NCBI GenBank assembly: GCA_903910765.1
Contig: CAIWBA010000291.1
Span: 147,492 to 211,491 of the forward strand
Length of the DNA stretch: 64,000 nucleotides
Reading direction: 5' to 3'
DNA from: an uncultured Bacteroidota bacterium
GTDB lineage: Bacteria > Bacteroidota > Bacteroidia > Chitinophagales > Chitinophagaceae
The notes under the pieces were generated by a model. That model did no database searches and was not told the origin of the DNA. It saw only the letters and a list, made by a program, of their open reading frames with translations. Positions 1 to 64,000 of the stretch are shown here, one piece after another. The first letter of the stretch is position 1, and each line of letters starts with the position of its first letter. Made by a program: the position numbers and the translations under genes.

Positions 1-29
1 ATTAGAATTAATGAATTAACCTAAAAACA

Positions 30-536
30 ATGAAACAATTACTTTTACTATTAACTGTAATATCGATTACAGCAAATGCGCAAACTCAGTTTGCTAAACA
101 CTCTCAACCAACCTTTGCTAAAGATACATTGCATCTATTATGTGATGATCCAATTGCCAAATTAACGTATCGTATTTGGACAACTGACTCTACATGGAAA
201 GGTATATACCCAACAATAGATTGGGTTACTTCTGACCAAATGAATCGGATTAAAAAGGCATATGCAAAAAATGAGATGATTAGAGATAAGTCAATTATTG
301 CAATAATTAATTCTCCAGGTACATGGATTGTATATGAAGATGGACGAGTTGAACCAGCTGGCAAAGAAAACCTAAACTACTTATTAGTTAAGGCTCAAGA
401 ATCTGGAAATCCAGCCTGTGTAATAACGGTTCCTACTGGAATGGGTTGTACATTACGTAAAACGGATAATGGCATTAAGTATAATTATGTAACTCTTAAT
501 ATAAAAACTAAATCTAAAAACAATGGCAGCAACTAG
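30..536 (+). CDS. Hypothetical exported protein with Sec-type signal peptide
   Basis: 168-aa ORF; MKQLLLLLTVISITANA|Q looks like a signal peptide with Gln at +1. Confidence 0.6.
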   Translation: MKQLLLLLTVISITANAQTQFAKHSQPTFAKDTLHLLCDDPIAKLTYRIWTTDSTWKGIYPTIDWVTSDQMNRIKKAYAKNEMIRDKSIIAIINSPGTWIVYEDGRVEPAGKENLNYLLVKAQESGNPACVITVPTGMGCTLRKTDNGIKYNYVTLNIKTKSKNNGSN

Positions 537-759
537 TACACATCCTGGAGATGTAGCAATTTGGATAGAAAAGGTAATTGACTCATGTCAAACATCAGAT
601 CATGAAAAGGTTGCACGCAAGTTAATTGATAATTTTGAAATTCAAAATAACTTTTTAGAAAGTTACCAAACTAGAAATCTTCGGTTTAAACTTGACCAAA
701 AAACAACTGATCGATTAGAAGCCAGAATAAAGGCAATAAAACTTACAACCTTTAACTAA
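523..759 (+). CDS. Hypothetical protein
   Basis: 78-aa ORF in a tightly packed co-directional run. Confidence 0.65.
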   Translation: MAATSTHPGDVAIWIEKVIDSCQTSDHEKVARKLIDNFEIQNNFLESYQTRNLRFKLDQKTTDRLEARIKAIKLTTFN

Positions 760-777
760 ATTTAAACCAACATACAT

Positions 778-1029
778 ATGACCACTGAAAAACAAGTAAG
801 CGATATTACTCATGGAATCGCAGCAGTTACAAAAGATGAAACTGACGGATCAATTTTTGTCTACCATTTTTGTGGATACTTTGAAGAACCTAGTGTAGCT
901 GATTTTGAATCATTAAGACATGAACTTGAAACTGATCCTGACTTTGGATTAGTAGATATGGAGTTTGACTTAATTTTAGCAACTGAAGAAATGATTAATC
1001 ACGTAAAAGAAGAAAATAATGGAAAATAA
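778..1029 (+). CDS. Hypothetical acidic protein
   Basis: 83-aa ORF in the same run. Confidence 0.65.
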   Translation: MTTEKQVSDITHGIAAVTKDETDGSIFVYHFCGYFEEPSVADFESLRHELETDPDFGLVDMEFDLILATEEMINHVKEENNGK

Positions 1030-1258
1030 AGAACTAAGCTTAATTGAACAAATTGCAAAAGAAGGTGCAATTCAAACTGTTCAAGCACTAGGATCAGCTC
1101 AGCAAATGGGCATGGTTGCTTCGCAAGAAGATTTAACTCGACTAATCCAGTCTGGAATGGAAGTCGTAATTGAAGAATACATCCAAAGAATTGAAAATCA
1201 ATCTAAAATTATATTAAATGAAGCTGGAAGTATTCGAAAAGATAATAACTCAAATTAA
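1019..1258 (+). CDS. Hypothetical protein
   Basis: 79-aa ORF overlapping both neighbours. Confidence 0.55.
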   Translation: MENKELSLIEQIAKEGAIQTVQALGSAQQMGMVASQEDLTRLIQSGMEVVIEEYIQRIENQSKIILNEAGSIRKDNNSN

Positions 1259-1589
1259 GAGTCAACAAGAACAAAGTCATAAGCTCTATCAGTTAGGCGT
1301 TGACTTAATGGAATATGAAGATGCATATGCAGCTACAATTACTTTGCTATTTAGAGCATATTATGGAAAAGATGGAGAAGATTGGATTTCGTGGTTTATT
1401 TATGAACGAGATGATGATTCAGACGATCCTAATCAAGCATGGGACAAAGATAATAATCCAATTTGTTATGATATTCCAAGTCTTTGGAAATGTGTAGAAG
1501 AGATTCGTTGCTCAACTGATTTTGTTGAGTACTCTATTGAGACACGTAAATTAGATATATTTAATTCAATTTTTGGAAGAACTACTTAA
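1218..1589 (+). CDS. Hypothetical protein
   Basis: 123-aa ORF with natural composition. Confidence 0.7.
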   Translation: MKLEVFEKIITQIKSQQEQSHKLYQLGVDLMEYEDAYAATITLLFRAYYGKDGEDWISWFIYERDDDSDDPNQAWDKDNNPICYDIPSLWKCVEEIRCSTDFVEYSIETRKLDIFNSIFGRTT

Positions 1590-1609
1590 TTTTTTAGTAT
1601 ATTAGCACT

Positions 1610-2068
1610 ATGATAAATTTCAATCAATCGAAAATAACTGAAGAGATTAATCGACTACACAGAGTTAAGAGATTTTCTCAAAGAGTAGCAATACGAATAA
1701 TCAGATCACTTGACTCAACTAGTAGAAAAACAAATACATATGATACTAGTGAACGCGAAGCGGCTAATGTTTTTAGAAAAATGATTAAGTTACCTCACAG
1801 TGAATTATTGATTAGTCCATTACTAAATAAACATTATGTTAAAAATGACGATAGTAATATTTTAATAATAATGGACCAGACTGAACTTACTGTAATTAAT
1901 CATGTATTTGGTTATAATATACAGTTATCTCCAAAGACATATAATGTATTATATGAGGCATTCGTTAGAGAAGTTGAAATTAGAAGAAATGAAATGGAAG
2001 AGAGCTTTAGAACAAATGTTAAACACTCATTAAAAACGTTAATTACAAAAATCGATGAACAAATATAA
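1610..2068 (+). CDS. Hypothetical protein
   Basis: 152-aa ORF. Confidence 0.7.
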   Translation: MINFNQSKITEEINRLHRVKRFSQRVAIRIIRSLDSTSRKTNTYDTSEREAANVFRKMIKLPHSELLISPLLNKHYVKNDDSNILIIMDQTELTVINHVFGYNIQLSPKTYNVLYEAFVREVEIRRNEMEESFRTNVKHSLKTLITKIDEQI

Positions 2069-2339
2069 TAAGCTATTCTTAAGTGGAGCAAGTGCACTGA
2101 TTGCACTAACAGTAATATTAGTTACAATATTGGTATTTGTAATAAGCAAACCATCATTTGCTAAAAAACCAAAAGACTCATTAACTGACCTAATTGATAC
2201 AGTTAAAATTGAAGTTCAGGTAATTAAGCATGATACTGTAAAAATAGAAAGTACCTGTAAAAAAAGACATTGTGAAACTGTAGTAATAACCAATCCAACT
2301 GTTTCAATATCAGATAGTATTAATAAACAACCTGAATAA
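2055..2339 (+). CDS. Membrane-anchored hypothetical protein
   Basis: N-terminal hydrophobic helix (LFLSGASALIALTVILVTILVFVI). Confidence 0.65.
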   Translation: MNKYNKLFLSGASALIALTVILVTILVFVISKPSFAKKPKDSLTDLIDTVKIEVQVIKHDTVKIESTCKKRHCETVVITNPTVSISDSINKQPE

Positions 2340-2341
2340 TT

Positions 2342-2971
2342 ATGGAAGTAAAAATGGCAAATAGCTTTTTCAAAAGCTTAGAAAAAATGGCTAACCGAGG
2401 ACGTTGGTATTGGAAGACTTGGGATTTTATAAGATATGACTTTCCTAAATTTTGTAAAAATATATGGCTGTTCCGTAAAGCACTATGGAATTACTCATGG
2501 TGGGCAGGTCAACACTCAGTGTTACCATTTATGAAAACTGCACTAGTTGATATGGCAATTACAATGGATGATCGTGGAAATGAAATAAAATCTTCTAGCT
2601 CAAAAAAAGTTGAAAAAATGTTACGCGCTGCAAAGTTAATGGAACATTTTATAGAAGAAAATTTTATTGAAATGGCTGAAGATGAATTAGGCGAAATCAT
2701 ACATCATCCTTTGGAATTTGAACCCGCAGAAACTGAAGGGTATGTTCAAATGGTAGATCAAGATACAGCAGAAGAAAAAGAACATAATCGAAAGGTATTT
2801 GACCGATCTCGTGAGATTGAAAAAGAAATGTGGGATGAGTTATGGTATATAATGAAAGGTCAAGACTATTCAAAATTTGAAAAAGCACCTGATGATATGG
2901 ATCATAATGAATCATATACTCATTTTGAATCACAAAGAGATGGATCTGGATTAAACACTTGGTGGGATTAG
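2342..2971 (+). CDS. Hypothetical protein
   Basis: 209-aa ORF, Trp-rich ends, acidic middle. Confidence 0.75.
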   Translation: MEVKMANSFFKSLEKMANRGRWYWKTWDFIRYDFPKFCKNIWLFRKALWNYSWWAGQHSVLPFMKTALVDMAITMDDRGNEIKSSSSKKVEKMLRAAKLMEHFIEENFIEMAEDELGEIIHHPLEFEPAETEGYVQMVDQDTAEEKEHNRKVFDRSREIEKEMWDELWYIMKGQDYSKFEKAPDDMDHNESYTHFESQRDGSGLNTWWD

Positions 2972-2998
2972 AATTTAAAAAATAAGAAATAACTATAT

Positions 2999-4978
2999 AT
3001 GGCAAAGCAAAACAACAAAACTGGAAAAACACCAATGCTCGATTCATTTGGTAAAGACCTAACCCAACTTGCACTAGAGGGTAAATTAGATCCAGTAGTT
3101 GGACGAGAAAAAGAAATACGTAGATGTAGTCAAATCTTAGCACGTAGAAAGAAAAACAATCCTCTCCTAATTGGAGAACCTGGAGTTGGTAAAACTGCAA
3201 TCGTTGAAGGCCTTGCTAAAATGATTATTGAAAAAACCTGTCCACGAGTTCTGTTTGATAAAAAGATTGTAACTCTTGAATTAGCAAACTTAGTAGCTGG
3301 TACTAAATACCGAGGCCAATTTGAAGAACGAATGGAACAGATAATAGATGAGGTTCAACAAAATCCAAATATTATTGTATTCATTGATGAAATTCATACC
3401 CTAATTGGAGCTGGTTCTGCGAGTGGATCATTAGATGCTGCAAATATCCTGAAGCCTGCACTAAGTCGTGGAGAGATCCAGTGTATTGGAGCAACAACAC
3501 TAGATGAGTTTAGAGGTTCAATTGAAAAAGACGGAGCACTAAATCGTAGATTTCAACAGGTAATGGTTAACCCATCTACTCTTGAACAGTCAAGACAAAT
3601 TATTGAAAATATCCGATCTAAATATGAAGACCATCATTCTGTTAAATATACAGATGAAGCACTAGATGCATGTGTTGCATATAGTGATCGATATTTACAG
3701 GACAGATTTTTACCAGATAAAGCAATTGACTTAATGGACGAGGCTGGTGCAGCAGTTCATATAAATGGAGTAGTTGTTCCGGATACAATTAAAAAATTAG
3801 AAGATAAATTTGTTCAAGTAAGTGCTAAAAAACAAAAAGCAGTAGACTCTCAACAATATGAAGCGGCTGCTAAACTTAGAGATGATGCCCTTAATGTAAT
3901 GAAAGATATTGATGATGAAAAACTTAAATGGGAAGAATCATTAAAAGTTAACAGATTAACTGTATCTGAAGAAGATATTGCAAATGTTGTTGCTATAATG
4001 ACTGGAATACCAGTTACTAGACTAAAAGGCTCTGAACTTGAAAGATTATCAACCATGGCTAAATGGTTAAAGGAAAGAGTTATTGGTCAATCTGAAGCAG
4101 TATCTAAATTAACAAAAGCAATTCAGCGATCAAGAGCAGGACTTAAGTCTAAAAACCGACCAATTGGTACATTCATGTTTTTAGGACCAACTGGTGTTGG
4201 TAAAACTGAATTAGCAAAACAGTTAGCAAAGTTTATGTTTGATACAGATGACTCCTTAATCCGAATTGATATGACTGAATTTGGAGAGAAATTTACCTCT
4301 TCAAAATTAATAGGAGCTCCTCCAGGATATGTTGGTTATGAAGCTGGCGGTCAATTAACTGAAAAAGTAAAACGTAAACCCTACTCAGTTATCTTATTAG
4401 ATGAAGTTGAAAAAGCTCATCCTGATATTTTCCATACCTTATTACAAGTATTAGATGAAGGTCATATGACTGACGGTCTTGGAAGAAAAATTGACTTTAA
4501 GAATACTGTAATTATAATGACGTCTAATTTAGGAGTTAAGGAATTACAAGATTTTGGAGGAGGTATTGGATTCTCATCATCAACTTCATTTGAGCAGCAA
4601 AAAGAATTGGCCTCTGGTATCCTAAGAAAAGCAGTTAGTAAACAATTTGCTCCAGAATTTATTAATCGATTAGATGATATTATTATATTTGAATCCCTAA
4701 AGAAGGAGGATGTTGCTCAAATAATTGAGGTTGAATTGCTAGATCTATACTCAAGAGTCAAAGATAATGGCTATACTGTTGAATTAACAAAATCGGCAAA
4801 GGAATTCTTAATTGAAGCTGGTTATGACCATAAATTTGGAGCTCGTCCATTAAAACGTGCAATTCAAACCCATGTTGAAGACCTTATTGCTGAAGCATAT
4901 ATTGATGGTAAAATTAAAGATGGAGATCACTTAGTGATTAACCATAAATCTAAAGATAACAAATTAACAATTAAATAA
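2999..4978 (+). CDS. clpC: ClpC-type Hsp100 AAA+ ATPase lacking the N-terminal Clp-repeat domain
   Basis: Two AAA+ modules ([14 protein letters not shown]; [17 protein letters not shown]), short UVR-like middle domain (AAKLRD), GIGF loop, [10 protein letters not shown]. Confidence 0.92.
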
Positions 4979-4979
4979 G

Positions 4980-5249
4980 ATGAATATATTACGTCCAATA
5001 CTTTTTATAATAGGTACAGTGTTTTTAGCATCAGGCATCTTAATCTATGTTGTAAAATATGAGAAATCTAAAAATGCAGAAGGTGTTAGCCATATGCAAC
5101 AAGATATACCAATGCACCTAAAAACTGTTGAAATTAATAAATTAACTGATGAAGTTGGCCATGGTCTCTATCGTTTACAACTTGATGATAGTACAACTAT
5201 CCTATTATATAGAGGAGTTGAATCCTGTTCAATGATTCAACTTAAATAG
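4980..5249 (+). CDS. Small membrane protein
   Basis: N-terminal transmembrane segment, 89 aa. Confidence 0.6.
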   Translation: MNILRPILFIIGTVFLASGILIYVVKYEKSKNAEGVSHMQQDIPMHLKTVEINKLTDEVGHGLYRLQLDDSTTILLYRGVESCSMIQLK

Positions 5250-5308
5250 TGAAATTCGGCAGTTTCAATAGATCTGCCAGATAAATAATCAAAAATATCC
5301 ATATACAA

Positions 5309-6202
5309 ATGGGAAAATTTGGCAAAAATAAGCTTCCAAAATTCATGGAAACTCCTGATACACGAATGGGATCTAATCCTCACATCCAGGAGGACACTCT
5401 CGGTGATATGTTACATCCACAAATAGTATCTATGTCTGATCATGGAGATGATCATGCAATGATTATAATTAGAACCAAGGACGGCGAAGAGTTAGAGCTT
5501 CAGTTTAACTATGATGGAGAAGGTTTATTAACTGCTCAACACGGCGAACATGAATATTCTATTCCAGTAGAGGTTGACTATACTGAGACTTCTGAAGTTG
5601 ATGAAAAACTTAAAGGTAAACAAAAGAATCTAGATAAGAATCATAATGGAAAAATTGATAAAGAAGATTTTAAATTACTTAATAAGTCTAAAAAAGAGGA
5701 ATCAGGTAAAGTTGCTGAAACATTTGAAAGTTTTGTAAATGAGTGCTGGACTCCTATGGAAGAAGGTTATAATATTGCGATGTCTGAACCAGCAAAGCGT
5801 GCAATTAAAGCACTATGTGAAGAAGTTTTAATTCAAGAAGCTCAAAGATGTGATGAAGATGCTGATCCAATGCATACTTATGAAAATTACCTAAACGAAT
5901 GCGGGTCATATATGACTGAATGTATGATGGAAGCAGCAGCTAGCGTACCAATAACTGAATCAGAACATCCGGTTTTAAATAATGAGCTAACTAGCTGGCT
6001 TACTAGTACTTTTGGACCAAATACCAAAACTGGGACATTTACATCAAATGGGTCAGATATTACTTTTATGGGAACTGCTCTTAATGGTAAACCTATCTCT
6101 AAAATTTATCCAAAGCCAATTAAGATTGGAGTAAATACCATGACTAATACTAAAGGGACCTGGAAAAGAGAGTTATCACAAATAATATTCACTACTGCCT
6201 AA
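5309..6202 (+). CDS. Putative internal head protein with EF-hand-like loop
   Basis: Late-promoter-like GATAAATAAT at 5280; DKNHNGKIDKED loop; internal TFESFVNE motif. Confidence 0.6.
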   Translation: MGKFGKNKLPKFMETPDTRMGSNPHIQEDTLGDMLHPQIVSMSDHGDDHAMIIIRTKDGEELELQFNYDGEGLLTAQHGEHEYSIPVEVDYTETSEVDEKLKGKQKNLDKNHNGKIDKEDFKLLNKSKKEESGKVAETFESFVNECWTPMEEGYNIAMSEPAKRAIKALCEEVLIQEAQRCDEDADPMHTYENYLNECGSYMTECMMEAAASVPITESEHPVLNNELTSWLTSTFGPNTKTGTFTSNGSDITFMGTALNGKPISKIYPKPIKIGVNTMTNTKGTWKRELSQIIFTTA

Positions 6203-6223
6203 TTTTACAAATCAATATAATAG

Positions 6224-6250
6224 AAAAGCTCGAGTAATCGGGCTTTTTTT
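6224..6250 (+). terminator. Intrinsic terminator with GTAA tetraloop
   Basis: AGCTCGA-GTAA-TCGGGCT-TTTTTT. Confidence 0.8.
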
Positions 6251-6268
6251 ATTTGGCTTGTATCTAGA

Positions 6269-6277
6269 ATAAATAAC
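6269..6277 (+). promoter_or_regulatory. Late-promoter motif ATAAATAAC
   Basis: Exact motif 4 nt before the ATG; recurs before many late genes. Confidence 0.65.
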
Positions 6278-6280
6278 CAT

Positions 6281-6553
6281 ATGGATATGCACAATTCAAA
6301 AATGTCATCTGGTGAAGTTACGGTTCCAGCAAGTTCGTTTAGTCAACAAACCGACCGAAATATTCAACCTAGCCCAACTGGAATTAGTATGGGTGGAATA
6401 CCAACACATTGGTTATCAAGTGCACCTATTTCTAGACGTGATATGACTGCTAATACAACGCCGCTTGGATCAAATCCACGAAATTATAAAGTTCTTAGAT
6501 TTGATGAATATCATTCTGGTAAATACCAAGAAGACCAAGAAATTAATAAATAA
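6281..6553 (+). CDS. Hypothetical late protein
   Basis: 90 aa after ATAAATAAC; C-terminal KVLRFDEY motif. Confidence 0.6.
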   Translation: MDMHNSKMSSGEVTVPASSFSQQTDRNIQPSPTGISMGGIPTHWLSSAPISRRDMTANTTPLGSNPRNYKVLRFDEYHSGKYQEDQEINK

Positions 6554-6567
6554 CAAAAACAATTACT

Positions 6568-6933
6568 ATGAGTAACAAAATTTTAAATTTTAAAGAATTT
6601 ACAACTGGTGGAAAGCTAAGCGATCCAAAGACTGCAACTAAGGTAGATGCAGCAGATTCAGTTAAAAAGGAGAAGTCAATTGATCAAGTAAAAAGAGCTG
6701 ACCTAACTCATCCTAAGATTACACTACCAGACTATTCAAAAACAGTTAAGAATCCAGTAATGGAAGGTATAATTGAAGATACTAATGTTAAAATTGATGA
6801 TCTTAAACTTCAACTATCTAAATTGAATCAGGCTGACTCAACGTATTTACAAAAGAAACGTGATATTGATGCTCAGATTGCTACATTAACTAAAGCAATT
6901 GAAGATGCGGCTAAATTAGCTGTAACAAAGTAA
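6568..6933 (+). CDS. Putative internal head protein
   Basis: N-terminus MSNKILNFKEFT; ATAAATAAC at 6546; C-terminal coiled coil. Confidence 0.6.
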   Translation: MSNKILNFKEFTTGGKLSDPKTATKVDAADSVKKEKSIDQVKRADLTHPKITLPDYSKTVKNPVMEGIIEDTNVKIDDLKLQLSKLNQADSTYLQKKRDIDAQIATLTKAIEDAAKLAVTK

Positions 6934-6946
6934 AAAAATTAACTAA

Positions 6947-7687
6947 ATGACTTTAGACGAATTAATATTAGACGTACAGAATGAATTGACATTTGCTAAA
7001 GCATTGCCATATTCTATTCCTGAACAAGAAATTAAGCGTATTATTACAATTGCTGAAAGATATTTTTATGATAATTGGAAACATTCAGTTGAGCCACGAT
7101 ATCTACTAATACCAAACTCAGTATTTAGTAATCCAGCATTTAAAACTGACCGTTCAATTCAATTACCTGACTGCGTAGGATTTGTACATAATGTAATGGA
7201 AGCAAAAGGCGGAGCCTCAATGTTTGGAACAATGGATTTGGATTTTGCAGATAATAAATTTATTGGATCAGAAATGTTCCTAACTCCATTTATTGGAGAG
7301 TCAATTATGTATCGTACCGTTATATTTTCATTCCTTGATCTAGTTAAAGGTTTTACAATTGATACATTTGCATATGACTATAATAAGAATACACGAAAAT
7401 TAGCAATTCTTGGAAGAACTCCAAAAGGTTCTCAAATGGTAGTTCATATTGCTAAAAAAATTCCAGCTGATGATCTATATAATGATGAAGTATTTCAAAG
7501 ATATGTTAGAGCAAAAGCAAAATTAAGACTTGGTGATCTACTTACTACCTTTGACTATAATTTACCAGGTGGAATAAAACCAAATTATGCAAACTTAGTA
7601 ACTAAAGCCGAAGCTGAATTAGCTGGAGTTATGGAAATGATGAAAAGTGAAAATACTGCCGACTTCTTGTACTTTGCAAGATGGTAA
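6947..7687 (+). CDS. Probable neck / head-tail adaptor protein (T4 gp13-like)
   Basis: Size and C-terminal helical pattern (QRYVRAKAKLRLG...LPGGIKPN...KAEAEL) resemble gp13-type adaptors; structural context. Confidence 0.6.
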   Translation: MTLDELILDVQNELTFAKALPYSIPEQEIKRIITIAERYFYDNWKHSVEPRYLLIPNSVFSNPAFKTDRSIQLPDCVGFVHNVMEAKGGASMFGTMDLDFADNKFIGSEMFLTPFIGESIMYRTVIFSFLDLVKGFTIDTFAYDYNKNTRKLAILGRTPKGSQMVVHIAKKIPADDLYNDEVFQRYVRAKAKLRLGDLLTTFDYNLPGGIKPNYANLVTKAEAELAGVMEMMKSENTADFLYFARW

Positions 7688-7694
7688 TTAAGAT

Positions 7695-8081
7695 ATGATT
7701 CAACCAATAGGAAAAGACCTCTACTTAAGAGCACCAGGAGATCCAAATTATCAAGAAGGTATATTGGAATCAAATGACTCAATTGAAAATGCCCTTCAAC
7801 AAATCAGAATGGTATTATTAACTCGTCCTGGAGAAGTATTAGGCGAAGATCTTGGATTTAATGCTGAGAAATATCTATTTGAATTTGAATTTTCAAGCCT
7901 TGATGATATGGAAAAGGATGCAAATGCTCAAATTAATGAATACGTCCTATTTTCTAAACCTTATCAAATTACTGCATCTGGATTTACAATGGAAGATATT
8001 GGAGATCCTTATAAAGTTGGATTAGGATTAGATATTAAAATAGATGGTAAATCTGCATTTGCAACAATGTTTGATCTTTAA
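7695..8081 (+). CDS. Baseplate wedge protein, gp25-like
   Basis: QQIRMVLLTRPGEVLG..DLGFNAEKYLFE matches the gp25 fold signature. Confidence 0.75.
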   Translation: MIQPIGKDLYLRAPGDPNYQEGILESNDSIENALQQIRMVLLTRPGEVLGEDLGFNAEKYLFEFEFSSLDDMEKDANAQINEYVLFSKPYQITASGFTMEDIGDPYKVGLGLDIKIDGKSAFATMFDL

Positions 8082-8102
8082 TTAATCTAACCAATATTAA
8101 AT

Positions 8103-8132
8103 AAAAAAGCGAAGTTTTATCTTCGCTTTTCT
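8103..8132. terminator. Bidirectional terminator
   Basis: AAAAAAGCGAAG-TTTTAT-CTTCGCTTTT between convergent gp25 and portal genes. Confidence 0.8.
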
Positions 8133-8160
8133 TGTTTATATTAAAATATGATAATTTATA

Positions 8161-9840
8161 TTATAATTGACCCTTTGTTCCGACTTCTGATGAAGTTTCT
8201 CCAGTAGGGGCTGCAGGAGCTCCAGCTGGGGCAGCAGGTCCTCCACCGGCAGAAGGTCCTCCACCAGATCCAGCAGCAGCTTCTGCCGCTTGACCAAATG
8301 CTGCTAAGTAATTACGATTCTTTTCAATATCCTCATCACTTAATTTTAAATATTCTTTAATTAAGTATTCAGTTGAGAAATATGGTTTGTTTTCATCATC
8401 TACTACAGCTTTCATTGAGTTAAGGGTAGCAAGACGTTTATTTAATAACTCTTGATTCTTAATTTCTTCAAATACATTATCATCATGCCATACCATACCA
8501 ACTGCATTTGCAAATTTATGGTCAGATTTAAGATCTTTAACATCTAAGCACATTTGTAAATAAAGAGGTTTTGTTATTAACTCTTTGTATGCAGAACGTA
8601 AACGTTTTACAAATTTATTGTATCTGATCTCTTCTCTTGAAATACCTTCTGCATTCATAGTATATGCACCTTGACCTTCAGACCAACGTGAATAAGGTAA
8701 TTTAGAGTCAAGCTTTAATTTATCATGGAAGTACTTTAATAATTCTGAACCTGATAAATTTGGTCCAGGATATTCAAGAGCTTCAATCTCAATTTTCTCT
8801 CCACGATCATTTACTGGAAGAACATAATTTTTATAGAATAGAATATTAGGTTTTCCATCAACACTTAATTCTCCAGTAGAACCATCAAATGAAATATCTT
8901 CTTTTAAGGTATTTGTAAATTCTCTAACGTCTTCTTTGGCTTTTTGCATTGACTTTGTTCCAACTGGAACAGTAGTCTTTAAGCGAATTGGAGCATTCAT
9001 TGTATGCCAAATAACTTTAGAGTGCTCAATTAAACGCAATAGGTTAAATGATCTAACTAGTCTCTCAACAAAACTTACTCGTTTCGTCCTGAATTCATTT
9101 GAGTATGAAATATAGATTATCTGAGAGTCAGTTAAAGTACGATTCATTTTATTTAAAGGATCACGCTGCGCCCATTGTAGATAGATCAGACCGGCTGAAT
9201 CCTTTTTAACTTCTGGGTAAAGAGTAGAAGGATCTAATTCCTTAAACCCAATAATATCTTTTGGGTTAGTTAAGTTATCATAGATAATTTCAAACGCTAA
9301 ATGTCCTTCAATTAACCATTGATAAAAATATTGCCATGCAGAAATACCACGGTCAAAACTCCAAGCACTATAAATCTTTTCAAAATTTTCACGGTACTTA
9401 TCAATTACCTTTTCTTGATAGTTAAGTCTCTCTTCTTTATTCTTACCTCTGTAATTAATTTCTCCAAGAAGATCATTTGGATAACAGAATCGGTTATCTT
9501 CGTCATATACAATTGCATCATCAGTAATTGTCTCAATAATAAATTCAATTTCGCCGTTTGATGCAAGATCACGAAGACGTTCTCTTTTTTGAACATAGTC
9601 TAATTGAAAGAATGCAATTGACTTATTTTTTAATGATGAGGTTGTATCTGATAATGCAAGAGTTGCTCGCATTAGGTCATCTCCCATTGCATTGTTAAAT
9701 CCAGTCATTTGACCTTCAATGTATCCGATTGCCTGTGAGTTTTTTACCAAAAGGTCGTCGTACTTCATACCAAAACGGCTTAGAGCGGTTAAACCTGATC
9801 TAAGTCCTCTTAACGGATTACTATCTAAAAAGCCAGCCAT
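8161..9840 (-). CDS. gp20: Portal protein (T4 gp20-like)
   Basis: WLIEGHLAFEII, RAP-like NAPIR, EDISFD, LKYFHDKL..DSKLPYSRW, ISREEIRYNKFVKRLR. Confidence 0.9.
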   Translation of the reverse strand: MAGFLDSNPLRGLRSGLTALSRFGMKYDDLLVKNSQAIGYIEGQMTGFNNAMGDDLMRATLALSDTTSSLKNKSIAFFQLDYVQKRERLRDLASNGEIEFIIETITDDAIVYDEDNRFCYPNDLLGEINYRGKNKEERLNYQEKVIDKYRENFEKIYSAWSFDRGISAWQYFYQWLIEGHLAFEIIYDNLTNPKDIIGFKELDPSTLYPEVKKDSAGLIYLQWAQRDPLNKMNRTLTDSQIIYISYSNEFRTKRVSFVERLVRSFNLLRLIEHSKVIWHTMNAPIRLKTTVPVGTKSMQKAKEDVREFTNTLKEDISFDGSTGELSVDGKPNILFYKNYVLPVNDRGEKIEIEALEYPGPNLSGSELLKYFHDKLKLDSKLPYSRWSEGQGAYTMNAEGISREEIRYNKFVKRLRSAYKELITKPLYLQMCLDVKDLKSDHKFANAVGMVWHDDNVFEEIKNQELLNKRLATLNSMKAVVDDENKPYFSTEYLIKEYLKLSDEDIEKNRNYLAAFGQAAEAAAGSGGGPSAGGGPAAPAGAPAAPTGETSSEVGTKGQL

Positions 9841-9855
9841 ATATTATTAATTTTA

Positions 9856-10521
9856 TTATTTTATTTCAAAGAGTGAAAAACTTGATCGAGCCGATATCAT
9901 TTTATCGGTTGAATAGTTTGCTAAGTGTAATTTAGGAACATCATCCCAGTCTATTAATGACAAATTTCGCATCTTTTCTCTATTGTATTTATTTACCAGA
10001 AGATTGAATTTAATATCGGGTAAACCAGATACAGCTTTAATAAAGTCTAAGTTGACTCTATAGAATGCAGAAAGTTCACTCATTCTGAGTCTCTTCTCAA
10101 TATCAATTAAGGTTCCATCTGAGTAGCACCTATCCAAAATAGTTGCAACCTGTTTAAGGTACATTCGGATAAATTTCTTTCTTAATGGCTGTGACATTAG
10201 TTTAATATTAAGTCCAAAACCGTCAGTACTTAGTGCCAAAAAGATTGGGCGATTATCATAAAATGGTTTTTTAACTTTAGGGTATCGTTCAATTAGGGAG
10301 TCTTCTCTAGCTGATGGATTTTTCATCATTTCATATTCGTCCCAAGTTGGAACCTGGTCTGGACTAATTATATCAAGTTCTAAATGTGTATAAAAATGAC
10401 CTGGCATTAAAAAGGTCTTTGATGTGTTAGTGTTAGAACCAAATACGTGATTTGGGTTTGGACTAAAATCTGGATCTGTGCCATTTTGATAAAAGTCCTT
10501 TAATATCTCTAATTGATTCAT
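9856..10521 (-). CDS. Possible DNA end protector (T4 gp2-like)
   Basis: MPGHFY...PFYDNRPI...GLNIKLM...LRKKF pattern; adjacent to the gp4-like gene. Confidence 0.45.
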   Translation of the reverse strand: MNQLEILKDFYQNGTDPDFSPNPNHVFGSNTNTSKTFLMPGHFYTHLELDIISPDQVPTWDEYEMMKNPSAREDSLIERYPKVKKPFYDNRPIFLALSTDGFGLNIKLMSQPLRKKFIRMYLKQVATILDRCYSDGTLIDIEKRLRMSELSAFYRVNLDFIKAVSGLPDIKFNLLVNKYNREKMRNLSLIDWDDVPKLHLANYSTDKMISARSSFSLFEIK

Positions 10522-10530
10522 TTATATCTT

Positions 10531-11037
10531 TTATATTGATTTGAACAAAAAGTTTTCGGTTATTATGCCAAATTTTAAACCTCTAACTGATGCAAACTCT
10601 TTAGCTGCTTCAAATTTAGCCTGGTTTACAATAAATTGCTTTGCAGCATATACATAATTAGCAGTTTGCTTGTCAGTCATTCTGTTTGGAGCAGTTGGTG
10701 GTTTTGTGTATTTGTCAGGTTTTACCTCAATTAACCAAGACTGTTCATTACCGTCATTATCCTTAGTTGTAATATAAAAGTCAATGTAATATGTGTGTCC
10801 ACGTTTATCTAATGGAGAATAGTATGGAATTCCAACTGGTTCACTTGAGTATTTAATAACAGTTGGGCTATGATCACACCAGTTAAGAAATTTGAATTCC
10901 CACGAACTTCTGAAAATAATTTTAGTAGGATCTCCAACATATTTAGCAAGATTAGATGGTCTAAAATAACCTTGTCTAATTTTGCCAGCTCTAGGTTTTA
11001 GGAAGTCCTGAATCTTCTTGGGTTCTTTTGGTTTCAT
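10531..11037 (-). CDS. gp4: Head completion nuclease (T4 gp4-like, TnsA-type)
   Basis: GYFRPSNLAKYVGDP, RSSWE, YSSEP, YYIDF, LIEVKP, KFEAA..FA...GLKFGIITE. Confidence 0.9.
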   Translation of the reverse strand: MKPKEPKKIQDFLKPRAGKIRQGYFRPSNLAKYVGDPTKIIFRSSWEFKFLNWCDHSPTVIKYSSEPVGIPYYSPLDKRGHTYYIDFYITTKDNDGNEQSWLIEVKPDKYTKPPTAPNRMTDKQTANYVYAAKQFIVNQAKFEAAKEFASVRGLKFGIITENFLFKSI

Positions 11038-11045
11038 ACAGTTAT

Positions 11046-12167
11046 TTATAGGTACGCCATGTCAAACATGGAATCGCTAAAATAGCTGTCAAGCCAAAGG
11101 TTAAATTCTTTAAGTGAATACTGGGAATCTCGGTCATGAATATAGCAAAATAGATCATTAATATCCTTAATTCGATTTAATGAAACTATGTCGTCAACTG
11201 AACTAAATTTTCTTTTTAAGTCACCAATTGCCTTATTCCATAGAAATACTGAATATCCTTGTTTAATAAAGTTCATCATTTGAGTTTTTCCAGCCTTGTC
11301 TCGGTCAAATAGGACTTGAGTTGCACCTTTTGCTCCAAGATTAGAAAAAATACTTCTGGCCTTTGATGCTCCAGATGTTGCAATTGCATTGTCTACAAAT
11401 AGAGAATCAAATTGGCCCTCAGTCATTCTGATTGGTTTACTGAAATCAATATTTAAGATATTAAAATAGTTGTTTAAGAAATTAGCATCCTCTACTAATT
11501 CTTTAGTTAAACCTTTTTGAGAAAATATTTGAGAAAGATCAGTATATGATTTAATAATATATTTACGCTCTGCATTTGGGTCAAGATTACGAATTGAGAA
11601 TCCTAATAATCTGCCAGAGCGCCTATCAAAATTAAAAATATAAACTTTATTATCGGATGAGTCGGTATAGAGGCAATCTCCAAAATCTTCAATTAAGTCA
11701 AGGCCTCTGCCTTTAATGTATTGATATGCCTTTGAAGTTTCGTCAACGAGATCTAGTCGTTTTAAGGAAAACCGGTTAACTACATCAGTTATTTTAACCA
11801 ATTGAGAAGTATCTGAAGTTAGGAATCGTACTAGTTGATTTTCAGTTCTTTTTACTGGAGCTGGTTTAAATTCATCTTCTAAAATAAAACTAGGCAACAT
11901 TATTCCATGCTGCTTACTCATTTTGGCTACAAATTCGCCAACTGTCATGTATGCCATGCAGCCATCGTTAAAACATTTATAGGCTCCAGTATCTAAATAG
12001 AGATTACCACGTTTCTTAGCAACTTTTTTATCAGAGTCTCCGCAAATTGGACATGCAAAATTTAATTTACGCCCAGTATCTCCATCAATTTTCTGTTTTT
12101 CCGGTACATCATGAAATCTTTTACGTAATAAGTTTTCAATGAATGCGGTTATTTCCTCAATCTTCAT
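11046..12167 (-). CDS. gp61: DNA primase (T4 gp61-like)
   Basis: Zn ribbon CPICGDS...YKCFNDGC; TOPRIM EGQFDS and FDRD. Confidence 0.88.
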   Translation of the reverse strand: MKIEEITAFIENLLRKRFHDVPEKQKIDGDTGRKLNFACPICGDSDKKVAKKRGNLYLDTGAYKCFNDGCMAYMTVGEFVAKMSKQHGIMLPSFILEDEFKPAPVKRTENQLVRFLTSDTSQLVKITDVVNRFSLKRLDLVDETSKAYQYIKGRGLDLIEDFGDCLYTDSSDNKVYIFNFDRRSGRLLGFSIRNLDPNAERKYIIKSYTDLSQIFSQKGLTKELVEDANFLNNYFNILNIDFSKPIRMTEGQFDSLFVDNAIATSGASKARSIFSNLGAKGATQVLFDRDKAGKTQMMNFIKQGYSVFLWNKAIGDLKRKFSSVDDIVSLNRIKDINDLFCYIHDRDSQYSLKEFNLWLDSYFSDSMFDMAYL

Positions 12168-13779
12168 CTGTTACTGGTACCTTCTTTACAGGTTTTGGTT
12201 TAGTTGCACTTTTATAAGCCTTTTCTAAATCGTATCCCAGTTTAGAATAGTCTTTTCCAGTTTTAACGACTTTTTCATATTTGTCAGTTTGTAACCATAC
12301 ACCTCCATCTGGTGGATTAATTTCAGTCCAACCGTTTTCAGCTAAATAAGCTTCCATAACCGCTTGTGGAATTGCAAAAGGATCTTCTACTTCAATACCC
12401 TTTTTCTTTGCAACTCTATCTCTATATTTAGCAAGTTCATGTTTTGGAACAATTACAGTATTTAGGCCATATTTAGAAATAGCTGAAATATAGATTGCAA
12501 ATAATTCTTGAGGTACTGGAATATCAGGATTACCAATAAATGCTTGGCAACTTTCTGGAATTTCGCAATATTCTAAAGTTTCAGTATTTACTGAATATAG
12601 TGGGAACGTTTCTTCTGGAGTAAAATCTTTACTGCGGCTTCTAGATTTAACTACTTCAATTTTTCTAGTTAATTTAGGAGTTAACTCAGTAAATCCAATT
12701 GCAACCAATAATTTATTAATTGGTTCAATAATTAATCTAAAGAATTGTTGTTCACGATCCATAGGTACTGCAATTTCTTCAGGATAAGAACCTGGAGCAT
12801 AGGCAAAAATATCAAAATCATATGCATTTTGAGCTGCATAATAAAATTTAATTTTTGAACCGCTACGAATTAGTGGATACTTTTGATTGTTAGTTAATTT
12901 AATTAGGTGATTATGATAGGCAACTGCTCTACCATAAATTGGCATTCCAGTTTCCAATACTAACGGAACTAAACTTTTTAGATATTCTTCATAAACTCTA
13001 ACTGAGAAGTTAAATGCAATTTCTTCAACTGGTAAAGCATCACATTCAGTTTTTAGAGCTGCTAGTTTTGGGATAAGATCGCCTTCTAAGTCAATATTAT
13101 AGCCAATATCAAGTAGATAAGAATATAATATTTGTAGATGCTGTCTTGCCCAAACTGGATATGATGCTTGAATTGCTTCGAGGCCTTTAATAATTAATGA
13201 CTCTTTATCTAAAAGACGTTCATGTTTATTATCTTTATATGAAACTTTTAAAATATATTTTTTCTTTGCTAACCAAATTCCAGATCTAGATAAATTTTCA
13301 AGTTCAAAATTTTGGCGATTATCTGTATTAAAGTGAACTGCATATTTTTCAAAAGCTTGTTCAAAATAATTCTTAAGTCGATGACGATTAATTGCCAAAC
13401 AAAATTCAAGAGATTGGGTATCAGTCAATTCAAATCCTTCAATTGACTTTATTGCATAGTCAAAACATACATAAACTGAGTCAGTGTCAGTATATACTGC
13501 AGCTTCTTTCTCAATTTGGTTAACCGTTCTTCCAGTAATACCTAATTTTTCATGCAGCTCTGTGTCAAGATGCCACTTTTGTTGGAAATAGTGGTTGATT
13601 GCCTTAATTGAAAATTTAATTAGGTCTTGGCCTTGCAGCGTAATTGACTGGGCAATATCGTTATTATGAAAATAGAAATATTTGTTACCAAATGCTCCAT
13701 AGAAAGAGTTAATTAAGATCTTTATGGCGTTCTGTTTTAAGTCTAGTGACTTTATTTGTGATTCTAGTTGTTTGGACAT
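12157..13779 (-). CDS. Family B DNA polymerase, C-terminal subunit
   Basis: Motif B (KILINSFYGAFG), motif C (YTDTDSVY), KKKY, IKGLE. Confidence 0.92.
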   Translation of the reverse strand: MSKQLESQIKSLDLKQNAIKILINSFYGAFGNKYFYFHNNDIAQSITLQGQDLIKFSIKAINHYFQQKWHLDTELHEKLGITGRTVNQIEKEAAVYTDTDSVYVCFDYAIKSIEGFELTDTQSLEFCLAINRHRLKNYFEQAFEKYAVHFNTDNRQNFELENLSRSGIWLAKKKYILKVSYKDNKHERLLDKESLIIKGLEAIQASYPVWARQHLQILYSYLLDIGYNIDLEGDLIPKLAALKTECDALPVEEIAFNFSVRVYEEYLKSLVPLVLETGMPIYGRAVAYHNHLIKLTNNQKYPLIRSGSKIKFYYAAQNAYDFDIFAYAPGSYPEEIAVPMDREQQFFRLIIEPINKLLVAIGFTELTPKLTRKIEVVKSRSRSKDFTPEETFPLYSVNTETLEYCEIPESCQAFIGNPDIPVPQELFAIYISAISKYGLNTVIVPKHELAKYRDRVAKKKGIEVEDPFAIPQAVMEAYLAENGWTEINPPDGGVWLQTDKYEKVVKTGKDYSKLGYDLEKAYKSATKPKPVKKVPVTDED

Positions 13780-13822
13780 ATCTTGTTATACTTGACGTTG
13801 CGTATTTTGGTTTAATATACTA

Positions 13823-13831
13823 ATAAATAAC
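13823..13831 (+). promoter_or_regulatory. Late-promoter motif ATAAATAAC
   Basis: Head of the 13846-15632 unit. Confidence 0.65.
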
Positions 13832-13845
13832 CTAAAAGTTAATGA

Positions 13846-14469
13846 ATGGTGAAAGAAATCACTAAAGACCAATATTTAATTAATCAGGCGTATCCATTTT
13901 TAGCAAATTTCCCATTTGGAGATCAGTTTACTATGGAAATCTCTAATACTCCTGTACTAGCAGCAATGTTTGATGATGAATTTGAATCAATTAGTTCAAG
14001 TAAATCAGGAAAATCTCCAACCATAATTGATTTTATTCATACTAAGAGTAAAGTAAAGTCAAAAGTATCAATATTCAGAGAAGATCTTCTTTGGATAGAT
14101 CAAGTTTCGTCATCAGTTAAGAAACTTGATAAAATATCAAAACAAATTGACCGAGGAATTAAATCAAATGACCTATTAGTAAAGCGTAATATTTCACTTG
14201 AAACTGATGAATGGTTACTTAATGTATCTGATCCTAAGAATTCGTTAAGCCGAGAAATTTTTAATGGAGTGCTCACTGACCTTATTGCAAATAAGCCTCT
14301 ATATCGAGTTACTGAAATTGTAAATACCGTAAACAAATTATACTTAAAAAAAGGACTAGTTAAATTATCTAAAGATGATGCTGATATTATTTTTACATTT
14401 ATTCATTTTAGATTAATTTATGCAAAACTTATTTTGGGAATAGTGATCTCATCAAAAATATCAATTTAA
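13846..14469 (+). CDS. Hypothetical late protein
   Basis: 207 aa, preceded by ATAAATAAC at 13823. Confidence 0.7.
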   Translation: MVKEITKDQYLINQAYPFLANFPFGDQFTMEISNTPVLAAMFDDEFESISSSKSGKSPTIIDFIHTKSKVKSKVSIFREDLLWIDQVSSSVKKLDKISKQIDRGIKSNDLLVKRNISLETDEWLLNVSDPKNSLSREIFNGVLTDLIANKPLYRVTEIVNTVNKLYLKKGLVKLSKDDADIIFTFIHFRLIYAKLILGIVISSKISI

Positions 14470-14472
14470 CGA

Positions 14473-14850
14473 ATGCAACAATTAGATGAATTTATTGAGT
14501 ACCTTTATACAGTTGAAGAAAATTCAACACAATTAAATCAAGATCAAGTAAACAAACTTCATATGATTAAGTCTAAAGTTACTGAAATAGTGGATAAAGT
14601 TGAATCATTTACTACTAAAACAGTTAATCAACTACATCCAGTTTCTCAACCTCAAAGAGAACTTCAATTAGCTGAAAATTCAATATTTAGATTTGGACAA
14701 TTTTCTGAAATTAATGAGAAGATTGTACAAAGAGGTAAAAATTGGGTTGTTATGAATAAAAAGGGTACTAAAGTTTTAGGTACACATCCAACCAGAGAAA
14801 AAGCGGTTAAACAACTACAAGCAATTGAAATAAGTAAAGCAAAACACTAA
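14473..14850 (+). CDS. Putative head protein with small basic C-terminal domain
   Basis: Internal FRFGQFSEINE followed by IVQRGKNWVV...LGTHPTREKAVKQLQAIE. Confidence 0.65.
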   Translation: MQQLDEFIEYLYTVEENSTQLNQDQVNKLHMIKSKVTEIVDKVESFTTKTVNQLHPVSQPQRELQLAENSIFRFGQFSEINEKIVQRGKNWVVMNKKGTKVLGTHPTREKAVKQLQAIEISKAKH

Positions 14851-15632
14851 TGAAATTAAAAAGATTCCAACAGTTTATTACAGAGTCAAATTACGGGTGG
14901 TCTGACGAGTCCTACGAGTCATTTGCATACCGTCAAAGTAAAGAGACATTTAATGATTTTGAATTTGAAAAAGATATACTTGAGTTAGTGCAGAAAGTTG
15001 AACAGACTTGGGCCCATTTAGAAGATGTTTATGACTGGAATCGAGAGCGTCGACAATGGCGTAAAGACCATTTTGCGCTTGATGTAAAGGTACATGCTTG
15101 GCCAGATTCAGATAAAGTTAGGGAAATACTTGGAGAACCTGATATGCCAGAAGAGGCAATCAATGATGAATGGTGGGTATGGATGAATGATGAACGCGAA
15201 GGATTTGTTAATGACGTAGTTGAAATTTATCCATGGATTCAAGATATTGGTTGGGGAGGTAAAAGTGGAGGCTGGTTATTATTACAGCCACCTCATGAAG
15301 CTGAAGATATACGTAATGATATTGAGAGTGATTGTCAGATATACGGACTTACTAAAGAGGAGTTAAAGGCATCAGATGATTGGCAAGACATACTTAACGA
15401 TATTAATGATGAAACTCTTAATAATATGCAAGACTATGGACTATCAAATGAATCTGATGAGATTTTAAATTTAAAACAGCAAGTTGATAACATTAGGACT
15501 TATTTAACTAAAGAGTTAGCTGATTTAACTCAATGGGAATCTGATATGAATGCAATACAAGCTAGAGTTAGTAAATTTGAAGATAAGGCTGAAGAATATT
15601 TCTATGAATGGTTAAGGGGTAAAGAAGATTAA
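14850..15632 (+). CDS. Putative internal head protein, acidic and Trp-rich
   Basis: N-terminus MKLKRFQQFITES. Confidence 0.7.
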   Translation: MKLKRFQQFITESNYGWSDESYESFAYRQSKETFNDFEFEKDILELVQKVEQTWAHLEDVYDWNRERRQWRKDHFALDVKVHAWPDSDKVREILGEPDMPEEAINDEWWVWMNDEREGFVNDVVEIYPWIQDIGWGGKSGGWLLLQPPHEAEDIRNDIESDCQIYGLTKEELKASDDWQDILNDINDETLNNMQDYGLSNESDEILNLKQQVDNIRTYLTKELADLTQWESDMNAIQARVSKFEDKAEEYFYEWLRGKED

Positions 15633-15636
15633 AATT

Positions 15637-15710
15637 AACGGACTTAGGACCGTAATCGTTTCGGCGATTTGAACCTCTCGATATCGCTATCCGGGAGGTT
15701 CTCTTTTTTT
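15637..15710 (+). ncRNA. Candidate structured RNA: two hairpins followed by a terminator hairpin
   Basis: ACGG-ACTTAGGA-CCGT; AATCGT-TTCG-GCGATT; GAACCTC...GAGGTTC then T-tract; GC-rich island in AT-rich DNA. Confidence 0.4.
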
Positions 15711-17244
15711 AACGATTAGCAAATTTAGTTAAGTCAAAACGATGCTTGCTTACAATAAATTTCTCTTTAAGATAAATGGTTTCTCTGGCTTTTCCGTGTT
15801 TTACAATATAACCATCAAGATCATCAATTAAATCATATACAGTTACTTCATGTTTTCCAGCAAGTTTACGCATACCACGACCAATTGCTTGACGTATTGT
15901 AACTTCAGATTTATAACTTTCAGCAAAGATAATTTGATTAACCCTCTTTAAGTCAATTCCAGTAGCAAAGGTTGCATAACTTGCAACAATAACTGCACCA
16001 ACTTCTCTTTCCATTGCATCTTTATAGTCAGCACGGTCTCCACCATTAACTCCACCATCTATATAGTATGCATGTTCGTTCCATTCTTTTATCTTATCGC
16101 AAATACGCTGACCGTATTGATCCTTTACATTAATGAATAGAATTAAGGTATTACCACCAAGTTTTTGGACAAATGAGGATATAAACTCAATTCGAGGTTC
16201 ATATGAAATAATAAATGCACGTTCTGCATCAAATAATTCTTTTCCAGCTTTACCAGACTCTCTGAGTGCTTTATAGTCTCTAACAAAAGGTTCAGTTATT
16301 GGATAGTCTAGGCTAACCATTTTAATATAGACATTTGGCGAGTGTTCTTGATCAATTAAGAAACTTGACTTAAGTGTCATGCTTAATGGACCTAAAAATT
16401 CTTGAATCTTAAAGAAGTCAGAATATTGCTCTTCAATTTTAATTGTACCAGAAAGTCCAAGTTTATATTCAGCACTAGTTGATGCCAATAGAATATCTTT
16501 AATTGAGGCTCCTCTACTTGTATGGCATTCATCTATACAGATAACTGAGAATCTCTTAAAAAACTCTGGTTCCTTATTTTTAAGGCTTTGATAGGTTGAA
16601 ATAACCAGATCAGCCTCTTCAAATTTCTCTTCAGAATATTTATGTTGACCTCCAACTGATAACACTGAATAATTCATTAATCCTGTATGATAGTCCTTTT
16701 CAAATTTCTCAGCAGTTTGACCAACTAGCGAAATATTAGGAACTACAATTAGGGCTTTGTTATCTTTAGAGATAATACCCTTACGTTTTAAGAAAGAAAT
16801 ATAGATGTAAAGAATTAAGGTTTTACCAGCAGAGGTTGCAAGTTCTTGAGAACAAAATTTGTATTTTAAGGCTCGATGAGCTGCCTCTAATTGATAATCG
16901 TATGCGTTAATTGGTAAACCGTCTAACAATACAGATGCAAATTTGTCTAATTGTTCTTTTGTAAATGTTAAGTTAAGTAGGCTGTCAAGATCTTCAATAT
17001 TTATTTCGTAGTTGTATTTCTTGCCGAAATTAATAATTTCCTTCCATAAACCAACACCAATCTTAAGATCCTGATCAATAAATTTATCATAACCATCCCA
17101 TAATTTTCGTTTGTACAATTTATTAAAGTGATAACCCTTTTGTCTCTTTCTAAAATACAGTTGCAGGTCCTTAAGCTCACGCTTCATTTCATGCTTAATT
17201 AGCTGTAGGTATTGACGATCGTCAGTTAATTTAAAGGTTAACAC
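15709..17244 (-). CDS. uvsW: SF2 DNA helicase UvsW-like
   Basis: ATSAGKT, DECH, LSGT, ASYATFATGID, QAIGRGMR. Confidence 0.92.
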   Translation of the reverse strand: MLTFKLTDDRQYLQLIKHEMKRELKDLQLYFRKRQKGYHFNKLYKRKLWDGYDKFIDQDLKIGVGLWKEIINFGKKYNYEINIEDLDSLLNLTFTKEQLDKFASVLLDGLPINAYDYQLEAAHRALKYKFCSQELATSAGKTLILYIYISFLKRKGIISKDNKALIVVPNISLVGQTAEKFEKDYHTGLMNYSVLSVGGQHKYSEEKFEEADLVISTYQSLKNKEPEFFKRFSVICIDECHTSRGASIKDILLASTSAEYKLGLSGTIKIEEQYSDFFKIQEFLGPLSMTLKSSFLIDQEHSPNVYIKMVSLDYPITEPFVRDYKALRESGKAGKELFDAERAFIISYEPRIEFISSFVQKLGGNTLILFINVKDQYGQRICDKIKEWNEHAYYIDGGVNGGDRADYKDAMEREVGAVIVASYATFATGIDLKRVNQIIFAESYKSEVTIRQAIGRGMRKLAGKHEVTVYDLIDDLDGYIVKHGKARETIYLKEKFIVSKHRFDLTKFANR

Positions 17245-17258
17245 ATAGTTTAATAATT

Positions 17259-17702
17259 TTAGTGCCCATCCAATAGTTTTTGGACATCTAGTCTGGTTTT
17301 AATACCAAAAAGAACAGCATCAATTGTTTTAATAGAATCTGAATAAAACTGTATTTGGTTTTCAACCTGTTCTATCTTTTCTTTGATAGCAGCAGTCTTT
17401 CCATCAACTATCGTAGTCTTTTCATTAGCTCCATATCGAATTTGATGATTCTTTGATGCATCTATCCATTCTTCGCCTTTCTTTTCACGAAAAGTCTTTT
17501 TAAGTTGAGTAAAATGCTCAATTAAGGTATGATTCTCCTCTAGCATTCGCTGACGTAAACTTAAGAAAGTAACTTGAGCCTCCGGTATCTTACGGATATT
17601 TTCAAGCAGTTTAATTCCAATATAAATTTCTCCAGAAAAAGATTCTCTCTTTTCTCTGAATACTTCAGCAATTGTTCTTTTTTGGGGAGTTTGTTCTTCC
17701 AT
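17259..17702 (-). CDS. Probable recombination mediator UvsY-like
   Basis: 147-aa helical/coiled-coil protein directly upstream of uvsW, as in T4-like phages. Confidence 0.5.
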   Translation of the reverse strand: MEEQTPQKRTIAEVFREKRESFSGEIYIGIKLLENIRKIPEAQVTFLSLRQRMLEENHTLIEHFTQLKKTFREKKGEEWIDASKNHQIRYGANEKTTIVDGKTAAIKEKIEQVENQIQFYSDSIKTIDAVLFGIKTRLDVQKLLDGH

Positions 17703-17734
17703 CTAGTTATTTTATCAAAAACGTTAAGTAAGTT

Positions 17735-18205
17735 TTAACTAACGAAAGAATAATATACTCCTTCTATTTGATAAAAGTCTGATAGGAAGTCAGTAATTGT
17801 GGTGCTTGCATAAATAGTATCTCCAATTGGATGACTATCACCGTTTTTATAGAATACCGATACTCCACCATCATACAGACACACTAATGAATCTAAGTTA
17901 TAATGTTTTATAGAGCCTTTAGCCATATTCTTAAATTCATCATTTGTTACTTCAGTATCATAATTGGTAACAAAGATACTTGGGAAACTACGTTTCATTC
18001 TGTAACCTGAACTTTCAATTGAGTGTATAACTTGTAGGACATAACTTAATTTGCCATAGGCATCAAGGTCAGCAAGTACTTTATTATATTGATCTGGATC
18101 TGTAAAGTTGTAAACAACAAACGGTCTTTGGTTTTGGACACAATCTCTAACCAGGTTGTACCTGTTTCCATTATATTCTCTGGTATGTCGTATTGCTCTG
18201 CTCAT
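17735..18205 (-). CDS. Hypothetical protein
   Basis: 156-aa ORF with its own promoter motifs. Confidence 0.7.
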   Translation of the reverse strand: MSRAIRHTREYNGNRYNLVRDCVQNQRPFVVYNFTDPDQYNKVLADLDAYGKLSYVLQVIHSIESSGYRMKRSFPSIFVTNYDTEVTNDEFKNMAKGSIKHYNLDSLVCLYDGGVSVFYKNGDSHPIGDTIYASTTITDFLSDFYQIEGVYYSFVS

Positions 18206-18256
18206 TGTTTAGTATATTAGATAAAACTACTATGTTATTTATCAGTAAAATATTCC

Positions 18257-18787
18257 ATGGAAAAACAAGTACACATTAATATATTTGACTTTGATGAAAC
18301 TCTATTTAGGGTTCCAGGTTATACATGCAGCCAAGCTAAAGATATGTCACCATACGAATGGTTTGATTCACCAGAATCTCTCGGCCATCAGTTTAATATT
18401 TGTGGAATTTCAAATACAATAGACAAAGTTAAGTCCAGTGAAGGTTGTCTAAATTATTTAGTAACTCACAGAGTAAAAGAGTGTCAAGAGGCAGTTATGG
18501 ACCTGTTATCAGTAAACCAGATTAAATTTGATGATGTATTCTTTTTAGGTAGAGAAACTGCTAAATCAGATACTGTAATTGAACTAGTTCGTCAAACCTC
18601 AGCTACTTCAATTACAGTATATGAAGATTCTCTTTGGGAAATCATTAAATATGCAAAAGTATTTAGCGATTTAGAAGTTACCATGAATTTTGTATTTGTA
18701 GATAAAAGTAAGGTAATTACAATTGACTGGGATACAGCATGTTCATTAGCAGATTATTCACAATCAGAAAGACTTAAATTAATATGA
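18257..18787 (+). CDS. HAD-superfamily phosphatase
   Basis: Motif I IFDFDETL, later T-HR and YEDS motifs. Confidence 0.8.
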   Translation: MEKQVHINIFDFDETLFRVPGYTCSQAKDMSPYEWFDSPESLGHQFNICGISNTIDKVKSSEGCLNYLVTHRVKECQEAVMDLLSVNQIKFDDVFFLGRETAKSDTVIELVRQTSATSITVYEDSLWEIIKYAKVFSDLEVTMNFVFVDKSKVITIDWDTACSLADYSQSERLKLI

Positions 18788-19392
18788 TCCTATTTGTAGA
18801 AGGTGCAAGACACTGTGGAAAAACATTCCTAATTAACCAGTTTATTGATAGTACGCATGATCCAAGAATTGAATATTATAAATTCTATTTCGCAGACCAT
18901 ATTAAAACATTAGACCTAGTAGGTTTAGATGGTGATCCTAGCCTTCACTATTTTAGTTTAGGTAATATTATGACCATTATGGAAATGAATCTTAGACCAG
19001 AATATTCTGACAAAATTTGGATATTTGACAGAGCAATAATATCTGCATATACTTGGGCAATCTTAAGAAACCGATTAAATAGAGATAAAGCAGAAACTGA
19101 ATTTCTAAAGTTATTAAATACTACTCTATACTCAAATTCAAAAACGCTAGTAGTTAAAGTCTCTGGCCAAACTGGTGACACAAATAGAGTTAAAGATACT
19201 TGGGATGGAGCTCATTCTACTACTGATGAACAGCAGTTAATGAATGAGTTAACTACACTAGGTCTTTCAAATCTTACTGATTCAACAAAAAATAACAATT
19301 TACGCACAGTTTTTAACAAGTTTGATGAATCTTCAATACTTAAATTTAATCATGAGTGCCGTGCGTTATTAGGAATAGAGCCTAATAAATAA
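18784..19392 (+). CDS. P-loop nucleoside monophosphate kinase-like protein
   Basis: EGARHCGKT Walker A and IFDRAIIS (DR motif of thymidylate-kinase family); ATGA overlap with the HAD gene. Confidence 0.8.
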   Translation: MILFVEGARHCGKTFLINQFIDSTHDPRIEYYKFYFADHIKTLDLVGLDGDPSLHYFSLGNIMTIMEMNLRPEYSDKIWIFDRAIISAYTWAILRNRLNRDKAETEFLKLLNTTLYSNSKTLVVKVSGQTGDTNRVKDTWDGAHSTTDEQQLMNELTTLGLSNLTDSTKNNNLRTVFNKFDESSILKFNHECRALLGIEPNK

Positions 19393-19393
19393 C
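19385..19393 (+). promoter_or_regulatory. Late-promoter motif ATAAATAAC
   Basis: Overlaps the kinase stop codon, directly before the ligase-NTase gene. Confidence 0.6.
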
Positions 19394-19398
19394 CAAAT

Positions 19399-21279
19399 AT
19401 GGCAGGACTATCCCACTTAAGAGACGTTTATGAAAAACGTGGAAAAGAATTTTTAGAAAATCTTCTTAATAAAACAGTTATCATTAATGAAAAAAATGAT
19501 GGTGCCTATTTTGGTGCTAAACGAGATGAAAAACAAAATAACTTTAACTTCTTTAAAAAAGACAGCAAAATTGGTTACATCGACCGAGTTCTTAGTAAGT
19601 ACTACGAGCCGGGCATTAGACATTTTGAGAACATTGGGACTTCTTTAACATTAGTTCCTGAAAATTATGTATTTGGCATGGATTACAATCCTGCTAAAGA
19701 GACTCCATTAACATTAAGTCATATTAAAGTACTAGATGAAAATTATCAAACTTCTAAACTTATTCATGATAAAGTAGAATTAGATAAATGGGCTGGAGTA
19801 CTTGGAGTTAATCCTCCAACTATCATATTTCAAGGAAAATTAAATGATGAGCAAAAGGTAAAGATTCAAGAATTTGTATTTACAAATTTACCAATGCTTG
19901 CTGAGAAATTTAAAACTCAATCATTTAGTAGACATATACTATCTGTATTAAATCCATCGGTTGATGAAAATTCTCAAGAGGAATTTAGTAATAGAGAAAT
20001 TAGTGAAATTGTATTTAGATTTTTTGATGAAGAGGACCCTACTGGAGATTCTTCAACCTTAGCAAAGATTATTGATCCAGTATTCTATGATAATTCCAAG
20101 AATTTACCTCAAGAAAAAGTTCAAAAGAAAAGCGATGATTATGTTTGGATTATTGTTACTGACTTAATGAACTTTATTGAAAGCTACCGAATGTCTGAAC
20201 TTAGAAGTTTTACAATTTCTGGAGAAACGCCAGATGAACGATTTGTCTCTTTAATTAATCATCTATTTGTTGAATTTATTAAAGAGTATGGAGAAAAGTT
20301 TAATGATTTAGATATTCAAATACCTCAATTTTTAACTAGACCTGAATTTGATGTTAATCCTGAATTAATTAATGACCCTAACGTAATGGAGGTAATTAAT
20401 AAGAATCCTAATTACAAAGAAATCTACAGAATATTTATTAATATTTTCAGAAAGAAGAAGATTAAAGTTAATTCAACATTATTCACTGATGCAATGAAAG
20501 CTAATCTACTTAATCAAATTGATAAATTATCAAAGGTTGCAATTGGAGATCAATTATTTGAGAACTATTTTCCGTCATTTAGCGAATTTGTTGGAGATGA
20601 TAAAAATCCTGGATACTTTGAAACGTATGATCTTGCAGAAAATGAAGAACGTAAGGTAAAGAAAGTTAATCTATTAGTATCAGACTTTCAGCCAATCCAT
20701 AAAGGTCATATTAAAAGTGCAAAGTTATTAACTGAAAAAACTGGGTTACCTACACTATTTGTATGCGTTCATCCTGGAAAATCTGGAAAAATGTTTCCAT
20801 TTAAAAAAGAAACACTAAATAATTCATTAGCTAAATTAGTAGCACACGATAAACAAAATATTGCTGGTCATGTAATGGTAAAAGATGGAAATATTGAAAC
20901 TATTCTAAAAGCAATAAAGCCAGGATTTGAACCACTAAGTATAGCAGCTGAACCTAGTAGAATAAAAGATCTAGCACTACAATTAGAACTTGCAAAAAAG
21001 CGATCTAGAAACCTAAATATTAAACGCGATACTCGATTAATTGAATTACCGGTAACAACAGTTGGCGATTCAATTTTAAAGTCAATTAAGGACAGAAATT
21101 TTGCAGCATTTAAAGAAGCATCTCCATCTCCAATCCATTCAGAATTCTATAACTTAAATAAAGACTTAATTGAATCTTTAAATGAAAGTGTAAATGAGCA
21201 AATAACTGACGCAGTTACTGAAATAGTTTCAGGAGTAACATTTTCTACGCCAGAACCAATAATCCAAATAGAATCATGA
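19399..21279 (+). CDS. RNA-ligase-fold domain fused to HIGH-class nucleotidyltransferase
   Basis: N-terminal EKNDG with degenerate ligase motifs III-V; C-terminal FQPIHKGH. Confidence 0.65.
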   Translation: MAGLSHLRDVYEKRGKEFLENLLNKTVIINEKNDGAYFGAKRDEKQNNFNFFKKDSKIGYIDRVLSKYYEPGIRHFENIGTSLTLVPENYVFGMDYNPAKETPLTLSHIKVLDENYQTSKLIHDKVELDKWAGVLGVNPPTIIFQGKLNDEQKVKIQEFVFTNLPMLAEKFKTQSFSRHILSVLNPSVDENSQEEFSNREISEIVFRFFDEEDPTGDSSTLAKIIDPVFYDNSKNLPQEKVQKKSDDYVWIIVTDLMNFIESYRMSELRSFTISGETPDERFVSLINHLFVEFIKEYGEKFNDLDIQIPQFLTRPEFDVNPELINDPNVMEVINKNPNYKEIYRIFINIFRKKKIKVNSTLFTDAMKANLLNQIDKLSKVAIGDQLFENYFPSFSEFVGDDKNPGYFETYDLAENEERKVKKVNLLVSDFQPIHKGHIKSAKLLTEKTGLPTLFVCVHPGKSGKMFPFKKETLNNSLAKLVAHDKQNIAGHVMVKDGNIETILKAIKPGFEPLSIAAEPSRIKDLALQLELAKKRSRNLNIKRDTRLIELPVTTVGDSILKSIKDRNFAAFKEASPSPIHSEFYNLNKDLIESLNESVNEQITDAVTEIVSGVTFSTPEPIIQIES

Positions 21280-21359
21280 AAACCCTATTTAATTTTTTAG
21301 CACAAATTGAATCATATAGAATTAAGTGTATGATTCATCAAGGCTGGGGTAAATTATAA
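21276..21359 (+). CDS. Unannotated 27-aa micro-ORF (MKTLFNFLAQIESYRIKCMIHQGWGKL)
   Basis: ATGA start/stop overlap with the upstream gene; ends just before a terminator. Confidence 0.35.
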   Translation: MKTLFNFLAQIESYRIKCMIHQGWGKL

Positions 21360-21375
21360 CCAATTTATTTTAAAT

Positions 21376-21407
21376 AAAAAAGCTCCAATTTAATTGGAGC
21401 TTTTTTT
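21376..21407. terminator. Bidirectional intrinsic terminator
   Basis: AAAAAAGCTCCAAT-TTA-ATTGGAGCTTTTTTT between convergent genes. Confidence 0.85.
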
Positions 21408-21435
21408 ATGTGAGGTAAATTATAGATGATTAACT

Positions 21436-21491
21436 GTATAATAAACTTATATTTGTATAATAAACCGCGTTAGTTTATTATAGGTTTATTA
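21436..21491. repeat. Four TAATAAAC boxes, two direct and two inverted
   Basis: GTATAATAAAC at 21436 and 21455; GTTTATTA at 21473 and 21484; perfect 10-bp inverted repeat 21456-21465/21473-21482. Confidence 0.6.
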
Positions 21492-23060
21492 AGCTAATGT
21501 TGTAAATTCTCCCTTAATGAAGTTAATATGTTGAGCCTTACCATCATGATGAATGATTACATGTGATTGGAGCCATCCACTTGGACCTACATTATAGTTA
21601 ACTCTTAGTTTAGTAGAGGTCCCGACAGCTAGTGCGCCATCCCTACGCCCAGGAGAATGGTAATGCCCTACAATAATCTTGGTATTTAATTTACGGAATT
21701 GAAGAAGAGATCCACGAGAACCATTTGAACCTACATCACCGTGTTGAGCTAATTCCCAACCATTTACTACAAGGCTATCGCTTCTTCCCAATGTTTTAAA
21801 TTCAGGAAATTTTTGATTAATTAGGTATGGAATAACACCATTTGGTGCAACACCTCTAAGTAATATAGCACTGTATTCCATGTATTCCAAAGAATTCTTT
21901 AATGTTGAAGCCTTTCTCCAATCGGTAGATTTTAACCAACGATCTAAAAAATCATCATGATTACTTCTGACAATTGATACATTATAACCTTTAAAATCTT
22001 CTAATCCGGTTAACATTGCATCAACTTCTTTTCTTAAAGAATTTGAACCATCTAATTCTCGACGATACTGCATAAATGGATCATTTATCTCATGATGATT
22101 AATTGAAAGACCATCAAATACATCATGTAGGATAACATTATCTGGAGCTAATTTTTTAAATAGGTCAAGAGTCTTGGAAATTACTCGTGGATCATGTTGA
22201 CCGTAATGTAAATCTCCTAAAACTGCAACTGCAATTGAAGTAACTTTGTAAACTTTGCTACATTCAGAATCTTCATCATAACTAACATGATTATATAAAT
22301 CAGTAAAATTACCATCATCAGTTGCTGTTACCTGTCTAGCAAAGAAGGTATTTGAATCTTTTATTTCAATTACAACAAATCCAAGAGTATGATGGAATTC
22401 TCCTTTTTTACCAGATTTAGAGTCAGTATAGTTTGAAACTGTACATGCTCCAGTAGTCATCATCATTTTTGGAAGATTTCCTTCAAGTACTGGTATTGTT
22501 TCAAGATGTACTCGTGGAGAACCAAAAACACATGAGTTAACTCCAGTCATTCCTTGTAGACCAGTCATTGGGTCAACTGAGGTTGGCTGGATTTTTATAT
22601 CTGACATGATCCACATATGTTTATGAACTTCGTGTCTATTTGCATCCAGGTATGTCTCAATACGCTCTGACCAAGTTTCATAGTTTTTATCAGAAAATAC
22701 TGAGGTTGGGTTTTTATACCTACCTGCAATTACATGAATATCTGCATTAATATATTCTGCATATTTTTCAATATTTGATATAAACTCTTCATGTGCAGGC
22801 GTATCGTTTTGGGCCCAAGTAATAATAAAGCGTTTCTTCTTTTTATTAAACTTACGATCCCTAGCTTTAGTTAATTGAGGCGACTCCTGTACGGAGCTCT
22901 CAGTTATTCCAAGTTTGGCTAACCATTTGCATACAGTTCTTTCTGATTTGTTAAGGAATTTGCTTAATTCTTTCATTCTGGTATCCCAGCTTAAGTCCTT
23001 GTTCCAATAGATTTGGGATATTTCAGTAACATCCTCTGGTGTTAATTCTTCAAACTTCAT
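21489..23060 (-). CDS. Calcineurin-like metallophosphoesterase/nuclease with N-terminal HTH, T5 A1-like
   Basis: GDLH, HDVFD, SNHD, HGD, GHYH motifs; HGDVGSNGSRGS; N-terminal LSKFLNKSERTVCKWL. Confidence 0.7.
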   Translation of the reverse strand: MKFEELTPEDVTEISQIYWNKDLSWDTRMKELSKFLNKSERTVCKWLAKLGITESSVQESPQLTKARDRKFNKKKKRFIITWAQNDTPAHEEFISNIEKYAEYINADIHVIAGRYKNPTSVFSDKNYETWSERIETYLDANRHEVHKHMWIMSDIKIQPTSVDPMTGLQGMTGVNSCVFGSPRVHLETIPVLEGNLPKMMMTTGACTVSNYTDSKSGKKGEFHHTLGFVVIEIKDSNTFFARQVTATDDGNFTDLYNHVSYDEDSECSKVYKVTSIAVAVLGDLHYGQHDPRVISKTLDLFKKLAPDNVILHDVFDGLSINHHEINDPFMQYRRELDGSNSLRKEVDAMLTGLEDFKGYNVSIVRSNHDDFLDRWLKSTDWRKASTLKNSLEYMEYSAILLRGVAPNGVIPYLINQKFPEFKTLGRSDSLVVNGWELAQHGDVGSNGSRGSLLQFRKLNTKIIVGHYHSPGRRDGALAVGTSTKLRVNYNVGPSGWLQSHVIIHHDGKAQHINFIKGEFTTLA

Positions 23061-23082
23061 TAATGTATAGATTTATTAATTA

Positions 23083-23109
23083 CTTATATTTAACAAATAC
23101 ATAAAGTTT
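23083..23109 (-). promoter_or_regulatory. Early/middle promoter motif AAAC-N17-TATAAG
   Basis: Upstream of the A1-like gene. Confidence 0.55.
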
Positions 23110-23143
23110 TAAACGGGTATTCCAAAGTTTAGCGGGGCTGTTA

Positions 23144-23152
23144 ATAAATAAC
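23144..23152 (+). promoter_or_regulatory. Late-promoter motif ATAAATAAC
   Basis: Head of the 23156-27157 unit. Confidence 0.65.
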
Positions 23153-23155
23153 CCT

Positions 23156-23338
23156 ATGGAAAAGACTGCTAAAAATATTGACAATTACAGAAAAGGTAAA
23201 GAACCTTTGAAAAATGCAGTTATGCAGCATCCAACTGGAAATGATGTATATGACTATTTACAAAAGAATATAGATCGTGACTTTTGGGTAACTCCTTTTT
23301 CAAAATGGCAAAAGACTCAAAAATATCATAAAAAGTAA
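23156..23338 (+). CDS. Small late protein
   Basis: 60 aa directly after ATAAATAAC; TAATG overlap with the next gene. Confidence 0.6.
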   Translation: MEKTAKNIDNYRKGKEPLKNAVMQHPTGNDVYDYLQKNIDRDFWVTPFSKWQKTQKYHKK

Positions 23339-23757
23339 TGTTTGGATTAGAAGATTTAACAGAACCACAAAACCAATCAGAAACTAGCGTTTCTTATTTT
23401 ATGCTTTCTCTTATGCAGATTGCAGATCAGGCTAAAATTATACACTGGCAAACGTGTTATGATACTGAGCATCGCCATTTTGGAATGTTCTATGAAGAGT
23501 TTATTGGCCAAATGGATACACTAGTAGAAGCAATTGCTGGTAAATATGGCACAGAGAACCTTAAGTTTGGAGAAGCAGCAGTTATGTTATTTGACTATGA
23601 AATGGCAAGACCTGAATTTTTTAAACTTGTTGAAGAGGCTCTTCGTGGAACTTTTTGCGAACTTTTTGAAAAAGAGAAGGATTCTGAATTGTACAATTTA
23701 GTAGATGAAATTTTAGACTTAACAAACAAAACTCAGTATTTACTGCAACAAAAGTAA
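23338..23757 (+). CDS. Ferritin/Dps-like four-helix protein
   Basis: IHWQT..EHRHF..FYEE...MDTLVEAIAGKYG and DEILD pattern. Confidence 0.65.
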   Translation: MFGLEDLTEPQNQSETSVSYFMLSLMQIADQAKIIHWQTCYDTEHRHFGMFYEEFIGQMDTLVEAIAGKYGTENLKFGEAAVMLFDYEMARPEFFKLVEEALRGTFCELFEKEKDSELYNLVDEILDLTNKTQYLLQQK

Positions 23758-23758
23758 T

Positions 23759-25309
23759 ATGTTTCTAAACGTAAAAAGATTATCAATATTTGAGAAGTTA
23801 ATTCTTGAAACTGACCTGATTCAAATTGGATCAGGAATAGCTGACTTATTAGCTAAGGCCTCAACTTTAAATAAAGAAAAACAAGGAGATGATAAGAAGC
23901 TTGGAATTGGAGAGCTTATTAATAACCTGCTTGATGGGTTATTTAGACTAGATGAGGCTGCCCGTAATGCTAAATTATCTGATCAATCTTTCATAAACAC
24001 ATTTAATAATCCAGATACAAAGTCATTGATTGATATATATTTTGAATATTGTGAAGATCGATTAGCAATATTACGTAAAGAATTATTAGATGAAGTTAGT
24101 AAACCTGATTTTAATGAAGTTAAAGCCAATAAGATAAGTCAAAAAATGAAGATTTTTGCAGCTAGAATTGAAATGCTTGACTTAATTTATTCAAAAATTT
24201 CAGAATCTGATCTTAGTACTAGTATTAAGGATAAAATTAAAAAGATTCAAGAGGACCTTCTTAATGCTCATTCAGTAATGATAACTGTACCGGCAAAAAG
24301 AACACAAGAAGCCTATTCTAAATATCAAGCAGCACAAACAGACGAAGAAAAAACTGAAGCCGCTACCCAAATTTTATCAAATATTGAAGCAGCTGAACAA
24401 ATGACAGAAGATATGCCGCCTGAAATAGTTACTGGAATTAAAGATGCAGGTGAAGAGTATAAAGCAAAAATTGAAAATGATTTAGGTAAAGAAACCCTAG
24501 CTAATATTTTGGCAGGAGTTCACATAAATAAAAATGTTGCCTCCCTAATTCGTAGAATATTTCAATTTCAATATACAATGTGGGCAAATGAAGACGATAT
24601 TAACCGTGAAGCAAATGCTCTTAAAGTTAGTATTAATGGATTTCCAGATGTATCAGAAGATGCCAAAGAATATTTACGTAGACTTGTTGAGAATATTCAG
24701 GCCGAATTATTAAATAAGGCAAAGAGTAAAGAATTTGACACTAAGAAATATAAAGGAATTCATTATGATTTCAATAAGAAATTACCATTATACGAACGTA
24801 CTCCTTTGCCAGTTAGTGGTAAACAAATAGCAGATGATTCTAAATTAATGAAGTTTAGAAAAGCTTCACAAGAGTTAATGGGACTCTTTTTTGGAGGAGG
24901 TTCTGGACCAAGCGATGCACAGGGTCAAGCTTTTCATAATACAGGAAAATATTTGCATACAATATATGCAAAGAGTCTTAATGGACTAGGTAAAGTAATT
25001 GGAAAAGCAATTGGAGGTAGAGAAGGAGAAATGAAAGCTGATGCCTATACCAGAATGTTTATATTAGACACGTCAGTAGTTGATCAGGCTAAAACTAAAC
25101 AGGTTAGTGAAGATGGTGGAGTATCTGCTCCAGGAGTTGCAGTTCAAACTCCAGGATCAATTGGATCTATGGGACCAATTACACCTCCTACACAAACATC
25201 ACTAGGTTCAGGAGATAATTTTGGGCCAAAAATCAATCATAAAAAGAAAAAGACCAAATCTTCAGGTATTCTTGGATTTGCCGATTTTATAAAAGAACAA
25301 AATAATTAA
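23759..25309 (+). CDS. Large helical putative internal head protein
   Basis: N-terminal SIFEKLILE and C-terminal ILGFADFIKE motifs. Confidence 0.65.
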   Translation: MFLNVKRLSIFEKLILETDLIQIGSGIADLLAKASTLNKEKQGDDKKLGIGELINNLLDGLFRLDEAARNAKLSDQSFINTFNNPDTKSLIDIYFEYCEDRLAILRKELLDEVSKPDFNEVKANKISQKMKIFAARIEMLDLIYSKISESDLSTSIKDKIKKIQEDLLNAHSVMITVPAKRTQEAYSKYQAAQTDEEKTEAATQILSNIEAAEQMTEDMPPEIVTGIKDAGEEYKAKIENDLGKETLANILAGVHINKNVASLIRRIFQFQYTMWANEDDINREANALKVSINGFPDVSEDAKEYLRRLVENIQAELLNKAKSKEFDTKKYKGIHYDFNKKLPLYERTPLPVSGKQIADDSKLMKFRKASQELMGLFFGGGSGPSDAQGQAFHNTGKYLHTIYAKSLNGLGKVIGKAIGGREGEMKADAYTRMFILDTSVVDQAKTKQVSEDGGVSAPGVAVQTPGSIGSMGPITPPTQTSLGSGDNFGPKINHKKKKTKSSGILGFADFIKEQNN

Positions 25310-25315
25310 TAAATA

Positions 25316-25783
25316 ATGAGTACAGTTAAAACCTTTCAAGATTTTATAAGTGGTGGAGATAATATTGACGCGACTAATATTGAAACCCCGAATATTGAAA
25401 ATACTTTGGAAATTCCTCAACAGGAACTTGGAATCGATCATAAATCACAACATGAAACTGAAAACTATATGTTTTTTAGTAATTTAGAAACAATCCAACG
25501 ATTAATTAAGATTATGTTGGAAATGGATCCTATGAAAGTTGATCAGTTATTAAAAAATGGTCATAATTGGGCAGAAGATCATGTAACATCATCTAAAGAT
25601 GATCTTGAAGAAGTTGCTGATTTTTTAATGGGAGAAATGACTGAACCTGAACTTAACACTGAAGTTGAAGAAGGTTCTCATAATTACTCATGTAATGAAT
25701 GCGGTTTAACATATGAGATGCATGAAGTTACAGAAGACCATACTTGTTCATGTGGTAATAAATTAGAAGAAAATTGGGGATAA
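25316..25783 (+). CDS. Putative internal head protein with C-terminal zinc ribbon
   Basis: MSTVKTFQDFI; HNWAEDH; CNECG...CSCG. Confidence 0.7.
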   Translation: MSTVKTFQDFISGGDNIDATNIETPNIENTLEIPQQELGIDHKSQHETENYMFFSNLETIQRLIKIMLEMDPMKVDQLLKNGHNWAEDHVTSSKDDLEEVADFLMGEMTEPELNTEVEEGSHNYSCNECGLTYEMHEVTEDHTCSCGNKLEENWG

Positions 25784-25785
25784 TT

Positions 25786-26277
25786 ATGAAAAACTCTTAT
25801 ATAAAACCATTTAGTAAATTTAATGAGTCTGCCTCTGAACCTATTTCCAACGCAAAGTGGTATTATGGAATTGCAGACTGTCATGGATTAGAATCATTTA
25901 TTGAAGAACCTGAGATAGACGATGCTAGTACTTTAGATAATATGTTTAGTTATGGGCTTTCTCCGTATGACGCAAATGACGATCCTGCTAAAAAGGAAAT
26001 TAATCATAATTTAAACATGATGCAAATGAGATGTAATTTTAATAGTCAACGTCATCCAGTAGTTTACCGAGCTAGTTTAGAAGAAGATGATGCAGAAATG
26101 GTACAAGATCTATTAGATAGTGGAGACTATATTAATGCACTTAAAGTAGTTAAGGGCAATTCAAAAGAAGTTCAATTAACTAGAGGCAAAGGAGGTTCAT
26201 CAGAAAAAGCTTGGAGAATGATTCCAAACCCAGATTTAGACCCAATGCACAATGATAATAGCTTAGGATCTCATTAA
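25786..26277 (+). CDS. Putative internal head protein
   Basis: Start moved to the second Met to remove the overlap; MKNSYIKPFSKFNES. Confidence 0.65.
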   Translation: MKNSYIKPFSKFNESASEPISNAKWYYGIADCHGLESFIEEPEIDDASTLDNMFSYGLSPYDANDDPAKKEINHNLNMMQMRCNFNSQRHPVVYRASLEEDDAEMVQDLLDSGDYINALKVVKGNSKEVQLTRGKGGSSEKAWRMIPNPDLDPMHNDNSLGSH

Positions 26278-26309
26278 AAATAAATATTAAAAAATAAAAA
26301 CCCAAAACA

Positions 26310-26615
26310 ATGAAACTCTCAGTAGGTGACAAAATCCGGATTATCGTAGATGTTGAAGAAATGCAAAATGATTTGCTTGAAATGGTAGATGGCCAAGAAG
26401 CGGTCATTACTGAAATCTATCAAAATAGCTATGAACCTGATGTCGACCGTATTGAAGTTGAATTAGTTCATCCAATTGAATTTCATGGACAACGTCTTGT
26501 TGTTGTTCCTGGTTTGTATATGGATAATATTGAAAAAATTGAAGACTTAAGAGAAAGTATAAAGCTTAGTAGAAAATATTTAAGAAGTTTTATTGGAACT
26601 TTTGCAAATTATTAA
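26310..26615 (+). CDS. Small SH3/KOW-like beta protein
   Basis: LSVGDKIRI...GQEAVITEI...IEVEL. Confidence 0.55.
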   Translation: MKLSVGDKIRIIVDVEEMQNDLLEMVDGQEAVITEIYQNSYEPDVDRIEVELVHPIEFHGQRLVVVPGLYMDNIEKIEDLRESIKLSRKYLRSFIGTFANY

Positions 26616-26617
26616 TT

Positions 26618-27157
26618 ATGAAAAAACAGCGAGTAAAACTATTTGAATCTTTTGTTGTGGAGAGTTTATCTCATTATCAAGAGTACGACTTTACTAAAAA
26701 TGAGGTTGATATTGAATTTTATAGCCAAGTTAAAATACAACCTGAATCAAATGACGATGAGACGGTTAACCAAATGATAAATTATGGACTTACTGCAGGT
26801 ATTCAAGAAATTGAAGATTTTGGATTAAGTTTTGTTAAAATTCGGTATAATATGGAGCCTCTTCTTGACAGGACTGGGATTTATGAGATTGATCTAAATT
26901 TAGAGTCAGTATATATGATGGGGACCTATACCCTATTAGATGATTCTAAAAATGGCGAAACCTCTTATGAATTTGAAATTGAAGATCTTGGACCATTTGA
27001 TGGAAGAGTTAAAGTAAAGTATGGAGAATTACCGTTTTATCCAAATGGTATTGAGATCAGTACAAATTTTTTAACTAGAGGTGGCCACGAAATTGTATTT
27101 GATCCACAGAATCCAGATCCTTCTAAATATACATACACAATAGGGATAGGGGACTAG
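26618..27157 (+). CDS. Putative internal head protein, acidic
   Basis: MKKQRVKLFESFVVES. Confidence 0.7.
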   Translation: MKKQRVKLFESFVVESLSHYQEYDFTKNEVDIEFYSQVKIQPESNDDETVNQMINYGLTAGIQEIEDFGLSFVKIRYNMEPLLDRTGIYEIDLNLESVYMMGTYTLLDDSKNGETSYEFEIEDLGPFDGRVKVKYGELPFYPNGIEISTNFLTRGGHEIVFDPQNPDPSKYTYTIGIGD

Positions 27158-27180
27158 TTCTTACAATATTGACAGAATTT

Positions 27181-27210
27181 AAAGGAAGGTCTCACAATCT
27201 TCCTTTTTTT
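27181..27210 (+). terminator. Intrinsic terminator
   Basis: AAGGAAG stem/CTTCCTT followed by T-tract. Confidence 0.75.
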
Positions 27211-27220
27211 ATTTAGTTCG

Positions 27221-27229
27221 ATAAATAAC
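27221..27229 (+). promoter_or_regulatory. Late-promoter motif ATAAATAAC
   Basis: After a terminator, before the baseplate cluster. Confidence 0.7.
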
Positions 27230-27251
27230 CTTATAAAAATGATTTAATTAT

Positions 27252-29288
27252 ATGCCAATACCTGATATTATTAATCCTACATCTGGCGGAATTCTTGCAA
27301 CGGCTGAAGCATTTGCCGGAGTTAACTATATGGAAACATTGGCAACAAAAGGAGCTACGGTTGGATTTAATCAATTAACTAACCTATTAGAACCGGATCC
27401 AGGCGCTGGTGGATTTTTACAGCATAATGTAAGTTCAATATTTAATAAGTTTTCAGTTTTTCAATATTCTGCACTTAACGCTGGATCTAGATATAGACAA
27501 GAAGGTCATTTTATTGGATTTTCAAGTAATTTAAAATCAAATGTTGAATATGAAGCAAATTCAGCTGCTCCAATGATTCTTAAAAAAGCAATTATTGAAA
27601 AAATAGCAAAAGGAAAATTAAGTACTTCTACTACTAAAGATTCAAAAAAATCACTACTTGGGGCATTAGCTGATATTGGTTCAGCTATTGGTGGACTTCA
27701 GCAACAAGCCTCTAGTTTTAAGACAAATATTGAAAATACGTTATCTAATCCAACTGGTAAGCTTTTAATAGAATGGGGCGCTAATAAATCTGCAGGATCA
27801 CCTGTTGGATTTCAACCATATTCATTAACTGATTTTATGTTTTGTAAAGATTATGGTAAAATTCCAAATAACCGATTAGTAACACTACGTCGATATCCAT
27901 TTCCAGTAGCAGATTCATTAAGGTTAGGTCAAACTGATAGAAGACGTAATGCACTACCGGTTGCACAAGCAGTTACATGGTTTGGTAGTGATACCGGTAA
28001 TTCACTAAGTAGTATTGGAGTTTTTAAATGGGATATGACATTTGAAGAAATTGCAGTTAACGAACAACTTGTTACAGGTAATGAGGTAACTCTTACAAAA
28101 TTATTAGAATTGGTAGCAGGTGCAGCTAATGGAAAAGCAGGCCAAGCAATTAAAGATACATTACTTGCAGCATATGCTGCAACGACTGGAACAGATGCGG
28201 CAAGTCAAGAAGTAAGCGGTTTTGATGAAAAGATGCAGCTATATCAAAGGAATTTATATGATTCAACGTCTGGTCCTTATTGGAATAGAATATATGGTCC
28301 GGTAAATGTGATTCATAAATCAAGTAGGCGAACTAGAGGAATGCAAAATGGAAATTGGAGTACTCCATTTACTCTAAACTTTAGATATTCATTTAGGTCA
28401 TTTAATGGTATGAGTCCAAAGATTGTAGCGCTTGACCTAATTTCAAATTTTATTAACTTAACATATAATGATGCACAATTCCTAGGTCAATTAGCCAGAT
28501 ATTTTCCAAAAACTGGATTAAAAATGAGTCCATCAACTACTGAAGCATTTGGAAAGATATTAACCAGTTGGGGAACTACCTATTCTGGTAATAACTCAGA
28601 TCAATTTAGTACAATTTTACAAAGTATGCATGATGCATTAGAGAAAGTTGGAAGTGATATTCAAAATGATACTACTAATTTAATAGGCAGAGGTCTTCAA
28701 ACTGGATTAATGTCCCCATCTGTATTAGGAAAGGCAATACCTGAACTTATTTCAGTTAAGGCAGCTCTATCTGATAGGCCGATAGGGGAATGGCATATTG
28801 TTGTAGGTAATCCACTTAATCCAATATTTGTAATGGGTGACTTAGTATGTTCATCAGTTGAGATGAAATGGGATGATGAACTTGGTCCTGATGATTTTCC
28901 TACTGGTGTTAGTTTTGCAGTAACCCTAAAACAAGGAAAACCTAGAGATAAAACTGCAATTGAAAGAATGCTAAATCTTGGAGAGACCAAATTAACAAGC
29001 GGAGCACTTAGAACATCTAGTGCAGACGATACATTTGGAGAAGCTAATAATAAAGCATGGAATGAAATTCAAGCAACTGCCGCTGGCGAAAAAGGTAATC
29101 AAACGGAAACCTTAAATAAATTCTATACCAATTTAACAGATGGTAGTAAAAAACGATATGACAGTTTTAGAAATAGATTTTTAACTGGTTATGGAATACC
29201 TGATCCGAAATCAACTAATTCAAAAATTTCAACAATTGACGATAGTTTATTATTATTTTACTATCAACGTCAATACGGACAAAACTAA
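27252..29288 (+). CDS. Probable virion baseplate/tail protein
   Basis: 678 aa, late promoter at 27221, first gene of the baseplate cluster. Confidence 0.55.
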   Translation: MPIPDIINPTSGGILATAEAFAGVNYMETLATKGATVGFNQLTNLLEPDPGAGGFLQHNVSSIFNKFSVFQYSALNAGSRYRQEGHFIGFSSNLKSNVEYEANSAAPMILKKAIIEKIAKGKLSTSTTKDSKKSLLGALADIGSAIGGLQQQASSFKTNIENTLSNPTGKLLIEWGANKSAGSPVGFQPYSLTDFMFCKDYGKIPNNRLVTLRRYPFPVADSLRLGQTDRRRNALPVAQAVTWFGSDTGNSLSSIGVFKWDMTFEEIAVNEQLVTGNEVTLTKLLELVAGAANGKAGQAIKDTLLAAYAATTGTDAASQEVSGFDEKMQLYQRNLYDSTSGPYWNRIYGPVNVIHKSSRRTRGMQNGNWSTPFTLNFRYSFRSFNGMSPKIVALDLISNFINLTYNDAQFLGQLARYFPKTGLKMSPSTTEAFGKILTSWGTTYSGNNSDQFSTILQSMHDALEKVGSDIQNDTTNLIGRGLQTGLMSPSVLGKAIPELISVKAALSDRPIGEWHIVVGNPLNPIFVMGDLVCSSVEMKWDDELGPDDFPTGVSFAVTLKQGKPRDKTAIERMLNLGETKLTSGALRTSSADDTFGEANNKAWNEIQATAAGEKGNQTETLNKFYTNLTDGSKKRYDSFRNRFLTGYGIPDPKSTNSKISTIDDSLLLFYYQRQYGQN

Positions 29289-29298
29289 TCAATATACT

Positions 29299-29898
29299 AT
29301 GCTAGATTTAAAAATATTATCAAATAAATTAAGTTTTACAAAAACAAATGGTGATACTGTGGTTGACTTAACTCGTAGAAGTGTATCATTTAAGGGAGTC
29401 TTAGTAAATCAAGGAAAGTCTTTTATTGTCGATGATGGATTACAAATGAGAGGTGATTTATTAGCAAAGGCAATATATCAAGCAAGTTCATTTTTATGTT
29501 TACTATTTAAGTATAATGGAATATCTAATCCATTTTCTTTAGACATTAATGATTTAATTAGAGCACCAGATGGAGAAGTATTATCAGGTATGTTAACTAG
29601 CCCAGATAATATTAATAACAGTAATAATAATTGGGAATCATCTACTCGTAAAAAGAAAAGAGCTGAATTAATTGCTCCAAAAACTAGACAAGATAAAACT
29701 AGACTTGAATATTTACAGCAGAATTCTAATACTCAGATCGCACCTCCTAATATAGCTAAAGACACTTCAGTAAAAGTAACAAATGGTAAAATTATATTTG
29801 GAGCTGATGTGACCTCGGTGAAAAAGGAGGATTGTCCTGATCCAATATCTAGAACTAAATTACAGGCTACCCTAATTAAAAATAAAATATTTGGTTAA
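29299..29898 (+). CDS. Baseplate wedge protein, gp53/LysM-like
   Basis: RGDLLAKAIY...LFKYNGISNPFSL; start moved to MLDL to remove the overlap. Confidence 0.7.
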   Translation: MLDLKILSNKLSFTKTNGDTVVDLTRRSVSFKGVLVNQGKSFIVDDGLQMRGDLLAKAIYQASSFLCLLFKYNGISNPFSLDINDLIRAPDGEVLSGMLTSPDNINNSNNNWESSTRKKKRAELIAPKTRQDKTRLEYLQQNSNTQIAPPNIAKDTSVKVTNGKIIFGADVTSVKKEDCPDPISRTKLQATLIKNKIFG

Positions 29899-31391
29899 TG
29901 GCAGGGGTTAAAGATTTAATAATACAAACGCTTGATCCAAAGCTTACTCCTCCAAGTATTAGTGTACTTGATCTAGAAACAGCAGGTTCAGATAATGCAA
30001 TTAGAGATCCATCTAAGGCAGGTTATGCTCAGCAGTTAGGTAAAAAATCTCCATTAATTAAAATTGGAAATTCAACTATTGCTCCACAAAATGTAATTGC
30101 AATGTCCGTATCAATGGACTCAATTATACCAACTATTCATGTAACGGTAATTGATAATATTGGAACACTAACTTCCAGAACGTATCCTAGGACCAGTTTA
30201 TTAATTACTGCATTTGTTGCACAAAGTCATCCAAAATTAAAATCATTTTCCCAGTCATTCTTAATAACAAATGTTCATTCAATACCATTAGGCTCTGGAG
30301 AAGTTCGATATGATTTCTTTGGTGAATTGTATATTCCAAATTTGAATGGGAATTTTATTAAATCATATAATGGATTAACATCAGTACAGACTCTAAAAAA
30401 GATTGCTGAAGAATTAGGATTAGGTTTTGCAACCAATGAAGATACAACTGATGATAAAATGACATGGATTAATCCAAACTTAAATTATAAATCATTTATT
30501 AAACAGGTAACCGACCATTCATATAAAAATGAAAAATCATTTTTTACCTGTTTTATTGACCGATATTATGTACTAAATTTTATTAATGTTGAAAAACAAT
30601 TTAAACAGTTTAGTGATGATAAAGAAATACCTGATGGTTATCCAGCAATATCAACTGATGTAATTGATACATCTAGGGCAGAGAATGGAAATAATAGGGA
30701 AGCCTTTGACACTACTATTAAATTAATTTTAACAAATTCTTCAACTGGTAATAGAAGTTCAGAAATGAAGATTTTAGAGTATTCAATGATTGGCGAAAAT
30801 GGCGATATTTTAAAAAGTAAAGGTTTTAGAAAAAAGATGGTTATTTATAAACATGGAGAAAATGACCCTGTTAAGAATTGGTTTGTTGAACCGTTATCTG
30901 AATCATCAGCAAATGGAGTAAGCGTATATCAAACACCAGACCTAAAAGACTATGTTGATAATAGTGTAGTTAAATGGATGGGTACTGACTATAGTAACTC
31001 TCATTCAAATTACAAATTTTCAAAATTATTAAATAGTCATAATTTAGTAGAAGCTGATAAAAATGTTCTTTCAGTTAAATTACCTGGGTTTAATCATAAT
31101 ATACTTAGAGGTAGTAGAGTTAAGGTTAATATATTCTCAAGTAGACTTCAACAAATAAGTAATGACAGAGTACGGGATGATAAGACCCCAACTGATTCTC
31201 AAAAATCAGATACTCCATCTGAAAGTAGAGCATCAGCTGAAATATTAGACACATATTTAAGCGATACCTATTATGTAAAAAGTATCACATATTATTATAA
31301 TGTTCAAGATCAGGAAAATCGGTTTACAACACACATGATTTTAAGTAGAAAAAATTGGGTACCTGAACCCAAACCTGAAATAAAACCTTAA
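29898..31391 (+). CDS. Probable baseplate hub (T4 gp27-like)
   Basis: LKKIAEELGLGF..., FFTCFIDRYYVLNFINV; lies between the gp53-like and gp5-like genes. Confidence 0.55.
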   Translation: MAGVKDLIIQTLDPKLTPPSISVLDLETAGSDNAIRDPSKAGYAQQLGKKSPLIKIGNSTIAPQNVIAMSVSMDSIIPTIHVTVIDNIGTLTSRTYPRTSLLITAFVAQSHPKLKSFSQSFLITNVHSIPLGSGEVRYDFFGELYIPNLNGNFIKSYNGLTSVQTLKKIAEELGLGFATNEDTTDDKMTWINPNLNYKSFIKQVTDHSYKNEKSFFTCFIDRYYVLNFINVEKQFKQFSDDKEIPDGYPAISTDVIDTSRAENGNNREAFDTTIKLILTNSSTGNRSSEMKILEYSMIGENGDILKSKGFRKKMVIYKHGENDPVKNWFVEPLSESSANGVSVYQTPDLKDYVDNSVVKWMGTDYSNSHSNYKFSKLLNSHNLVEADKNVLSVKLPGFNHNILRGSRVKVNIFSSRLQQISNDRVRDDKTPTDSQKSDTPSESRASAEILDTYLSDTYYVKSITYYYNVQDQENRFTTHMILSRKNWVPEPKPEIKP

Positions 31392-31393
31392 TT

Positions 31394-32629
31394 ATGGCAG
31401 TAAATTTTAACACAAATGGACCAAAACGATGGAAACAGTTCGTAAAAAGTTCGCTTAATGATATACAGGATCCAACGTTTCTAACGTTTGACCTAAATTT
31501 CAATCCTGAAGCTTTTCCACAAACTGCACAAAATGATGGTCTATTTTGGGATTGCTTGTTTAAAGAACCAAGTAAGGATAGTGAAGTAAGTGAATATGCT
31601 ACTAGCGTTGAGTGGTCAGCCTTTGACTGGTTATATGCATATGGTTCTCCATGGACAAGAAAAAATTGTAAGTATATAGCTGAAGCTAAAATCTTATTAA
31701 CTCAATTACAGGAGAGCCCATGGTATTTTCAATCAATTATAGGTGTTGACCAATTATGGAAAGCTGCAAGTAGAGTAAAGGAAGGTGATAAAAAAGTTGA
31801 ACTTACTATAAACTGTCTTGACTCAATACAACAACCTCTACTTAGATTTGCAGAAGCATATCGTAGAGCAATCTATGATTTTGATAGGTTGTGTTATAAC
31901 CTACCAGATAATCTTAGAACGTTTGATATGACAATTACCCTATTTGAAATTAGGGATATTAATGATAGATCTGGAAATTTAGAAGATGGGTTACACCAAT
32001 TAAAATATAGACTACAACGTTGTGAGTTTGATTTTTCAGATATATTGAGTGGCCCAAGTAACACTGAATTTACTGCATATACTCAAGAAAAACCATTTAG
32101 CACATCATTTAAAATCCGAGCGGCTTGGGTAATTGAAGAATCAGAGTCCTCTACTGAATCAGATTATCAATCATTAGGTATTTTTTCAGGATTAGCAAGT
32201 TCGCTTGAAGGTCGAGCTCAAAGATTTTTACAAAGTGCAGCAAGACTTCCAGCTAGAATACTTGGAGATATTTCAAATCAACTTCAAACTAAACTTGAAA
32301 CCGCATTAAACGAAAATGTGTATAATAGAACTACTGAAGTACTTGGAACAAATCAAATATTTGGTAGAACTTCGCCAGTTGGACCAGGTGGAACCTATAA
32401 TTTACAAGATGATGTTTATCCTGGAGAGTCAGTGGTAGTACCAGTTGGAAATGGAGATTTAGGAGATATTTACCAACGAGTAGCTAGTGAACCACCAGTT
32501 AAAGATGGAGATTTAGGAGATGCTTATATTGACACTATACCACCAAGAGGCGGAGGAGCATTAGGCGATGTTTATACAGATGATACGCCAACTGCGACAG
32601 TTGGAGATTTAGGAGATGTTTATCCATAA
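31394..32629 (+). CDS. Probable baseplate/tail-tube initiator protein with C-terminal GDLGDxY repeats
   Basis: Baseplate cluster; tube-like beta pattern; repeats at the C-terminus. Confidence 0.5.
   Translation: MAVNFNTNGPKRWKQFVKSSLNDIQDPTFLTFDLNFNPEAFPQTAQNDGLFWDCLFKEPSKDSEVSEYATSVEWSAFDWLYAYGSPWTRKNCKYIAEAKILLTQLQESPWYFQSIIGVDQLWKAASRVKEGDKKVELTINCLDSIQQPLLRFAEAYRRAIYDFDRLCYNLPDNLRTFDMTITLFEIRDINDRSGNLEDGLHQLKYRLQRCEFDFSDILSGPSNTEFTAYTQEKPFSTSFKIRAAWVIEESESSTESDYQSLGIFSGLASSLEGRAQRFLQSAARLPARILGDISNQLQTKLETALNENVYNRTTEVLGTNQIFGRTSPVGPGGTYNLQDDVYPGESVVVPVGNGDLGDIYQRVASEPPVKDGDLGDAYIDTIPPRGGGALGDVYTDDTPTATVGDLGDVYP
32453..32626 (+). repeat. Four G[DA]LGDxY peptide repeats
   Basis: GGAGATTTAGGAGAT at 32453, 32507 and 32603; variant at 32555. 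Confidence 0.8.
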
Positions 32630-32644
32630 AAGTTAAAAGAATAG

Positions 32645-33448
32645 ATGATAGGACCAAACCATGATATAGACAAAGATCCAACTGGATCAGATAACTTAAC
32701 CACCAAATTTCTTGGTGAAGTAGTTGATGTTACTGATCCATTGCGTGAGGGTCGTTGTAAAGTAAGAGTATTTAGTATTTTTGATACATTGCCAACTGAA
32801 GATATTCCATGGGCAATCCAGTCTCAAAAACCTGCATTTTTTGGACAAGATGCAAAGGCTGGATCAATTTCAATTCCAAAGAAGGGAGCAATTGTTAATG
32901 TCAGATTTAATAATGGTGACTTGTATTCTCCTGAATATGAACAAGTTCAAGAAATTGGAGATGATATTAAAGAAGAACTTAAGAAGAGTACAGCGTATGA
33001 ATATGAAGGAGCTCACTATATCCTATTTGATGGAGATGAACAAATTAAATTTTGGTTTAATAAAGGTCGAGGCCTAACCCTTGAAATGAAGGACTCGTAT
33101 CTAAATATTGATCAAAATTCAAAAATTGAACTTTATCATAAGGACGGACTCTCTTCAGTTGAATTAGATGGAAATGTTATTACCGTAATGAGCCAATCTC
33201 AGGTTAATGTAATTTCAAATTCAATTAAAACCAGTGCACAAAGTGTACATATTGATGGTAAAACTACCAGAGTTGGATCATCTAAAATTGTTGAAAGTGC
33301 AGTAATGGGAGATACCTTATATGCTGCTCTATATGGATTAGCTGCAATGATTGATGCAAAAATGCCTTCAACTCCAAGTGCAGCACAACAATATATTGCA
33401 AATATGAGAGATGATATGCTCTCTGAGACTGTATCAATTGGTCATTAA
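32645..33448 (+). CDS. Baseplate central spike (gp5/VgrG OB-fold)
   Basis: GEVVDVTDPLREGRCKVRVF, LPTEDIPWA, SIPKKGAIVNVRF..GD, followed by beta-repeat region. Confidence 0.85.
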   Translation: MIGPNHDIDKDPTGSDNLTTKFLGEVVDVTDPLREGRCKVRVFSIFDTLPTEDIPWAIQSQKPAFFGQDAKAGSISIPKKGAIVNVRFNNGDLYSPEYEQVQEIGDDIKEELKKSTAYEYEGAHYILFDGDEQIKFWFNKGRGLTLEMKDSYLNIDQNSKIELYHKDGLSSVELDGNVITVMSQSQVNVISNSIKTSAQSVHIDGKTTRVGSSKIVESAVMGDTLYAALYGLAAMIDAKMPSTPSAAQQYIANMRDDMLSETVSIGH

Positions 33449-33473
33449 ACTTATCCTAATTAATTAGTATTAG
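33447..33473 (+). promoter_or_regulatory. Early/middle promoter motif AAAC-N17-TATTAG
   Basis: Upstream of dnaJ. Confidence 0.5.
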
Positions 33474-33496
33474 ATACTAAATTAACTTTCACATTT

Positions 33497-34402
33497 TTGA
33501 AAAATCATTATGAAACCCTTGGTATTGCAGAAGATGCAACTCAAGCAGATATAAAAAAGGCTTACCGAAAGCTTGCAACTAAATATCATCCAGATAAAAA
33601 TAATGGTAGTGCTGAAGCTGAGAGTAAATTTAAAGAGGTTGCTGAGGCATATGAAACCGTAGGTAATGATGATAAGCGAAAAGCATATGACAATTCTAGA
33701 AAATTTAGAGGAGCACCAAATGCAGATTTCTTTGGAAATTTTGGATCATTTAGAGATTTTTCATTTGGAGGAAGACCTCATGACCTTAGACACTTAACTA
33801 TTGTTGTTGACAAATGGGCAACAATTAAGGAGTTAATGGAAGGTTCAACATTTGATATTCAGTATGTTGTAACTAAAACAGAGTCAGGTTCTACAACCTC
33901 TGATAATAAGCAAGTGAAGGTTAAAATTGACTTATCAAATGAAATTTATCCAATTTCAATAGAGAATGGAAGATATTCAATTACATTAAAGGTTAGAGGA
34001 GGAGGATCCAGTCAACTAGTTGAAGAATCTGATTTTTTTGGTAAAAAAAGAAATGGATTAATTTCAGGAGACTTAGTAGTTCGAATAAACATTGATATGA
34101 TGGGACTTTCACTAGAACAAAGTGACATTATTCAAAACTTTGAGCTTAGTTTACATGATATATTATTCACTGAAGAAGTTATACTGGAAAGCCCAATGGG
34201 CAAAAAGTATCGTATTAAAGCAGTTAATCGAGATACACTAAGCGATATTTCGGTTAAGATACCAAATCAAGGACTGCTCTCTGCCTTTGGTAATAAAGGA
34301 AACTATATTTTTAAAATATTGGTTAAAAAGCCAAATTTTTCAAACATTAGTGAAGAAAACTTACAAATTTTAAAAGACTTGCTGATTGACGTTAATAAAT
34401 AA
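33497..34402 (+). CDS. dnaJ: DnaJ-family co-chaperone (J domain plus C-terminal domain, no Zn finger)
   Basis: [29 protein letters not shown]; TTG start. Confidence 0.88.
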
Positions 34403-34441
34403 TGTTAGTACAGCCTTCCTAGAGTAATAGGAATTGGCTCG

Positions 34442-34449
34442 TATAAATA
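34442..34449 (+). promoter_or_regulatory. T4-type late promoter TATAAATA
   Basis: Exact T4 late consensus upstream of the protease/scaffold and capsid genes. Confidence 0.75.
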
Positions 34450-34469
34450 ATCAAAAAAGTCTTACTAAG

Positions 34470-36452
34470 TTGACTAATACTAACATTAAAAGTTTAAACC
34501 AACCTACTTCTCTAGATAATTCAGTGTTTATCATTGAACACCTAAATGAAGCAGTTACGGTAACTCAAGAGAACAACGATACTATTCTTGAGGGTACGGC
34601 AGCAGTTTTCGGAGTAATGAACGAAAACAATCGTATTTACGAAAAACAAGAATACTTACCTCATTTAACTTACTTAAATGAGAAGATCAAACAGCGTAGA
34701 CTATTTGGTGAATTAGATCATCCACAAAAATTTGATGTTTCATTAGCTAATGTATCCCATGTAATTTTGGGACTTACTTATGACGAACCAAGTAATAGCG
34801 TAAAAATTAGACTACAGTTATTAGATACACCATGTGGTAGAATTGCAAAAACTTTAGTTTTAGCAGGTTGTACTACTTCAATTTCTTCAAGAGCTGCAGG
34901 TAATGTTGATAAAGACGGAAAAGTTAAATTAGCAAAAATATTTACCTATGATTTAGTAGCAGAACCAGGTTTTGCACAAGCTGCTCTTGGTCAAGTATCT
35001 GAAAGTTTACAAAATAACTATTCATCAATATTTGAATCGTTAGACTCTTTAAGAACTACCGCAATTACTACTAAATTAACAGATATTTCTGAGAACTTCA
35101 GCTTCGAGGATTCTGTGAAGATTTACCGAATAAATAATCAAGAAATACCAACTAAACAAAATAATACACAGCAAATGGCTAATGAGTTTGTAACAAAAGA
35201 AGAAATGAATCAGTACTCTGAACTGGTTAAAAAGAAATTTTCTTCTCTACAAGAGAATATCTCTAAAAACAATAAAGGTCTTCAAAAGATCAGCGAAAAT
35301 GTAACAGAGGGAGAATCTCCAGTTGTTACTAAAATGGTAGAATATGTTAACTACTTAGCTGGTGAAATGGAGCAGTTAGTTGAATACTCTAACTACCTTT
35401 CAACTATGTTAAATCAAAGTGTTAATTACACTGAACATGTTGCAGAAAAAGTAAATACCGTAATTGACTATTCTGACTACTTAGCAGAAAAAGTAGAAAA
35501 GACTATTGACTATTCTGGATATTTAGGAGAAAAACTTAATGAAAACATTAACTACTCTGAATATCTTGCTGAAAACGTAGAAAAAACAGTTGAATATGCT
35601 AACTATATTGCAGAAAATGTAGATAATTCAATTCAATATACTGAATATGTTGCTGAAAATGCAGAAAGAGGAATTGAATTTTCAAATTACTTAGCTGAAA
35701 ACTTAGATACATCTATTAAATACTCTAACTATTTAGGACAAAACCTTAATGAAGGTATTAAATATACTGAATATGTTGCTGAATCAATAAATGAAAAAAT
35801 CACTCCATCTGCTTTAACTAAAACTCGTTCTTTACTTGGAGAAGTTAAAAAATTAAATGAAGGCGTAGAATTTGAAATTAATGAAACTTCTTCAGTTGAT
35901 GATTTAGTTGGAGCAGTTGATGGTATCTTAACTCATATTAAATCAAATTCAGCTAAGTCAATCTTAGAAAATAAGTATCCATTCTTAAAGTTATTAAACG
36001 AAGGTCGTAAGCAAGCATTCTATAATTTAGATCAGCCTACTAAATCTGCAATTGTTGAAACAATGCAAGGAGCTATCTACTTTAATGAAGGTGAAGTAGT
36101 TAATATTATGGAAGCAGTTCTTAACAAACAAGTTGAAAATACTCCTAACTATATTAAACTTATGCCAGCTACATATAAATCATTATATGAAAGTATGACT
36201 GACGGCGAAAAGAACTGGATGTCTTCTCAAGCTAATAACTTTACTCTAAATACTTCTTATCAAGTTAAATCATTCTGGGATTCTCGCGATTTTAGAGGAA
36301 TTAATGAAAGAATTGCAACTGAAACAGTTATAAATAATAATTCTATTAACGAAAACCAAGGTAAAGAAGGTTATGTATCGTTAAAACAAATAAATGAAAG
36401 TCTACGTGGTTATTCAAATAACTATATGGACGCTCTTAAAAGAAGAGCATAA
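34470..36452 (+). CDS. gp21: Prohead protease (gp21-like) fused to scaffold (gp22-like)
   Basis: N-terminal NENNRIY, GELDHP, VSHVI, LLDTPCG, ISSRAAG, YDLVAEPGF; C-terminal coiled-coil repeats; start placed at TTG 34470 because the track start (34434) lies upstream of the late promoter. Confidence 0.88.
   Translation: MTNTNIKSLNQPTSLDNSVFIIEHLNEAVTVTQENNDTILEGTAAVFGVMNENNRIYEKQEYLPHLTYLNEKIKQRRLFGELDHPQKFDVSLANVSHVILGLTYDEPSNSVKIRLQLLDTPCGRIAKTLVLAGCTTSISSRAAGNVDKDGKVKLAKIFTYDLVAEPGFAQAALGQVSESLQNNYSSIFESLDSLRTTAITTKLTDISENFSFEDSVKIYRINNQEIPTKQNNTQQMANEFVTKEEMNQYSELVKKKFSSLQENISKNNKGLQKISENVTEGESPVVTKMVEYVNYLAGEMEQLVEYSNYLSTMLNQSVNYTEHVAEKVNTVIDYSDYLAEKVEKTIDYSGYLGEKLNENINYSEYLAENVEKTVEYANYIAENVDNSIQYTEYVAENAERGIEFSNYLAENLDTSIKYSNYLGQNLNEGIKYTEYVAESINEKITPSALTKTRSLLGEVKKLNEGVEFEINETSSVDDLVGAVDGILTHIKSNSAKSILENKYPFLKLLNEGRKQAFYNLDQPTKSAIVETMQGAIYFNEGEVVNIMEAVLNKQVENTPNYIKLMPATYKSLYESMTDGEKNWMSSQANNFTLNTSYQVKSFWDSRDFRGINERIATETVINNNSINENQGKEGYVSLKQINESLRGYSNNYMDALKRRA
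35340..35801 (+). repeat. Eleven tandem 14-aa repeats in the scaffold domain
   Basis: Units such as DYSDYLAEKVEKTI, NYSEYLAENVEKTV, QYTEYVAENAERGI. Confidence 0.9.
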
Positions 36453-36476
36453 TACTAAAAAAACATTTTTTAAAAA

Positions 36477-38177
36477 ATGGCAACAAAAATTTTCAAAAAA
36501 TTGAACGACGCTTCAATTAAAGAAACTTGGACTCCAGTTTTAGAAGGATATGGTGCAAACGTTACAGCTCGACCTTGGTTAGTTGACTACGCTCACAATC
36601 ATGCTATCTTCGATAACGCAGGTTCAATTAACGAATCAAACACAGGAGTAGCTCCAGGTTTATTCTTACAACAACCAGGTTCTATTAGTTCTATGGGTGC
36701 AATTAGTTCTCCAACGAGTTCTATGACTCCATTCTCTGCTGGTGCTAAAAATGGTTACGGTGCTTCTGTATCTGGTTCTGGTGATAAATTCCCAAGCCTT
36801 TTACCAGTTGCTATCCAAGTAGCTGCTAAAACTATTGGTTTTGACCTAGTTGGTGTAGTTCCTATGGATTCTCCAGTAGGTTTTTTACCTTACTTAGATT
36901 ACGTATACCAAGGTGGTAATGTTGATAAACAATACGAACCATATTTAATCAAAATCACAGGTTTATTAGAAAACCCATCTGGTGGTGCTAAATTCACAGT
37001 AGCAACTCTTCCATTCGTAGAAGGTTCTAACTATGGTGTAAATGAGTCAAACACTGACTTAATTTTACAATTTGTTGGTAAATCTCGTGTTGACGGTTCT
37101 CCAATCTTCAAAGTTATCCTATCTCATGATGGTGGTACTCTTGCTGATTACTTTGCAGTTGACGTTGATATTCAACCAGCAACTGCAACTGACGTGTCAG
37201 GTTCTGCAGTAGCAACTTACCGTATTGCTGATAACAAAGTTGAATTAGTTTCTGCTTTAGAAAACCATATTTCTGGTTTTACTTCAGTATCTGACGCTGA
37301 CTACGCTACATCTGACTTCAACGGTCCTTATATGGGATCTACTGGAACTCAAATGGAAGGTATGACTCGTGCAACTGCTGAAGGTTCTAAATTCCGTCAA
37401 ATGGGTCTTCGTATGTTCACTAAGTTCATTGAAGCAAAAGGAGATCAAATTTCTATTTCAGCAACTGTTGAACAAATCCAAGATCTTAACAGAGTTTGGA
37501 ACTTTGACGTAATCTCTATGTTAGAGAACGTAGCAGTTAATGAATTAGCTCAATCTATTAACAAGAAATTAGTTGATAGAGTTCTTAATTTAGGAGCTAC
37601 TCACGCAACTGCAGTTAATGCAATTGAAGGTGCAGGAATCACTACATTAGACTTAACAGTTGGAACAACTGGATTTGAGAATATCTCAACTTTACAACGT
37701 CGTGTTGTAACTAAAATCCTTGAAATGGCTAACTTAATTTACCACAGAGGTCGCTTTGGTGCAGGTACATATATCGTTACTAACGGTCGTGTTGCTTCTG
37801 CTTTAGCTGATGTAGCTGGATATTCATTTGCTCCATTTAACAATGATTTACCATCTACTGCTGGTCAATTATATCCTGCTGGTAAAGTACACGGTTTAAC
37901 AATTTATGTTGATCCTAACTTGAAATTCAGCGATAACCGTATCCACATCGGCCGTAAAGGTGCAGATGAAGAGCCAGGTGTTAAATTCCTTCCATATATC
38001 ATGGCAGAGAGTCTTCAAACAATTGCAGAGGGAACATTCTCTCCAAAAATTGGTATGAAATCTCGTTATGCTATTACAGAAGCTGGATGGCACCCAGAAA
38101 CTCAATACATTACTTTAGCTGTAAATGGCTTAGGCGTATTGACTGGATCAGTAGCTCCTGCTGCTTCTTATTCTTAG
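36477..38177 (+). CDS. gp23: Major capsid protein (T4 gp23-like)
   Basis: ETWTPVLE, VPMDSPVG, QDLN, NELAQSINK, RGRFGAG, YVDP, PYI, KIGMKSRYAI. Confidence 0.92.
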   Translation: MATKIFKKLNDASIKETWTPVLEGYGANVTARPWLVDYAHNHAIFDNAGSINESNTGVAPGLFLQQPGSISSMGAISSPTSSMTPFSAGAKNGYGASVSGSGDKFPSLLPVAIQVAAKTIGFDLVGVVPMDSPVGFLPYLDYVYQGGNVDKQYEPYLIKITGLLENPSGGAKFTVATLPFVEGSNYGVNESNTDLILQFVGKSRVDGSPIFKVILSHDGGTLADYFAVDVDIQPATATDVSGSAVATYRIADNKVELVSALENHISGFTSVSDADYATSDFNGPYMGSTGTQMEGMTRATAEGSKFRQMGLRMFTKFIEAKGDQISISATVEQIQDLNRVWNFDVISMLENVAVNELAQSINKKLVDRVLNLGATHATAVNAIEGAGITTLDLTVGTTGFENISTLQRRVVTKILEMANLIYHRGRFGAGTYIVTNGRVASALADVAGYSFAPFNNDLPSTAGQLYPAGKVHGLTIYVDPNLKFSDNRIHIGRKGADEEPGVKFLPYIMAESLQTIAEGTFSPKIGMKSRYAITEAGWHPETQYITLAVNGLGVLTGSVAPAASYS

Positions 38178-38202
38178 TAGTAAGATTTAATAAGCAAATA
38201 TC

Positions 38203-38231
38203 AAAAAGGCTCCTCACAAGGGAGCCTTTTT
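38203..38231 (+). terminator. Intrinsic terminator after the capsid gene
   Basis: AAAAAGGCTCC...GGAGCCTTTTT. Confidence 0.85.
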
Positions 38232-38253
38232 CTTTTTTAAAGATGGGTCACTA

Positions 38254-38262
38254 ATAAATAAC
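38254..38262 (+). promoter_or_regulatory. Late-promoter motif ATAAATAAC
   Basis: After the capsid terminator. Confidence 0.7.
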
Positions 38263-38294
38263 ATTCTAAAGTACTTAAAAAATAATATAAACAA

Positions 38295-38660
38295 ATGAGC
38301 AATTCTGTTTTAAACTACTCACAATTTCTTTTAGAAAAGAAATCAATGAATCAACAAATGGCAATGTTACCTACAGGTAAAGGTTCAAAATCTACTAAAT
38401 CAGTAGCATCTAAAATGTCTGAACTTCCAAAAGGTAAAGGAAAAGGTATTAGCAAATCAGTAAAACCTGAAATGTCTACTCTTCCTAAAGGTAAAGGTAA
38501 AATGATTGGAAAATCAGTAGATACTAAAGTTTCTAAACTACCTACAACTAAAGGTTCGTCTCCTAAAAAATCAGTAGACTCTAAAATGTCTAAATTGGTA
38601 ATTAAAGGTAAAGCAATCAGCAAGAAAGTTGAACCTAGTATGGCTAAAATGCCTAAGTAA
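38295..38660 (+). CDS. Lys-rich repeat protein, putative DNA-condensing internal head protein
   Basis: MSNSVLNYSQFLLE followed by about six 19-aa SVxxKMSxLPKGKG repeats; ATAAATAAC at 38254. Confidence 0.7.
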   Translation: MSNSVLNYSQFLLEKKSMNQQMAMLPTGKGSKSTKSVASKMSELPKGKGKGISKSVKPEMSTLPKGKGKMIGKSVDTKVSKLPTTKGSSPKKSVDSKMSKLVIKGKAISKKVEPSMAKMPK

Positions 38661-38679
38661 TTAAAAAACCCATTCTGAA

Positions 38680-38985
38680 ATGTCAGATCAAAATAAAAAT
38701 AAGGTCGCGTCTTTTCAATCATTTGTTATTCAAGAAAATTCAATAAAGGATTTAGTTGGAAAAACTGATGATGAACAGTTGGACTTAGATGATGCACGTA
38801 GTATTGGAAAGAAGATTTCCAAAATGAAAGGCGAAGATCGTAAGAAATATGTTGGAATTGTTAATTTTATGGGAGCTTCTTGTAGAATTTACAATGAAAT
38901 TTGGGCTAACTATAAACCAGTTGATCCATCAACTAAAAAATCAAACCGTGGAAAAGAATTCCAAGGTGAAAAAGAGGTAGGATAA
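38680..38985 (+). CDS. Putative internal head protein
   Basis: KVASFQSFVIQEN near the N-terminus. Confidence 0.65.
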   Translation: MSDQNKNKVASFQSFVIQENSIKDLVGKTDDEQLDLDDARSIGKKISKMKGEDRKKYVGIVNFMGASCRIYNEIWANYKPVDPSTKKSNRGKEFQGEKEVG

Positions 38986-38988
38986 TAA

Positions 38989-39948
38989 TTGAGCGCACAA
39001 GGAGTAATAGCTGAATCATTAGCAAGTTTTAAAATAACTTGGGATAATCCTGGAAATGGTCAACAACCGAAATGGGATCAAAATCGTCAAGTAATTGAAT
39101 TACATGAAACTGATGTTTATCCTGACTTGATTTATACTTCTGCATTTGCAGCTCCAGTCTATATTAAATATAACTCAGCATCATTACTAAATGATCTGCT
39201 TGTAGCAATCAATAAAGTAATTGACACTAAATTAGCAGCTGCCTCTAATAAAAAGGAAAAGGTTAATGAGTTATACTTAAATGTTGGAACTGATAAGAAA
39301 GAAGATCCCCAGGTTAAGGCAGACGAGGAAAAACCTAAAGAGATTATTGATACTAATGTAGAGGTTAATAATGAACCTAGTGTGACTCCTAATGATCAGG
39401 AATCAGTTACTACAACTACTACGGCTGCACCACAAAAGGTAGAGTCTCCAGCATATACAGTTACAGTATATGGAGATAAGTTAAGATTTTTAGAAGGTCA
39501 AGAAGGTAGAGGAGCCTATTCATCAGGAATTAAATTTCTGTATAAAGTTTCAAATAACCTAACTAAACAGGCATCAGGCGAACAAATTGATAATAGATCA
39601 AAAATTTGGGCGGAAATAACTTCTCCTGGATTATTATCAAAAACAACCCGTTTTGAATTTGCAGATTTTGATGAACTTGAATTTAAGTTTGGAGGTAATT
39701 TACTTGCTCAGGTACTACCTTCAATTGAATTAAGTTTTACGCCAGATCCAAATTCAGTCTATTCAAAAGAGAAACCTGAACTTGATATAGCTGATGTTAT
39801 TAAGGCAACGAATATTACATTAGGAACTAAAACCACTTCTGAAATTAAGTCTTTACAGAAACAAATACAAAAAGAAATCGACTCACGTGAACCTGTTGAA
39901 AAACAAAAGCAACCTGGTAAACAAAGTGCTTCGGTTGATAATAAATAA
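38989..39948 (+). CDS. Hypothetical late/virion protein
   Basis: 319 aa, TTG start, Thr-rich linker; between capsid and tube genes. Confidence 0.65.
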   Translation: MSAQGVIAESLASFKITWDNPGNGQQPKWDQNRQVIELHETDVYPDLIYTSAFAAPVYIKYNSASLLNDLLVAINKVIDTKLAAASNKKEKVNELYLNVGTDKKEDPQVKADEEKPKEIIDTNVEVNNEPSVTPNDQESVTTTTTAAPQKVESPAYTVTVYGDKLRFLEGQEGRGAYSSGIKFLYKVSNNLTKQASGEQIDNRSKIWAEITSPGLLSKTTRFEFADFDELEFKFGGNLLAQVLPSIELSFTPDPNSVYSKEKPELDIADVIKATNITLGTKTTSEIKSLQKQIQKEIDSREPVEKQKQPGKQSASVDNK

Positions 39949-39949
39949 C
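39941..39949 (+). promoter_or_regulatory. Late-promoter motif ATAAATAAC
   Basis: Before the tail tube gene. Confidence 0.65.
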
Positions 39950-39967
39950 TAAAAAATACTTGATAAA

Positions 39968-40555
39968 ATGGCAGGTCTACCACATTTTAAAAATTCGACA
40001 GCAGGTCCAGCTAAGTATGAACCGCTATACCTTAATCAGTTTGAGGTAATTATTACTCCGCCACCAGCAGTTGCTGGTAAAATTGGCTTTGGTAATAATT
40101 TAATGCTTGAGCATGTACTTAATGTAAAAAACTTACCTGAATATTCAGGTTCAGGTTCAGCAGTAGTTTTACAAAACTATAAATTCTCACAAAGAGCTTA
40201 TGCACCAGCTAAACCTGCTCAAACATATCATCAATTTACTATTGACTTTGAGGTTAACTTAAATAACAATAATGATATGTATATCTACAATGCACTAAGA
40301 GCATGGTCAGATTTAATATATGATCCATTAACTGGACGTCAAGGTTTAAAAGCTACATATGCAGAAGCAACTATTCAAGTAACTCAGTTTAACCGAACTG
40401 GTGTAATTTATAGAGATTTTGTATTTGGTCCAGTGTTTATTGGCCCACAAAAAATGACTGAAACGGCTCTTGACTATACTCAAGATAACCAGATCTATAA
40501 ATTAACTGCACAGTTTACAGCAGATATGTATACTGAATCAAGAGTTGGTCAATAA
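39968..40555 (+). CDS. gp19: Tail tube protein (T4 gp19-like)
   Basis: YEPLYLNQFEV, FTIDFEVNL, LRAWSDLIYDPLTG, QFNRTG, LTAQFTAD. Confidence 0.8.
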   Translation: MAGLPHFKNSTAGPAKYEPLYLNQFEVIITPPPAVAGKIGFGNNLMLEHVLNVKNLPEYSGSGSAVVLQNYKFSQRAYAPAKPAQTYHQFTIDFEVNLNNNNDMYIYNALRAWSDLIYDPLTGRQGLKATYAEATIQVTQFNRTGVIYRDFVFGPVFIGPQKMTETALDYTQDNQIYKLTAQFTADMYTESRVGQ

Positions 40556-40572
40556 AATAACAGTTAATATCA

Positions 40573-41223
40573 ATGGACATGTTTAATGTAAAACGCAGAG
40601 ATAATCCTTCAATGGATAAACATATGGACCTAAAGAAACCTGGTTTCGGCGGTCCAAATTCAAAGGAAGACTTTGATAAATCAAAAAGAAAGTCTCTTGA
40701 AGGCTATCAACGAGTAATTGACAGAAATGCTGATTTTGAAGGTGGTAATTTTAATCACAATTATGATCCAACATGGAAAGTAGTAACTCGTGACTTAATT
40801 TCAAGAACTTCAAAGAAAAAACCATTTAATCCAATGTACGCAAAACAAACAATTGCAACAGTTAATGCTGTTGAAGAAGGTACTATCAAACGCTTTGAAC
40901 AATTCGTTAATGAAAACGAAGGCTTTAATATGTTTGCTGAAGCCGAAGAAGAAACTCCAGAAATGGAAGAAACTACTGAAATGGAAGAGACTCCAGAGGT
41001 AGATGAAGAACAAGTAGAAATGCTAATGGCTGACTTCGGAGATAATCTTGAAGAAATGATTGATGAAATTGCTGAAAAAATGGAACTTGAAAAAGAAGCC
41101 GTTTGCGATATTTTATGTGCAGCTATCAAGAAAATGTGCGCTCCTGCTGAAGAAGAGGAAGAAGAAAACGAAGAATCTGAAGAGTCAGAAGAAAACGAAG
41201 AAGAAGAAGAAAACGAAGCATAA
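40573..41223 (+). CDS. Putative internal head protein with Glu-rich C-terminus
   Basis: Internal TIKRFEQFVNENE followed by a very acidic tail. Confidence 0.7.
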   Translation: MDMFNVKRRDNPSMDKHMDLKKPGFGGPNSKEDFDKSKRKSLEGYQRVIDRNADFEGGNFNHNYDPTWKVVTRDLISRTSKKKPFNPMYAKQTIATVNAVEEGTIKRFEQFVNENEGFNMFAEAEEETPEMEETTEMEETPEVDEEQVEMLMADFGDNLEEMIDEIAEKMELEKEAVCDILCAAIKKMCAPAEEEEEENEESEESEENEEEEENEA

Positions 41224-41226
41224 TTA

Positions 41227-41577
41227 ATGAAAGTAGTTAAATTATTTGAACAATGGTTAGCTGAAGAAGAGGAAATTGACTCTCCAAAAAAGGAAGAGTC
41301 TCCAAAACCTGCTAATTCACATACGATTAATGTATCTGGAACAGATGCTGGCGATTTTGAAATTATAGCAACTGCTGATTCAAAAGATACAACTGACTCA
41401 GTTAATGCATTTAGTGCAATTAGTTCAACTAACTCTAGTATTAAATCTGGTGCAGCAGTTATGGTTTCCCCAAAAGCTGAAAAATCTGGAGATTTTGATA
41501 TTGTTATAATAAACAATAGAGAAAAACCTGAAGAATCATTAATTTATTCAGGTCAAGTCATAACGGCTAAATCGTAA
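41227..41577 (+). CDS. Putative internal head protein
   Basis: MKVVKLFEQWLAEE. Confidence 0.7.
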   Translation: MKVVKLFEQWLAEEEEIDSPKKEESPKPANSHTINVSGTDAGDFEIIATADSKDTTDSVNAFSAISSTNSSIKSGAAVMVSPKAEKSGDFDIVIINNREKPEESLIYSGQVITAKS

Positions 41578-41596
41578 ATGCTAAGTATATAAAATT

Positions 41597-41624
41597 AAAA
41601 AAGGGACTCTATTGTCCCTTTTTT
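41597..41624. terminator. Bidirectional terminator
   Basis: AAAAAAGGGAC-TCTATT-GTCCCTTTTTT at a strand switch. Confidence 0.8.
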
Positions 41625-42010
41625 AATATGTCTACTCCAGCTAATTCCCCAATCTCTAACTCAGAATCAATTAGATGAGGAACAAATGTAATTGTTGAAT
41701 ATGCAGTATTTAGAAATTTAACTGCATTATTAATATTACTTGCACTAAGTCCAGCATTAACATAAATTATTCGATTATATTTTCGATTTCTTACATTAAT
41801 TGCTTTATCAATTAACTTCTTAATTTCATAATTAATTAGAAAGGACTGAATTTTATTTGGTACAAGGATTTCTTGGTCAAATTTTTCTTTAATGATCTTA
41901 TTTACATTTAGTAAATAGTCACATTTTTGTTTTTTGATAAAAAGTTGAATGAATTGTTTTTGATCTTTTACGAAAATTATTTCGAGAGTACGATCTACTG
42001 AATCTATCAT
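41609..42010 (-). CDS. Hypothetical protein
   Basis: 133 aa; ATGA overlap with dCMP deaminase. Confidence 0.65.
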   Translation of the reverse strand: MIDSVDRTLEIIFVKDQKQFIQLFIKKQKCDYLLNVNKIIKEKFDQEILVPNKIQSFLINYEIKKLIDKAINVRNRKYNRIIYVNAGLSASNINNAVKFLNTAYSTITFVPHLIDSELEIGELAGVDILKKGQ

Positions 42011-42462
42011 AATGAATCACGGTCGATTTTTTTAACCTCAACACCAGCACGACGTAAAAAATCTAAGCCCTTTATATCTCGGTATTCATCAAGATATACA
42101 ACTCGTTTAATACCTGCCTGTAGAATTAATTTGCTACAATCTGTGCATGGAGAATAGGTGATGTATAGTGTTGCGCCATCGCTACTTTGAGTAGACTTAG
42201 CGACTTTTGCTAATGCATTGGATTCGGCATGTAGAACATACCATTTAGTTTTATATTCTTTAAATGAACCATCTTCATTATTAACAGCTTCTTCGCATTC
42301 ATTTTCAAAACCAGAAGGAGTTCCATTAAATCCATCAGATATAATTGTATTATTTTTTACAATTAAGGCTCCAACTTTTTTTCGGGTTGCATGAGATAAC
42401 TCTGCCCAAACTTGAGACATTTTAATATAAGCTATATCTATTTTATGTTGTTTTTGAGACAT
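42007..42462 (-). CDS. cd: dCMP deaminase
   Basis: KVGALIVK, GFNGTPSG, HAESNAL, SPCTDC. Confidence 0.92.
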   Translation of the reverse strand: MSQKQHKIDIAYIKMSQVWAELSHATRKKVGALIVKNNTIISDGFNGTPSGFENECEEAVNNEDGSFKEYKTKWYVLHAESNALAKVAKSTQSSDGATLYITYSPCTDCSKLILQAGIKRVVYLDEYRDIKGLDFLRRAGVEVKKIDRDSL

Positions 42463-43349
42463 TATAGTTTAGGTTGATAAGTTTTATCATATATCCATTT
42501 AATTAAGTCTTCGCCATCTTGAAATAAGATAATATCATTAGAAGCTGATGTAACTAAATTAAATAAGGTTTTAAAATCATCAGTCTGACTTCCATCTATT
42601 TCAATTAGATCTGAAACAATTGGAGGTAATGTAACCGGTTTAAATTCTTCAGCAATAAGTCGGGTTGCAATATCATAGTGTCTATCATATACATGATATG
42701 AGTTTGCAACATGAGTATAGGTTCCTAATTCAAGATCTGGATAAAAATGTTTTAGGTGAGATAATATTTGCATTTGTAATGAACAGAAAAAGGCAACGTC
42801 AGTTGAGGTTCCCCATATTGCATCATTACTTCTCATAAATACACTCATATACAGTTTATTTTGTCTAATATGTAAATTTGCATACATAGTACAAACAAAA
42901 TCTTTATTTGAAGAATATTGGTGTTTTGGTTTATTAAAATGTAATACTGCCTGTCTGGTATTTTGATCAGTTGCTAGACTCTGAATAGCCCATTGATATT
43001 GACTAATTGCATGCTCATTCTTTTCAGTAAAGATTAAGTTTCCATATGCTGAATTGGCAGTTCCATCAATATTCTGAATCTCTTCCCAGAATTTAGCCCA
43101 TTTTGAAATGAATGCTACATCATTTCGGCCTGCATAATACCATAAAAATTCAGCAGCAATATATTTTTGCTGAGAACTTCTAACTGGATTTTCATAAAGG
43201 CATTGAGTCGGATCTTCAATAACTAGCGCAACATCTAATAATTCTTTACTAGTGGTACCTCTAGCATTATTAATGATTCCATCAGTTAATAAAAACTTAA
43301 TTGAATCTTTATATGCATCAGCAAATGTTAAACCTTTAAATACAATCAT
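42462..43349 (-). CDS. Thymidylate-synthase-fold enzyme, dCMP hydroxymethylase (T4 gp42)-like
   Basis: AEFLWY, NSAYG, TRQA, DFVCT, MRSNDAIWGTSTD, SYHVYDRH; Asp at the pyrimidine-specificity position. Confidence 0.75.
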   Translation of the reverse strand: MIVFKGLTFADAYKDSIKFLLTDGIINNARGTTSKELLDVALVIEDPTQCLYENPVRSSQQKYIAAEFLWYYAGRNDVAFISKWAKFWEEIQNIDGTANSAYGNLIFTEKNEHAISQYQWAIQSLATDQNTRQAVLHFNKPKHQYSSNKDFVCTMYANLHIRQNKLYMSVFMRSNDAIWGTSTDVAFFCSLQMQILSHLKHFYPDLELGTYTHVANSYHVYDRHYDIATRLIAEEFKPVTLPPIVSDLIEIDGSQTDDFKTLFNLVTSASNDIILFQDGEDLIKWIYDKTYQPKL

Positions 43350-43433
43350 ATACTTGTTAATTTTAAATATCCGAATAATCGATAGATCTTATTAATATAC
43401 TATGAAAATGAAAAAGGGTTAGCTTAATAAACC

Positions 43434-45095
43434 TTAAATGATAGTTAAGTCTGAGAAATGGTCAGTATTTTCAACCTGGATCTTTGTGTCAAAATATTCT
43501 TCAGGAAGAGGATCATGCGAAATTACAAATACTGTCATATTGTACTTCTTTGAAAATGTTTTAAGAAGATCAACTACTCTAAATATTGAGTCAACATCTA
43601 ATGAAGAAAATACTTCATCTAGGAATAGAAGATTTACTTTATTATGCTTTAATTTAATTAATTCAAGAATACACAAAAGAACAATTAAATTCATTTTCTT
43701 TTGTTCTCCAGAAGATAGAGAGTCTGGTGAAACTTGCATTCCTAAATGGGTAATAATTGGATTAAATTCAAGATCAAACTCAAATGCAAATTTGAATTCA
43801 AGAACTTTAGCGGTCTTTAAGATCTTTTTATTTAATAATGGAATAATTTGACTCATTAACATACGCTTCATTCCATTGTCGGATAAGATCATTTCCATTT
43901 CTTGAGAAATCTTTAGTTTATCAGATTGGCTGGCTAGACTTATACCTGCTGTGTTTATTTCAGTTTCAATATTTTTAATTACTTCAACTAAATGTTTGTC
44001 TGAGGTTTGTTTACCTTGTTGAGATAATTGTTGAATTTCTCTTTTTGCAGCAGATAGTTGAGCATCAATTTTATAAAACTTGTCTTTTGCGATATTTTGA
44101 TTAGAGTCAATTGTAGATAATGAAGATTCAAATCCTTTAATTGTTTGAGAAACCGTTGGAATAGAGGACTCTTGAGTCTCTTTTAATTTAAGCAGTTTCT
44201 CTTTTATTTGACCATGAATCTCATCAGTTAAGTCAGATAAACAATGTGGACACTTATTTTTGTTGTAAAGATCAAGTTTCTTTTGTATTTCAGAAACATT
44301 TGCCCTAATGGTAGTAAGATCATCACGAGAAGTTCGAACCTTTATTTGTAGATCAGAGATCTTAGCCGTAAAACTACTTGCCTCAACTCTAGCAGACTCT
44401 TTAGATTCAACTAGTTTTGCTAATTCTCCAGTAAGTTCTTCAATTCTGGCTGTATTGGTTGCCTGTATTTCATTTTTTAAATTTTCAAGTTGATTAACTG
44501 ACGATTCTAATAATCTTTGGTTACTTGCAATTGAAGATTCAAGTGGAGTAATTTCTCCTCTTACTTTTTTAGTATCTTCTTTTGCAATTTTAGACATATC
44601 ATTAACTATATCTAATCCAAAAATTTTATCAATGATTTGGCGTTTATCTGCTGGACTAAGTTTAACAAAACTTTTAAAATCATTTACTGATAGGCTAATT
44701 GTATTTGAAAATACGTTAAATGGTAACTTAGTTAATTCATCTTCGATAAAATCATCAACTCGTCTCTTATCTGGTAAATTATATTCAGCTCCATCAATTG
44801 AAAGCTTTGAAAAGTTAGGTTCAAGTCCGCGCTCTATATCAATTAGTCGGCCATTACCTGTTGTAAATTTAATTTGAGTATAGGCATTCTTATTAATGCG
44901 GTTTGGAATCTCCTTGGTTTTACGGATTGCTGACTTTCCATAAATTGCAACAGTTAATGCATCAGATATTGATGATTTTCCACTACCATTTTTTCCTTGA
45001 ACTAATATTAGCCTAGGTTCATCAGTAAATTTAAAAGTTTGTAGTTTATTGCCGTATGAGCAAATATTTCTAAAGGAAAATTCGTGTATCTTCAT
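43434..45095 (-). CDS. gp46: Rad50/SbcC-like ATPase (T4 gp46)
   Basis: GKNGSGKS, CPHC hook, LSSGEQKK, LFLDEVF, ISH. Confidence 0.93.
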   Translation of the reverse strand: MKIHEFSFRNICSYGNKLQTFKFTDEPRLILVQGKNGSGKSSISDALTVAIYGKSAIRKTKEIPNRINKNAYTQIKFTTGNGRLIDIERGLEPNFSKLSIDGAEYNLPDKRRVDDFIEDELTKLPFNVFSNTISLSVNDFKSFVKLSPADKRQIIDKIFGLDIVNDMSKIAKEDTKKVRGEITPLESSIASNQRLLESSVNQLENLKNEIQATNTARIEELTGELAKLVESKESARVEASSFTAKISDLQIKVRTSRDDLTTIRANVSEIQKKLDLYNKNKCPHCLSDLTDEIHGQIKEKLLKLKETQESSIPTVSQTIKGFESSLSTIDSNQNIAKDKFYKIDAQLSAAKREIQQLSQQGKQTSDKHLVEVIKNIETEINTAGISLASQSDKLKISQEMEMILSDNGMKRMLMSQIIPLLNKKILKTAKVLEFKFAFEFDLEFNPIITHLGMQVSPDSLSSGEQKKMNLIVLLCILELIKLKHNKVNLLFLDEVFSSLDVDSIFRVVDLLKTFSKKYNMTVFVISHDPLPEEYFDTKIQVENTDHFSDLTII

Positions 45096-45589
45096 TAATT
45101 TAAAAAATAGGTAAGTTCTTCGTCTGGATCAATATCTTGTACTGTGTAAAATTTATATAGTTTCTTCTCAACATCGTAATCCCAATTAATATTAGGAGTT
45201 GCAGATCTTCGGTAAATTGAACCAAACCCTAATAGGATTGCATGAGAGTTAATATGTAAAAATTTAGTTGGATTTACTACGTCATATACAATTGCTTTAA
45301 ATTGGTCAGTTGTAATAAGTCCTCTATCTAATCTTTCCTGTAAATCAAGTTCAGCAAGTTTTTCTCCAATTTCACGTTCTTTACGAATACCGTCTGGATT
45401 AACAAATAATCTACCATCTAATACTTGATCGTGGTTTTTAAGTAGAAGTTGAGTTTTTTGGCTTATTGGAATCCATGCACAAAATTCAATAGTAGAATTT
45501 CTATGGATTTGAGAACTACTAAATACTCCATATTCTTTAGCATTAATAGGTTTCACATATAAACTAGATAGGATACTTGGATTACTCAT
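45095..45589 (-). CDS. Degenerate SET-domain protein
   Basis: YGVFSSSQIHRNSTIE; GFGSIYRRSATPN in place of NHS..PN; DIDPDEELTY. Confidence 0.7.
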   Translation of the reverse strand: MSNPSILSSLYVKPINAKEYGVFSSSQIHRNSTIEFCAWIPISQKTQLLLKNHDQVLDGRLFVNPDGIRKEREIGEKLAELDLQERLDRGLITTDQFKAIVYDVVNPTKFLHINSHAILLGFGSIYRRSATPNINWDYDVEKKLYKFYTVQDIDPDEELTYFLN

Positions 45590-46697
45590 CAGTTGCTTGT
45601 TGTTTTACTAAATTATGAATTTCAATAAATTTTTGGGCTAATTCAGTTTTAAAGGTTTGAGAATATGACTTTGTTCTTAAAAAGCTTTTAAATATATCAA
45701 TTACATTAAACTGATCTTCTGGATCAAAATCTACTGCAGTAGAAGACTCATCTGTTACTTGATCAACATATGTAAAAAATTCAACCTTTCGATGAGTTGA
45801 CTTTGAAATAAGTTCTAAAAATCTGGTAACTGAGAACTTATTAACAAAATTTACACTAATCATAATATCAACAAATGAATTATTTAATTTTTCAATTACT
45901 TCATCTGCTGGCATTTCTAATAGCTCAAATATGTCAAACTTCTTATATACTGGAGAATGTGTATTTTCTATAAATGTTTCAGTTAAGACTGGAGTTGTAA
46001 CATCTAATTGATAAAAGCCTTTGGTATTACCTCTATCTCCTCTATCCATTTGATATGGAGTACCAGTATAGAGAACATTTTTAAATTCTTGACGATGGTG
46101 AATATGTCCTGCATAAACTCGTTTATATGAGGTTAACATATCAACTTCAATACCATGTTCAACTTTAGTCCATTTATTAAATCTTAATCCTTTAATATCT
46201 GCATGACATACAATATATTCACATAAGTCTTTATGGTCAGTTATTATCTGATTAAGTCGATTTGTATCTTCAACCCATGGTAACATTAGAAAATTATGCG
46301 ATCCGTTTATTGTAATAATTTCAGGATTTTCAAATACATGAATATTATCAGCAATATGTGAAATTGACTTTAATGAATGGACTACATTTCTGTCTTTATA
46401 GTAAACATCATGGTTTCCTATAATAATATAGATTCCACGTTTAAATTTTTGAGAAAGTTGCTTAAAGATCGTTAATGCTTCATCATGTACTCTAACATTA
46501 ATAGATTCCCTAGAATGAAATACATCTCCTTCTAAAAATAGAATATCTCTATCTTCATCAAAGTCTTCATCAACTTTATTAATTAAAAAGTCTAATAGAA
46601 AATCCTTTTGTATTTGGATCCACTCTATTGAATTATTTTTAATACCTAAATGTAAGTCTCCAACTAATGTTATTTTTCTAATATTGGTAAGCTTCAT
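45582..46697 (-). CDS. gp47: Mre11/SbcD-like nuclease (T4 gp47)
   Basis: GDLH, GDVFH, GNHD, GHIH, YTGTPYQ. Confidence 0.93.
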   Translation of the reverse strand: MKLTNIRKITLVGDLHLGIKNNSIEWIQIQKDFLLDFLINKVDEDFDEDRDILFLEGDVFHSRESINVRVHDEALTIFKQLSQKFKRGIYIIIGNHDVYYKDRNVVHSLKSISHIADNIHVFENPEIITINGSHNFLMLPWVEDTNRLNQIITDHKDLCEYIVCHADIKGLRFNKWTKVEHGIEVDMLTSYKRVYAGHIHHRQEFKNVLYTGTPYQMDRGDRGNTKGFYQLDVTTPVLTETFIENTHSPVYKKFDIFELLEMPADEVIEKLNNSFVDIMISVNFVNKFSVTRFLELISKSTHRKVEFFTYVDQVTDESSTAVDFDPEDQFNVIDIFKSFLRTKSYSQTFKTELAQKFIEIHNLVKQQATDE

Positions 46698-46698
46698 A

Positions 46699-47367
46699 TT
46701 AAAATATTTTATAGTTCTTACCCATTCCGTCTAGAAATCCATATTTGCTATTTAACTCAATTAATAAGAGCTCCTTATTTTCATAAGTTAGCATATCAAA
46801 TATTTTTTTATATTCCATATTAAGAGTTGATGAAATTGATTCTAATACCTGGATTGGTGTAATAAAAACAGTTGTATTTGATCCAACTGTTAATCCCTTT
46901 AAAATTATACTAAATATTTGATTTATTTGTGGTTTAGTAAATTTTTGTTTCTCAGGCTCATCACCTAGAATCACTTGTAGTTCATCACAACTTTGTATAA
47001 AGTTATATATGTCTCTTTGAACAATAGTATAGTCTACATGATCTGCATATCGATCTGGGTCAGACATTGCAAATTCAGCAGATCCACTCTCTAATTTAAT
47101 AGCAGAAGAAGCTTTTGAAGAATTATCATCTTCATCATTAGTTTCATATCCTAAATTATAAGTATTTCCAAAAATTTTATCATTTCTTTTTAGATCAGAA
47201 TAAGCAACTCGACGTCTTTCAAGTTCTTCATCATCGTATTCTCCTTCAGCTAGAGGCTCATCATCAAAATGAGAGTCATCTTCATGAAATTCAAGGGTAT
47301 CATCTTGTTCTATTGTTAAGTCAGTATCTAGATCTGAGAAATCGTCTGGGTGTTTTCTTGGTGCCAT
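46699..47367 (-). CDS. Hypothetical protein with acidic N-terminus
   Basis: 222 aa between gp41 and gp47; C-terminal helical domain, possibly gp33-like (weak). Confidence 0.65.
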   Translation of the reverse strand: MAPRKHPDDFSDLDTDLTIEQDDTLEFHEDDSHFDDEPLAEGEYDDEELERRRVAYSDLKRNDKIFGNTYNLGYETNDEDDNSSKASSAIKLESGSAEFAMSDPDRYADHVDYTIVQRDIYNFIQSCDELQVILGDEPEKQKFTKPQINQIFSIILKGLTVGSNTTVFITPIQVLESISSTLNMEYKKIFDMLTYENKELLLIELNSKYGFLDGMGKNYKIF

Positions 47368-47383
47368 TTGTTTTTGTGTATTT

Positions 47384-48919
47384 TTAAATTGAATTTAATA
47401 AGTCATCATAGTCAGCAGATGTTTTATGAGCTGCTGGCGGAACTGGCATTGCTAAAGCAACATCCATTGGTATTAAATTCGGCGGTAATGTTGTAGTATT
47501 GGTATGAGCTATTTGATATTGAGTCCTCATTTGATTTTCAAGAGACTGAGTGTCGTCATCATCTGAATAAAATTCACTAGCTGGATCGTATTCTTCAGTC
47601 AATTTTGCAAATTCATAACTCATTCTATACATTTTAAAACTCTCAGTATAGCCTCCATCTCTATTTGCAATTAATTTGATCTTCATACGTTTTTCCATAG
47701 GTCCTCTAATTAAACCAAATAGAGAATCTACTGTATGTACTAAACCAAATGATTCAGCAATATCTGACATACTTATATCTTGATCGTCAACTGCATCTCT
47801 TTTAATTTGAGTAGCCGTAATAATACACCATTCATTTCGGATTGCAACAGCTCTAAGTTCTTCAGAAATAACTTTAATCTTTTCGTAAGTATTTCCTTGT
47901 TCACGAAGAGGTCTCATTAAGTTAATATAGTCAACTACAATAACTGTGAATTTTATTCCAGTATTTTGTTGAACCTTTAAGAAATAGTTTTCAATATCAA
48001 TAGCAGAGGCGGTACCAGTTGGAAACTCCTTAACTATTAATTGACCTAGTTGAGGCATTTCATTTTTAAGGTGTTGTATTCTATGAGCAACCTCAGATAC
48101 TTGAGAATTATCTAACATTGAGTCATAGTCTTTAAATGGAATACTTAATATACTTGAACCAAGTCTCTTCATATATTTACGATCAGATAGTTCAAGAGTA
48201 CCTATTCCTACATGACAACCGGCCATAAATGCTCTGGCTGCTATATTTGAAAGAACCATTGATTTACCAACCTTTGGACGACCTTGAAAAACAACTAATG
48301 TTTTTGGGTTCCATCCACCTCCTAATGTTTTATCAAAGAATGGAAAGCCAGTTGGATTACCAACTTTTGAAAGTTGAACATGATCTATTGATGTAAAAAA
48401 GTTTAGTCCTGATTCTGCACTAGTAAATGAAACATTTAATTTGCTATTAAACTTTTCACGAACATCATTTGTAATTAACTCAACGTTTTCTGGGTTAATA
48501 TCAGTTGTTTTTAAATATGATAATACATCAATTACTGATGCATTTAAGTTTTTATAGAAAATAAAGGCCTTTGTATATTTAAAAAGAAACTCATAGTTAT
48601 AACTAGTTAAGTCTACTTCAAATAATGAATTGAATTTAGATTCTGACATATCTAAATTTGCAAGATTTGCAATTTGGCGTAATTCATTTCTGGTTGGAAT
48701 CTTAGAGTATTCAATGAACCATTTCTTAGCTTCACGATATAATCTCTGTAATGAGTCATCGTTAAAGTAGTGAGCTTTAATTAAAGGAATAACTTCGCGT
48801 TTGTCTAATGTTTCAACGTTCTTAGGCTTCATGATAATATCATTATCATCTTCAGTTAAAACAAAATTAAAAATTATTTTTTCGAGAAGCTCAATGTTCT
48901 CTTTGAAATCTATCATCAT
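47384..48919 (-). CDS. gp41: Replicative helicase (T4 gp41/DnaB-like)
   Basis: GRPKVGKS, TLELS, VKEFPTG, VDYINLM, TATQIKR, IAESFG. Confidence 0.92.
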   Translation of the reverse strand: MMIDFKENIELLEKIIFNFVLTEDDNDIIMKPKNVETLDKREVIPLIKAHYFNDDSLQRLYREAKKWFIEYSKIPTRNELRQIANLANLDMSESKFNSLFEVDLTSYNYEFLFKYTKAFIFYKNLNASVIDVLSYLKTTDINPENVELITNDVREKFNSKLNVSFTSAESGLNFFTSIDHVQLSKVGNPTGFPFFDKTLGGGWNPKTLVVFQGRPKVGKSMVLSNIAARAFMAGCHVGIGTLELSDRKYMKRLGSSILSIPFKDYDSMLDNSQVSEVAHRIQHLKNEMPQLGQLIVKEFPTGTASAIDIENYFLKVQQNTGIKFTVIVVDYINLMRPLREQGNTYEKIKVISEELRAVAIRNEWCIITATQIKRDAVDDQDISMSDIAESFGLVHTVDSLFGLIRGPMEKRMKIKLIANRDGGYTESFKMYRMSYEFAKLTEEYDPASEFYSDDDDTQSLENQMRTQYQIAHTNTTTLPPNLIPMDVALAMPVPPAAHKTSADYDDLLNSI

Positions 48920-48925
48920 ATTTTT

Positions 48926-49264
48926 TTAGTTCGAAATTATATAAAATTTTAAAAATTCGTCTTGGCTAATTAGTATAAACTCGCCTTTCTTAATTAGAAT
49001 AGTATCTTCTATTAAGCCTTTCATTAATAGTTTTATCTTTTCTAAAAATTCAGGTGTTAATTTATCTCCAAATACATATTTTAAGGTCTTGGTTGAAAAT
49101 TTAATATCCTCTAGATCAAAGTCCTTTGACTTTACTTGAGTAACCTTTACAATATAAGATAGAATATCGAACATAAAGTCTTGCCTAGTTGGATAGCTAG
49201 GCAAGGCTGTATGCGATTCTAACAAATATTTAAGAGGAATATTTGGCTGTATTTTAAAGGTCAT
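48926..49264 (-). CDS. Hypothetical protein
   Basis: 112 aa between uvsX and the helicase. Confidence 0.65.
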   Translation of the reverse strand: MTFKIQPNIPLKYLLESHTALPSYPTRQDFMFDILSYIVKVTQVKSKDFDLEDIKFSTKTLKYVFGDKLTPEFLEKIKLLMKGLIEDTILIKKGEFILISQDEFLKFYIISN

Positions 49265-50444
49265 TGTCTGAATCAGTTAAGTCCTCTAATTCATCTATTT
49301 CAATTTCGTCAATTCCATCTTGTGTCTCAGGGAATTTAAACGTAGGTTTAATAACCTTTTCGTCTAATTGAGTTAACACTTCATGTGTAAATAGTCTACC
49401 TGAGAAAAATTCTTTAACTGGAACAGCATCGCCATTATGACTAATAATATAAGTTTTACCTAATTTTTTAGGTAGGTAATAGAAGGTTTCGCCAGCTACT
49501 TCAAATTTAGAACATAGTTCCGATTCATCTGGTTTAAGCTTAGAAAATTCTTTCTCTGTTAATTTGTTACCTCTACCTACTCCGCAATTTTCCCAATTAA
49601 CATACTGTTCAAGTCCAACATATTGATTCATACCTTTATGGAATGAAATATGGAATTCAATATCAATTGGTCTAGCTAAACGATTCTTTTTTGTTTTAGA
49701 TCGAACAATAATACCAGTAGTAGTTTTAGCCTCATCTCTAAGAGTTCCTTTACTTAACATTAAGATAATTGAAGCAGAGAATTCTGGACCTCCACCGCCT
49801 GACATACCCTTTGGAGTATATTGATCCATTGATGCATAAGTGTGGTTTGTAAAGATAAAAGGTACTTTATAATTAGAAAGATCTAAAGTTAAAGACTTAA
49901 ATAGTGATCTCATCTCTTTTGCACGTAATCCCATATCTGCTGCATTTTTACCTGCATCCATATCACGTTGACTTTTATCAGTATCTAACATTCCTACTGA
50001 ATCTACGAATAGAGCAATCTTAAGTCCTGGATTCTCCTTAATTGTTTCAATTAAGTCATGAACATAAAATTTAACTTCACTGATAAGACCCATACGTAAG
50101 TATTTTAGTTTAGTTAAGTCTACTCCAAATTTAATATAGTCACTTGAGTCAATTGCACCTTCAGTGTCAATATAAATTACCATGTAATCTTTTTTCTGTA
50201 ATTCTCTAACTGCATTTAAACATAAGAATGTTTTACCTGCACCAGAGTCTCCAGCAATTCCAATACTACGAGTATTAGGATAACCTCCAAATAAGGAGCC
50301 AGACATTTGTGCATTTAATAGGTAATTCCCAGTTGGAATATACTCTTCAATATCAGAGAACCCTCTGATTTCAATTTTTGATTTGACTTTTTTCTCGAGC
50401 AAGTCGTTAAACTTGGCGAATGCGTCCATTGTTGATTTTGCCAT
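49254..50444 (-). CDS. uvsX: RecA-like recombinase UvsX
   Basis: GDSGAGKT, YIDTEGA, VDSVG, FTNHTY, SGGGG. Confidence 0.93.
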   Translation of the reverse strand: MAKSTMDAFAKFNDLLEKKVKSKIEIRGFSDIEEYIPTGNYLLNAQMSGSLFGGYPNTRSIGIAGDSGAGKTFLCLNAVRELQKKDYMVIYIDTEGAIDSSDYIKFGVDLTKLKYLRMGLISEVKFYVHDLIETIKENPGLKIALFVDSVGMLDTDKSQRDMDAGKNAADMGLRAKEMRSLFKSLTLDLSNYKVPFIFTNHTYASMDQYTPKGMSGGGGPEFSASIILMLSKGTLRDEAKTTTGIIVRSKTKKNRLARPIDIEFHISFHKGMNQYVGLEQYVNWENCGVGRGNKLTEKEFSKLKPDESELCSKFEVAGETFYYLPKKLGKTYIISHNGDAVPVKEFFSGRLFTHEVLTQLDEKVIKPTFKFPETQDGIDEIEIDELEDLTDSDNDL

Positions 50445-50469
50445 GTGTATAAAATTTAATATTTAGTAT

Positions 50470-50497
50470 CTTTTACAAAGGATACTAAAATAGGTTT
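50470..50497 (-). promoter_or_regulatory. Early/middle promoter motif AAAC-N18-TAAAAG overlapped by an inverted repeat
   Basis: Upstream of uvsX; TTTAGTATC-N10-GATACTAAA at 50462-50489. Confidence 0.5.
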
Positions 50498-51065
50498 AGT
50501 TAAAATATGATGCTAGTAAAAATGATCCAGATAGAATAGTTGTATCTGGGAATTCACCATTAACTACTTGGTGGAATCCTATGTTAATGATTTTTGAATT
50601 GTCCTTTGTAAAATTATCTTTTGATAGATTTCTGGTAAATTCAAATCCGTCTTTAGCAGGTTTGCCTAAATCTATTCCATAACAGTGCATTGTTAAAGTT
50701 AATGGTGAATTCATTGCAATATCTCCTAAATAAAATATTTGATTTTCAGTTAATCCTAATTGTTCAATATTTAAACCGGCTTCCTCAACTAGTGCTCTAC
50801 ATACTGAATCATATGGAGTTCGGTCTAGGTCAGAGTTAACTTCATCTATTATTAAAGTATGAGCAGTTTGACCGTTTGTTTTATTTGGAAATTCAAGAGC
50901 ATAAATTGACTTAATTGTATCCTCTGCCGTTTTAGTAAATGGTATTAAACAAATATATTCTGAATCAACTGATAAGTATTGAGCAGAGTGCTGATCTTGA
51001 TTAACAGTTAATACATTAAATTTTCCTAGTCTGCTAGGAGTTTCATTAGATATTTGATTAGTCAT
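50496..51065 (-). CDS. Nudix-fold protein, degenerate
   Basis: DRTPYDSVCRALVEEAGL resembles a Nudix box lacking some Glu residues. Confidence 0.5.
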   Translation of the reverse strand: MTNQISNETPSRLGKFNVLTVNQDQHSAQYLSVDSEYICLIPFTKTAEDTIKSIYALEFPNKTNGQTAHTLIIDEVNSDLDRTPYDSVCRALVEEAGLNIEQLGLTENQIFYLGDIAMNSPLTLTMHCYGIDLGKPAKDGFEFTRNLSKDNFTKDNSKIINIGFHQVVNGEFPDTTILSGSFLLASYFN

Positions 51066-51693
51066 TAGATGTAGATTTTTTAGCAGGTGTACTCAACATT
51101 TTCTTCATAGTCTTTTTAATTGAGTCAACTGTTACATTATTATTTATATAGTCAGACAATTTTGTTAAAAAATCCTCCTTATTCTTAGAGTTAGAATACA
51201 TCATCTTTAATAAATTCTTACTAGGTAATTTAATTTTAACTGAGAGAGCTAAGTCCGTATCTTCTAATGAAAACATACCAAATAGGTCTCCTGGATCAGT
51301 AGCAATTTTAGGTTGAACTGATTGAACTGGTTGACTAGCAGGTGGTGCTATTGGTTTTTGAGTAATTACCTCATTTCTAAATTCAGATGGAATATCTTCA
51401 GATACTTTAAACTCATCATTTAATGAAGGAATATAGTTAATTGACTGAATTTCAGCCATTGACATAGGTTTTTGGTCTTCAGTGATCATCATTAAGTCAG
51501 ATGAAACTCTGTCAGTATCAAGTTGAGTACCATCAGATAAAACTGCTAGGAATCTACCATTTCTGCCTGGCATAACATCTCTAACTTGAACAACTTTACC
51601 TAATTTAGAGCGGTCAGCTGTTTTTATCCATTGGAATTCATTAGATTGGAAGCTGCTCTTTATTGCAACTAGTGTATCAATATCGTAATTCAT
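51058..51693 (-). CDS. Hypothetical protein
   Basis: Start moved to MNYDIDT to remove the overlap with polymerase; Pro/Gln linker. Confidence 0.7.
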   Translation of the reverse strand: MNYDIDTLVAIKSSFQSNEFQWIKTADRSKLGKVVQVRDVMPGRNGRFLAVLSDGTQLDTDRVSSDLMMITEDQKPMSMAEIQSINYIPSLNDEFKVSEDIPSEFRNEVITQKPIAPPASQPVQSVQPKIATDPGDLFGMFSLEDTDLALSVKIKLPSKNLLKMMYSNSKNKEDFLTKLSDYINNNVTVDSIKKTMKKMLSTPAKKSTSND

Positions 51694-51712
51694 AATTATG
51701 TTTTTTATTTTT

Positions 51713-53095
51713 TTAAGAAGTTTTTTCACTTGACAATTGCTCTTCTAATTTTTTCATTTCATTTTTGGTATTTACACGACCATTATATAATCTGGTAAGA
51801 ATTGTTCTAGCAGCTGAATCTGTTTTATTTGTGAAGACTGTATTATTTTTAGTTAATATTTGATCAGGTTGTAATTCAATACCTTCTCGCATTTTTCCTA
51901 AGTATGCATCTGGAGAAATATTAAACTGAATTTGGATATTTGGATACATTGAAGCAAAGTCAAAACACGAAACATATTTGTAATATCCTGGTTCTGGTTT
52001 AGCTACGTATGCACCATCATATGTTGCATCAGCTTCTAATTCTCTTCGATCATTTGCCATATACCTACCACGATCTAAGAATTCACGACACATTAAAGAT
52101 TCAGTAATGAATACTGCTGAGAATACTTTTGAAACATCAACTTTTGCAAATTTTGATATTGCAAATGCTACATCAAGTAGTCCAAGTTTATCTTCAATTA
52201 GTTTAATAAGAACTGTATCAATAATGTTATATTTAATAAAGTTTTCAATATCTTGTTGAGCTTCCATCATTGTTGCATATTCACTATGTAATTTAGTTGT
52301 TCCTAATACTAAGTTTGCAATATACTCTAATTTATAATTTTCAACTACTTTATATGGTTTAGTATTCATAAATACTTCCATGTAATCCAAAAGGCCTAAA
52401 TGAATTGGCATTTTTGATTTACCAATTAAGGTTTTAGATGGCATGGTTTTCATTGGATCAATATCTAAATTCTTACATCGATTAATTAGATAAATCCAGT
52501 CAAATCCAATAACATTCCAACCAGTTAAGAATGGAATTTTTGGAAGAGCTTTATGAAAAAATGCTTTCATTAATTCTACTTCTGTTTCAAAGAACATATA
52601 TTTAAGAGTAAAGATTTGACCATGTGCTTTAAAATAGTCATTCACTTCATCTTGCATTTGTAGAATTGGAGCTTCGTCTAATTTCTTCATGGTTGACATT
52701 ACGAAACAAACATTCTCTTCATTAACAAAAGTAATTAAGTTAACTGGCATTGCTGCTTTTGCTGGATCAGGAAACTCTTGTGAAGTTAACTGAATCTCAA
52801 TATCTAAATAGAATTTCTTTGGGCTGTCATCAGAATAGATTGAAGCAATTTCAGTTTCATTTAATCTGGTTTGAGTTAATTCTTCAAGTCTAAAACGGCT
52901 TAACCATTTACCTTGAACCTTTTTTACAAACTTTCCATCCCAGTTACGGTGTTCAGTTGGAGTAGGCGTTAAGTTCCAATTGTAAAGATCATGTGGAACA
53001 ATTGGTTTCTTCATAAATCCAATTGTTCCATCTGGTTTATAATAAGAAATAACTAGAGTCGAGTCTTCTGTGTGAAATTCTGTGCTTACTATCAT
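51713..53095 (-). CDS. Family B DNA polymerase, N-terminal subunit (3'-5' exonuclease plus motif A)
   Basis: YLDIE, GWNVIGFD, YNIIDT, YDGAYV, FDFASMYPNI, NISPD. Confidence 0.92.
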   Translation of the reverse strand: MIVSTEFHTEDSTLVISYYKPDGTIGFMKKPIVPHDLYNWNLTPTPTEHRNWDGKFVKKVQGKWLSRFRLEELTQTRLNETEIASIYSDDSPKKFYLDIEIQLTSQEFPDPAKAAMPVNLITFVNEENVCFVMSTMKKLDEAPILQMQDEVNDYFKAHGQIFTLKYMFFETEVELMKAFFHKALPKIPFLTGWNVIGFDWIYLINRCKNLDIDPMKTMPSKTLIGKSKMPIHLGLLDYMEVFMNTKPYKVVENYKLEYIANLVLGTTKLHSEYATMMEAQQDIENFIKYNIIDTVLIKLIEDKLGLLDVAFAISKFAKVDVSKVFSAVFITESLMCREFLDRGRYMANDRRELEADATYDGAYVAKPEPGYYKYVSCFDFASMYPNIQIQFNISPDAYLGKMREGIELQPDQILTKNNTVFTNKTDSAARTILTRLYNGRVNTKNEMKKLEEQLSSEKTS

Positions 53096-53113
53096 ATTGT
53101 ATATTATACTAAA

Positions 53114-53593
53114 TTAATAACCTCTTTGTTGGCGAGCTTTATTCTCTTCATTCTTTGCCATATACATATTAAACATCTCCTGTGGAGTCATTCCAACTGA
53201 TATTGCATAGTTCATAAAGAAGTGTAACATATCAATAATTTCAAATTTGCACTCAGTTTGGTCAACTTCTGATAAATCTGAGAACTTTTTGTCAGAATAT
53301 TCTTCATGAGCAACTTTCCAACGCTTCCAAATTGCATTTCCTGAACCATCTTTAATTCCGCCTAATGCATCAGTGGCTTCGTGAATTTCATCTATCATTG
53401 CATGATTATTCATGTGCCAAAAGGTCATAAGTTCACGAAGTGTCATGTTTTCAAAGTCATATCCATATACATTCCTTTGGGTATCAGCCTGGACGATCAT
53501 AATTTGACCTAATGTATCTTCATTTGATTTGGTAGCTTCTGACCAAGTGTCTTTAATTTCTAAGTTTGCGCAAGAGTTGTCTATATTTGCCAT
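53114..53593 (-). CDS. All-alpha dimeric dUTPase/dCTPase (gp56/MazG-like)
   Basis: DEIHEATDA, WKRWK, FEIIDMLHF, YMAKNEENKARQ. Confidence 0.85.
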   Translation of the reverse strand: MANIDNSCANLEIKDTWSEATKSNEDTLGQIMIVQADTQRNVYGYDFENMTLRELMTFWHMNNHAMIDEIHEATDALGGIKDGSGNAIWKRWKVAHEEYSDKKFSDLSEVDQTECKFEIIDMLHFFMNYAISVGMTPQEMFNMYMAKNEENKARQQRGY

Positions 53594-53613
53594 ATTTATG
53601 TAGTTTATATGAT

Positions 53614-53640
53614 CTTTTACCCTAAAAGTGAAAAAGGTTT
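53614..53640 (-). promoter_or_regulatory. Early/middle promoter motif AAAC-N17-TAAAAG
   Basis: Upstream of the dUTPase/dCTPase gene. Confidence 0.55.
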
Positions 53641-53725
53641 AACTTTGGATAAAATATTACTGATAAATAACTTTATCAACTCGTAGCATGTCTTTAAAAT
53701 TTATAATTTTGGACGAATACGGTAA

Positions 53726-53734
53726 ATAAATAAC
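53726..53734 (+). promoter_or_regulatory. Late-promoter motif ATAAATAAC
   Basis: Before the tail sheath gene; a second copy at 53663 sits in a small hairpin. Confidence 0.7.
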
Positions 53735-53756
53735 TTCAAAATAATACGCAAAAGCG

Positions 53757-56700
53757 ATGGCAGAAAAATTAAATCTGAATAAATACAAGTCAAGCGGTGT
53801 TTACACAGTAGAAATTGACGAAAGCACAAGTCTTTCACTACCTCTTTCAACAGGAAGATTGGTAATTGGATCAAGTAAAAAAGGACCTATCAATTCAGTA
53901 GTACTAGTTAATGACTTACGTACTTTATCGGCAGTATATGGCGATATTGACTCTAAATTAGAAAAAAATGGTAACTATTTTCATAGAACTGTACAAGTAG
54001 CTCTAAGAAATGGTCCAGTTTATGCTCTAAATTTATTACCAATTTCTGGTTCTGATATTGCATATTTTACAACATTTAACACAGAAGCAGCTTCAAATAA
54101 TTCAACATGGTCTGCTAGTTCTTATAAAAGCGCTATATCAAGTTTTTATAATACTCAAAAATTATGGTTTGCAGATGTTGACGCTGTTAACAAATACAAA
54201 AATTTAGCGTTAGGCGATTCATTTCCAGCAACTGGAACAGTTGATAAAGATGCAAATAAATTATTAAGCTTAGTTAACTTATCTAAGAAGCCAGTTACTG
54301 CATGGGCTAGAATAGCTGATACTACTGGTTATGATATTAAAGTTAAAGAATATTATAAATTACTTGGAGATAAAGTTGAAGTTCCTGAGTTCTTACATCC
54401 AGACGATTATGTAGCTGACTACTTTGTAGAATTAGCAGTAGTTGAAGGAGATTGGTCAGATGCTCTTAGATTATCAAAAGATCCTATCTACAAACAATAC
54501 TTTAGTGCAACTGGAATTATTTTATCTAAAATGAATGATTTCTTATCATTAAAAGAAGTTACCGTAGTAAATCGTACAATTGGAGCAATTATCCCAGACT
54601 TTAGAGACCTAGCTGGATCACCAGCTGCATTAGATCATTTATTTAATAATAAGTTTTCTACTTCTGGAGTTTATTGTGCTCTTGACTATAAGAAAATTGA
54701 TATGATTGACTTAGCAAATAATCCAGTATTTGATAGTGGTAGTTCAACTGAAAGTGTTGAATCACAGCGATTAGACCTAGTAGGTTATGGATTTGACGAA
54801 ATTGATGCTCAAGTTTATTCAGTAGATACAGGTAATGTCGATTTAGCAATTGAACCAGTTAAATTAATTGATGTATTAAGCTATAAAAAATCTGCAGGTT
54901 ATGACTATTATTTCTATATTCCTTCAGTTTCACCAGATAATTTAGATATTTTACCTGGAGCACCTCTTAGTCTTGGAGAAATGTACACAGTTGCACCAAC
55001 TACTGGTAGTAAATATATTATTGCAACATTAGGTAGTAAATTATATACTGCATGGGCAAATGGATTTATTAAGACTGGAGATACTTTACTTACTCCAACT
55101 ACTAGTTACTTATCAACAGATGGAGTAGTTAAGACAGTTATGAATGGCCTGGTTAAAATTAGTTATATTGAATTTTATGCATATAGTGATTTAACTTATA
55201 CTAATCCAGTTGATGCTGATCCAATTGTTAGTGGATCTAACCAATATTTACATATTGTATCAACTACAGTTAGTGAATTTAATTTTGACTTTGACTTAAC
55301 TCTTGCAACTGATGGAACTACTGTTTCTGGTACTGACTATTTTATGACAGGATTTACCTATACTGCACCTAACCAATTGGTATTTACGTTAAGCCCTACG
55401 CTTTATGGAAATACTGCAAAAAATGAGGTTGCTAATATTAATGCAGTATATGATTCAGTTAAGAGAAGTAAAATTGAAAACTTTATTAAAACTGGACAAT
55501 ATGTTAAAGCTGAAATACTTACTGACCTTGATGGTAATCCAGTTATTCGTGAACGTCTATTAAAGATTAAAACTGTTTATGCAAAACCTACAAGTGTTAC
55601 ATATTTAGGAGATCCTACTAAAACTTTACAATATACAATAACTATAGATTCTCCATTAGATTCAAATATACTTGGAATTGATCTTACTAATTCTGTATTA
55701 AAAACATATAAGGGAATTAAGAATTATGTAACTAATCTTACTGGTTTTTATGTACCTTCAATTACACTTGATGAAATTGGTTTATATCCAAATGGAACAT
55801 CTGCTCGTGAGAATAAGATTTTAGACTATATGTTTAATTCTACAAATATCGCATCAACATTAGCAGACAATGAGACCTTAAGTTATCGTTATATTATTGA
55901 TTCATTTGAAGGTCAAATTGCACCTGCTTCTAAACAGCAACTTGCTCAACTTGCAGCAAATCATGGAAAAGCCTTAGCTATCTGTAATGCACCATCTTTT
56001 GCACAATATGAAAAATCAATTGATCCAAGTTTTATCGATTTTAATACTAACTTAGTATCAACTGAGTATATTTCAACTGGTGGTAATCTTTCTTCAAATC
56101 CTGAATTTACATTTGGATTTGCAAGTGGAGATAAGAATGGTATTGCAATTGCATCTTATGCTGCATACTTTATGCCAAACTTAGTAATATTTGATAATGG
56201 TAGAAATAAATCAGTTCCACCAGCTGCATATATTGCAAATACATATATGAAAAAATACTCAAGCGGAAATACCTTCTCAATAGTTGCAGGTAAACGTGGT
56301 ATTATTACTGAGCCAGAAATAACTGGAGTAGAATATGATTTAACTAATGACGATAGAGATTATTTAGAGCCAGTAGGTTTTAATATGATTGTTAGACGTA
56401 GAGGTTTTGGAGTAATGATCTTCTCTAATAACACAGGTTATCAAAGAGTAAAATCTGCACTTAATAACATCCACGTTAGAGAGGCATTAGTAACAATTGA
56501 AAGAGATATTGAAAGAATCTTATTAAACTTCTTATTTGAATTTAATGATCCTACTACTCGATTAAGAGTTAAAACATTAGTTAAAAATTATTTAGCTGCT
56601 GTTCAAGATGCTAGAGGTATTTCAAGCGCTGATGTTATATTTGATGATTCAAATAATGGTTCTGAAGTTCTTGAGAATAACGCTGGTGTAATCGATATTA

Positions 56701-56807
56701 TTGTTGATTTTCCAAGAGGTATTCAAAAGTTCATCAACCGTATTACAATCACAAGAGCTGGAGGTCAATTATCTTCTGCATCAACTGGATTTACTCCTTC
56801 ATTCTAA
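53757..56807 (+). CDS. gp18: Contractile tail sheath protein (T4 gp18-like)
   Basis: SGVYTVEIDES, GSSKKGPIN, VPPAAY, VAGKRG, RDYLEPVGFN, NIHVREAL, FEFNDPTTR. Confidence 0.92.
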   Translation: MAEKLNLNKYKSSGVYTVEIDESTSLSLPLSTGRLVIGSSKKGPINSVVLVNDLRTLSAVYGDIDSKLEKNGNYFHRTVQVALRNGPVYALNLLPISGSDIAYFTTFNTEAASNNSTWSASSYKSAISSFYNTQKLWFADVDAVNKYKNLALGDSFPATGTVDKDANKLLSLVNLSKKPVTAWARIADTTGYDIKVKEYYKLLGDKVEVPEFLHPDDYVADYFVELAVVEGDWSDALRLSKDPIYKQYFSATGIILSKMNDFLSLKEVTVVNRTIGAIIPDFRDLAGSPAALDHLFNNKFSTSGVYCALDYKKIDMIDLANNPVFDSGSSTESVESQRLDLVGYGFDEIDAQVYSVDTGNVDLAIEPVKLIDVLSYKKSAGYDYYFYIPSVSPDNLDILPGAPLSLGEMYTVAPTTGSKYIIATLGSKLYTAWANGFIKTGDTLLTPTTSYLSTDGVVKTVMNGLVKISYIEFYAYSDLTYTNPVDADPIVSGSNQYLHIVSTTVSEFNFDFDLTLATDGTTVSGTDYFMTGFTYTAPNQLVFTLSPTLYGNTAKNEVANINAVYDSVKRSKIENFIKTGQYVKAEILTDLDGNPVIRERLLKIKTVYAKPTSVTYLGDPTKTLQYTITIDSPLDSNILGIDLTNSVLKTYKGIKNYVTNLTGFYVPSITLDEIGLYPNGTSARENKILDYMFNSTNIASTLADNETLSYRYIIDSFEGQIAPASKQQLAQLAANHGKALAICNAPSFAQYEKSIDPSFIDFNTNLVSTEYISTGGNLSSNPEFTFGFASGDKNGIAIASYAAYFMPNLVIFDNGRNKSVPPAAYIANTYMKKYSSGNTFSIVAGKRGIITEPEITGVEYDLTNDDRDYLEPVGFNMIVRRRGFGVMIFSNNTGYQRVKSALNNIHVREALVTIERDIERILLNFLFEFNDPTTRLRVKTLVKNYLAAVQDARGISSADVIFDDSNNGSEVLENNAGVIDIIVDFPRGIQKFINRITITRAGGQLSSASTGFTPSF

Positions 56808-56826
56808 TTAAAAAAATACAAACCTT

Positions 56827-57165
56827 ATGAAACGATATATATCTCTATTTGAAAACTTTAATGATAATATTGATTATATTGTAAAACCAGTAGGTGAGTA
56901 TTTTAGAATATTTGCTAAAACTCCTAAGATGGAAGCAGATGGAAGCGACTATAAAGATTGCGAAACTTTATTTGGTAAGGGTACAATGTGGACAGATTAC
57001 GATAGTCAAGGTAGTGCCGAAAGGGCAATTGATAGTATGTCAAATACAGGTAATCAATTGTACCGTTCAGGTAAAGTACACGGTTTAACCAATCATGACT
57101 CAGTCGGTATGAGTAAACCTAGTTATGGCAAACCTCACGGACCTAGCGACTATATGGCTAATTAA
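56827..57165 (+). CDS. Putative internal head protein
   Basis: MKRYISLFENFND. Confidence 0.65.
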   Translation: MKRYISLFENFNDNIDYIVKPVGEYFRIFAKTPKMEADGSDYKDCETLFGKGTMWTDYDSQGSAERAIDSMSNTGNQLYRSGKVHGLTNHDSVGMSKPSYGKPHGPSDYMAN

Positions 57166-57181
57166 AAAGTTTAATACAAAT

Positions 57182-57210
57182 AAAAAAGGACTCATATGAG
57201 TCCTTTTTTT
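57182..57210. terminator. Perfectly palindromic bidirectional terminator
   Basis: AAAAAAGGACTCATATGAGTCCTTTTTTT. Confidence 0.85.
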
Positions 57211-57262
57211 GTTTAAGCCGACTAGTTAAGTCAGATCCACCACTTGGTTTAAGTCCAAGAAC

Positions 57263-57835
57263 TTAGTCTGCAAGTCCCATAATTTCTTCAAGAACCCTAA
57301 TTGAGTCAGTTGAATCATTATGTAAAATACCAGTTCCACCAGCATCTGTCCACTTATTTAATTTTGTATCAAAGTCATCAATTAGGATATCGTATGAATC
57401 TCTAGCATACTTCCATTTTTCTTGATCTAATACAATTCTAGTACTACTAGTAAAGTCTTCAGGATTAGTAACTGGAACCTCATCAATATGTAAGTGTAAT
57501 TTAATCCATTTTGCTTTACCAGCTAAACATTCAGGACTTTGGCTAGGAGCAGATAAGATAATTGGATTATATTGTTTTAAGTAGTCCCATAATTCTCTGC
57601 CGTCTTTTGTCCATGGTAGGTCTGCCCAAAAATCTTCGCCTAATGTATCTAAGATTGGCCAAATCGAATTTTTGCCATTTGCCTTTTCATACTCATATGG
57701 AGAAAGTTTTTCAGGGTTTTCAGAAATTTCCATAAAACCTCGGTTAAAGTCAACTAAGACTCCATCTAAATCACAAAAAATTGTGTATTTTCCGCCTCTT
57801 TTTTCAAAGAGAAATTGTTTAAATTTTTTAAGCAT
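57263..57835 (-). CDS. HAD 5'(3')-deoxyribonucleotidase-like protein with capsid-targeting-like N-terminus
   Basis: IFCDLDGVLVDF, ILSAP, GKAKW, ILIDD; start MLKKFKQFLFE. Confidence 0.8.
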   Translation of the reverse strand: MLKKFKQFLFEKRGGKYTIFCDLDGVLVDFNRGFMEISENPEKLSPYEYEKANGKNSIWPILDTLGEDFWADLPWTKDGRELWDYLKQYNPIILSAPSQSPECLAGKAKWIKLHLHIDEVPVTNPEDFTSSTRIVLDQEKWKYARDSYDILIDDFDTKLNKWTDAGGTGILHNDSTDSIRVLEEIMGLAD

Positions 57836-58160
57836 TTTCTTTAAGTTCAAATTGTGTATCTTGATCCTTATTTATTATAGCTAATAGATCATTTGCTATT
57901 ACTAAGTGATAGCCTACTCCATCCCATGTTACATCAAGGCCTGAATATCTTTGGTATAAAACTTTATCTCCAGCTTTAACTGGACAACCTGAATTATTAG
58001 GAACTGCATGTCCTACTGAGATTACGGTTCCGGTATTTGGGCGTTTACGTGCATCAACTGATAAAATAATACCTGTTTCTGTTTTTTTCTCTACTGTATC
58101 TGGTAAAACCAGAAGTCTTTCGAATAGCGGCTGAAAGCCTGTTTTAATATCAACACTCAT
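57828..58160 (-). CDS. groES: Co-chaperonin GroES-like (functional analogue of T4 gp31)
   Basis: PLFERLLV, KTETGIIL, GTVISVG, VKAGDKVLY..YSG, DLLAII. Confidence 0.9.
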   Translation of the reverse strand: MSVDIKTGFQPLFERLLVLPDTVEKKTETGIILSVDARKRPNTGTVISVGHAVPNNSGCPVKAGDKVLYQRYSGLDVTWDGVGYHLVIANDLLAIINKDQDTQFELKENA

Positions 58161-59272
58161 TAGTATCTATAGTTTTTTTTGAATTTGTAATAATTAAATT
58201 TACGTCTAGCAGTTAAGTCGACACTGGCTTTAATTGACTCCAGTACTTCAGTTGGAAATAGTTTTGTATTTAATCTGACTAGGGTCTTATTGCGTTGAAT
58301 ATTATTTTCAAGCGTTTTAGATTCACCAGGATCCTTTATCTTTAGAGTATCACATGATACTTCACGAATTGAGTTAAAGAACCCAGAATCACCAGAATCA
58401 ATTAGAGAAATAACATCTTGCCAATTATAAGATTCCTTAATGTGATCAATTACCCTTGATACTTTAGAGGCAGTCATTTTTGGATGAACTCTTGGAATAT
58501 TATCAGAACTATCACCAGCTAAACATTTAGTTAAAATATCTAGGGTTGGATCAACTGTTAAGTGCTGATAATCTTTTTGAGTTAAGTCATTTATTATATT
58601 AGTAACGGCTGAGTTGTCAATTGCTTCAATATCAAAATCAAATAGATTAACCTCTGGTGAATTTTCAACTTTACCAAAATCTTCAGTTGTATAAATCTTT
58701 TTATACTTAGTCATCTGCTTTGGCATAATTAAAATAACTTTGCGTTTGTTACTTTCTAATAATTGAGTTAAGTCTTTGTCTACTGACCAGATACAAATAT
58801 CTTCTTTTAGATTTTCGCAAATGTAAGCAATCAAGTCATCACCTTCTGCTCCAGGAACACGATTAACAACAACACCATATTCGTCAGAGATTATATTAAG
58901 AATCTCAGTCTGAAAGTATTCAAAGAATAGGTATATTTTGTCATCGTATTTACGTTGTCCTTTATAACTAAAGTCTCCTTCTCCATGAGTTTCAAAATGT
59001 TCCTTAATATATTTTTTTCTCCAACTCTTAGAGTCAAATACAAAAAATACTGATTGGATATTTTCCTTAAATGGAGCAAGGATACTTCCAAAATAATTAG
59101 TTGAAAATGATTTGAACGAATCTTTACTTCCTTGTTTAAGAATAAATTTATCGTCATTTAATAAATCACTAACGTAATACTTTTCACCAATTCGCTTGTC
59201 ATTTGCAAGAATATTTTTAACAATACTTACTGCAACATTTAAAAAAGCATTTCCGTCTATGATTAAGTTCAT
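58160..59272 (-). CDS. rnh: 5'-3' exonuclease / RNase H (T4 rnh-like)
   Basis: IIDGN, VFDSKSWRK, YKGQR, EGDDLIA, SVDKDLTQL, GDSSDNIP. Confidence 0.88.
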   Translation of the reverse strand: MNLIIDGNAFLNVAVSIVKNILANDKRIGEKYYVSDLLNDDKFILKQGSKDSFKSFSTNYFGSILAPFKENIQSVFFVFDSKSWRKKYIKEHFETHGEGDFSYKGQRKYDDKIYLFFEYFQTEILNIISDEYGVVVNRVPGAEGDDLIAYICENLKEDICIWSVDKDLTQLLESNKRKVILIMPKQMTKYKKIYTTEDFGKVENSPEVNLFDFDIEAIDNSAVTNIINDLTQKDYQHLTVDPTLDILTKCLAGDSSDNIPRVHPKMTASKVSRVIDHIKESYNWQDVISLIDSGDSGFFNSIREVSCDTLKIKDPGESKTLENNIQRNKTLVRLNTKLFPTEVLESIKASVDLTARRKFNYYKFKKNYRY

Positions 59273-59278
59273 TTTATT

Positions 59279-59560
59279 TTAATTAGTTGGTTGTTTGGGT
59301 ACTTGTAATTTTTTTATTGCTTTTACAATAAGTTCAGACTCCTCTAACGTAAATATTCCTTTAGCTTGACAGTGATTAGCTGATGCTACTAAAATAAGAA
59401 CTGCATGTTCAGGAGTTAAATTTAGTAAAAAGTTTTCGTAATCTTCAAGGTTAGTATAACTAATTGAAGAAAGTAGAGTAGCTATTGGAGCAGCCTCAGG
59501 TTGATTTGCGTCAACCTGAGGAGCTTCAACTACTGGCGGAGTTTTTGGTGTTTTTGCCAT
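59279..59560 (-). CDS. Hypothetical protein
   Basis: 93 aa between ssb and rnh. Confidence 0.65.
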   Translation of the reverse strand: MAKTPKTPPVVEAPQVDANQPEAAPIATLLSSISYTNLEDYENFLLNLTPEHAVLILVASANHCQAKGIFTLEESELIVKAIKKLQVPKQPTN

Positions 59561-59580
59561 TGTGTAGTTAATTATATTTT

Positions 59581-60630
59581 TTATAAATCTGCAAATAATT
59601 CATCTAAATCATCAGCTTTTCCAGAAGCTGCAGGTTTAGCAATAGGCGTAGGCGCTGGAGCAGTTAATTCAAAGTTATCATCTAAACTAATTGATGAACT
59701 TGTATTTTTTACTGCTGGAGCTGGAGTGAATTCAATATCTTCTCCAAGTGGCGCTTGTGTTCTAGCAACTGGACTTGATAATTTGAAGTGTTTCTTCATT
59801 CTCTCATCTTTAGTATTTGAAACTAAGTTGTCAATGATTTGTTTGTATGGAATAATTGCTTTAATATAGTCAGCAACTTTTTCATATTCAACATCAGTCC
59901 ATTCTTTTAAGAAATACTGACTCATATCTGGAGAATTCTTTTTAAAGTATTCACTTACGAATTGCATAACTTTAGGTTCAGTTGATACTGGAATTTCCTT
60001 ACCTTGAGTTGAGATAATTAATGGGCTAACTTCATTCATGAATTTACTAGCACTAAAATCTCTCCATGCTTTTGTTTTACGCTTGATAACTAGAACAAAG
60101 TCCTTACCTGTAGTAAGTGAGAATGGATTAATTTTTTGAGTTGTAACTAATTCCTGTTCAGGATTAATTTCTTGTTGGATTAAGTTGTCAATTGTATAAC
60201 CATATGAGTATACTTTGATTTTACCTTCCAATGTTGGAAATTGAGGATCCTTCTTTACATAAACGCAAGAATAGTAATTGTAATACCGATTGAAATACTT
60301 TTGAATCTCTTCAACAATTGAAGGCTCTTCATTTTTTAATCGTTTTAATTCTAAATCAAGAGTCCAAAGAATTGATGATGCTCCAGTAGTTGACGGACAA
60401 TCTACATACAGTTTTTCATTAGTTAATGGATTGATTAATTTAGCCGCATATTTTTTATAGCGACTCTTAGTTGGATCGGTTACCCATGGGATAAAACGAA
60501 TAACTGATTTGTAAATACCGTTTTGACCTTGGTCTGGACCGGGATTGTACATGTTCTCGTCGACTTTGCGACCAGCGGATGATGATTTACCTGAGAAATC
60601 ATCGAGGTTGAGATTGAATAGATCTTCCAT
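59581..60630 (-). CDS. gp32: Single-stranded DNA-binding protein (T4 gp32-like)
   Basis: VIRFIP, DCPST, GKIKVYSYG, NPFSLTTGKDF; acidic tail DDLDELFADL. Confidence 0.85.
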   Translation of the reverse strand: MEDLFNLNLDDFSGKSSSAGRKVDENMYNPGPDQGQNGIYKSVIRFIPWVTDPTKSRYKKYAAKLINPLTNEKLYVDCPSTTGASSILWTLDLELKRLKNEEPSIVEEIQKYFNRYYNYYSCVYVKKDPQFPTLEGKIKVYSYGYTIDNLIQQEINPEQELVTTQKINPFSLTTGKDFVLVIKRKTKAWRDFSASKFMNEVSPLIISTQGKEIPVSTEPKVMQFVSEYFKKNSPDMSQYFLKEWTDVEYEKVADYIKAIIPYKQIIDNLVSNTKDERMKKHFKLSSPVARTQAPLGEDIEFTPAPAVKNTSSSISLDDNFELTAPAPTPIAKPAASGKADDLDELFADL

Positions 60631-60658
60631 GTTTATAAATGTTTAATAATTTAATAGA

Positions 60659-60685
60659 ATTGTACTAATAAAGTGATAAGAGTTT
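60659..60685 (-). promoter_or_regulatory. Early/middle promoter motif AAAC-N17-TACAAT
   Basis: Upstream of ssb. Confidence 0.55.
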
Positions 60686-60690
60686 TCAAA

Positions 60691-60724
60691 AAATAAGGGC
60701 AAGTTTTAAAACCTGCCCTTATTT
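60691..60724. terminator. Hairpin, likely terminator
   Basis: AAATAAGGGCA...TGCCCTTATTT. Confidence 0.7.
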
Positions 60725-60749
60725 GTGACTTTATTAGAATAAAAAAGAA

Positions 60750-60956
60750 TTAGGCTTTAGTATCAACCTTAGCTCCTTGAACGTGAGTACGTCCTTCTTG
60801 ACAAAGTGCTTTAATGTCTTGAAGCACTTTACGAGTTCTAGTTCCTGCTGATTTATTTCCTTTTTCATAGAATTTTCCAGCTTCTGCTTCTAATTGAGAA
60901 ACTTGTTCCTTTAATGATGTTAACCATGTAGGTGTAGATGTTGTAGATGTTGTCAT
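60750..60956 (-). CDS. Histone H1-like protein (Hc1 family)
   Basis: EKGNKSAGTRTRK motif typical of the Hc1 N-terminal domain. Confidence 0.75.
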   Translation of the reverse strand: MTTSTTSTPTWLTSLKEQVSQLEAEAGKFYEKGNKSAGTRTRKVLQDIKALCQEGRTHVQGAKVDTKA

Positions 60957-60976
60957 AATTTCAAATATTTTTTTAT

Positions 60977-61003
60977 CTTATATTTGAGAAATCCACCCGG
61001 TTT
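60977..61003 (-). promoter_or_regulatory. Early/middle promoter motif AAAC-N17-TATAAG
   Basis: Upstream of the Hc1-like gene. Confidence 0.55.
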
Positions 61004-61009
61004 TAAATA

Positions 61010-61735
61010 TTATTGATATTTATTTGAAAATTTAGCTGCTGGGTAAACTTTTTTAGCAAAATTAACCCAACCCGTCATTACTCTGTCAAATTCCAGTTCT
61101 GAAATTATAGCAGTTTCAACAAATGGAGATAAGTATTCAGCAAATGCTTGATCCAATGTAATTCTTTTCTTTTTTGCAGCAGCATACATTCCAGCTACCA
61201 TTGCAGGAACTTCGTCTAATAATAAAAAATACTTATATGAATTTTCAGCCTTTGACCTTGCGTTTTTTGGAGCATTGACAATATGGCCGTGTCTTTTGTT
61301 AATACCTTTTTGTAAAAGGTGCTCAAGTTCATGGCGAATATTATCAATTAATTTATAATTTAAGTCTGCATAACACTGAGGTTCAGCATCAGGACTAATA
61401 TAAACAACAATTTCAATTTCAGGTTCTTCGGTAGCAGTTTCATTTGGGATATAGGCATCTGCATTTATTGCAAAACCTTTATTTTCAAAATTAATTACTT
61501 CCCAAGGAAGTCCGCTAAAATCTTTAGATTCAGATGGATTAAATTCATCAACTCTAACTATCTTAATTAAAATTGTAAATTCTAATGGATCAATATATTC
61601 AAACTGGTTAGATAGTTCCTTATTTAATTTAGCACCAGCTGTTTTTTTAACAAAACCAAATACGTCTTTTGCAAAAATAGAGGTAAGCGAATCATATTTT
61701 GATTCAGTTATAAATTGTACAAATCGTTTTATCAT
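61010..61735 (-). CDS. Putative zincin metallopeptidase with capsid-targeting-like N-terminus
   Basis: MIKRFVQFITES; RHELEHLLQ and downstream DEVPA. Confidence 0.65.
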   Translation of the reverse strand: MIKRFVQFITESKYDSLTSIFAKDVFGFVKKTAGAKLNKELSNQFEYIDPLEFTILIKIVRVDEFNPSESKDFSGLPWEVINFENKGFAINADAYIPNETATEEPEIEIVVYISPDAEPQCYADLNYKLIDNIRHELEHLLQKGINKRHGHIVNAPKNARSKAENSYKYFLLLDEVPAMVAGMYAAAKKKRITLDQAFAEYLSPFVETAIISELEFDRVMTGWVNFAKKVYPAAKFSNKYQ

Positions 61736-62304
61736 TATTTAGACTTAATAAAATTTACATTTAACTTATTAGTAAATGGTACTAATTTACCATCAAATTC
61801 TATATCAATATCACCTTTATCTATACCTAGTTTCTTAGCAGATGATGCGGATTTTAGTTTGTCATAAACTTCTTTATCTAGAAAACCTTTACCTCTAAGC
61901 GCATCAACTATTTCAACTTTTTTTGAATCTAATTGATTATCAGTAATCCATTTGTCTAAATCTACCTGTTTGATTTGGTATTCTTTATAACGCTTAACAC
62001 CTCCACCGTCTGTATATTTAGAGTGCCATTTTTTATCATGATCTAATAAAACAATATTAATATCACTACCATCACTAGGTCCTGCTACTGGAGCATTTGG
62101 ATCAACTGGTAAAACTGATGCGGCAAATGGATCACTTGATGGAACTCCCATATCAGTAGGTGGCATAGAATTTTCATCAGGTAATGGAGCAGGCTCAGAA
62201 GGAGCTGGCGTAATTTCAGCTGGCGGCGGCTCAACTGGTGGTGGAGTAGGGGCTTCGTCTGCCTCTAATAATAACTTAAATTGTCTAAAGTCTAAAATTC
62301 CCAT
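61735..62304 (-). CDS. Putative internal head protein with Pro-rich linker
   Basis: MGILDFRQFKLLLEA; TATAAATAAC at 62324-62333 on the minus strand. Confidence 0.7.
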   Translation of the reverse strand: MGILDFRQFKLLLEADEAPTPPPVEPPPAEITPAPSEPAPLPDENSMPPTDMGVPSSDPFAASVLPVDPNAPVAGPSDGSDINIVLLDHDKKWHSKYTDGGGVKRYKEYQIKQVDLDKWITDNQLDSKKVEIVDALRGKGFLDKEVYDKLKSASSAKKLGIDKGDIDIEFDGKLVPFTNKLNVNFIKSK

Positions 62305-62323
62305 AAGTAGTCTATTTGTTACT

Positions 62324-62333
62324 GTTATTTATA
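62324..62333 (-). promoter_or_regulatory. Late promoter TATAAATAAC
   Basis: Exact T4 consensus before the 62304 and 61735 genes. Confidence 0.7.
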
Positions 62334-62336
62334 AAC

Positions 62337-62361
62337 AAAAATAGGAGCGCGAGGCTCCTAC
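62337..62361 (-). terminator. Intrinsic terminator after nrdA
   Basis: TAGGAGC stem/GCTCCTA with T-tract on the minus strand. Confidence 0.7.
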
Positions 62362-62381
62362 TTAAGTTATAGTAGGTTAGA

Positions 62382-64000
62382 TTATGATCCGCAGGCCTCA
62401 CATGCCTCAGGATTATCAAGAGAACATGAAATATTATCTAAATTCTCAGCATCATCTATGATTATTGGTGAAAATATTGGAACTGGCTGAGGAGCTTTTG
62501 CTGCTGTATTTAAACCTAATCCAGCAATTGCTGAACTTGCTGCTTCAGTTCTAAGGTAGTACATACCTGTTTTTAAACCTCTTTTCCATGAATGGAAATG
62601 GGCAGATGTTAATTTTGCAGTATTTACATCTCTAAAGAATAGATTTAGGGATTGCGACTGGCAAATAAATTTACCTCGGTCAGCTGACATATCAATTATA
62701 GTCTTTTGAGAAATTTCCCAAACTGTTTTATAAACTGATCTTAACTCTTCAGGAATTTCGGTAATATTTTGAACTGATCCTTTTTCTAAAATAATACGGT
62801 TTCTCATATTATCTCCCCAAAGACCTAATTCAGCAAGATCTCTAACTAAGTGTTTATTAACAACAATAAACTCTCCAGCTAACGTTCTACGAGTTCCAAT
62901 ATTTGAGGTAAATGCTTCAAATGCTTCGTTATTACCCATAATTTGAGCAGTTGACGCAGTTGGCATAGGTGCAAGTAATAGGGAATTTCTTGCTCCGTGT
63001 TTCATAAGTTTTTTACGAAGAGCTGACCAATTCCAACGACCTGATAATTGGTCTTCATTAACTTCCCAAAGATTAAATTGAAATTGACCGGTACTTAATG
63101 GAGAACCTTGATATGATTCATATGCTCCATCCTTTTTTGCAAGATCAACTGATGCATCCATTGCAGCATAGTAAATAGTTTCAAAAATTTCATTATTTAA
63201 TTTTTTTGACTCTTCTCCACCAAATTCCAATCCCATTATTGCAAAGGTATCAGCTAATCCTTGAATACCTATTCCAATTGGACGGTGTTTTAAGTTAGAC
63301 GTCTTAGTTTCAATAGTAGGATAAAAATTTACATCAATTACTTTATTTAAGTTTAGAGTAGTTTGATATGATACATCATATAAAGCATCGTGGTCATATT
63401 CGCAATGTGGTTTTTTTAATTTACCAGTACGCTTTCCTACCACAATAAATTGGTTTACTGGAATTGAAGCTAAATTACATACAGCTTGTTCATCCTTTGA
63501 TGTATACTCAATAATTTCAGTACATAAGTTTGAAGATTTAATTGTTCCTAAATTCTTTTGATTTGATTTACGATTAGCTGAATCTTTAAAAAGAATATAT
63601 GGTGTTCCAGTCTCAACTTGAGATTCAAGAATTTTTTGCCATAGTGTTCTGGCTTTCATAGTATGACGACCTTTTCCTTCTTCTTCAAGTCTTACATAAT
63701 TACTTTCAAATTCTTCTCCGTACATTTCCCAAAGTTCACAGTCAATTTCAGCTGGACAAAATAGTGTCCAATCTCCATCTTCTTCAACTCGCTTCATAAA
63801 AAGATCAGGAGTCCACATAGCTAAGAAAAGGTCCCTAGCTCTACGTTCTTCTTTACCGTGGTTCTTTCTTAAATCTAAAAAGTCTTCAACATCTGCATGC
63901 CAAGGTTCTAAGTAAATAGCAAAAGATCCTTTACGTTTTCCTCCGCCTTGATCAACATAGCGGGCAGTCTCATTATAAACCTTTAACATTGGAATAATTC
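62382..64000 (-). CDS. nrdA: Class Ia ribonucleotide reductase alpha subunit, 5' part outside the window
   Basis: Protein is read from the minus strand (track says +); GGKRKG, SNLCTE, VCNLAS, PTASTA, C-terminal CSL..CEAC. Confidence 0.95.

Follow-up and report, generated by a model that had tools for sequence, protein, structure and literature searches.

In bacteriophage T4, the otherwise unrelated proteins IPII/IPIII, Alt and gp24 carry an N-terminal leader, the CTS, which is removed by gp21. The CTS is 10-20 residues long and is enough by itself to target a protein (Mullaney and Black 1996, cited by PMC5694885). For phages phiKZ, 201phi2-1 and SPN3US, PMC5694885 describes many head-internal proteins that are cut after x-E by a gp21-related protease, and the phiKZ-type propeptides are thought there to be CTS-like.

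Here we describe a short peptide, referred to as the tag, in a stretch of 64,000 nucleotides (the window; C291:147492-211491). Enrichment was measured on the full contig C291 (254,203 bp; ~330 ORFs). C291 is a 254-kb T4-like jumbo phage, uncultured.

The N-terminal tag

The tag has the consensus M-x(0-6)-[IL]-K-x-[FY]-x-x-[FWY]-[ILV]-x-E-[SNAG] and stands at the start of ~48 of the ~330 C291 ORFs (~15%). The curated set comprises these ~48 proteins, 13 of which lie in the window; the count of N-terminal cases in the original prediction, whose 13 quoted peptides were all located at the starts of their ORFs, is therefore right for the window and too low for the whole. The leader is 11-19 residues long (mode 13), in keeping with the length of the T4 CTS, and 38 of the 48 tags end in h-x-E, with S, N, A, G or K at P1' after the predicted cut site. 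A clean h-x-E end is missing in ten.

The strict core, [FYW]xx[FYW][ILVMF]xE counted within the first 16 residues, gives 26 matches at the N-termini of the ~330 ORFs, as compared with 1.0 +/- 1.0 (maximum 4) in 200 per-protein shuffles. A PSSM of the tag (score >=12) matches 30 of 329 N-termini and 1 of 5,308 internal segments of C291, and with one gene caller used throughout, it matches 31 of 304 C291 ORFs versus 0 of 1,833 on the bin's other contigs. Against the shuffled background that the original prediction had proposed, the N-terminal enrichment is strong across the whole contig, and it is confined to the phage contig.

The tag is portable. BLAST sorts the 48 proteins, with the tag removed, into 45 clusters, and their Pfam domains differ. 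The tag pattern is retained in orthologues while its residues vary, and a 270-kb relative contains homologues of 31 of the 48 proteins, nearly all of them tagged. A second motif, ..LNQMxxYGL.., has all 12 of its matches in tagged proteins (0.9 expected), and about 12 of the 48 form a lineage-specific module family. Because they have this motif in common, these ~12 members are not fully independent, and the earlier description of the tagged proteins as unrelated has to be qualified. The tagged ORFs of the window are listed below, where a slash marks the predicted cut and ATAAATAA is a late-promoter-like octamer.

6568..6933, + strand, tagged ORF, 121 aa; MSNKILNFKEFTTGG; weak, PSSM 19.4; ATAAATAA at 6546-6553
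14850..15632, + strand, tagged ORF, 260 aa; leader MKLKRFQQFITE/S; PSSM 29.8; second motif ETLNNMQDYGL at residue 192
23759..25309, + strand, tagged ORF, 516 aa; degenerate leader MFLNVKRLSIFEKLILE/T
25316..25783, + strand, tagged ORF, 155 aa; MSTVKTFQDFISGG; PSSM 18.8; no terminal Glu in tag; ATAAATAA at 25309-25316 abuts the ATG
25786..26277, + strand, tagged ORF, 163 aa; leader MKNSYIKPFSKFNE/S; second motif at residue 52
26618..27157, + strand, tagged ORF, 179 aa; leader MKKQRVKLFESFVVE/S; second motif at residue 52
38295..38660, + strand, tagged ORF, 121 aa; leader MSNSVLNYSQFLLE/K; ATAAATAA at 38254-38261
38680..38985, + strand, tagged ORF, 101 aa; leader MSDQNKNKVASFQSFVIQE/N
41227..41577, + strand, tagged ORF, 116 aa; leader MKVVKLFEQWLAE/E; orthologues MIKLFEQWLAEE and similar
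56827..57165, + strand, tagged ORF, 112 aa; MKRYISLFENFND; KLFE subclass, no clear h-x-E
57263..57835, - strand, tagged HAD/NT5C-like nucleotidase, 190 aa; leader MLKKFKQFLFE/K; ATAAATAA at 57868-57875
61010..61735, - strand, tagged ORF, 241 aa; leader MIKRFVQFITE/S; PSSM 32
61735..62304, - strand, tagged ORF, 189 aa; leader MGILDFRQFKLLLE/A, then a Pro/Ala-rich linker; ATAAATAA at 62325-62332

The weaker tags are those of ORFs 6568 and 25316, which lack the Glu and end in GG, 56827 (without h-x-E), 23759 (Leu in place of the second aromatic residue) and 62304(-), in which the Glu comes two residues late. The mature part of the ORF 38295 product is lysine-rich and repetitive (pI 10.6), and its tag is retained in orthologues; the protein is a candidate DNA-binding internal protein. 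ORF 61010..61735(-) encodes HELEH at residue 135 and has tagged homologues in three relatives; a Pfam search with this ORF returned no match.

Domains behind the tag

Among the tagged proteins, NUDIX, PG_binding_1 and AAA_5 domains score above the Pfam cut-offs, HAD/NT5C and Acb1-like 2H phosphoesterase domains score below them, and there is a weak nucleotidyltransferase match. The HAD protein is that of ORF 57835(-) (HAD 23.7 bits, NT5C 19.1 bits, both under the Pfam cut-off), in which the leader precedes DxDGVL, the start of the HAD fold. In its AF2 model, the fold has pLDDT >95 from residue 17 and the tag <50, and the tag is predicted, with low confidence, as a detached appendage ahead of a complete HAD fold. 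With few exceptions, the 120 homologue matches listed retain the tag pattern, with variable residues and linker lengths.

The protease-scaffold fusion and the capsid protein

The tag register recurs in the region that encodes the protease and the major capsid protein, the relevant features of which are as follows.

33497..34402, + strand, DnaJ homologue; J domain (PF00226, 90 bits) and DnaJ_C (PF01556, 31 bits)
34434..36452, + strand, prohead protease-scaffold fusion, 672 aa, TTG start; phrog_207; PF03420
35334..35795, + strand, eleven tandem 14-residue repeats, residues 301-454 of the protease ORF
36477..38177, + strand, major capsid protein, gp23-like, 566 aa; phrog_138
36624..36638, + strand, predicted maturation site S-I-N-E/S, Glu53 of the major capsid protein
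40573..41223, + strand, head-module protein, 216 aa; acidic tail like T4 gp67
40882..40920, + strand, internal tag copy TIKRFEQFVNENE, residues 104-116 of ORF 40573; PSSM 28.1

The protease belongs to the gp21 family: it matches PF03420 (Pfam S77) with 35 bits (cut-off 27; S80 scores 29 bits) and 5JBL in Foldseek (E=2e-11, TM 0.74-0.80), and His96 and Ser151/152 are invariant. Its gp21-type domain (about residues 30-178) is followed by a long helix and, at the C-terminus, by a helical domain. The repeats, with the consensus [IV]-x-[YF]-[ST]-x-[YH]-[LVI]-[AG]-E-x-[VL]-x-x-x, are modelled as one long helix (residues 296-453), and conservation of the array extends to relatives whose capsid proteins are only about 39% identical. 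The DnaJ homologue directly upstream keeps this position in relatives, and is possibly a helper of the tag system.

Repeats and tag have the same aromatic-x-x-aromatic-aliphatic-x-Glu register. When only the repeats are used to build a reduced-alphabet profile, it matches 21 of 329 N-termini versus 6 of 4,133 internal segments; of the 21 N-termini, 20 are curated tags. A residue-level repeat profile does not find the tags, because the repeats have Tyr-Tyr and the tags Phe-Phe or Phe-Trp, and hmmsearch with the tag profile gives no match to the scaffold repeats; the likeness is one of residue class only. The occurrence of a tag-like motif eleven times in the protease-scaffold protein suggests how the label may work. 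The h-x-E end of the tag also resembles the site of the major capsid protein, whose conserved form in the clade is [ILV]-[NF]-E-[SAQN] and which precedes an indel-variable stretch. In T4, FGSFLTE(65) of gp23 fits the tag regex; we take this to be the gp23 maturation cut.

Internal and C-terminal copies

On C291 there are 26 internal matches to the strict regex (13.3 +/- 3.7 expected). Seven of these lie in the repeat array of the protease ORF, one is in ORF 40573 and one reflects a mis-called start, which leaves the remaining matches at chance level. Of the five internal or C-terminal copies originally proposed, the one in ORF 40573 is solid: TIKRFEQFVNENE is conserved in 46 of the 46 orthologues found, and the product is a candidate prohead-core protein. 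At the C-terminus of ORF 23759, GFADFIKEQNN recurs unchanged in one 54%-identical orthologue, and on this one comparison the copy is plausibly genuine. TFESFVNE (5309), RFDEY (6281) and RFGQFSEINE (14473) are indistinguishable from chance by PSSM and orthologue comparison.

Association with late promoters

Tagged genes are closely associated with the octamer, an example of which precedes a weakly identified tail sheath gene (PF17482, 23.6 bits, under the 26.9 cut-off).

53726..53733, + strand, late-promoter-like ATAAATAA(C), 31 nt upstream of the tail sheath gene

Further copies, at 27221 and 39941, precede structural genes, and the octamer also heads the sheath-like gene, the tube gene and other large ORFs presumed structural. 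It lies directly upstream of 27 of the 48 tagged genes as compared with 36 of 282 others (Fisher p=2.5e-10), and within two genes of 44 of 48 versus 97 of 282, in agreement with the earlier statement that most tagged genes belong to units headed by the late motif. Across the AT-rich window the octamer is not over-represented (24 matches, 17.7 expected); only its placement is significant. C291 also encodes, at C291 222437, a small sigma factor that has only region 2, an architecture that we take to be that of T4 gp55.

Proposed role and alternatives

We consider that the N-terminal peptide is a prohead-core targeting leader of the T4 CTS type that is removed by the protease (probability about 0.7), and we infer that the tagged proteins bind the scaffold, are cleaved and packaged, and are later ejected. 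Late in infection, ~48 proteins would be made with the 11-19-residue leader, which would form a short amphipathic helix in the register of the 14-residue repeat of the long helical arm, and would probably enter the assembling core by packing against the scaffold repeats. Once the shell is assembled, the protease would cut the leader after Glu, as at I-N-E/S of the capsid protein, and probably also cut at every scaffold repeat, so that mature cargo would be free inside the head and small peptides could leave. Besides small proteins, some basic and some acidic, the cargo would include proteins with enzyme-like domains (NUDIX, an AAA+ MoxR-like ATPase, the sub-cut-off HAD/NT5C-like nucleotidase, and the weak Acb1-like 2H phosphoesterase and nucleotidyltransferase matches) and one protein with a domain that binds peptidoglycan. 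On the model of Alt and the internal proteins of T4, the cargo would be ejected into the host along with the DNA. Against this reading, ~48 species greatly exceed the handful in T4, and ejection is not an obvious fate for some of them, such as the nucleotidase and the 529-aa AAA+ ATPase. The original prediction held that a T4-like label marks many more proteins than it does in T4, enzymes among them, and also away from the N-terminus. It is supported in part: each computational test run here (motif register, protease, h-x-E end, late units, structure model, orthologues and enzyme-type domains) favours the label itself, and of the five copies proposed away from the N-terminus only that of ORF 40573 is solid.

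The peptide might alternatively be a propeptide for processing only (activation or trimming), with the proteins reaching the head by other means and the repeats serving as co-substrates of the protease. Positions P7, P4, P3 and P1 are indeed common to the tag, the scaffold repeat, the capsid site and the T4 gp23 site, and T4 gp22 is without CTS-like repeats. However, cleavage of the T4 type needs only L/I-x-E, which is exceeded both by the conserved I-K 2-3 residues before the first aromatic residue and by the strict N-terminal position; ten tags without a clean h-x-E or Glu retain the aromatic pattern, and the equivalent T4 peptide suffices for targeting (Mullaney and Black 1996, cited by PMC5694885). 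We regard this alternative as unlikely. A nucleotide-level origin, as a translation-initiation or mRNA element at late-gene 5' ends, might be imagined since the genome is AT-rich, as are the codons for K, F, I, N and E. It is effectively refuted by codon use at the tag positions, which is at the genome average (TTT 35/40 vs 0.83; GAA 20/28 vs 0.79), by substitutions that keep residue class (F/Y/W and I/V/L swaps, via different codons), and by the variable offset of the tag from the ATG (0-7 codons); in addition, the remaining 1,833 ORFs of the AT-rich bin contain no match.

Two other explanations are more improbable than processing alone, to about the same degree. In one, the peptide is a client tag, for folding or turnover, recognised by the phage's DnaJ, Cpn10/Cpn60 or ClpB/C-like AAA+ protein. 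Aromatic and aliphatic residues with basic flanks resemble DnaJ and DnaK binding motifs, the gene just before that of the protease encodes a full DnaJ, with synteny in relatives, and Cpn10 and the ClpB/C-like ATPase are also phage-encoded, but this would not account for the h-x-E at the end of the tag, its likeness to the scaffold repeats and capsid site, its T4 CTS register or the late-gene bias. In the other, the tagged genes form one fast-evolving multigene family in which only the N-terminus is still recognisable, with no role in targeting. The ~12 members with ..LNQMxxYGL.. and the tandem clusters in which many tagged genes lie (C291 83-94 kb) fit this, as do a lower median identity (58% for tagged proteins, 73% for others) and fewer homologues in a relative (65% vs 78%; Fisher p=0.066, not significant at 0.05). 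It is opposed by the 45 BLAST clusters among the 48 trimmed proteins, by the unrelated domains behind the tag (NUDIX, AAA_5, PG_binding_1, and the sub-cut-off HAD/NT5C and weak 2H domains), and by a HAD fold that is complete without the tag.

Comparison with known systems

Encapsulin cargo-loading peptides and the C-terminal coat-binding helices of scaffold proteins such as that of P22 are also short and portable and direct unrelated cargo into an HK97-fold shell; they bind the shell protein and stay uncleaved. The tag differs in that its likely partner is the scaffold or core and in having a cleavage site at its end, and homology is not claimed. The phages phiKZ, 201phi2-1 and SPN3US use an S80 protease that cuts after S/A/G-x-E, whereas here S77 (35 bits) beats S80 (29 bits). 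Their propeptides are mostly >100 residues long, with no single short motif, as opposed to 11-19 residues and one consensus.

In Tenacibaculum phage PTm1 the same protease-scaffold fusion is ORF-300, "prohead core scaffolding protein and protease"; the gene that follows it directly encodes a related capsid protein (30% identity). ORF-300 contains repeated aromatic...L-S-E units, but their sequence, WIKxDFTKxLSEG, is a different one. Among the 301 ORFs of PTm1, no more than about 5 have weak leaders, of the kind KLYxxISEN, and PTm1 therefore lacks the tag expansion.

The closest likeness is to T4. MKTYQEFIAE of IPII/IPIII has the register of the tag (K-aromatic-x-x-aromatic-aliphatic-x-Glu), and both the CTS and the tag are N-terminal leaders on otherwise unrelated proteins that end in a gp21-type L/I-x-E site. 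With T4 the phage further shares a protease of the gp21 family, a capsid protein like gp23 and, as predicted from the octamer, late expression. It differs in fusing a scaffold arm of 11 tag-like repeats to the protease (T4 gp21, gp22, gp67 and gp68 are without such repeats), in including proteins with recognisable enzyme-type domains among its cargo, and in scale, with ~48 tagged proteins (about 1.1 MDa for one copy of each of the 48 species) as compared with only a handful in T4.

The phage and its relatives

Contig CAIWBA010000291.1 (hereafter C291; 254,203 bp, 33% G+C) exceeds in length, by a wide margin, every other contig of its 338-contig, 2.5-Mb bin, and is that of a T4-like jumbo myophage. 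The window (C291:147492–211491) encodes a gp23-like major capsid protein (phrog_138), a head maturation protease (phrog_207), the tail tube and the baseplate hub, as well as Cpn10 and a weak tail-sheath match. The closest GenBank relatives of the capsid protein belong to uncultured huge phages (39% identity), followed by Prevotella Lak phages (∼33%), Tenacibaculum phages PTm1 and PTm5 (30%) and Sphingomonas phage PAU; PTm1 is the nearest cultured relative. A megablast search of the structural block against GenBank phages returned no close match, and IMG/VR holds many nearer relatives (capsid protein 56–96% identical), several of them on contigs of 250–270 kb. Two minus-strand ORFs of the window (12157–13779 and 51713–53095) resemble, by their N-terminal sequences only, the two halves of a family B DNA polymerase.

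A shared N-terminal leader

The original prediction described a capsid-targeting-like peptide on about 18 accessory proteins of the window, and all 13 of the N-terminal peptides that it listed were found in place. Across the full contig the pattern lies far above the chance level set by shuffled sequences, and reaches well outside the window. The ORF set for this comparison (329 ORFs over the whole contig) came from a neutral first-ATG rule, which carries no bias towards the motif; it replaced a caller that scores ribosome-binding sites, which had picked downstream starts and thereby lost many tags. The strict core [FYW]xx[FYW][ILVMF]xE gives 26 hits in residues 1–16, compared with 1.0 ± 1.0 (maximum 4) in per-protein shuffles. 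With a position-specific matrix (score ≥12), 30 of 329 N-termini are recovered against 1 of 5,308 internal segments, and when one caller and this matrix are applied to the whole bin, the hits are 31/304 ORFs on C291 and 0/1,833 on all other contigs.

This first matrix is over-fitted and misses a KLFE-x-[FH] subclass, so that the working set was picked by hand from a loose regular expression; it has 48 members (13 in the window), including the K-L-F-E-x-[FHW] subclass, and its exact size is soft (∼40–50). The consensus is M-x(0-6)-[IL]-K-x-[FY]-x-x-[FWY]-[ILV]-[NT]-E-[SNAG]. A hydrophobic-x-Glu (h-x-E) end, with S, N, A, G or K at P1', closes 38 of the 48 leaders and is missing from the other ten; the leaders that it delimits are 11–19 residues long (mode 13). 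An hmmsearch with an 11-column HMM of the tag was too weak to be useful and did not match the scaffold repeats described below.

The original prediction had also placed copies at internal and C-terminal positions, and these fared unevenly. Internally the strict pattern matches 26 times against 13.3 ± 3.7 expected; seven matches fall within a span of 150 residues in the protease ORF, another is in ORF 40573 (a head-module, candidate prohead-core protein; ORFs are named by their window start), one reflects a mis-called start, and the remainder are at chance level. The copy in ORF 40573, TIKRFEQFVNENE, is strong, being kept in all 46 orthologues retrieved (28–91% identity). The C-terminal copy in ORF 23759 (GFADFIKEQNN) is suggestive, since it is unchanged in the single orthologue compared (54% identical), while those in ORFs 5309, 6281 and 14473 are indistinguishable from chance.

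The prohead protease and its repeat arm

The protease gene and its upstream neighbor are as follows.

33497–34402, DnaJ homologue with a J domain and a DnaJ C-terminal substrate-binding domain, directly upstream of the protease-scaffold gene
34434–36452 (+), gp21-type protease-scaffold fusion of 672 residues, compared with 212 for T4 gp21

The protease ORF belongs to the gp21 family (peptidase S77). It matches PF03420 (35 bits, cut-off 27) and T4 gp21 in BLASTP (E = 3e-7, with the HP and SSRG motifs aligned), and its AF2-modelled protease domain superposes on the T4 gp21 structure 5JBL (Foldseek E = 2e-11, TM 0.74–0.80). His96 and Ser151/152, which align with the T4 HP and SSRG motifs, are invariant in 17 relatives, and we take them to be the catalytic residues, with serine as the nucleophile. 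The gene probably starts at a non-ATG codon, because a late-motif copy (34395–34402) precedes the TTG at 34434 by 39 nt, and because in relatives that start with ATG the N-terminus aligns ahead of the position of the first in-frame ATG here (34617). DnaJ occupies the same position in two distant relatives (L066 and L090). The chaperone set of the phage is unusually full:

window 2999–4978 and 57828–58160, and C291 219190–220587, genes for a ClpB/C-like double AAA+ ATPase, Cpn10 and a Cpn60-like protein (the last by N-terminal sequence only)

Residues 301–454 of the protease ORF consist of eleven tandem 14-residue repeats, [IV]-x-[YF]-[ST]-x-[YH]-[LVI]-[AG]-E-x-[VL]-x-x-x, which AF2 models as one continuous helix. 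The mean pLDDT of the full model is 56, with low confidence outside the protease and C-terminal domains, and the long helix should be read as secondary structure only. Repeat and tag share the register aromatic-x-x-aromatic-aliphatic-x-Glu, and the protease is fused to a helical arm of the same motif class as the tag. A reduced-alphabet profile built solely from the repeats of 16 phages (score ≥8) picks 21 of 329 N-termini and 6 of 4,133 internal segments, and 20 of the 21 are curated tags. Only this reduced-alphabet profile ties the two together: a full-alphabet repeat profile does not find the tags among the N-termini, because the repeats have Tyr-Tyr where the tags have Phe-Phe or Phe-Trp. 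The array is kept in essentially all related loci, and is still seen in a huge phage whose capsid protein is only 39% identical.

Tag, repeats, capsid protein and core-like protein all contain matching h-x-E sites. In the capsid protein, Glu53 lies in a clade-conserved [ILV]-[NF]-E-[SAQN] site that is followed by an indel-variable stretch; a maturation site would be expected to look like this, and we predict cleavage there, with P3, P1 and P1' as at the tag end.

Placement behind a late-promoter-like motif

The octamer ATAAATAA(C) precedes the sheath-like gene, the tube gene and several other large, presumably structural ORFs, at 12–32 nt from the ATG. In the window as a whole ATAAATAA is not over-represented (24 copies, 17.7 expected), and what carries information is solely where it sits. 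A copy is present in the 100 nt before 27/48 tagged and 36/282 other genes (Fisher p = 2.5e-10), and 44/48 tagged genes follow a copy on the same strand by no more than two genes, compared with 97/282 others. For the window, where most tagged genes had been predicted to lie in units headed by the late motif, the figure is 10 of 13, and the three exceptions (25316, 25786 and 26618) are three, four and six genes downstream in one same-strand run. The contig also encodes a sigma factor of 139 aa that has only region 2, an architecture that we take to be that of T4 gp55. From this placement we infer that the tagged genes are probably expressed late.

Evolution of the tagged set

The leader is conserved as a pattern rather than as a fixed sequence. 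Among the 120 homologues listed for the tagged HAD/NT5C-like nucleotidase (40–88% identity), nearly all keep it before the DxDGVL start, in forms such as MLKKFxxF[IVL]xE, MNRPLPFKLFLES and MNQTFKSFEQFVNES, with linkers of varying length. In the AF2 model of this protein the whole HAD fold is present and confidently predicted from residue 17 on (pLDDT above 95), and residues 1–13 form a detached short helix (pLDDT below 50).

A 270-kb relative (capsid protein 79% identical) has homologues for 31 of the 48 tagged proteins, nearly all of them tagged, and none for the other 17. Turnover tends to be higher in the tagged set than among other genes: 65% are retained in this relative compared with 78% (Fisher p = 0.066, not significant at 0.05), and median identities are 58% and 73%. 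Such a difference, if real, would be reminiscent of the hypervariable internal-protein loci of T-even phages. One 315-aa protein of the same relative (136312) matches two separate tagged proteins, at C291 64989 and 173277 (69% and 60% identity), suggesting that cargo modules have fused or split behind the leader.

Nature of the tagged proteins

Only three matches among the 48 exceed Pfam's own cut-offs (NUDIX, PG_binding_1 and an AAA_5/MoxR-like ATPase); those below them include HAD/NT5C, an Acb1-like 2H phosphoesterase and a nucleotidyltransferase, and 27 proteins had no Pfam family at E ≤ 0.01. Three individual tagged proteins are as follows.

C291 100179–100730 (outside the window), tagged 183-aa protein that weakly matches Acb1 (anti-CBASS) and members of the 2H phosphoesterase superfamily (E ∼1e-3, below cut-off)
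38295–38660, tagged 121-aa protein just past the capsid gene, lysine-rich and repetitive (KGKGK/SKSV units), mature pI 10.6
61010–61735 (-), tagged protein with HELEH at residue 135 and no Pfam peptidase match

If the match of the first is real, the packaged cargo would include a counter-defence enzyme that degrades cyclic nucleotides. The second, whose tag is kept in relatives, is a candidate histone-like DNA-binding internal protein.

Interpretation of the leader

The tag is a portable, conserved, N-terminal amphipathic motif on some 48 proteins in units headed by the late-promoter-like motif. We assign a probability of about 0.7 to the reading that it directs its carriers to the prohead and is then proteolytically removed. 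The carriers might instead be members of a single diverged gene family, and a subset with a second short motif in common points that way: [DE]x[TI][LIV][ND][NQ]M-x-x-[YF]G[LF] ('DETLNQMxDYGL') occurs 12 times on the contig (0.9 in shuffles), always in a tagged protein and mostly after an acidic linker, 20–90 residues from the N-terminus.

window 14850–15632, 25786–26277 and 26618–27157, and nine ORFs elsewhere on C291, tagged proteins with the second motif

The motif is not present in the 270-kb relative, and these twelve form a lineage-specific module family. With the tags trimmed, however, the 48 proteins fall into 45 BLASTP clusters at E<1e-3, only three pairs being similar beyond the leader, and they have distinct Pfam domains. 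A single, diverged paralogue family was rejected on these grounds as very unlikely; the description of the carriers as unrelated, made in the original prediction, stands for the set as a whole and needs qualifying for these 12 or so. A signal in the nucleotide sequence is excluded, with next to no probability left to it, by codon choice at the conserved positions that equals the genome average, by substitutions that stay within a residue class (F/Y/W; I/V/L) while using different codons, and by the variable offset from the ATG.

Two further alternatives accept a peptide signal and differ in its use. The leader could be purely a processing propeptide, which is the least implausible of the alternatives and still improbable, or a client label for the phage's DnaJ, Clp or chaperonin set, which we consider as doubtful as the single gene family. 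The DnaJ beside the protease may be a helper in head assembly or cargo loading, rather than pointing to an alternative to prohead targeting.

Under prohead targeting, the tag helix would pack onto the repeat arm while the core assembles, the protease would next cut behind the tag Glu, and the mature cargo would remain in the head, to be ejected with the DNA in the manner of T4 internal proteins and Alt. On this analogy, ejection of most of the tagged set has a somewhat less than even chance. The most specific form of the proposal is tentative, and on balance we doubt it: the leader would mimic the scaffold, each cargo bearing one copy of the 14-residue repeat and therefore co-assembling with the arm and being cut by the tethered protease in a P7-P4-P3-P1 register, and the clade would deliver a large ready-made set of proteins with its DNA. 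If true, this would account for how signals of this type are read, and the delivered set would be a fast-turning-over one with candidate counter-defence enzymes (NUDIX, the HAD/NT5C-like nucleotidase and the weak Acb1-like 2H match). The label's pattern gives a sequence rule that would predict the packaged proteome of uncultured phages from the genome alone, and it nominates candidate injected effectors, enzymes among them, which may act ahead of all phage gene expression.

Comparison with T4 and other phages

The kind of system is already known. The capsid targeting sequence (CTS) of T4 is the textbook route for loading proteins into a phage head, and is in use as an engineering tool for packaging foreign proteins; to our knowledge it has been found on only a few cargo proteins, and we know of no account of how the T4 core reads it. 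In the T4 record, two copies of MKTYQEFIAE are encoded in the ipII/ipIII region, and YQEFIAE matches the strict tag pattern. FGSFLTE(65) of T4 gp23 (residues 59–65), presumably the maturation cut site, matches the aromatic-x-x-aromatic-aliphatic-x-Glu pattern, as do the CTS and the tag. Tag-like repeats are absent from T4 gp21, gp22, gp67 and gp68.

The phage has three features of a T4-type CTS system, with a short shared leader on unrelated proteins, an end that resembles a prohead-protease site, and a gp21-family protease. T4 internal proteins enter the scaffolding core by means of the CTS and are afterwards trimmed by gp21, and those of T-even phages are a diverse, defence-countering set with only the CTS in common (PMC5694885, PMC3012670). 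The leaders, at 11–19 residues, are inside the 10–20-residue range of T4 CTS propeptides (PMC5694885). In the giant phages phiKZ and SPN3US, by contrast, propeptides are protein-specific and ∼100 aa or longer, and the short leaders here, with a single consensus, are not of that type. PTm1 has the same protease-scaffold fusion with different repeats and only about five weak leaders, so that the expansion is specific to the present clade.

The searchable literature, itself incomplete, yielded no description of such an expansion. What is new relative to T4 is the scale, with a CTS-like label on ∼15% of the ORFs in a clade of 250–270-kb uncultured phages; the presence of recognizable enzyme-type domains among the cargo; and the fusion of the protease-scaffold with an arm of repeats built on the label's own pattern, which provides a concrete model of recognition, tag helix against repeat helix.

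What the first reader, a model, noticed from the sequence alone, without database searches (positions are those of the whole stretch)
42007..43349. Thymidylate synthase homologue has the cytosine-specific Asp: probable modified-cytosine genome
Seen: the motif reads MRSNDAIWGTSTD. Aligned to E. coli ThyA RSCDVFLGLPFN, the Asn177 position is Asp. DFVCT, NSAYG and SYHVYDRH resemble T4 gp42 (DFMCT, NSNYG, SLHVYSRH). Known: Asn selects dUMP and Asp selects dCMP in this fold (T4 dCMP hydroxymethylase and related dCMP methylases/hydroxylases). Seen: the window also encodes a gp56-like dUTPase/dCTPase, an NMP kinase and a HAD nucleotidase, the support enzymes needed to replace dCTP. Inference: the DNA may contain 5hmC, 5mC or 5-hydroxy-C, possibly hypermodified, for restriction and CRISPR evasion. 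Caveat: the gene is translationally coupled to dCMP deaminase, a pairing typical of true thymidylate synthases.
Basis: partly seen in the sequence, partly recalled or inferred. Interest (0 to 1): 0.72.

Follow-up and report, generated by a model that had tools for sequence, protein, structure and literature searches.

The report
Phage dCMP hydroxymethylase, T4 gp42 type
A 254-kb freshwater jumbo phage carries, besides an ordinary thymidylate synthase, a second enzyme of the same fold whose active-site residues match T4's dCMP hydroxymethylase, so it probably replaces cytosine in its DNA with 5-hydroxymethylcytosine: a known anti-restriction trick in a phage group where it had not been noted.

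Summary
Window 42462-43349(-) encodes a 295-aa thymidylate-synthase-fold protein. The ORF at 42007-42462(-) is a dCMP deaminase whose start overlaps its stop (TAATG).

At the diagnostic positions (E. coli ThyA numbering) the protein reads 143 D, 146 C, 147 T, 167 S, 169 D, 177 D. This equals T4 gp42. It differs from ThyA (L/C/H/S/D/N), the RB69 5-hydroxy-dCMP synthase (169 N), MilA (167 A) and the XP12 TS homologue (143 N). All 40 aligned close family members keep these residues.

The nearest solved structures are MilA and T4 dCMP hydroxymethylase. In the tree it falls in a supported clade with gp42, apart from true TS.

The same 254-kb phage contig also holds a canonical Asn-type ThyA and a T4 gp56 homologue (dCTPase/dUTPase). 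All three relatives that are at least 93% complete keep both.

Published metagenome work links TS homologue plus dCMP deaminase to cytosine-modified contigs.

Not found: a gp1-type kinase, a T4-type glucosyltransferase, a carbamoyltransferase, or the claimed NMP kinase in the window.

Verdict: a new member of a known kind, most likely making 5hm-dCMP. Whether the virion DNA is modified, and whether it is hypermodified, remains untested.

The parts
42462..43349 (-). 295-aa thymidylate-synthase-fold enzyme, predicted dCMP C5-hydroxymethylase of the T4 gp42 type. Key residues: E67, Y102, R132, D150 (ThyA L143), C153 (C146), T154 (H147), R173, S174, D176 (D169), D184 (N177), H219, Y221.
42007..42462 (-). 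151-aa dCMP deaminase with the zinc motif HAE...PCxxC. Its start overlaps the stop of the TS-like gene (TAATG).
   Evidence: (phrog_174 at 2.3e-49). The pairing is conserved in relatives.
41609..42010 (-). 133-aa protein of unknown function, third gene of the unit. It has an ATGA overlap with the deaminase and is followed by a hairpin plus T-run.
   Evidence: No family or PDB match. An ORF of 123-133 aa sits in the same place in relatives.
53114..53593 (-). 159-aa all-alpha NTP pyrophosphohydrolase, a homologue of T4 gp56 (dCTPase/dUTPase). It is the only dUTPase-like gene found on the phage contig.
   Evidence: 2e-22; 78.6 bits, 38% identity; no trimeric dUTPase; 81-87% identical copies in 3 of 3 near-complete relatives
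57263..57850 (-). 195-aa HAD-family 5'(3')-deoxyribonucleotidase. Its role in the pathway is not established.
   Evidence: (phrog_2643 at 6.4e-24)

Best explanation
The ORF at 42462-43349(-) is a folate-dependent dCMP C5-hydroxymethylase of the T4 gp42 type. The proposed mechanism, by analogy with gp42:
- Cys153 attacks C6 of dCMP.
- Asp184 (the ThyA N177 position) reads and protonates N3/N4 of cytosine, which selects dCMP over dUMP.
- The one-carbon unit of 5,10-methylene-THF is transferred to C5.
- Asp150 sits where ThyA has Leu143, and there is no conserved C-terminal lid. Water is therefore not excluded, so the exocyclic methylene is hydrated rather than reduced.
- The products are 5-hydroxymethyl-dCMP and THF.

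Ser174 and Arg132 indicate a 2'-deoxy substrate.

The enzyme sits in a T4-like pyrimidine kit on one 254-kb jumbo-phage genome:
- a gp56 homologue, expected to hydrolyse dCTP/dCDP (and dUTP) to the monophosphate;
- the translationally coupled dCMP deaminase, expected to divert part of the dCMP to dUMP;
- a separate canonical ThyA, expected to make dTMP. This suits a genome of about 33% GC.

A kinase must take hm-dCMP to the diphosphate. It has not been identified; a guanylate-kinase homologue is the only candidate found. The expected result is virion DNA with 5hmC in place of C, which would shield it from restriction enzymes.

What is shown here: the fold, the residues, the paralogy, the gene neighbours and their conservation. 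What is inferred: the substrate, the product, the roles of the partner enzymes and the DNA content.
For: (1) Residue signature. Positions 143/146/147/167/169/177 read D/C/T/S/D/D, identical to T4 gp42. They are invariant in 40 of 40 family members.

(2) Published rules.
- N177D gives dCMP specificity, acidic 143 goes with a hydroxymethyl rather than methyl product, and D169N marks 5-hydroxy-dCMP synthases (PMC13326640).
- Positions 177 and 147 are the most discriminating between cytosine-modified and unmodified contigs (PMC8670742).
- Ser167 and Arg126' select deoxyribose (PMC5175136).

(3) Solved structures. The best sequence matches are MilA at 8.6e-21 and T4 dCH at 6.5e-15, against true TS at 1e-9 or weaker. 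The AF2 model (pLDDT 93) superposes best on MilA (TMq 0.80) and then T4 dCH.

(4) Curated TS models. NCBIfam TS equivalog scores are 29-59 bits against cut-offs of 108-405.

(5) Tree. Canonical TS form a separate clade (99). The query lies in a 96-supported clade with T4 gp42. XP12, MilA, SPO1 gp29 and RB69 gp48 fall outside it.

(6) Paralogy. The same contig has a canonical ThyA (289 bits, L143/H147/N177, KAPLSN tail). All 3 relatives at least 93% complete have both. There is no ThyX.

(7) A gp56 homologue is present and conserved.

(8) An experimentally studied relative. Enterococcus phage VPE25 has the same signature at 36% identity. Its DNA resists bisulfite conversion, and the authors report that the genome is modified to avoid restriction digestion (PMC4999554).

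(9) Weak circumstantial support. C-containing 4-mer palindromes are depleted in the host-bin contigs (mean O/E 0.83) but not in the phage (0.99).
Against: - There are no biochemical or DNA-composition data for this phage or any close relative.
- No gp1-type dNMP kinase was found. A kinase that accepts hm-dCMP is needed for full replacement.
- No T4-type alpha/beta-glucosyltransferase or carbamoyltransferase was found.
- The methyl-versus-hydroxymethyl rule at position 143 is correlative. XP12 has Asn there, not a bulky hydrophobic residue.
- T4 gp42, XP12, MilA, SPO1 gp29 and RB69 gp48 all sit on long branches, so tree placement is soft.
- The top structural match, MilA, is a ribonucleotide enzyme.
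- A gp56 homologue could serve only as a dUTPase.
Confidence: 0.72

Rival explanations
1. It is a dCMP methyltransferase as reported for Xanthomonas phage XP12. The exocyclic methylene would be reduced and the DNA would carry 5-methylcytosine.
For: Asp at the 177 position is shared with the XP12 enzyme. XP12 also has a deaminase-like ORF beside its TS homologue. The position-143 rule is only a correlation.
Against: Position 143 is Asp, as in all the known hydroxymethylases compared, whereas XP12 has Asn. XP12 branches outside the clade that holds the query and gp42, and it is closer to the canonical TS by phmmer. The C-terminal tail is unconserved, while reductive TS chemistry depends on a conserved closing C-terminus (the role of the C-terminus is from general knowledge of ThyA). 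There is no DHFR on the phage.
Confidence: 0.08
2. The hydroxymethylase and the coupled deaminase act in series (dCMP to hm-dCMP to hm-dUMP). The phage would then install 5-hydroxymethyluracil or a thymidine hypermodification rather than a cytosine modification.
For: There is tight translational coupling of the two genes, conserved across relatives. That dCMP deaminases can accept 5-substituted dCMP is my own recollection and was not checked here.
Against: The phage keeps a canonical ThyA in all near-complete relatives. That is pointless if thymine is being replaced. It also has a gp56-type dCTPase homologue, which fits removal of dCTP. No 5-hmU kinase or other thymidine-hypermodification family was seen in the Pfam scans.
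Confidence: 0.05
3. It is a flavin-dependent 5-hydroxy-dCMP synthase of the RB69 gp48 / DLP3 gp80 type, the starting point for glycosylated 5-hydroxycytosine.
For: It has the same fold, Asp at 177 and an acidic residue at 143. The contig encodes a GT-A fold glycosyltransferase.
Against: The diagnostic D169N substitution (PMC13326640) is absent. Asp176 is invariant in 40 of 40 family members. RB69 gp48 is only 27 bits from the query and lies outside its clade.
Confidence: 0.03
4. It acts on a ribonucleotide (CMP) or another non-DNA substrate, as MilA and BcmA do, or it is a redundant true thymidylate synthase.
For: MilA is the best sequence and structure match, including the C-terminal extension.
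Against: The MilA ribose determinants Ala176 and Lys133' are Ser174 and Arg132 here, the deoxy-type residues. The gene lies among replication and recombination genes next to a dCMP deaminase. For the true-TS reading, positions N177, L143, H147 and the C-terminus all differ, the scores are far below the curated TS cut-offs, and a real ThyA is already present.
Confidence: 0.04

Closest known systems
T4 gp42, deoxycytidylate 5-hydroxymethyltransferase (PDB 1B5D/1B5E/6A9A)
   Same: It shares the TS fold and identical residues at ThyA positions 58, 94, 143, 146, 147, 166-169, 177, 207 and 209. The genome partners are also the same: a gp56 homologue, a dCMP deaminase and a separate canonical TS.
   Different: Only 27% identity over 202 residues. 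The query is 49 residues longer, with a MilA-like C-terminal helical extension. No gp1 kinase or alpha/beta-glucosyltransferase homologues accompany it. The gene is fused into one unit with the deaminase and an unknown 133-aa ORF.
MilA, CMP 5-hydroxymethylase of Streptomyces rimofaciens (PDB 5B6D/5JNH)
   Same: It is the best sequence match (8.6e-21) and structure match (TMq 0.80, about 306 aligned columns), with the same Asp177-, Asp143- and Cys146-type residues.
   Different: MilA has Ala176 and Lys133' for ribose. The query has Ser and Arg, as deoxy-specific enzymes do. MilA works in antibiotic biosynthesis, not phage DNA synthesis.
TS homologue of Enterococcus phage VPE25/VFW
   Same: 36-37% identity and the same D/C/T/D/D signature. 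The phage DNA is experimentally cytosine-modified: it resists bisulfite conversion, and the authors report it is modified to avoid restriction digestion (PMC4999554). It also carries a member of the same GT-A family, phrog_4417.
   Different: VPE25 has a T4-like beta-glucosyltransferase and a dUTPase beside the gene and no second, canonical TS. It is an 86-kb siphovirus of Firmicutes.
RB69 gp48 / DLP3 gp80, 5-hydroxy-dCMP synthases (PMC13326640)
   Same: TS fold, Asp at 177 and an acidic residue at 143.
   Different: They carry Asn at position 169 and use a flavin and O2. The query keeps Asp169.
TS homologue of Xanthomonas phage XP12 (dCMP methyltransferase; XP12 DNA carries 5mC per PMC8670742)
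   Same: Asp at 177 and a neighbouring deaminase-like gene.
   Different: It has Asn143 and Pro147. It is more TS-like by sequence, sits in a separate tree position, and is the only TS homologue in that phage.

Membership tests
T4 gp42-type dCMP hydroxymethylase (5hm-dCMP synthase) | Thymidylate-synthase fold | tested here: met
   PF00303 at 2.2e-20. AF2 model pLDDT 93; Foldseek probability 1.00 to MilA, T4 dCH and TS.
T4 gp42-type dCMP hydroxymethylase (5hm-dCMP synthase) | Catalytic Cys (T4 C148 / ThyA C146) and general base Glu (T4 E60 / ThyA E58) | tested here: met
   C153 and E67 are aligned and invariant in 40 of 40.
T4 gp42-type dCMP hydroxymethylase (5hm-dCMP synthase) | Asp at the ThyA N177 position (T4 D179), conferring cytosine specificity | tested here: met
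   D184; invariant.
T4 gp42-type dCMP hydroxymethylase (5hm-dCMP synthase) | Acidic residue at the ThyA L143 position (T4 D145), letting water reach the methylene intermediate | tested here: met
   D150 is invariant. The rule is from PMC13326640.
T4 gp42-type dCMP hydroxymethylase (5hm-dCMP synthase) | Asp kept at the ThyA D169 position (folate chemistry, not the flavin hydroxylase type) | tested here: met
   D176 is invariant. The rule is from PMC13326640.
T4 gp42-type dCMP hydroxymethylase (5hm-dCMP synthase) | Ser167 and Arg126' for 2'-deoxyribose selectivity | tested here: met
   S174 and R132. The rule is from PMC5175136.
T4 gp42-type dCMP hydroxymethylase (5hm-dCMP synthase) | Catalysis: dCMP + 5,10-CH2-THF + H2O gives hm-dCMP + THF | not testable with these tools
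   Needs an enzyme assay.
Canonical thymidylate synthase ThyA (EC 2.1.1.45) | Asn177, Leu143, His147, a conserved C-terminal lid, and scores above the curated equivalog cut-offs | tested here: not met
   The query has D, D and T at those positions. The C-terminal tail is unconserved. NCBIfam scores are 29-59 bits against cut-offs of 108-405.
5-hydroxy-dCMP synthase (RB69 gp48 type) | Asn at the ThyA D169 position | tested here: not met
   Asp176.
CMP hydroxymethylase (MilA/BcmA) | Ala at ThyA S167 and Lys at R126' | tested here: not met
   Ser174 and Arg132.
T4-type cytosine-replacement pathway (system level) | dCTPase/dUTPase of the gp56 family | tested here: met
   Window 53114-53593(-) against T4 gp56: 78.6 bits. 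Its specificity for dCTP was not tested.
T4-type cytosine-replacement pathway (system level) | dNMP kinase that accepts hm-dCMP (gp1 type) | tested here: not met
   No phmmer hit to T4 gp1. phrog_139 gives only a P-loop-level hit. A guanylate-kinase homologue at C291:42515-43000 is an untested candidate.
T4-type cytosine-replacement pathway (system level) | DNA alpha/beta-glucosyltransferase acting on 5hmC | tested here: not met
   No hit to T4 or VPE25 beta-gt. No GT Pfam family was found in the scanned ORFs of 140-450 aa. One GT-A fold protein of unknown acceptor was found.
T4-type cytosine-replacement pathway (system level) | Separate canonical TS plus a dCMP deaminase for the dTMP supply | tested here: met
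   ThyA at C291:49564-50892. Deaminase at 42007-42462. Both TS genes occur in 3 of 3 near-complete relatives.

The most novel reading that the evidence does not exclude
The 5hm-dCMP made here may be only the first step of a downstream chemistry not yet described. The phage group lacks gp1-type kinase, T4-type glucosyltransferase and carbamoyltransferase genes. It does conserve three unexplained items: an unknown 133-aa protein translationally coupled to the hydroxymethylase-deaminase pair, a guanylate-kinase-like NMP kinase, and a GT-A fold glycosyltransferase (phrog_4417, no Pfam family) that VPE25-type cytosine-modified phages also carry. A new kinase solution, and/or a new GT-A class DNA glycosyltransferase giving a novel glycosyl-5hmC in Bacteroidota jumbo phages, is not excluded.
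Probability: 0.15. Interest if true: 0.62.

Novelty: new member of a known kind. Interest (0 to 1): 0.4.

Why it matters
If the prediction holds, a widespread lineage of roughly 250-270 kb freshwater jumbo phages replaces cytosine with 5hmC. Their hosts are probably Bacteroidota, and their capsid protein is nearest to those of the 'huge phage' LR756500 and the Lak megaphages.

That would extend T-even-style cytosine replacement to a new host phylum and phage lineage. It would affect how these genomes behave in restriction-based, bisulfite/EM-seq and nanopore workflows. It would also help explain how such phages escape restriction systems that read cytosine.

The value is mainly in annotation and ecology. 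Databases call this gene 'thymidylate synthase', which is very likely the wrong function. The enzyme class itself and its residue code are already established.

Tried and rejected
- Direct read-level evidence for modification. Only Logan contigs of lake-water metagenomes hold the locus, with no nanopore runs and no RNA runs. Neither modification signals nor expression could be examined.
- T4 gp1, T4 beta-gt, VPE25 beta-gt and sugar-synthetase-like protein, RB69 and phage G thymidylate kinases, and VPE25 dUTPase, by phmmer against all 310 ORFs of the contig. No hits even at E<=10.
- phrog_139 (dNMP kinase) across the whole bin. Only P-loop-level noise.
- DHFR (PF00186). Found only on host-like contigs.
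- ThyX. Absent.
- Pfam scan of the 140-450 aa ORFs of the contig, submitted as concatenated strings. No glycosyltransferase or carbamoyltransferase family, no trimeric dUTPase, no further NMP kinase. ORFs under 140 aa or over 450 aa were not scanned, and a few in-window ORFs in that size range were skipped or scanned only in other calls.
- The 133-aa coupled ORF. No Pfam, PHROG or PDB match.
No family or PDB match.
- The GT-A protein as a DNA glycosyltransferase. Weakened, because the same family occurs in 36-40 kb Firmicutes phages (phiFL1A, iLp84, bIL285), which are not among the listed TS-like hits.
- Membership of the published bS21-encoding Bacteroidetes phage clades (PMC9723584). A motif search found no S21-like ORF on the contig.
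- Searching the NCBI record behind locus L027 for a second TS. That record is not held.
Full report
**What is there**

The window is positions 147492-211491 of contig C291 of a 2.5-Mb, 338-contig bin. C291 is 254,203 bp at 33% GC. Every other contig is 43 kb or shorter, at about 36% GC.

C291 carries T4-type genes:
- a Gp23-family capsid protein;
- gp46/gp47-like SbcCD;
- a DnaB-family helicase (PF03796 in relatives' copies; also matched by T4 gp41);
- UvsX;
- gp32;
- a split family-B polymerase.

Relatives in IMG/VR are 253-271 kb, and one has direct terminal repeats and is rated 100% complete. C291 is therefore a nearly complete jumbo-phage genome binned with a bacterium, not bacterial chromosome.

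The exact protein also occurs on lake-water metagenome contigs. A phage ORF with a T9SS sorting domain suggests a Bacteroidota host. So do the nearest capsid relatives, LR756500 at 39% and the Prevotella Lak phages at 33%. The host assignment remains an inference.

**The observation**

ORF 42462-43349(-) encodes 295 aa and ORF 42007-42462(-) encodes 151 aa. The stop of the first overlaps the start of the second (TAATG). A third ORF, 41609-42010(-), overlaps the second by ATGA and is followed by a hairpin plus T-run.

The first ORF matches PF00303 at 2.2e-20 but with only 73 bits. It falls far under every NCBIfam thymidylate-synthase equivalog cut-off. The second is a dCMP deaminase (PF00383 at 7e-22; phrog_174 at 2.3e-49).

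**Which member of the fold is it**

Against all PDB sequences the order of matches is:
- MilA CMP hydroxymethylase, 8.6e-21;
- T4 dCMP hydroxymethylase, 6.5e-15;
- true thymidylate synthases, only 1e-9 and weaker.

An AlphaFold model built on 40 homologues (pLDDT 93) superposes best on MilA (TMq 0.80), then on T4 dCH.

I aligned the protein with experimentally characterised enzymes and read off the published diagnostic positions:

| Enzyme | 143 | 146 | 147 | 167 | 169 | 177 |
|---|---|---|---|---|---|---|
| Query | D | C | T | S | D | D |
| T4 gp42 | D | C | T | S | D | D |
| E. coli ThyA, host-bin ThyA, RB69 td, the phage's own second TS | L | C | H | S | D | N |
| SPO1 gp29 (dUMP hydroxymethylase) | D | C | N | S | D | N |
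| MilA | D | C | T | A | D | D |
| XP12 TS homologue | N | C | P | S | D | D |
| RB69 gp48 (5-hydroxy-dCMP synthase) | E | C | T | S | N | D |

The rules come from three papers:
- PMC13326640: N177D gives dCMP specificity, acidic 143 goes with a non-methyl product, and D169N marks the flavin-dependent 5-hydroxy-dCMP synthases.
- PMC8670742: positions 177 and 147 best separate cytosine-modified from unmodified metagenome contigs.
- PMC5175136: Ser167 and Arg126' select deoxyribose, whereas Ala and Lys in MilA favour ribose.

The query meets every gp42-type criterion and fails the defining criterion of each alternative. The residues are invariant in 40 of 40 aligned close homologues. The last roughly 15 residues are not conserved, so there is no TS-like closing C-terminus.

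Of the 144 nearest 50%-identity cluster representatives, 138 share D/C/T/D/D. This is a very large family: 6330 representatives at E<=1e-3.

In an IQ-TREE (LG+C20) tree the canonical TS form their own clade (SH-aLRT 99). The query lies in a clade of support 96 that contains T4 gp42 and excludes XP12, MilA, SPO1 gp29 and RB69 gp48. All the characterised references are long branches, so I weight the residue code more heavily than the topology.

**Genomic context**

The same phage contig has a canonical ThyA at C291:49564-50892. It scores 289 bits, has L143/H147/N177, ends in ...IKAPLSN, and carries two insertions. There is no ThyX.

All three IMG/VR relatives that are at least 93% complete carry both genes. 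The Asp-type enzyme is therefore not the phage's thymidylate synthase.

Window 53114-53593(-) is a genuine homologue of T4 gp56, the dCTPase/dUTPase (phmmer 2e-22; BLASTP 78.6 bits, 38% identity). It is 81-87% conserved in those three relatives. No trimeric dUTPase was found.

The gene order gp47, SET-domain protein, gp46, TS-like, deaminase, unknown ORF of about 130 aa is kept in a relative at 62% identity. At 56% identity the order is the same but without the SET-like ORF.

That does not follow:
- T4 has both gp42 and a dCMP deaminase (from general knowledge of T4).
- Phage G and XP12 have a deaminase beside their Asp-type homologues.
- PMC8670742 found TS, dCMP-deaminase and MazG-like pyrophosphohydrolase domains co-occurring on cytosine-modified contigs.

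A related enzyme with the same signature (36% identity) belongs to Enterococcus phage VPE25. Its DNA was shown experimentally to resist bisulfite conversion, and the authors report that the genome is modified to avoid restriction digestion.

**What is missing or uncertain**

- No gp1-type dNMP kinase.
- No T4-type glucosyltransferase.
- No carbamoyltransferase or any Pfam glycosyltransferase family among the scanned ORFs of 140-450 aa.
- No DHFR on the phage.
ORF 18784-19392 has a Walker A motif but no family or PDB match.
- A clear guanylate-kinase homologue lies outside the window at C291:42515-43000 (phrog_1815 at 2.6e-34; 64 bits to mouse GK). It is the only candidate for phosphorylating hm-dCMP, and this is untested.
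- One protein, C291:248300-249253 (phrog_4417, no Pfam family, invariant YHDSD), folds as a GT-A glycosyltransferase (pLDDT 91; the top 50 Foldseek hits are all glycosyltransferases, though TM is only 0.4-0.5).
- That GT-A family is also present in VPE25-type phages. It also occurs in 36-40 kb Firmicutes phages (phiFL1A, iLp84, bIL285) that are not among the listed TS-like hits. Its acceptor may therefore be a protein or cell-wall polymer rather than DNA.

**Circumstantial signal**

With a maximal-order Markov expectation, C-containing 4-mer palindromes are depleted in the host-bin contigs (mean O/E 0.83; ACGT 0.68, TCGA 0.74, GGCC 0.77). On the phage they sit at expectation (mean 0.99), with CATG (0.80) the only clear exception. 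This fits a genome that does not need to avoid cytosine-reading restriction sites. It is weak evidence, because the host link is only by binning.

**Conclusion**

The most likely reading (about 0.7) is a T4 gp42-type dCMP hydroxymethylase working within a T4-like pyrimidine kit, giving 5hmC-containing virion DNA.

Rival readings:
- dCMP methylase, 0.08;
- hm-dCMP deaminated to hm-dUMP, 0.05;
- 5-hydroxy-dCMP synthase, 0.03;
- ribonucleotide substrate or redundant TS, 0.04.

The enzyme class, its residue code and its abundance in viromes are already published. The finding is therefore a new member of a known kind in an uncultured phage lineage, and a correction of the database label 'thymidylate synthase'. 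The open points are the kinase, any further decoration of 5hmC, and the conserved 133-aa partner.

Noticed in passing
G000:C291:49564-50892 (+), outside the window: The phage's canonical ThyA is 442 aa. It has two insertions (about 50 aa after the W80 region and about 35 aa after the catalytic Cys segment) and a long pre-C-terminal insert, yet it keeps all catalytic residues and an ...IKAPLSN tail.
   Followed up: partly
G000:C291:248300-249253 (+) = L025:8301-9254: A 317-aa protein of phrog_4417 (annotated as unknown function; no Pfam family; more than 2000 homologues) is predicted to be a GT-A fold glycosyltransferase with an invariant YHDSD motif. It lies among tail genes. The family also occurs in VPE25-like phages and in 36-40 kb Firmicutes phages.
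   Followed up: partly
G000:C291:244356-245708 (+): An Amidoligase_2 (PF12224) protein of 450 aa is embedded in the tail/baseplate gene block, two genes upstream of the GT-A protein.
   Followed up: no
window 45095-45589 (-): A SET-domain protein (PF00856 at 1.6e-6) sits between the gp46-like and gp47-like nuclease subunits. A 164-aa ORF occupies the same place in the relative at 62% identity.
   Followed up: no
G000:C291:56183-57193 (+): A phage ORF with a histone-deacetylase-family domain (PF00850 at 2.9e-16).
   Followed up: no
G000:C291:91051-91500 (+): A phage-encoded SmpB homologue (PF01668 at 6e-43), the tmRNA partner protein.
   Followed up: no
G000:C291:114534-115193 (+): An ORF matching Tad6, a type I Thoeris inhibitor (PF25188 at 1.7e-20). 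It is next to a metallophosphoesterase.
   Followed up: no
G000:C291:21536-22162, 72764-73714, 75603-76331: Three sigma-70-family proteins are encoded by the phage. The contig also encodes PhoH, ClpP (123232-123900), PRPP synthetase (101735-102724), UvdE (45813-46787) and a serine-recombinase/resolvase-domain ORF (82044-82787).
   Followed up: no
G000:C291 ends (1-130 and 254075-254203): Both contig ends lie in a Gly/Ser/Thr-rich collagen-like repeat (GSSGTSG...), and 30-50-mers from one end recur near the other. The assembly probably broke inside a repetitive fibre gene.
   Followed up: no
whole contig C291 against the other contigs of the bin: C-containing 4-mer palindromes are under-represented in the host-bin contigs (mean O/E 0.83) but not in the phage (0.99). 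CATG (0.80) and TATA (0.88) are the depleted words in the phage.
   Followed up: partly
window 12157-13779 (-) and 51713-53095 (-): T4 and RB69 gp43 match two separate ORFs about 38 kb apart (phmmer).
   Followed up: no
L014 (Xanthomonas phage XP12, MT664984.1:43943-47656): XP12 has a single TS homologue (Asp177, Asn143) with a deaminase-like ORF directly beside it, and no canonical TS. Its dTMP might therefore arise by deamination of 5-methyl-dCMP.
   Followed up: no
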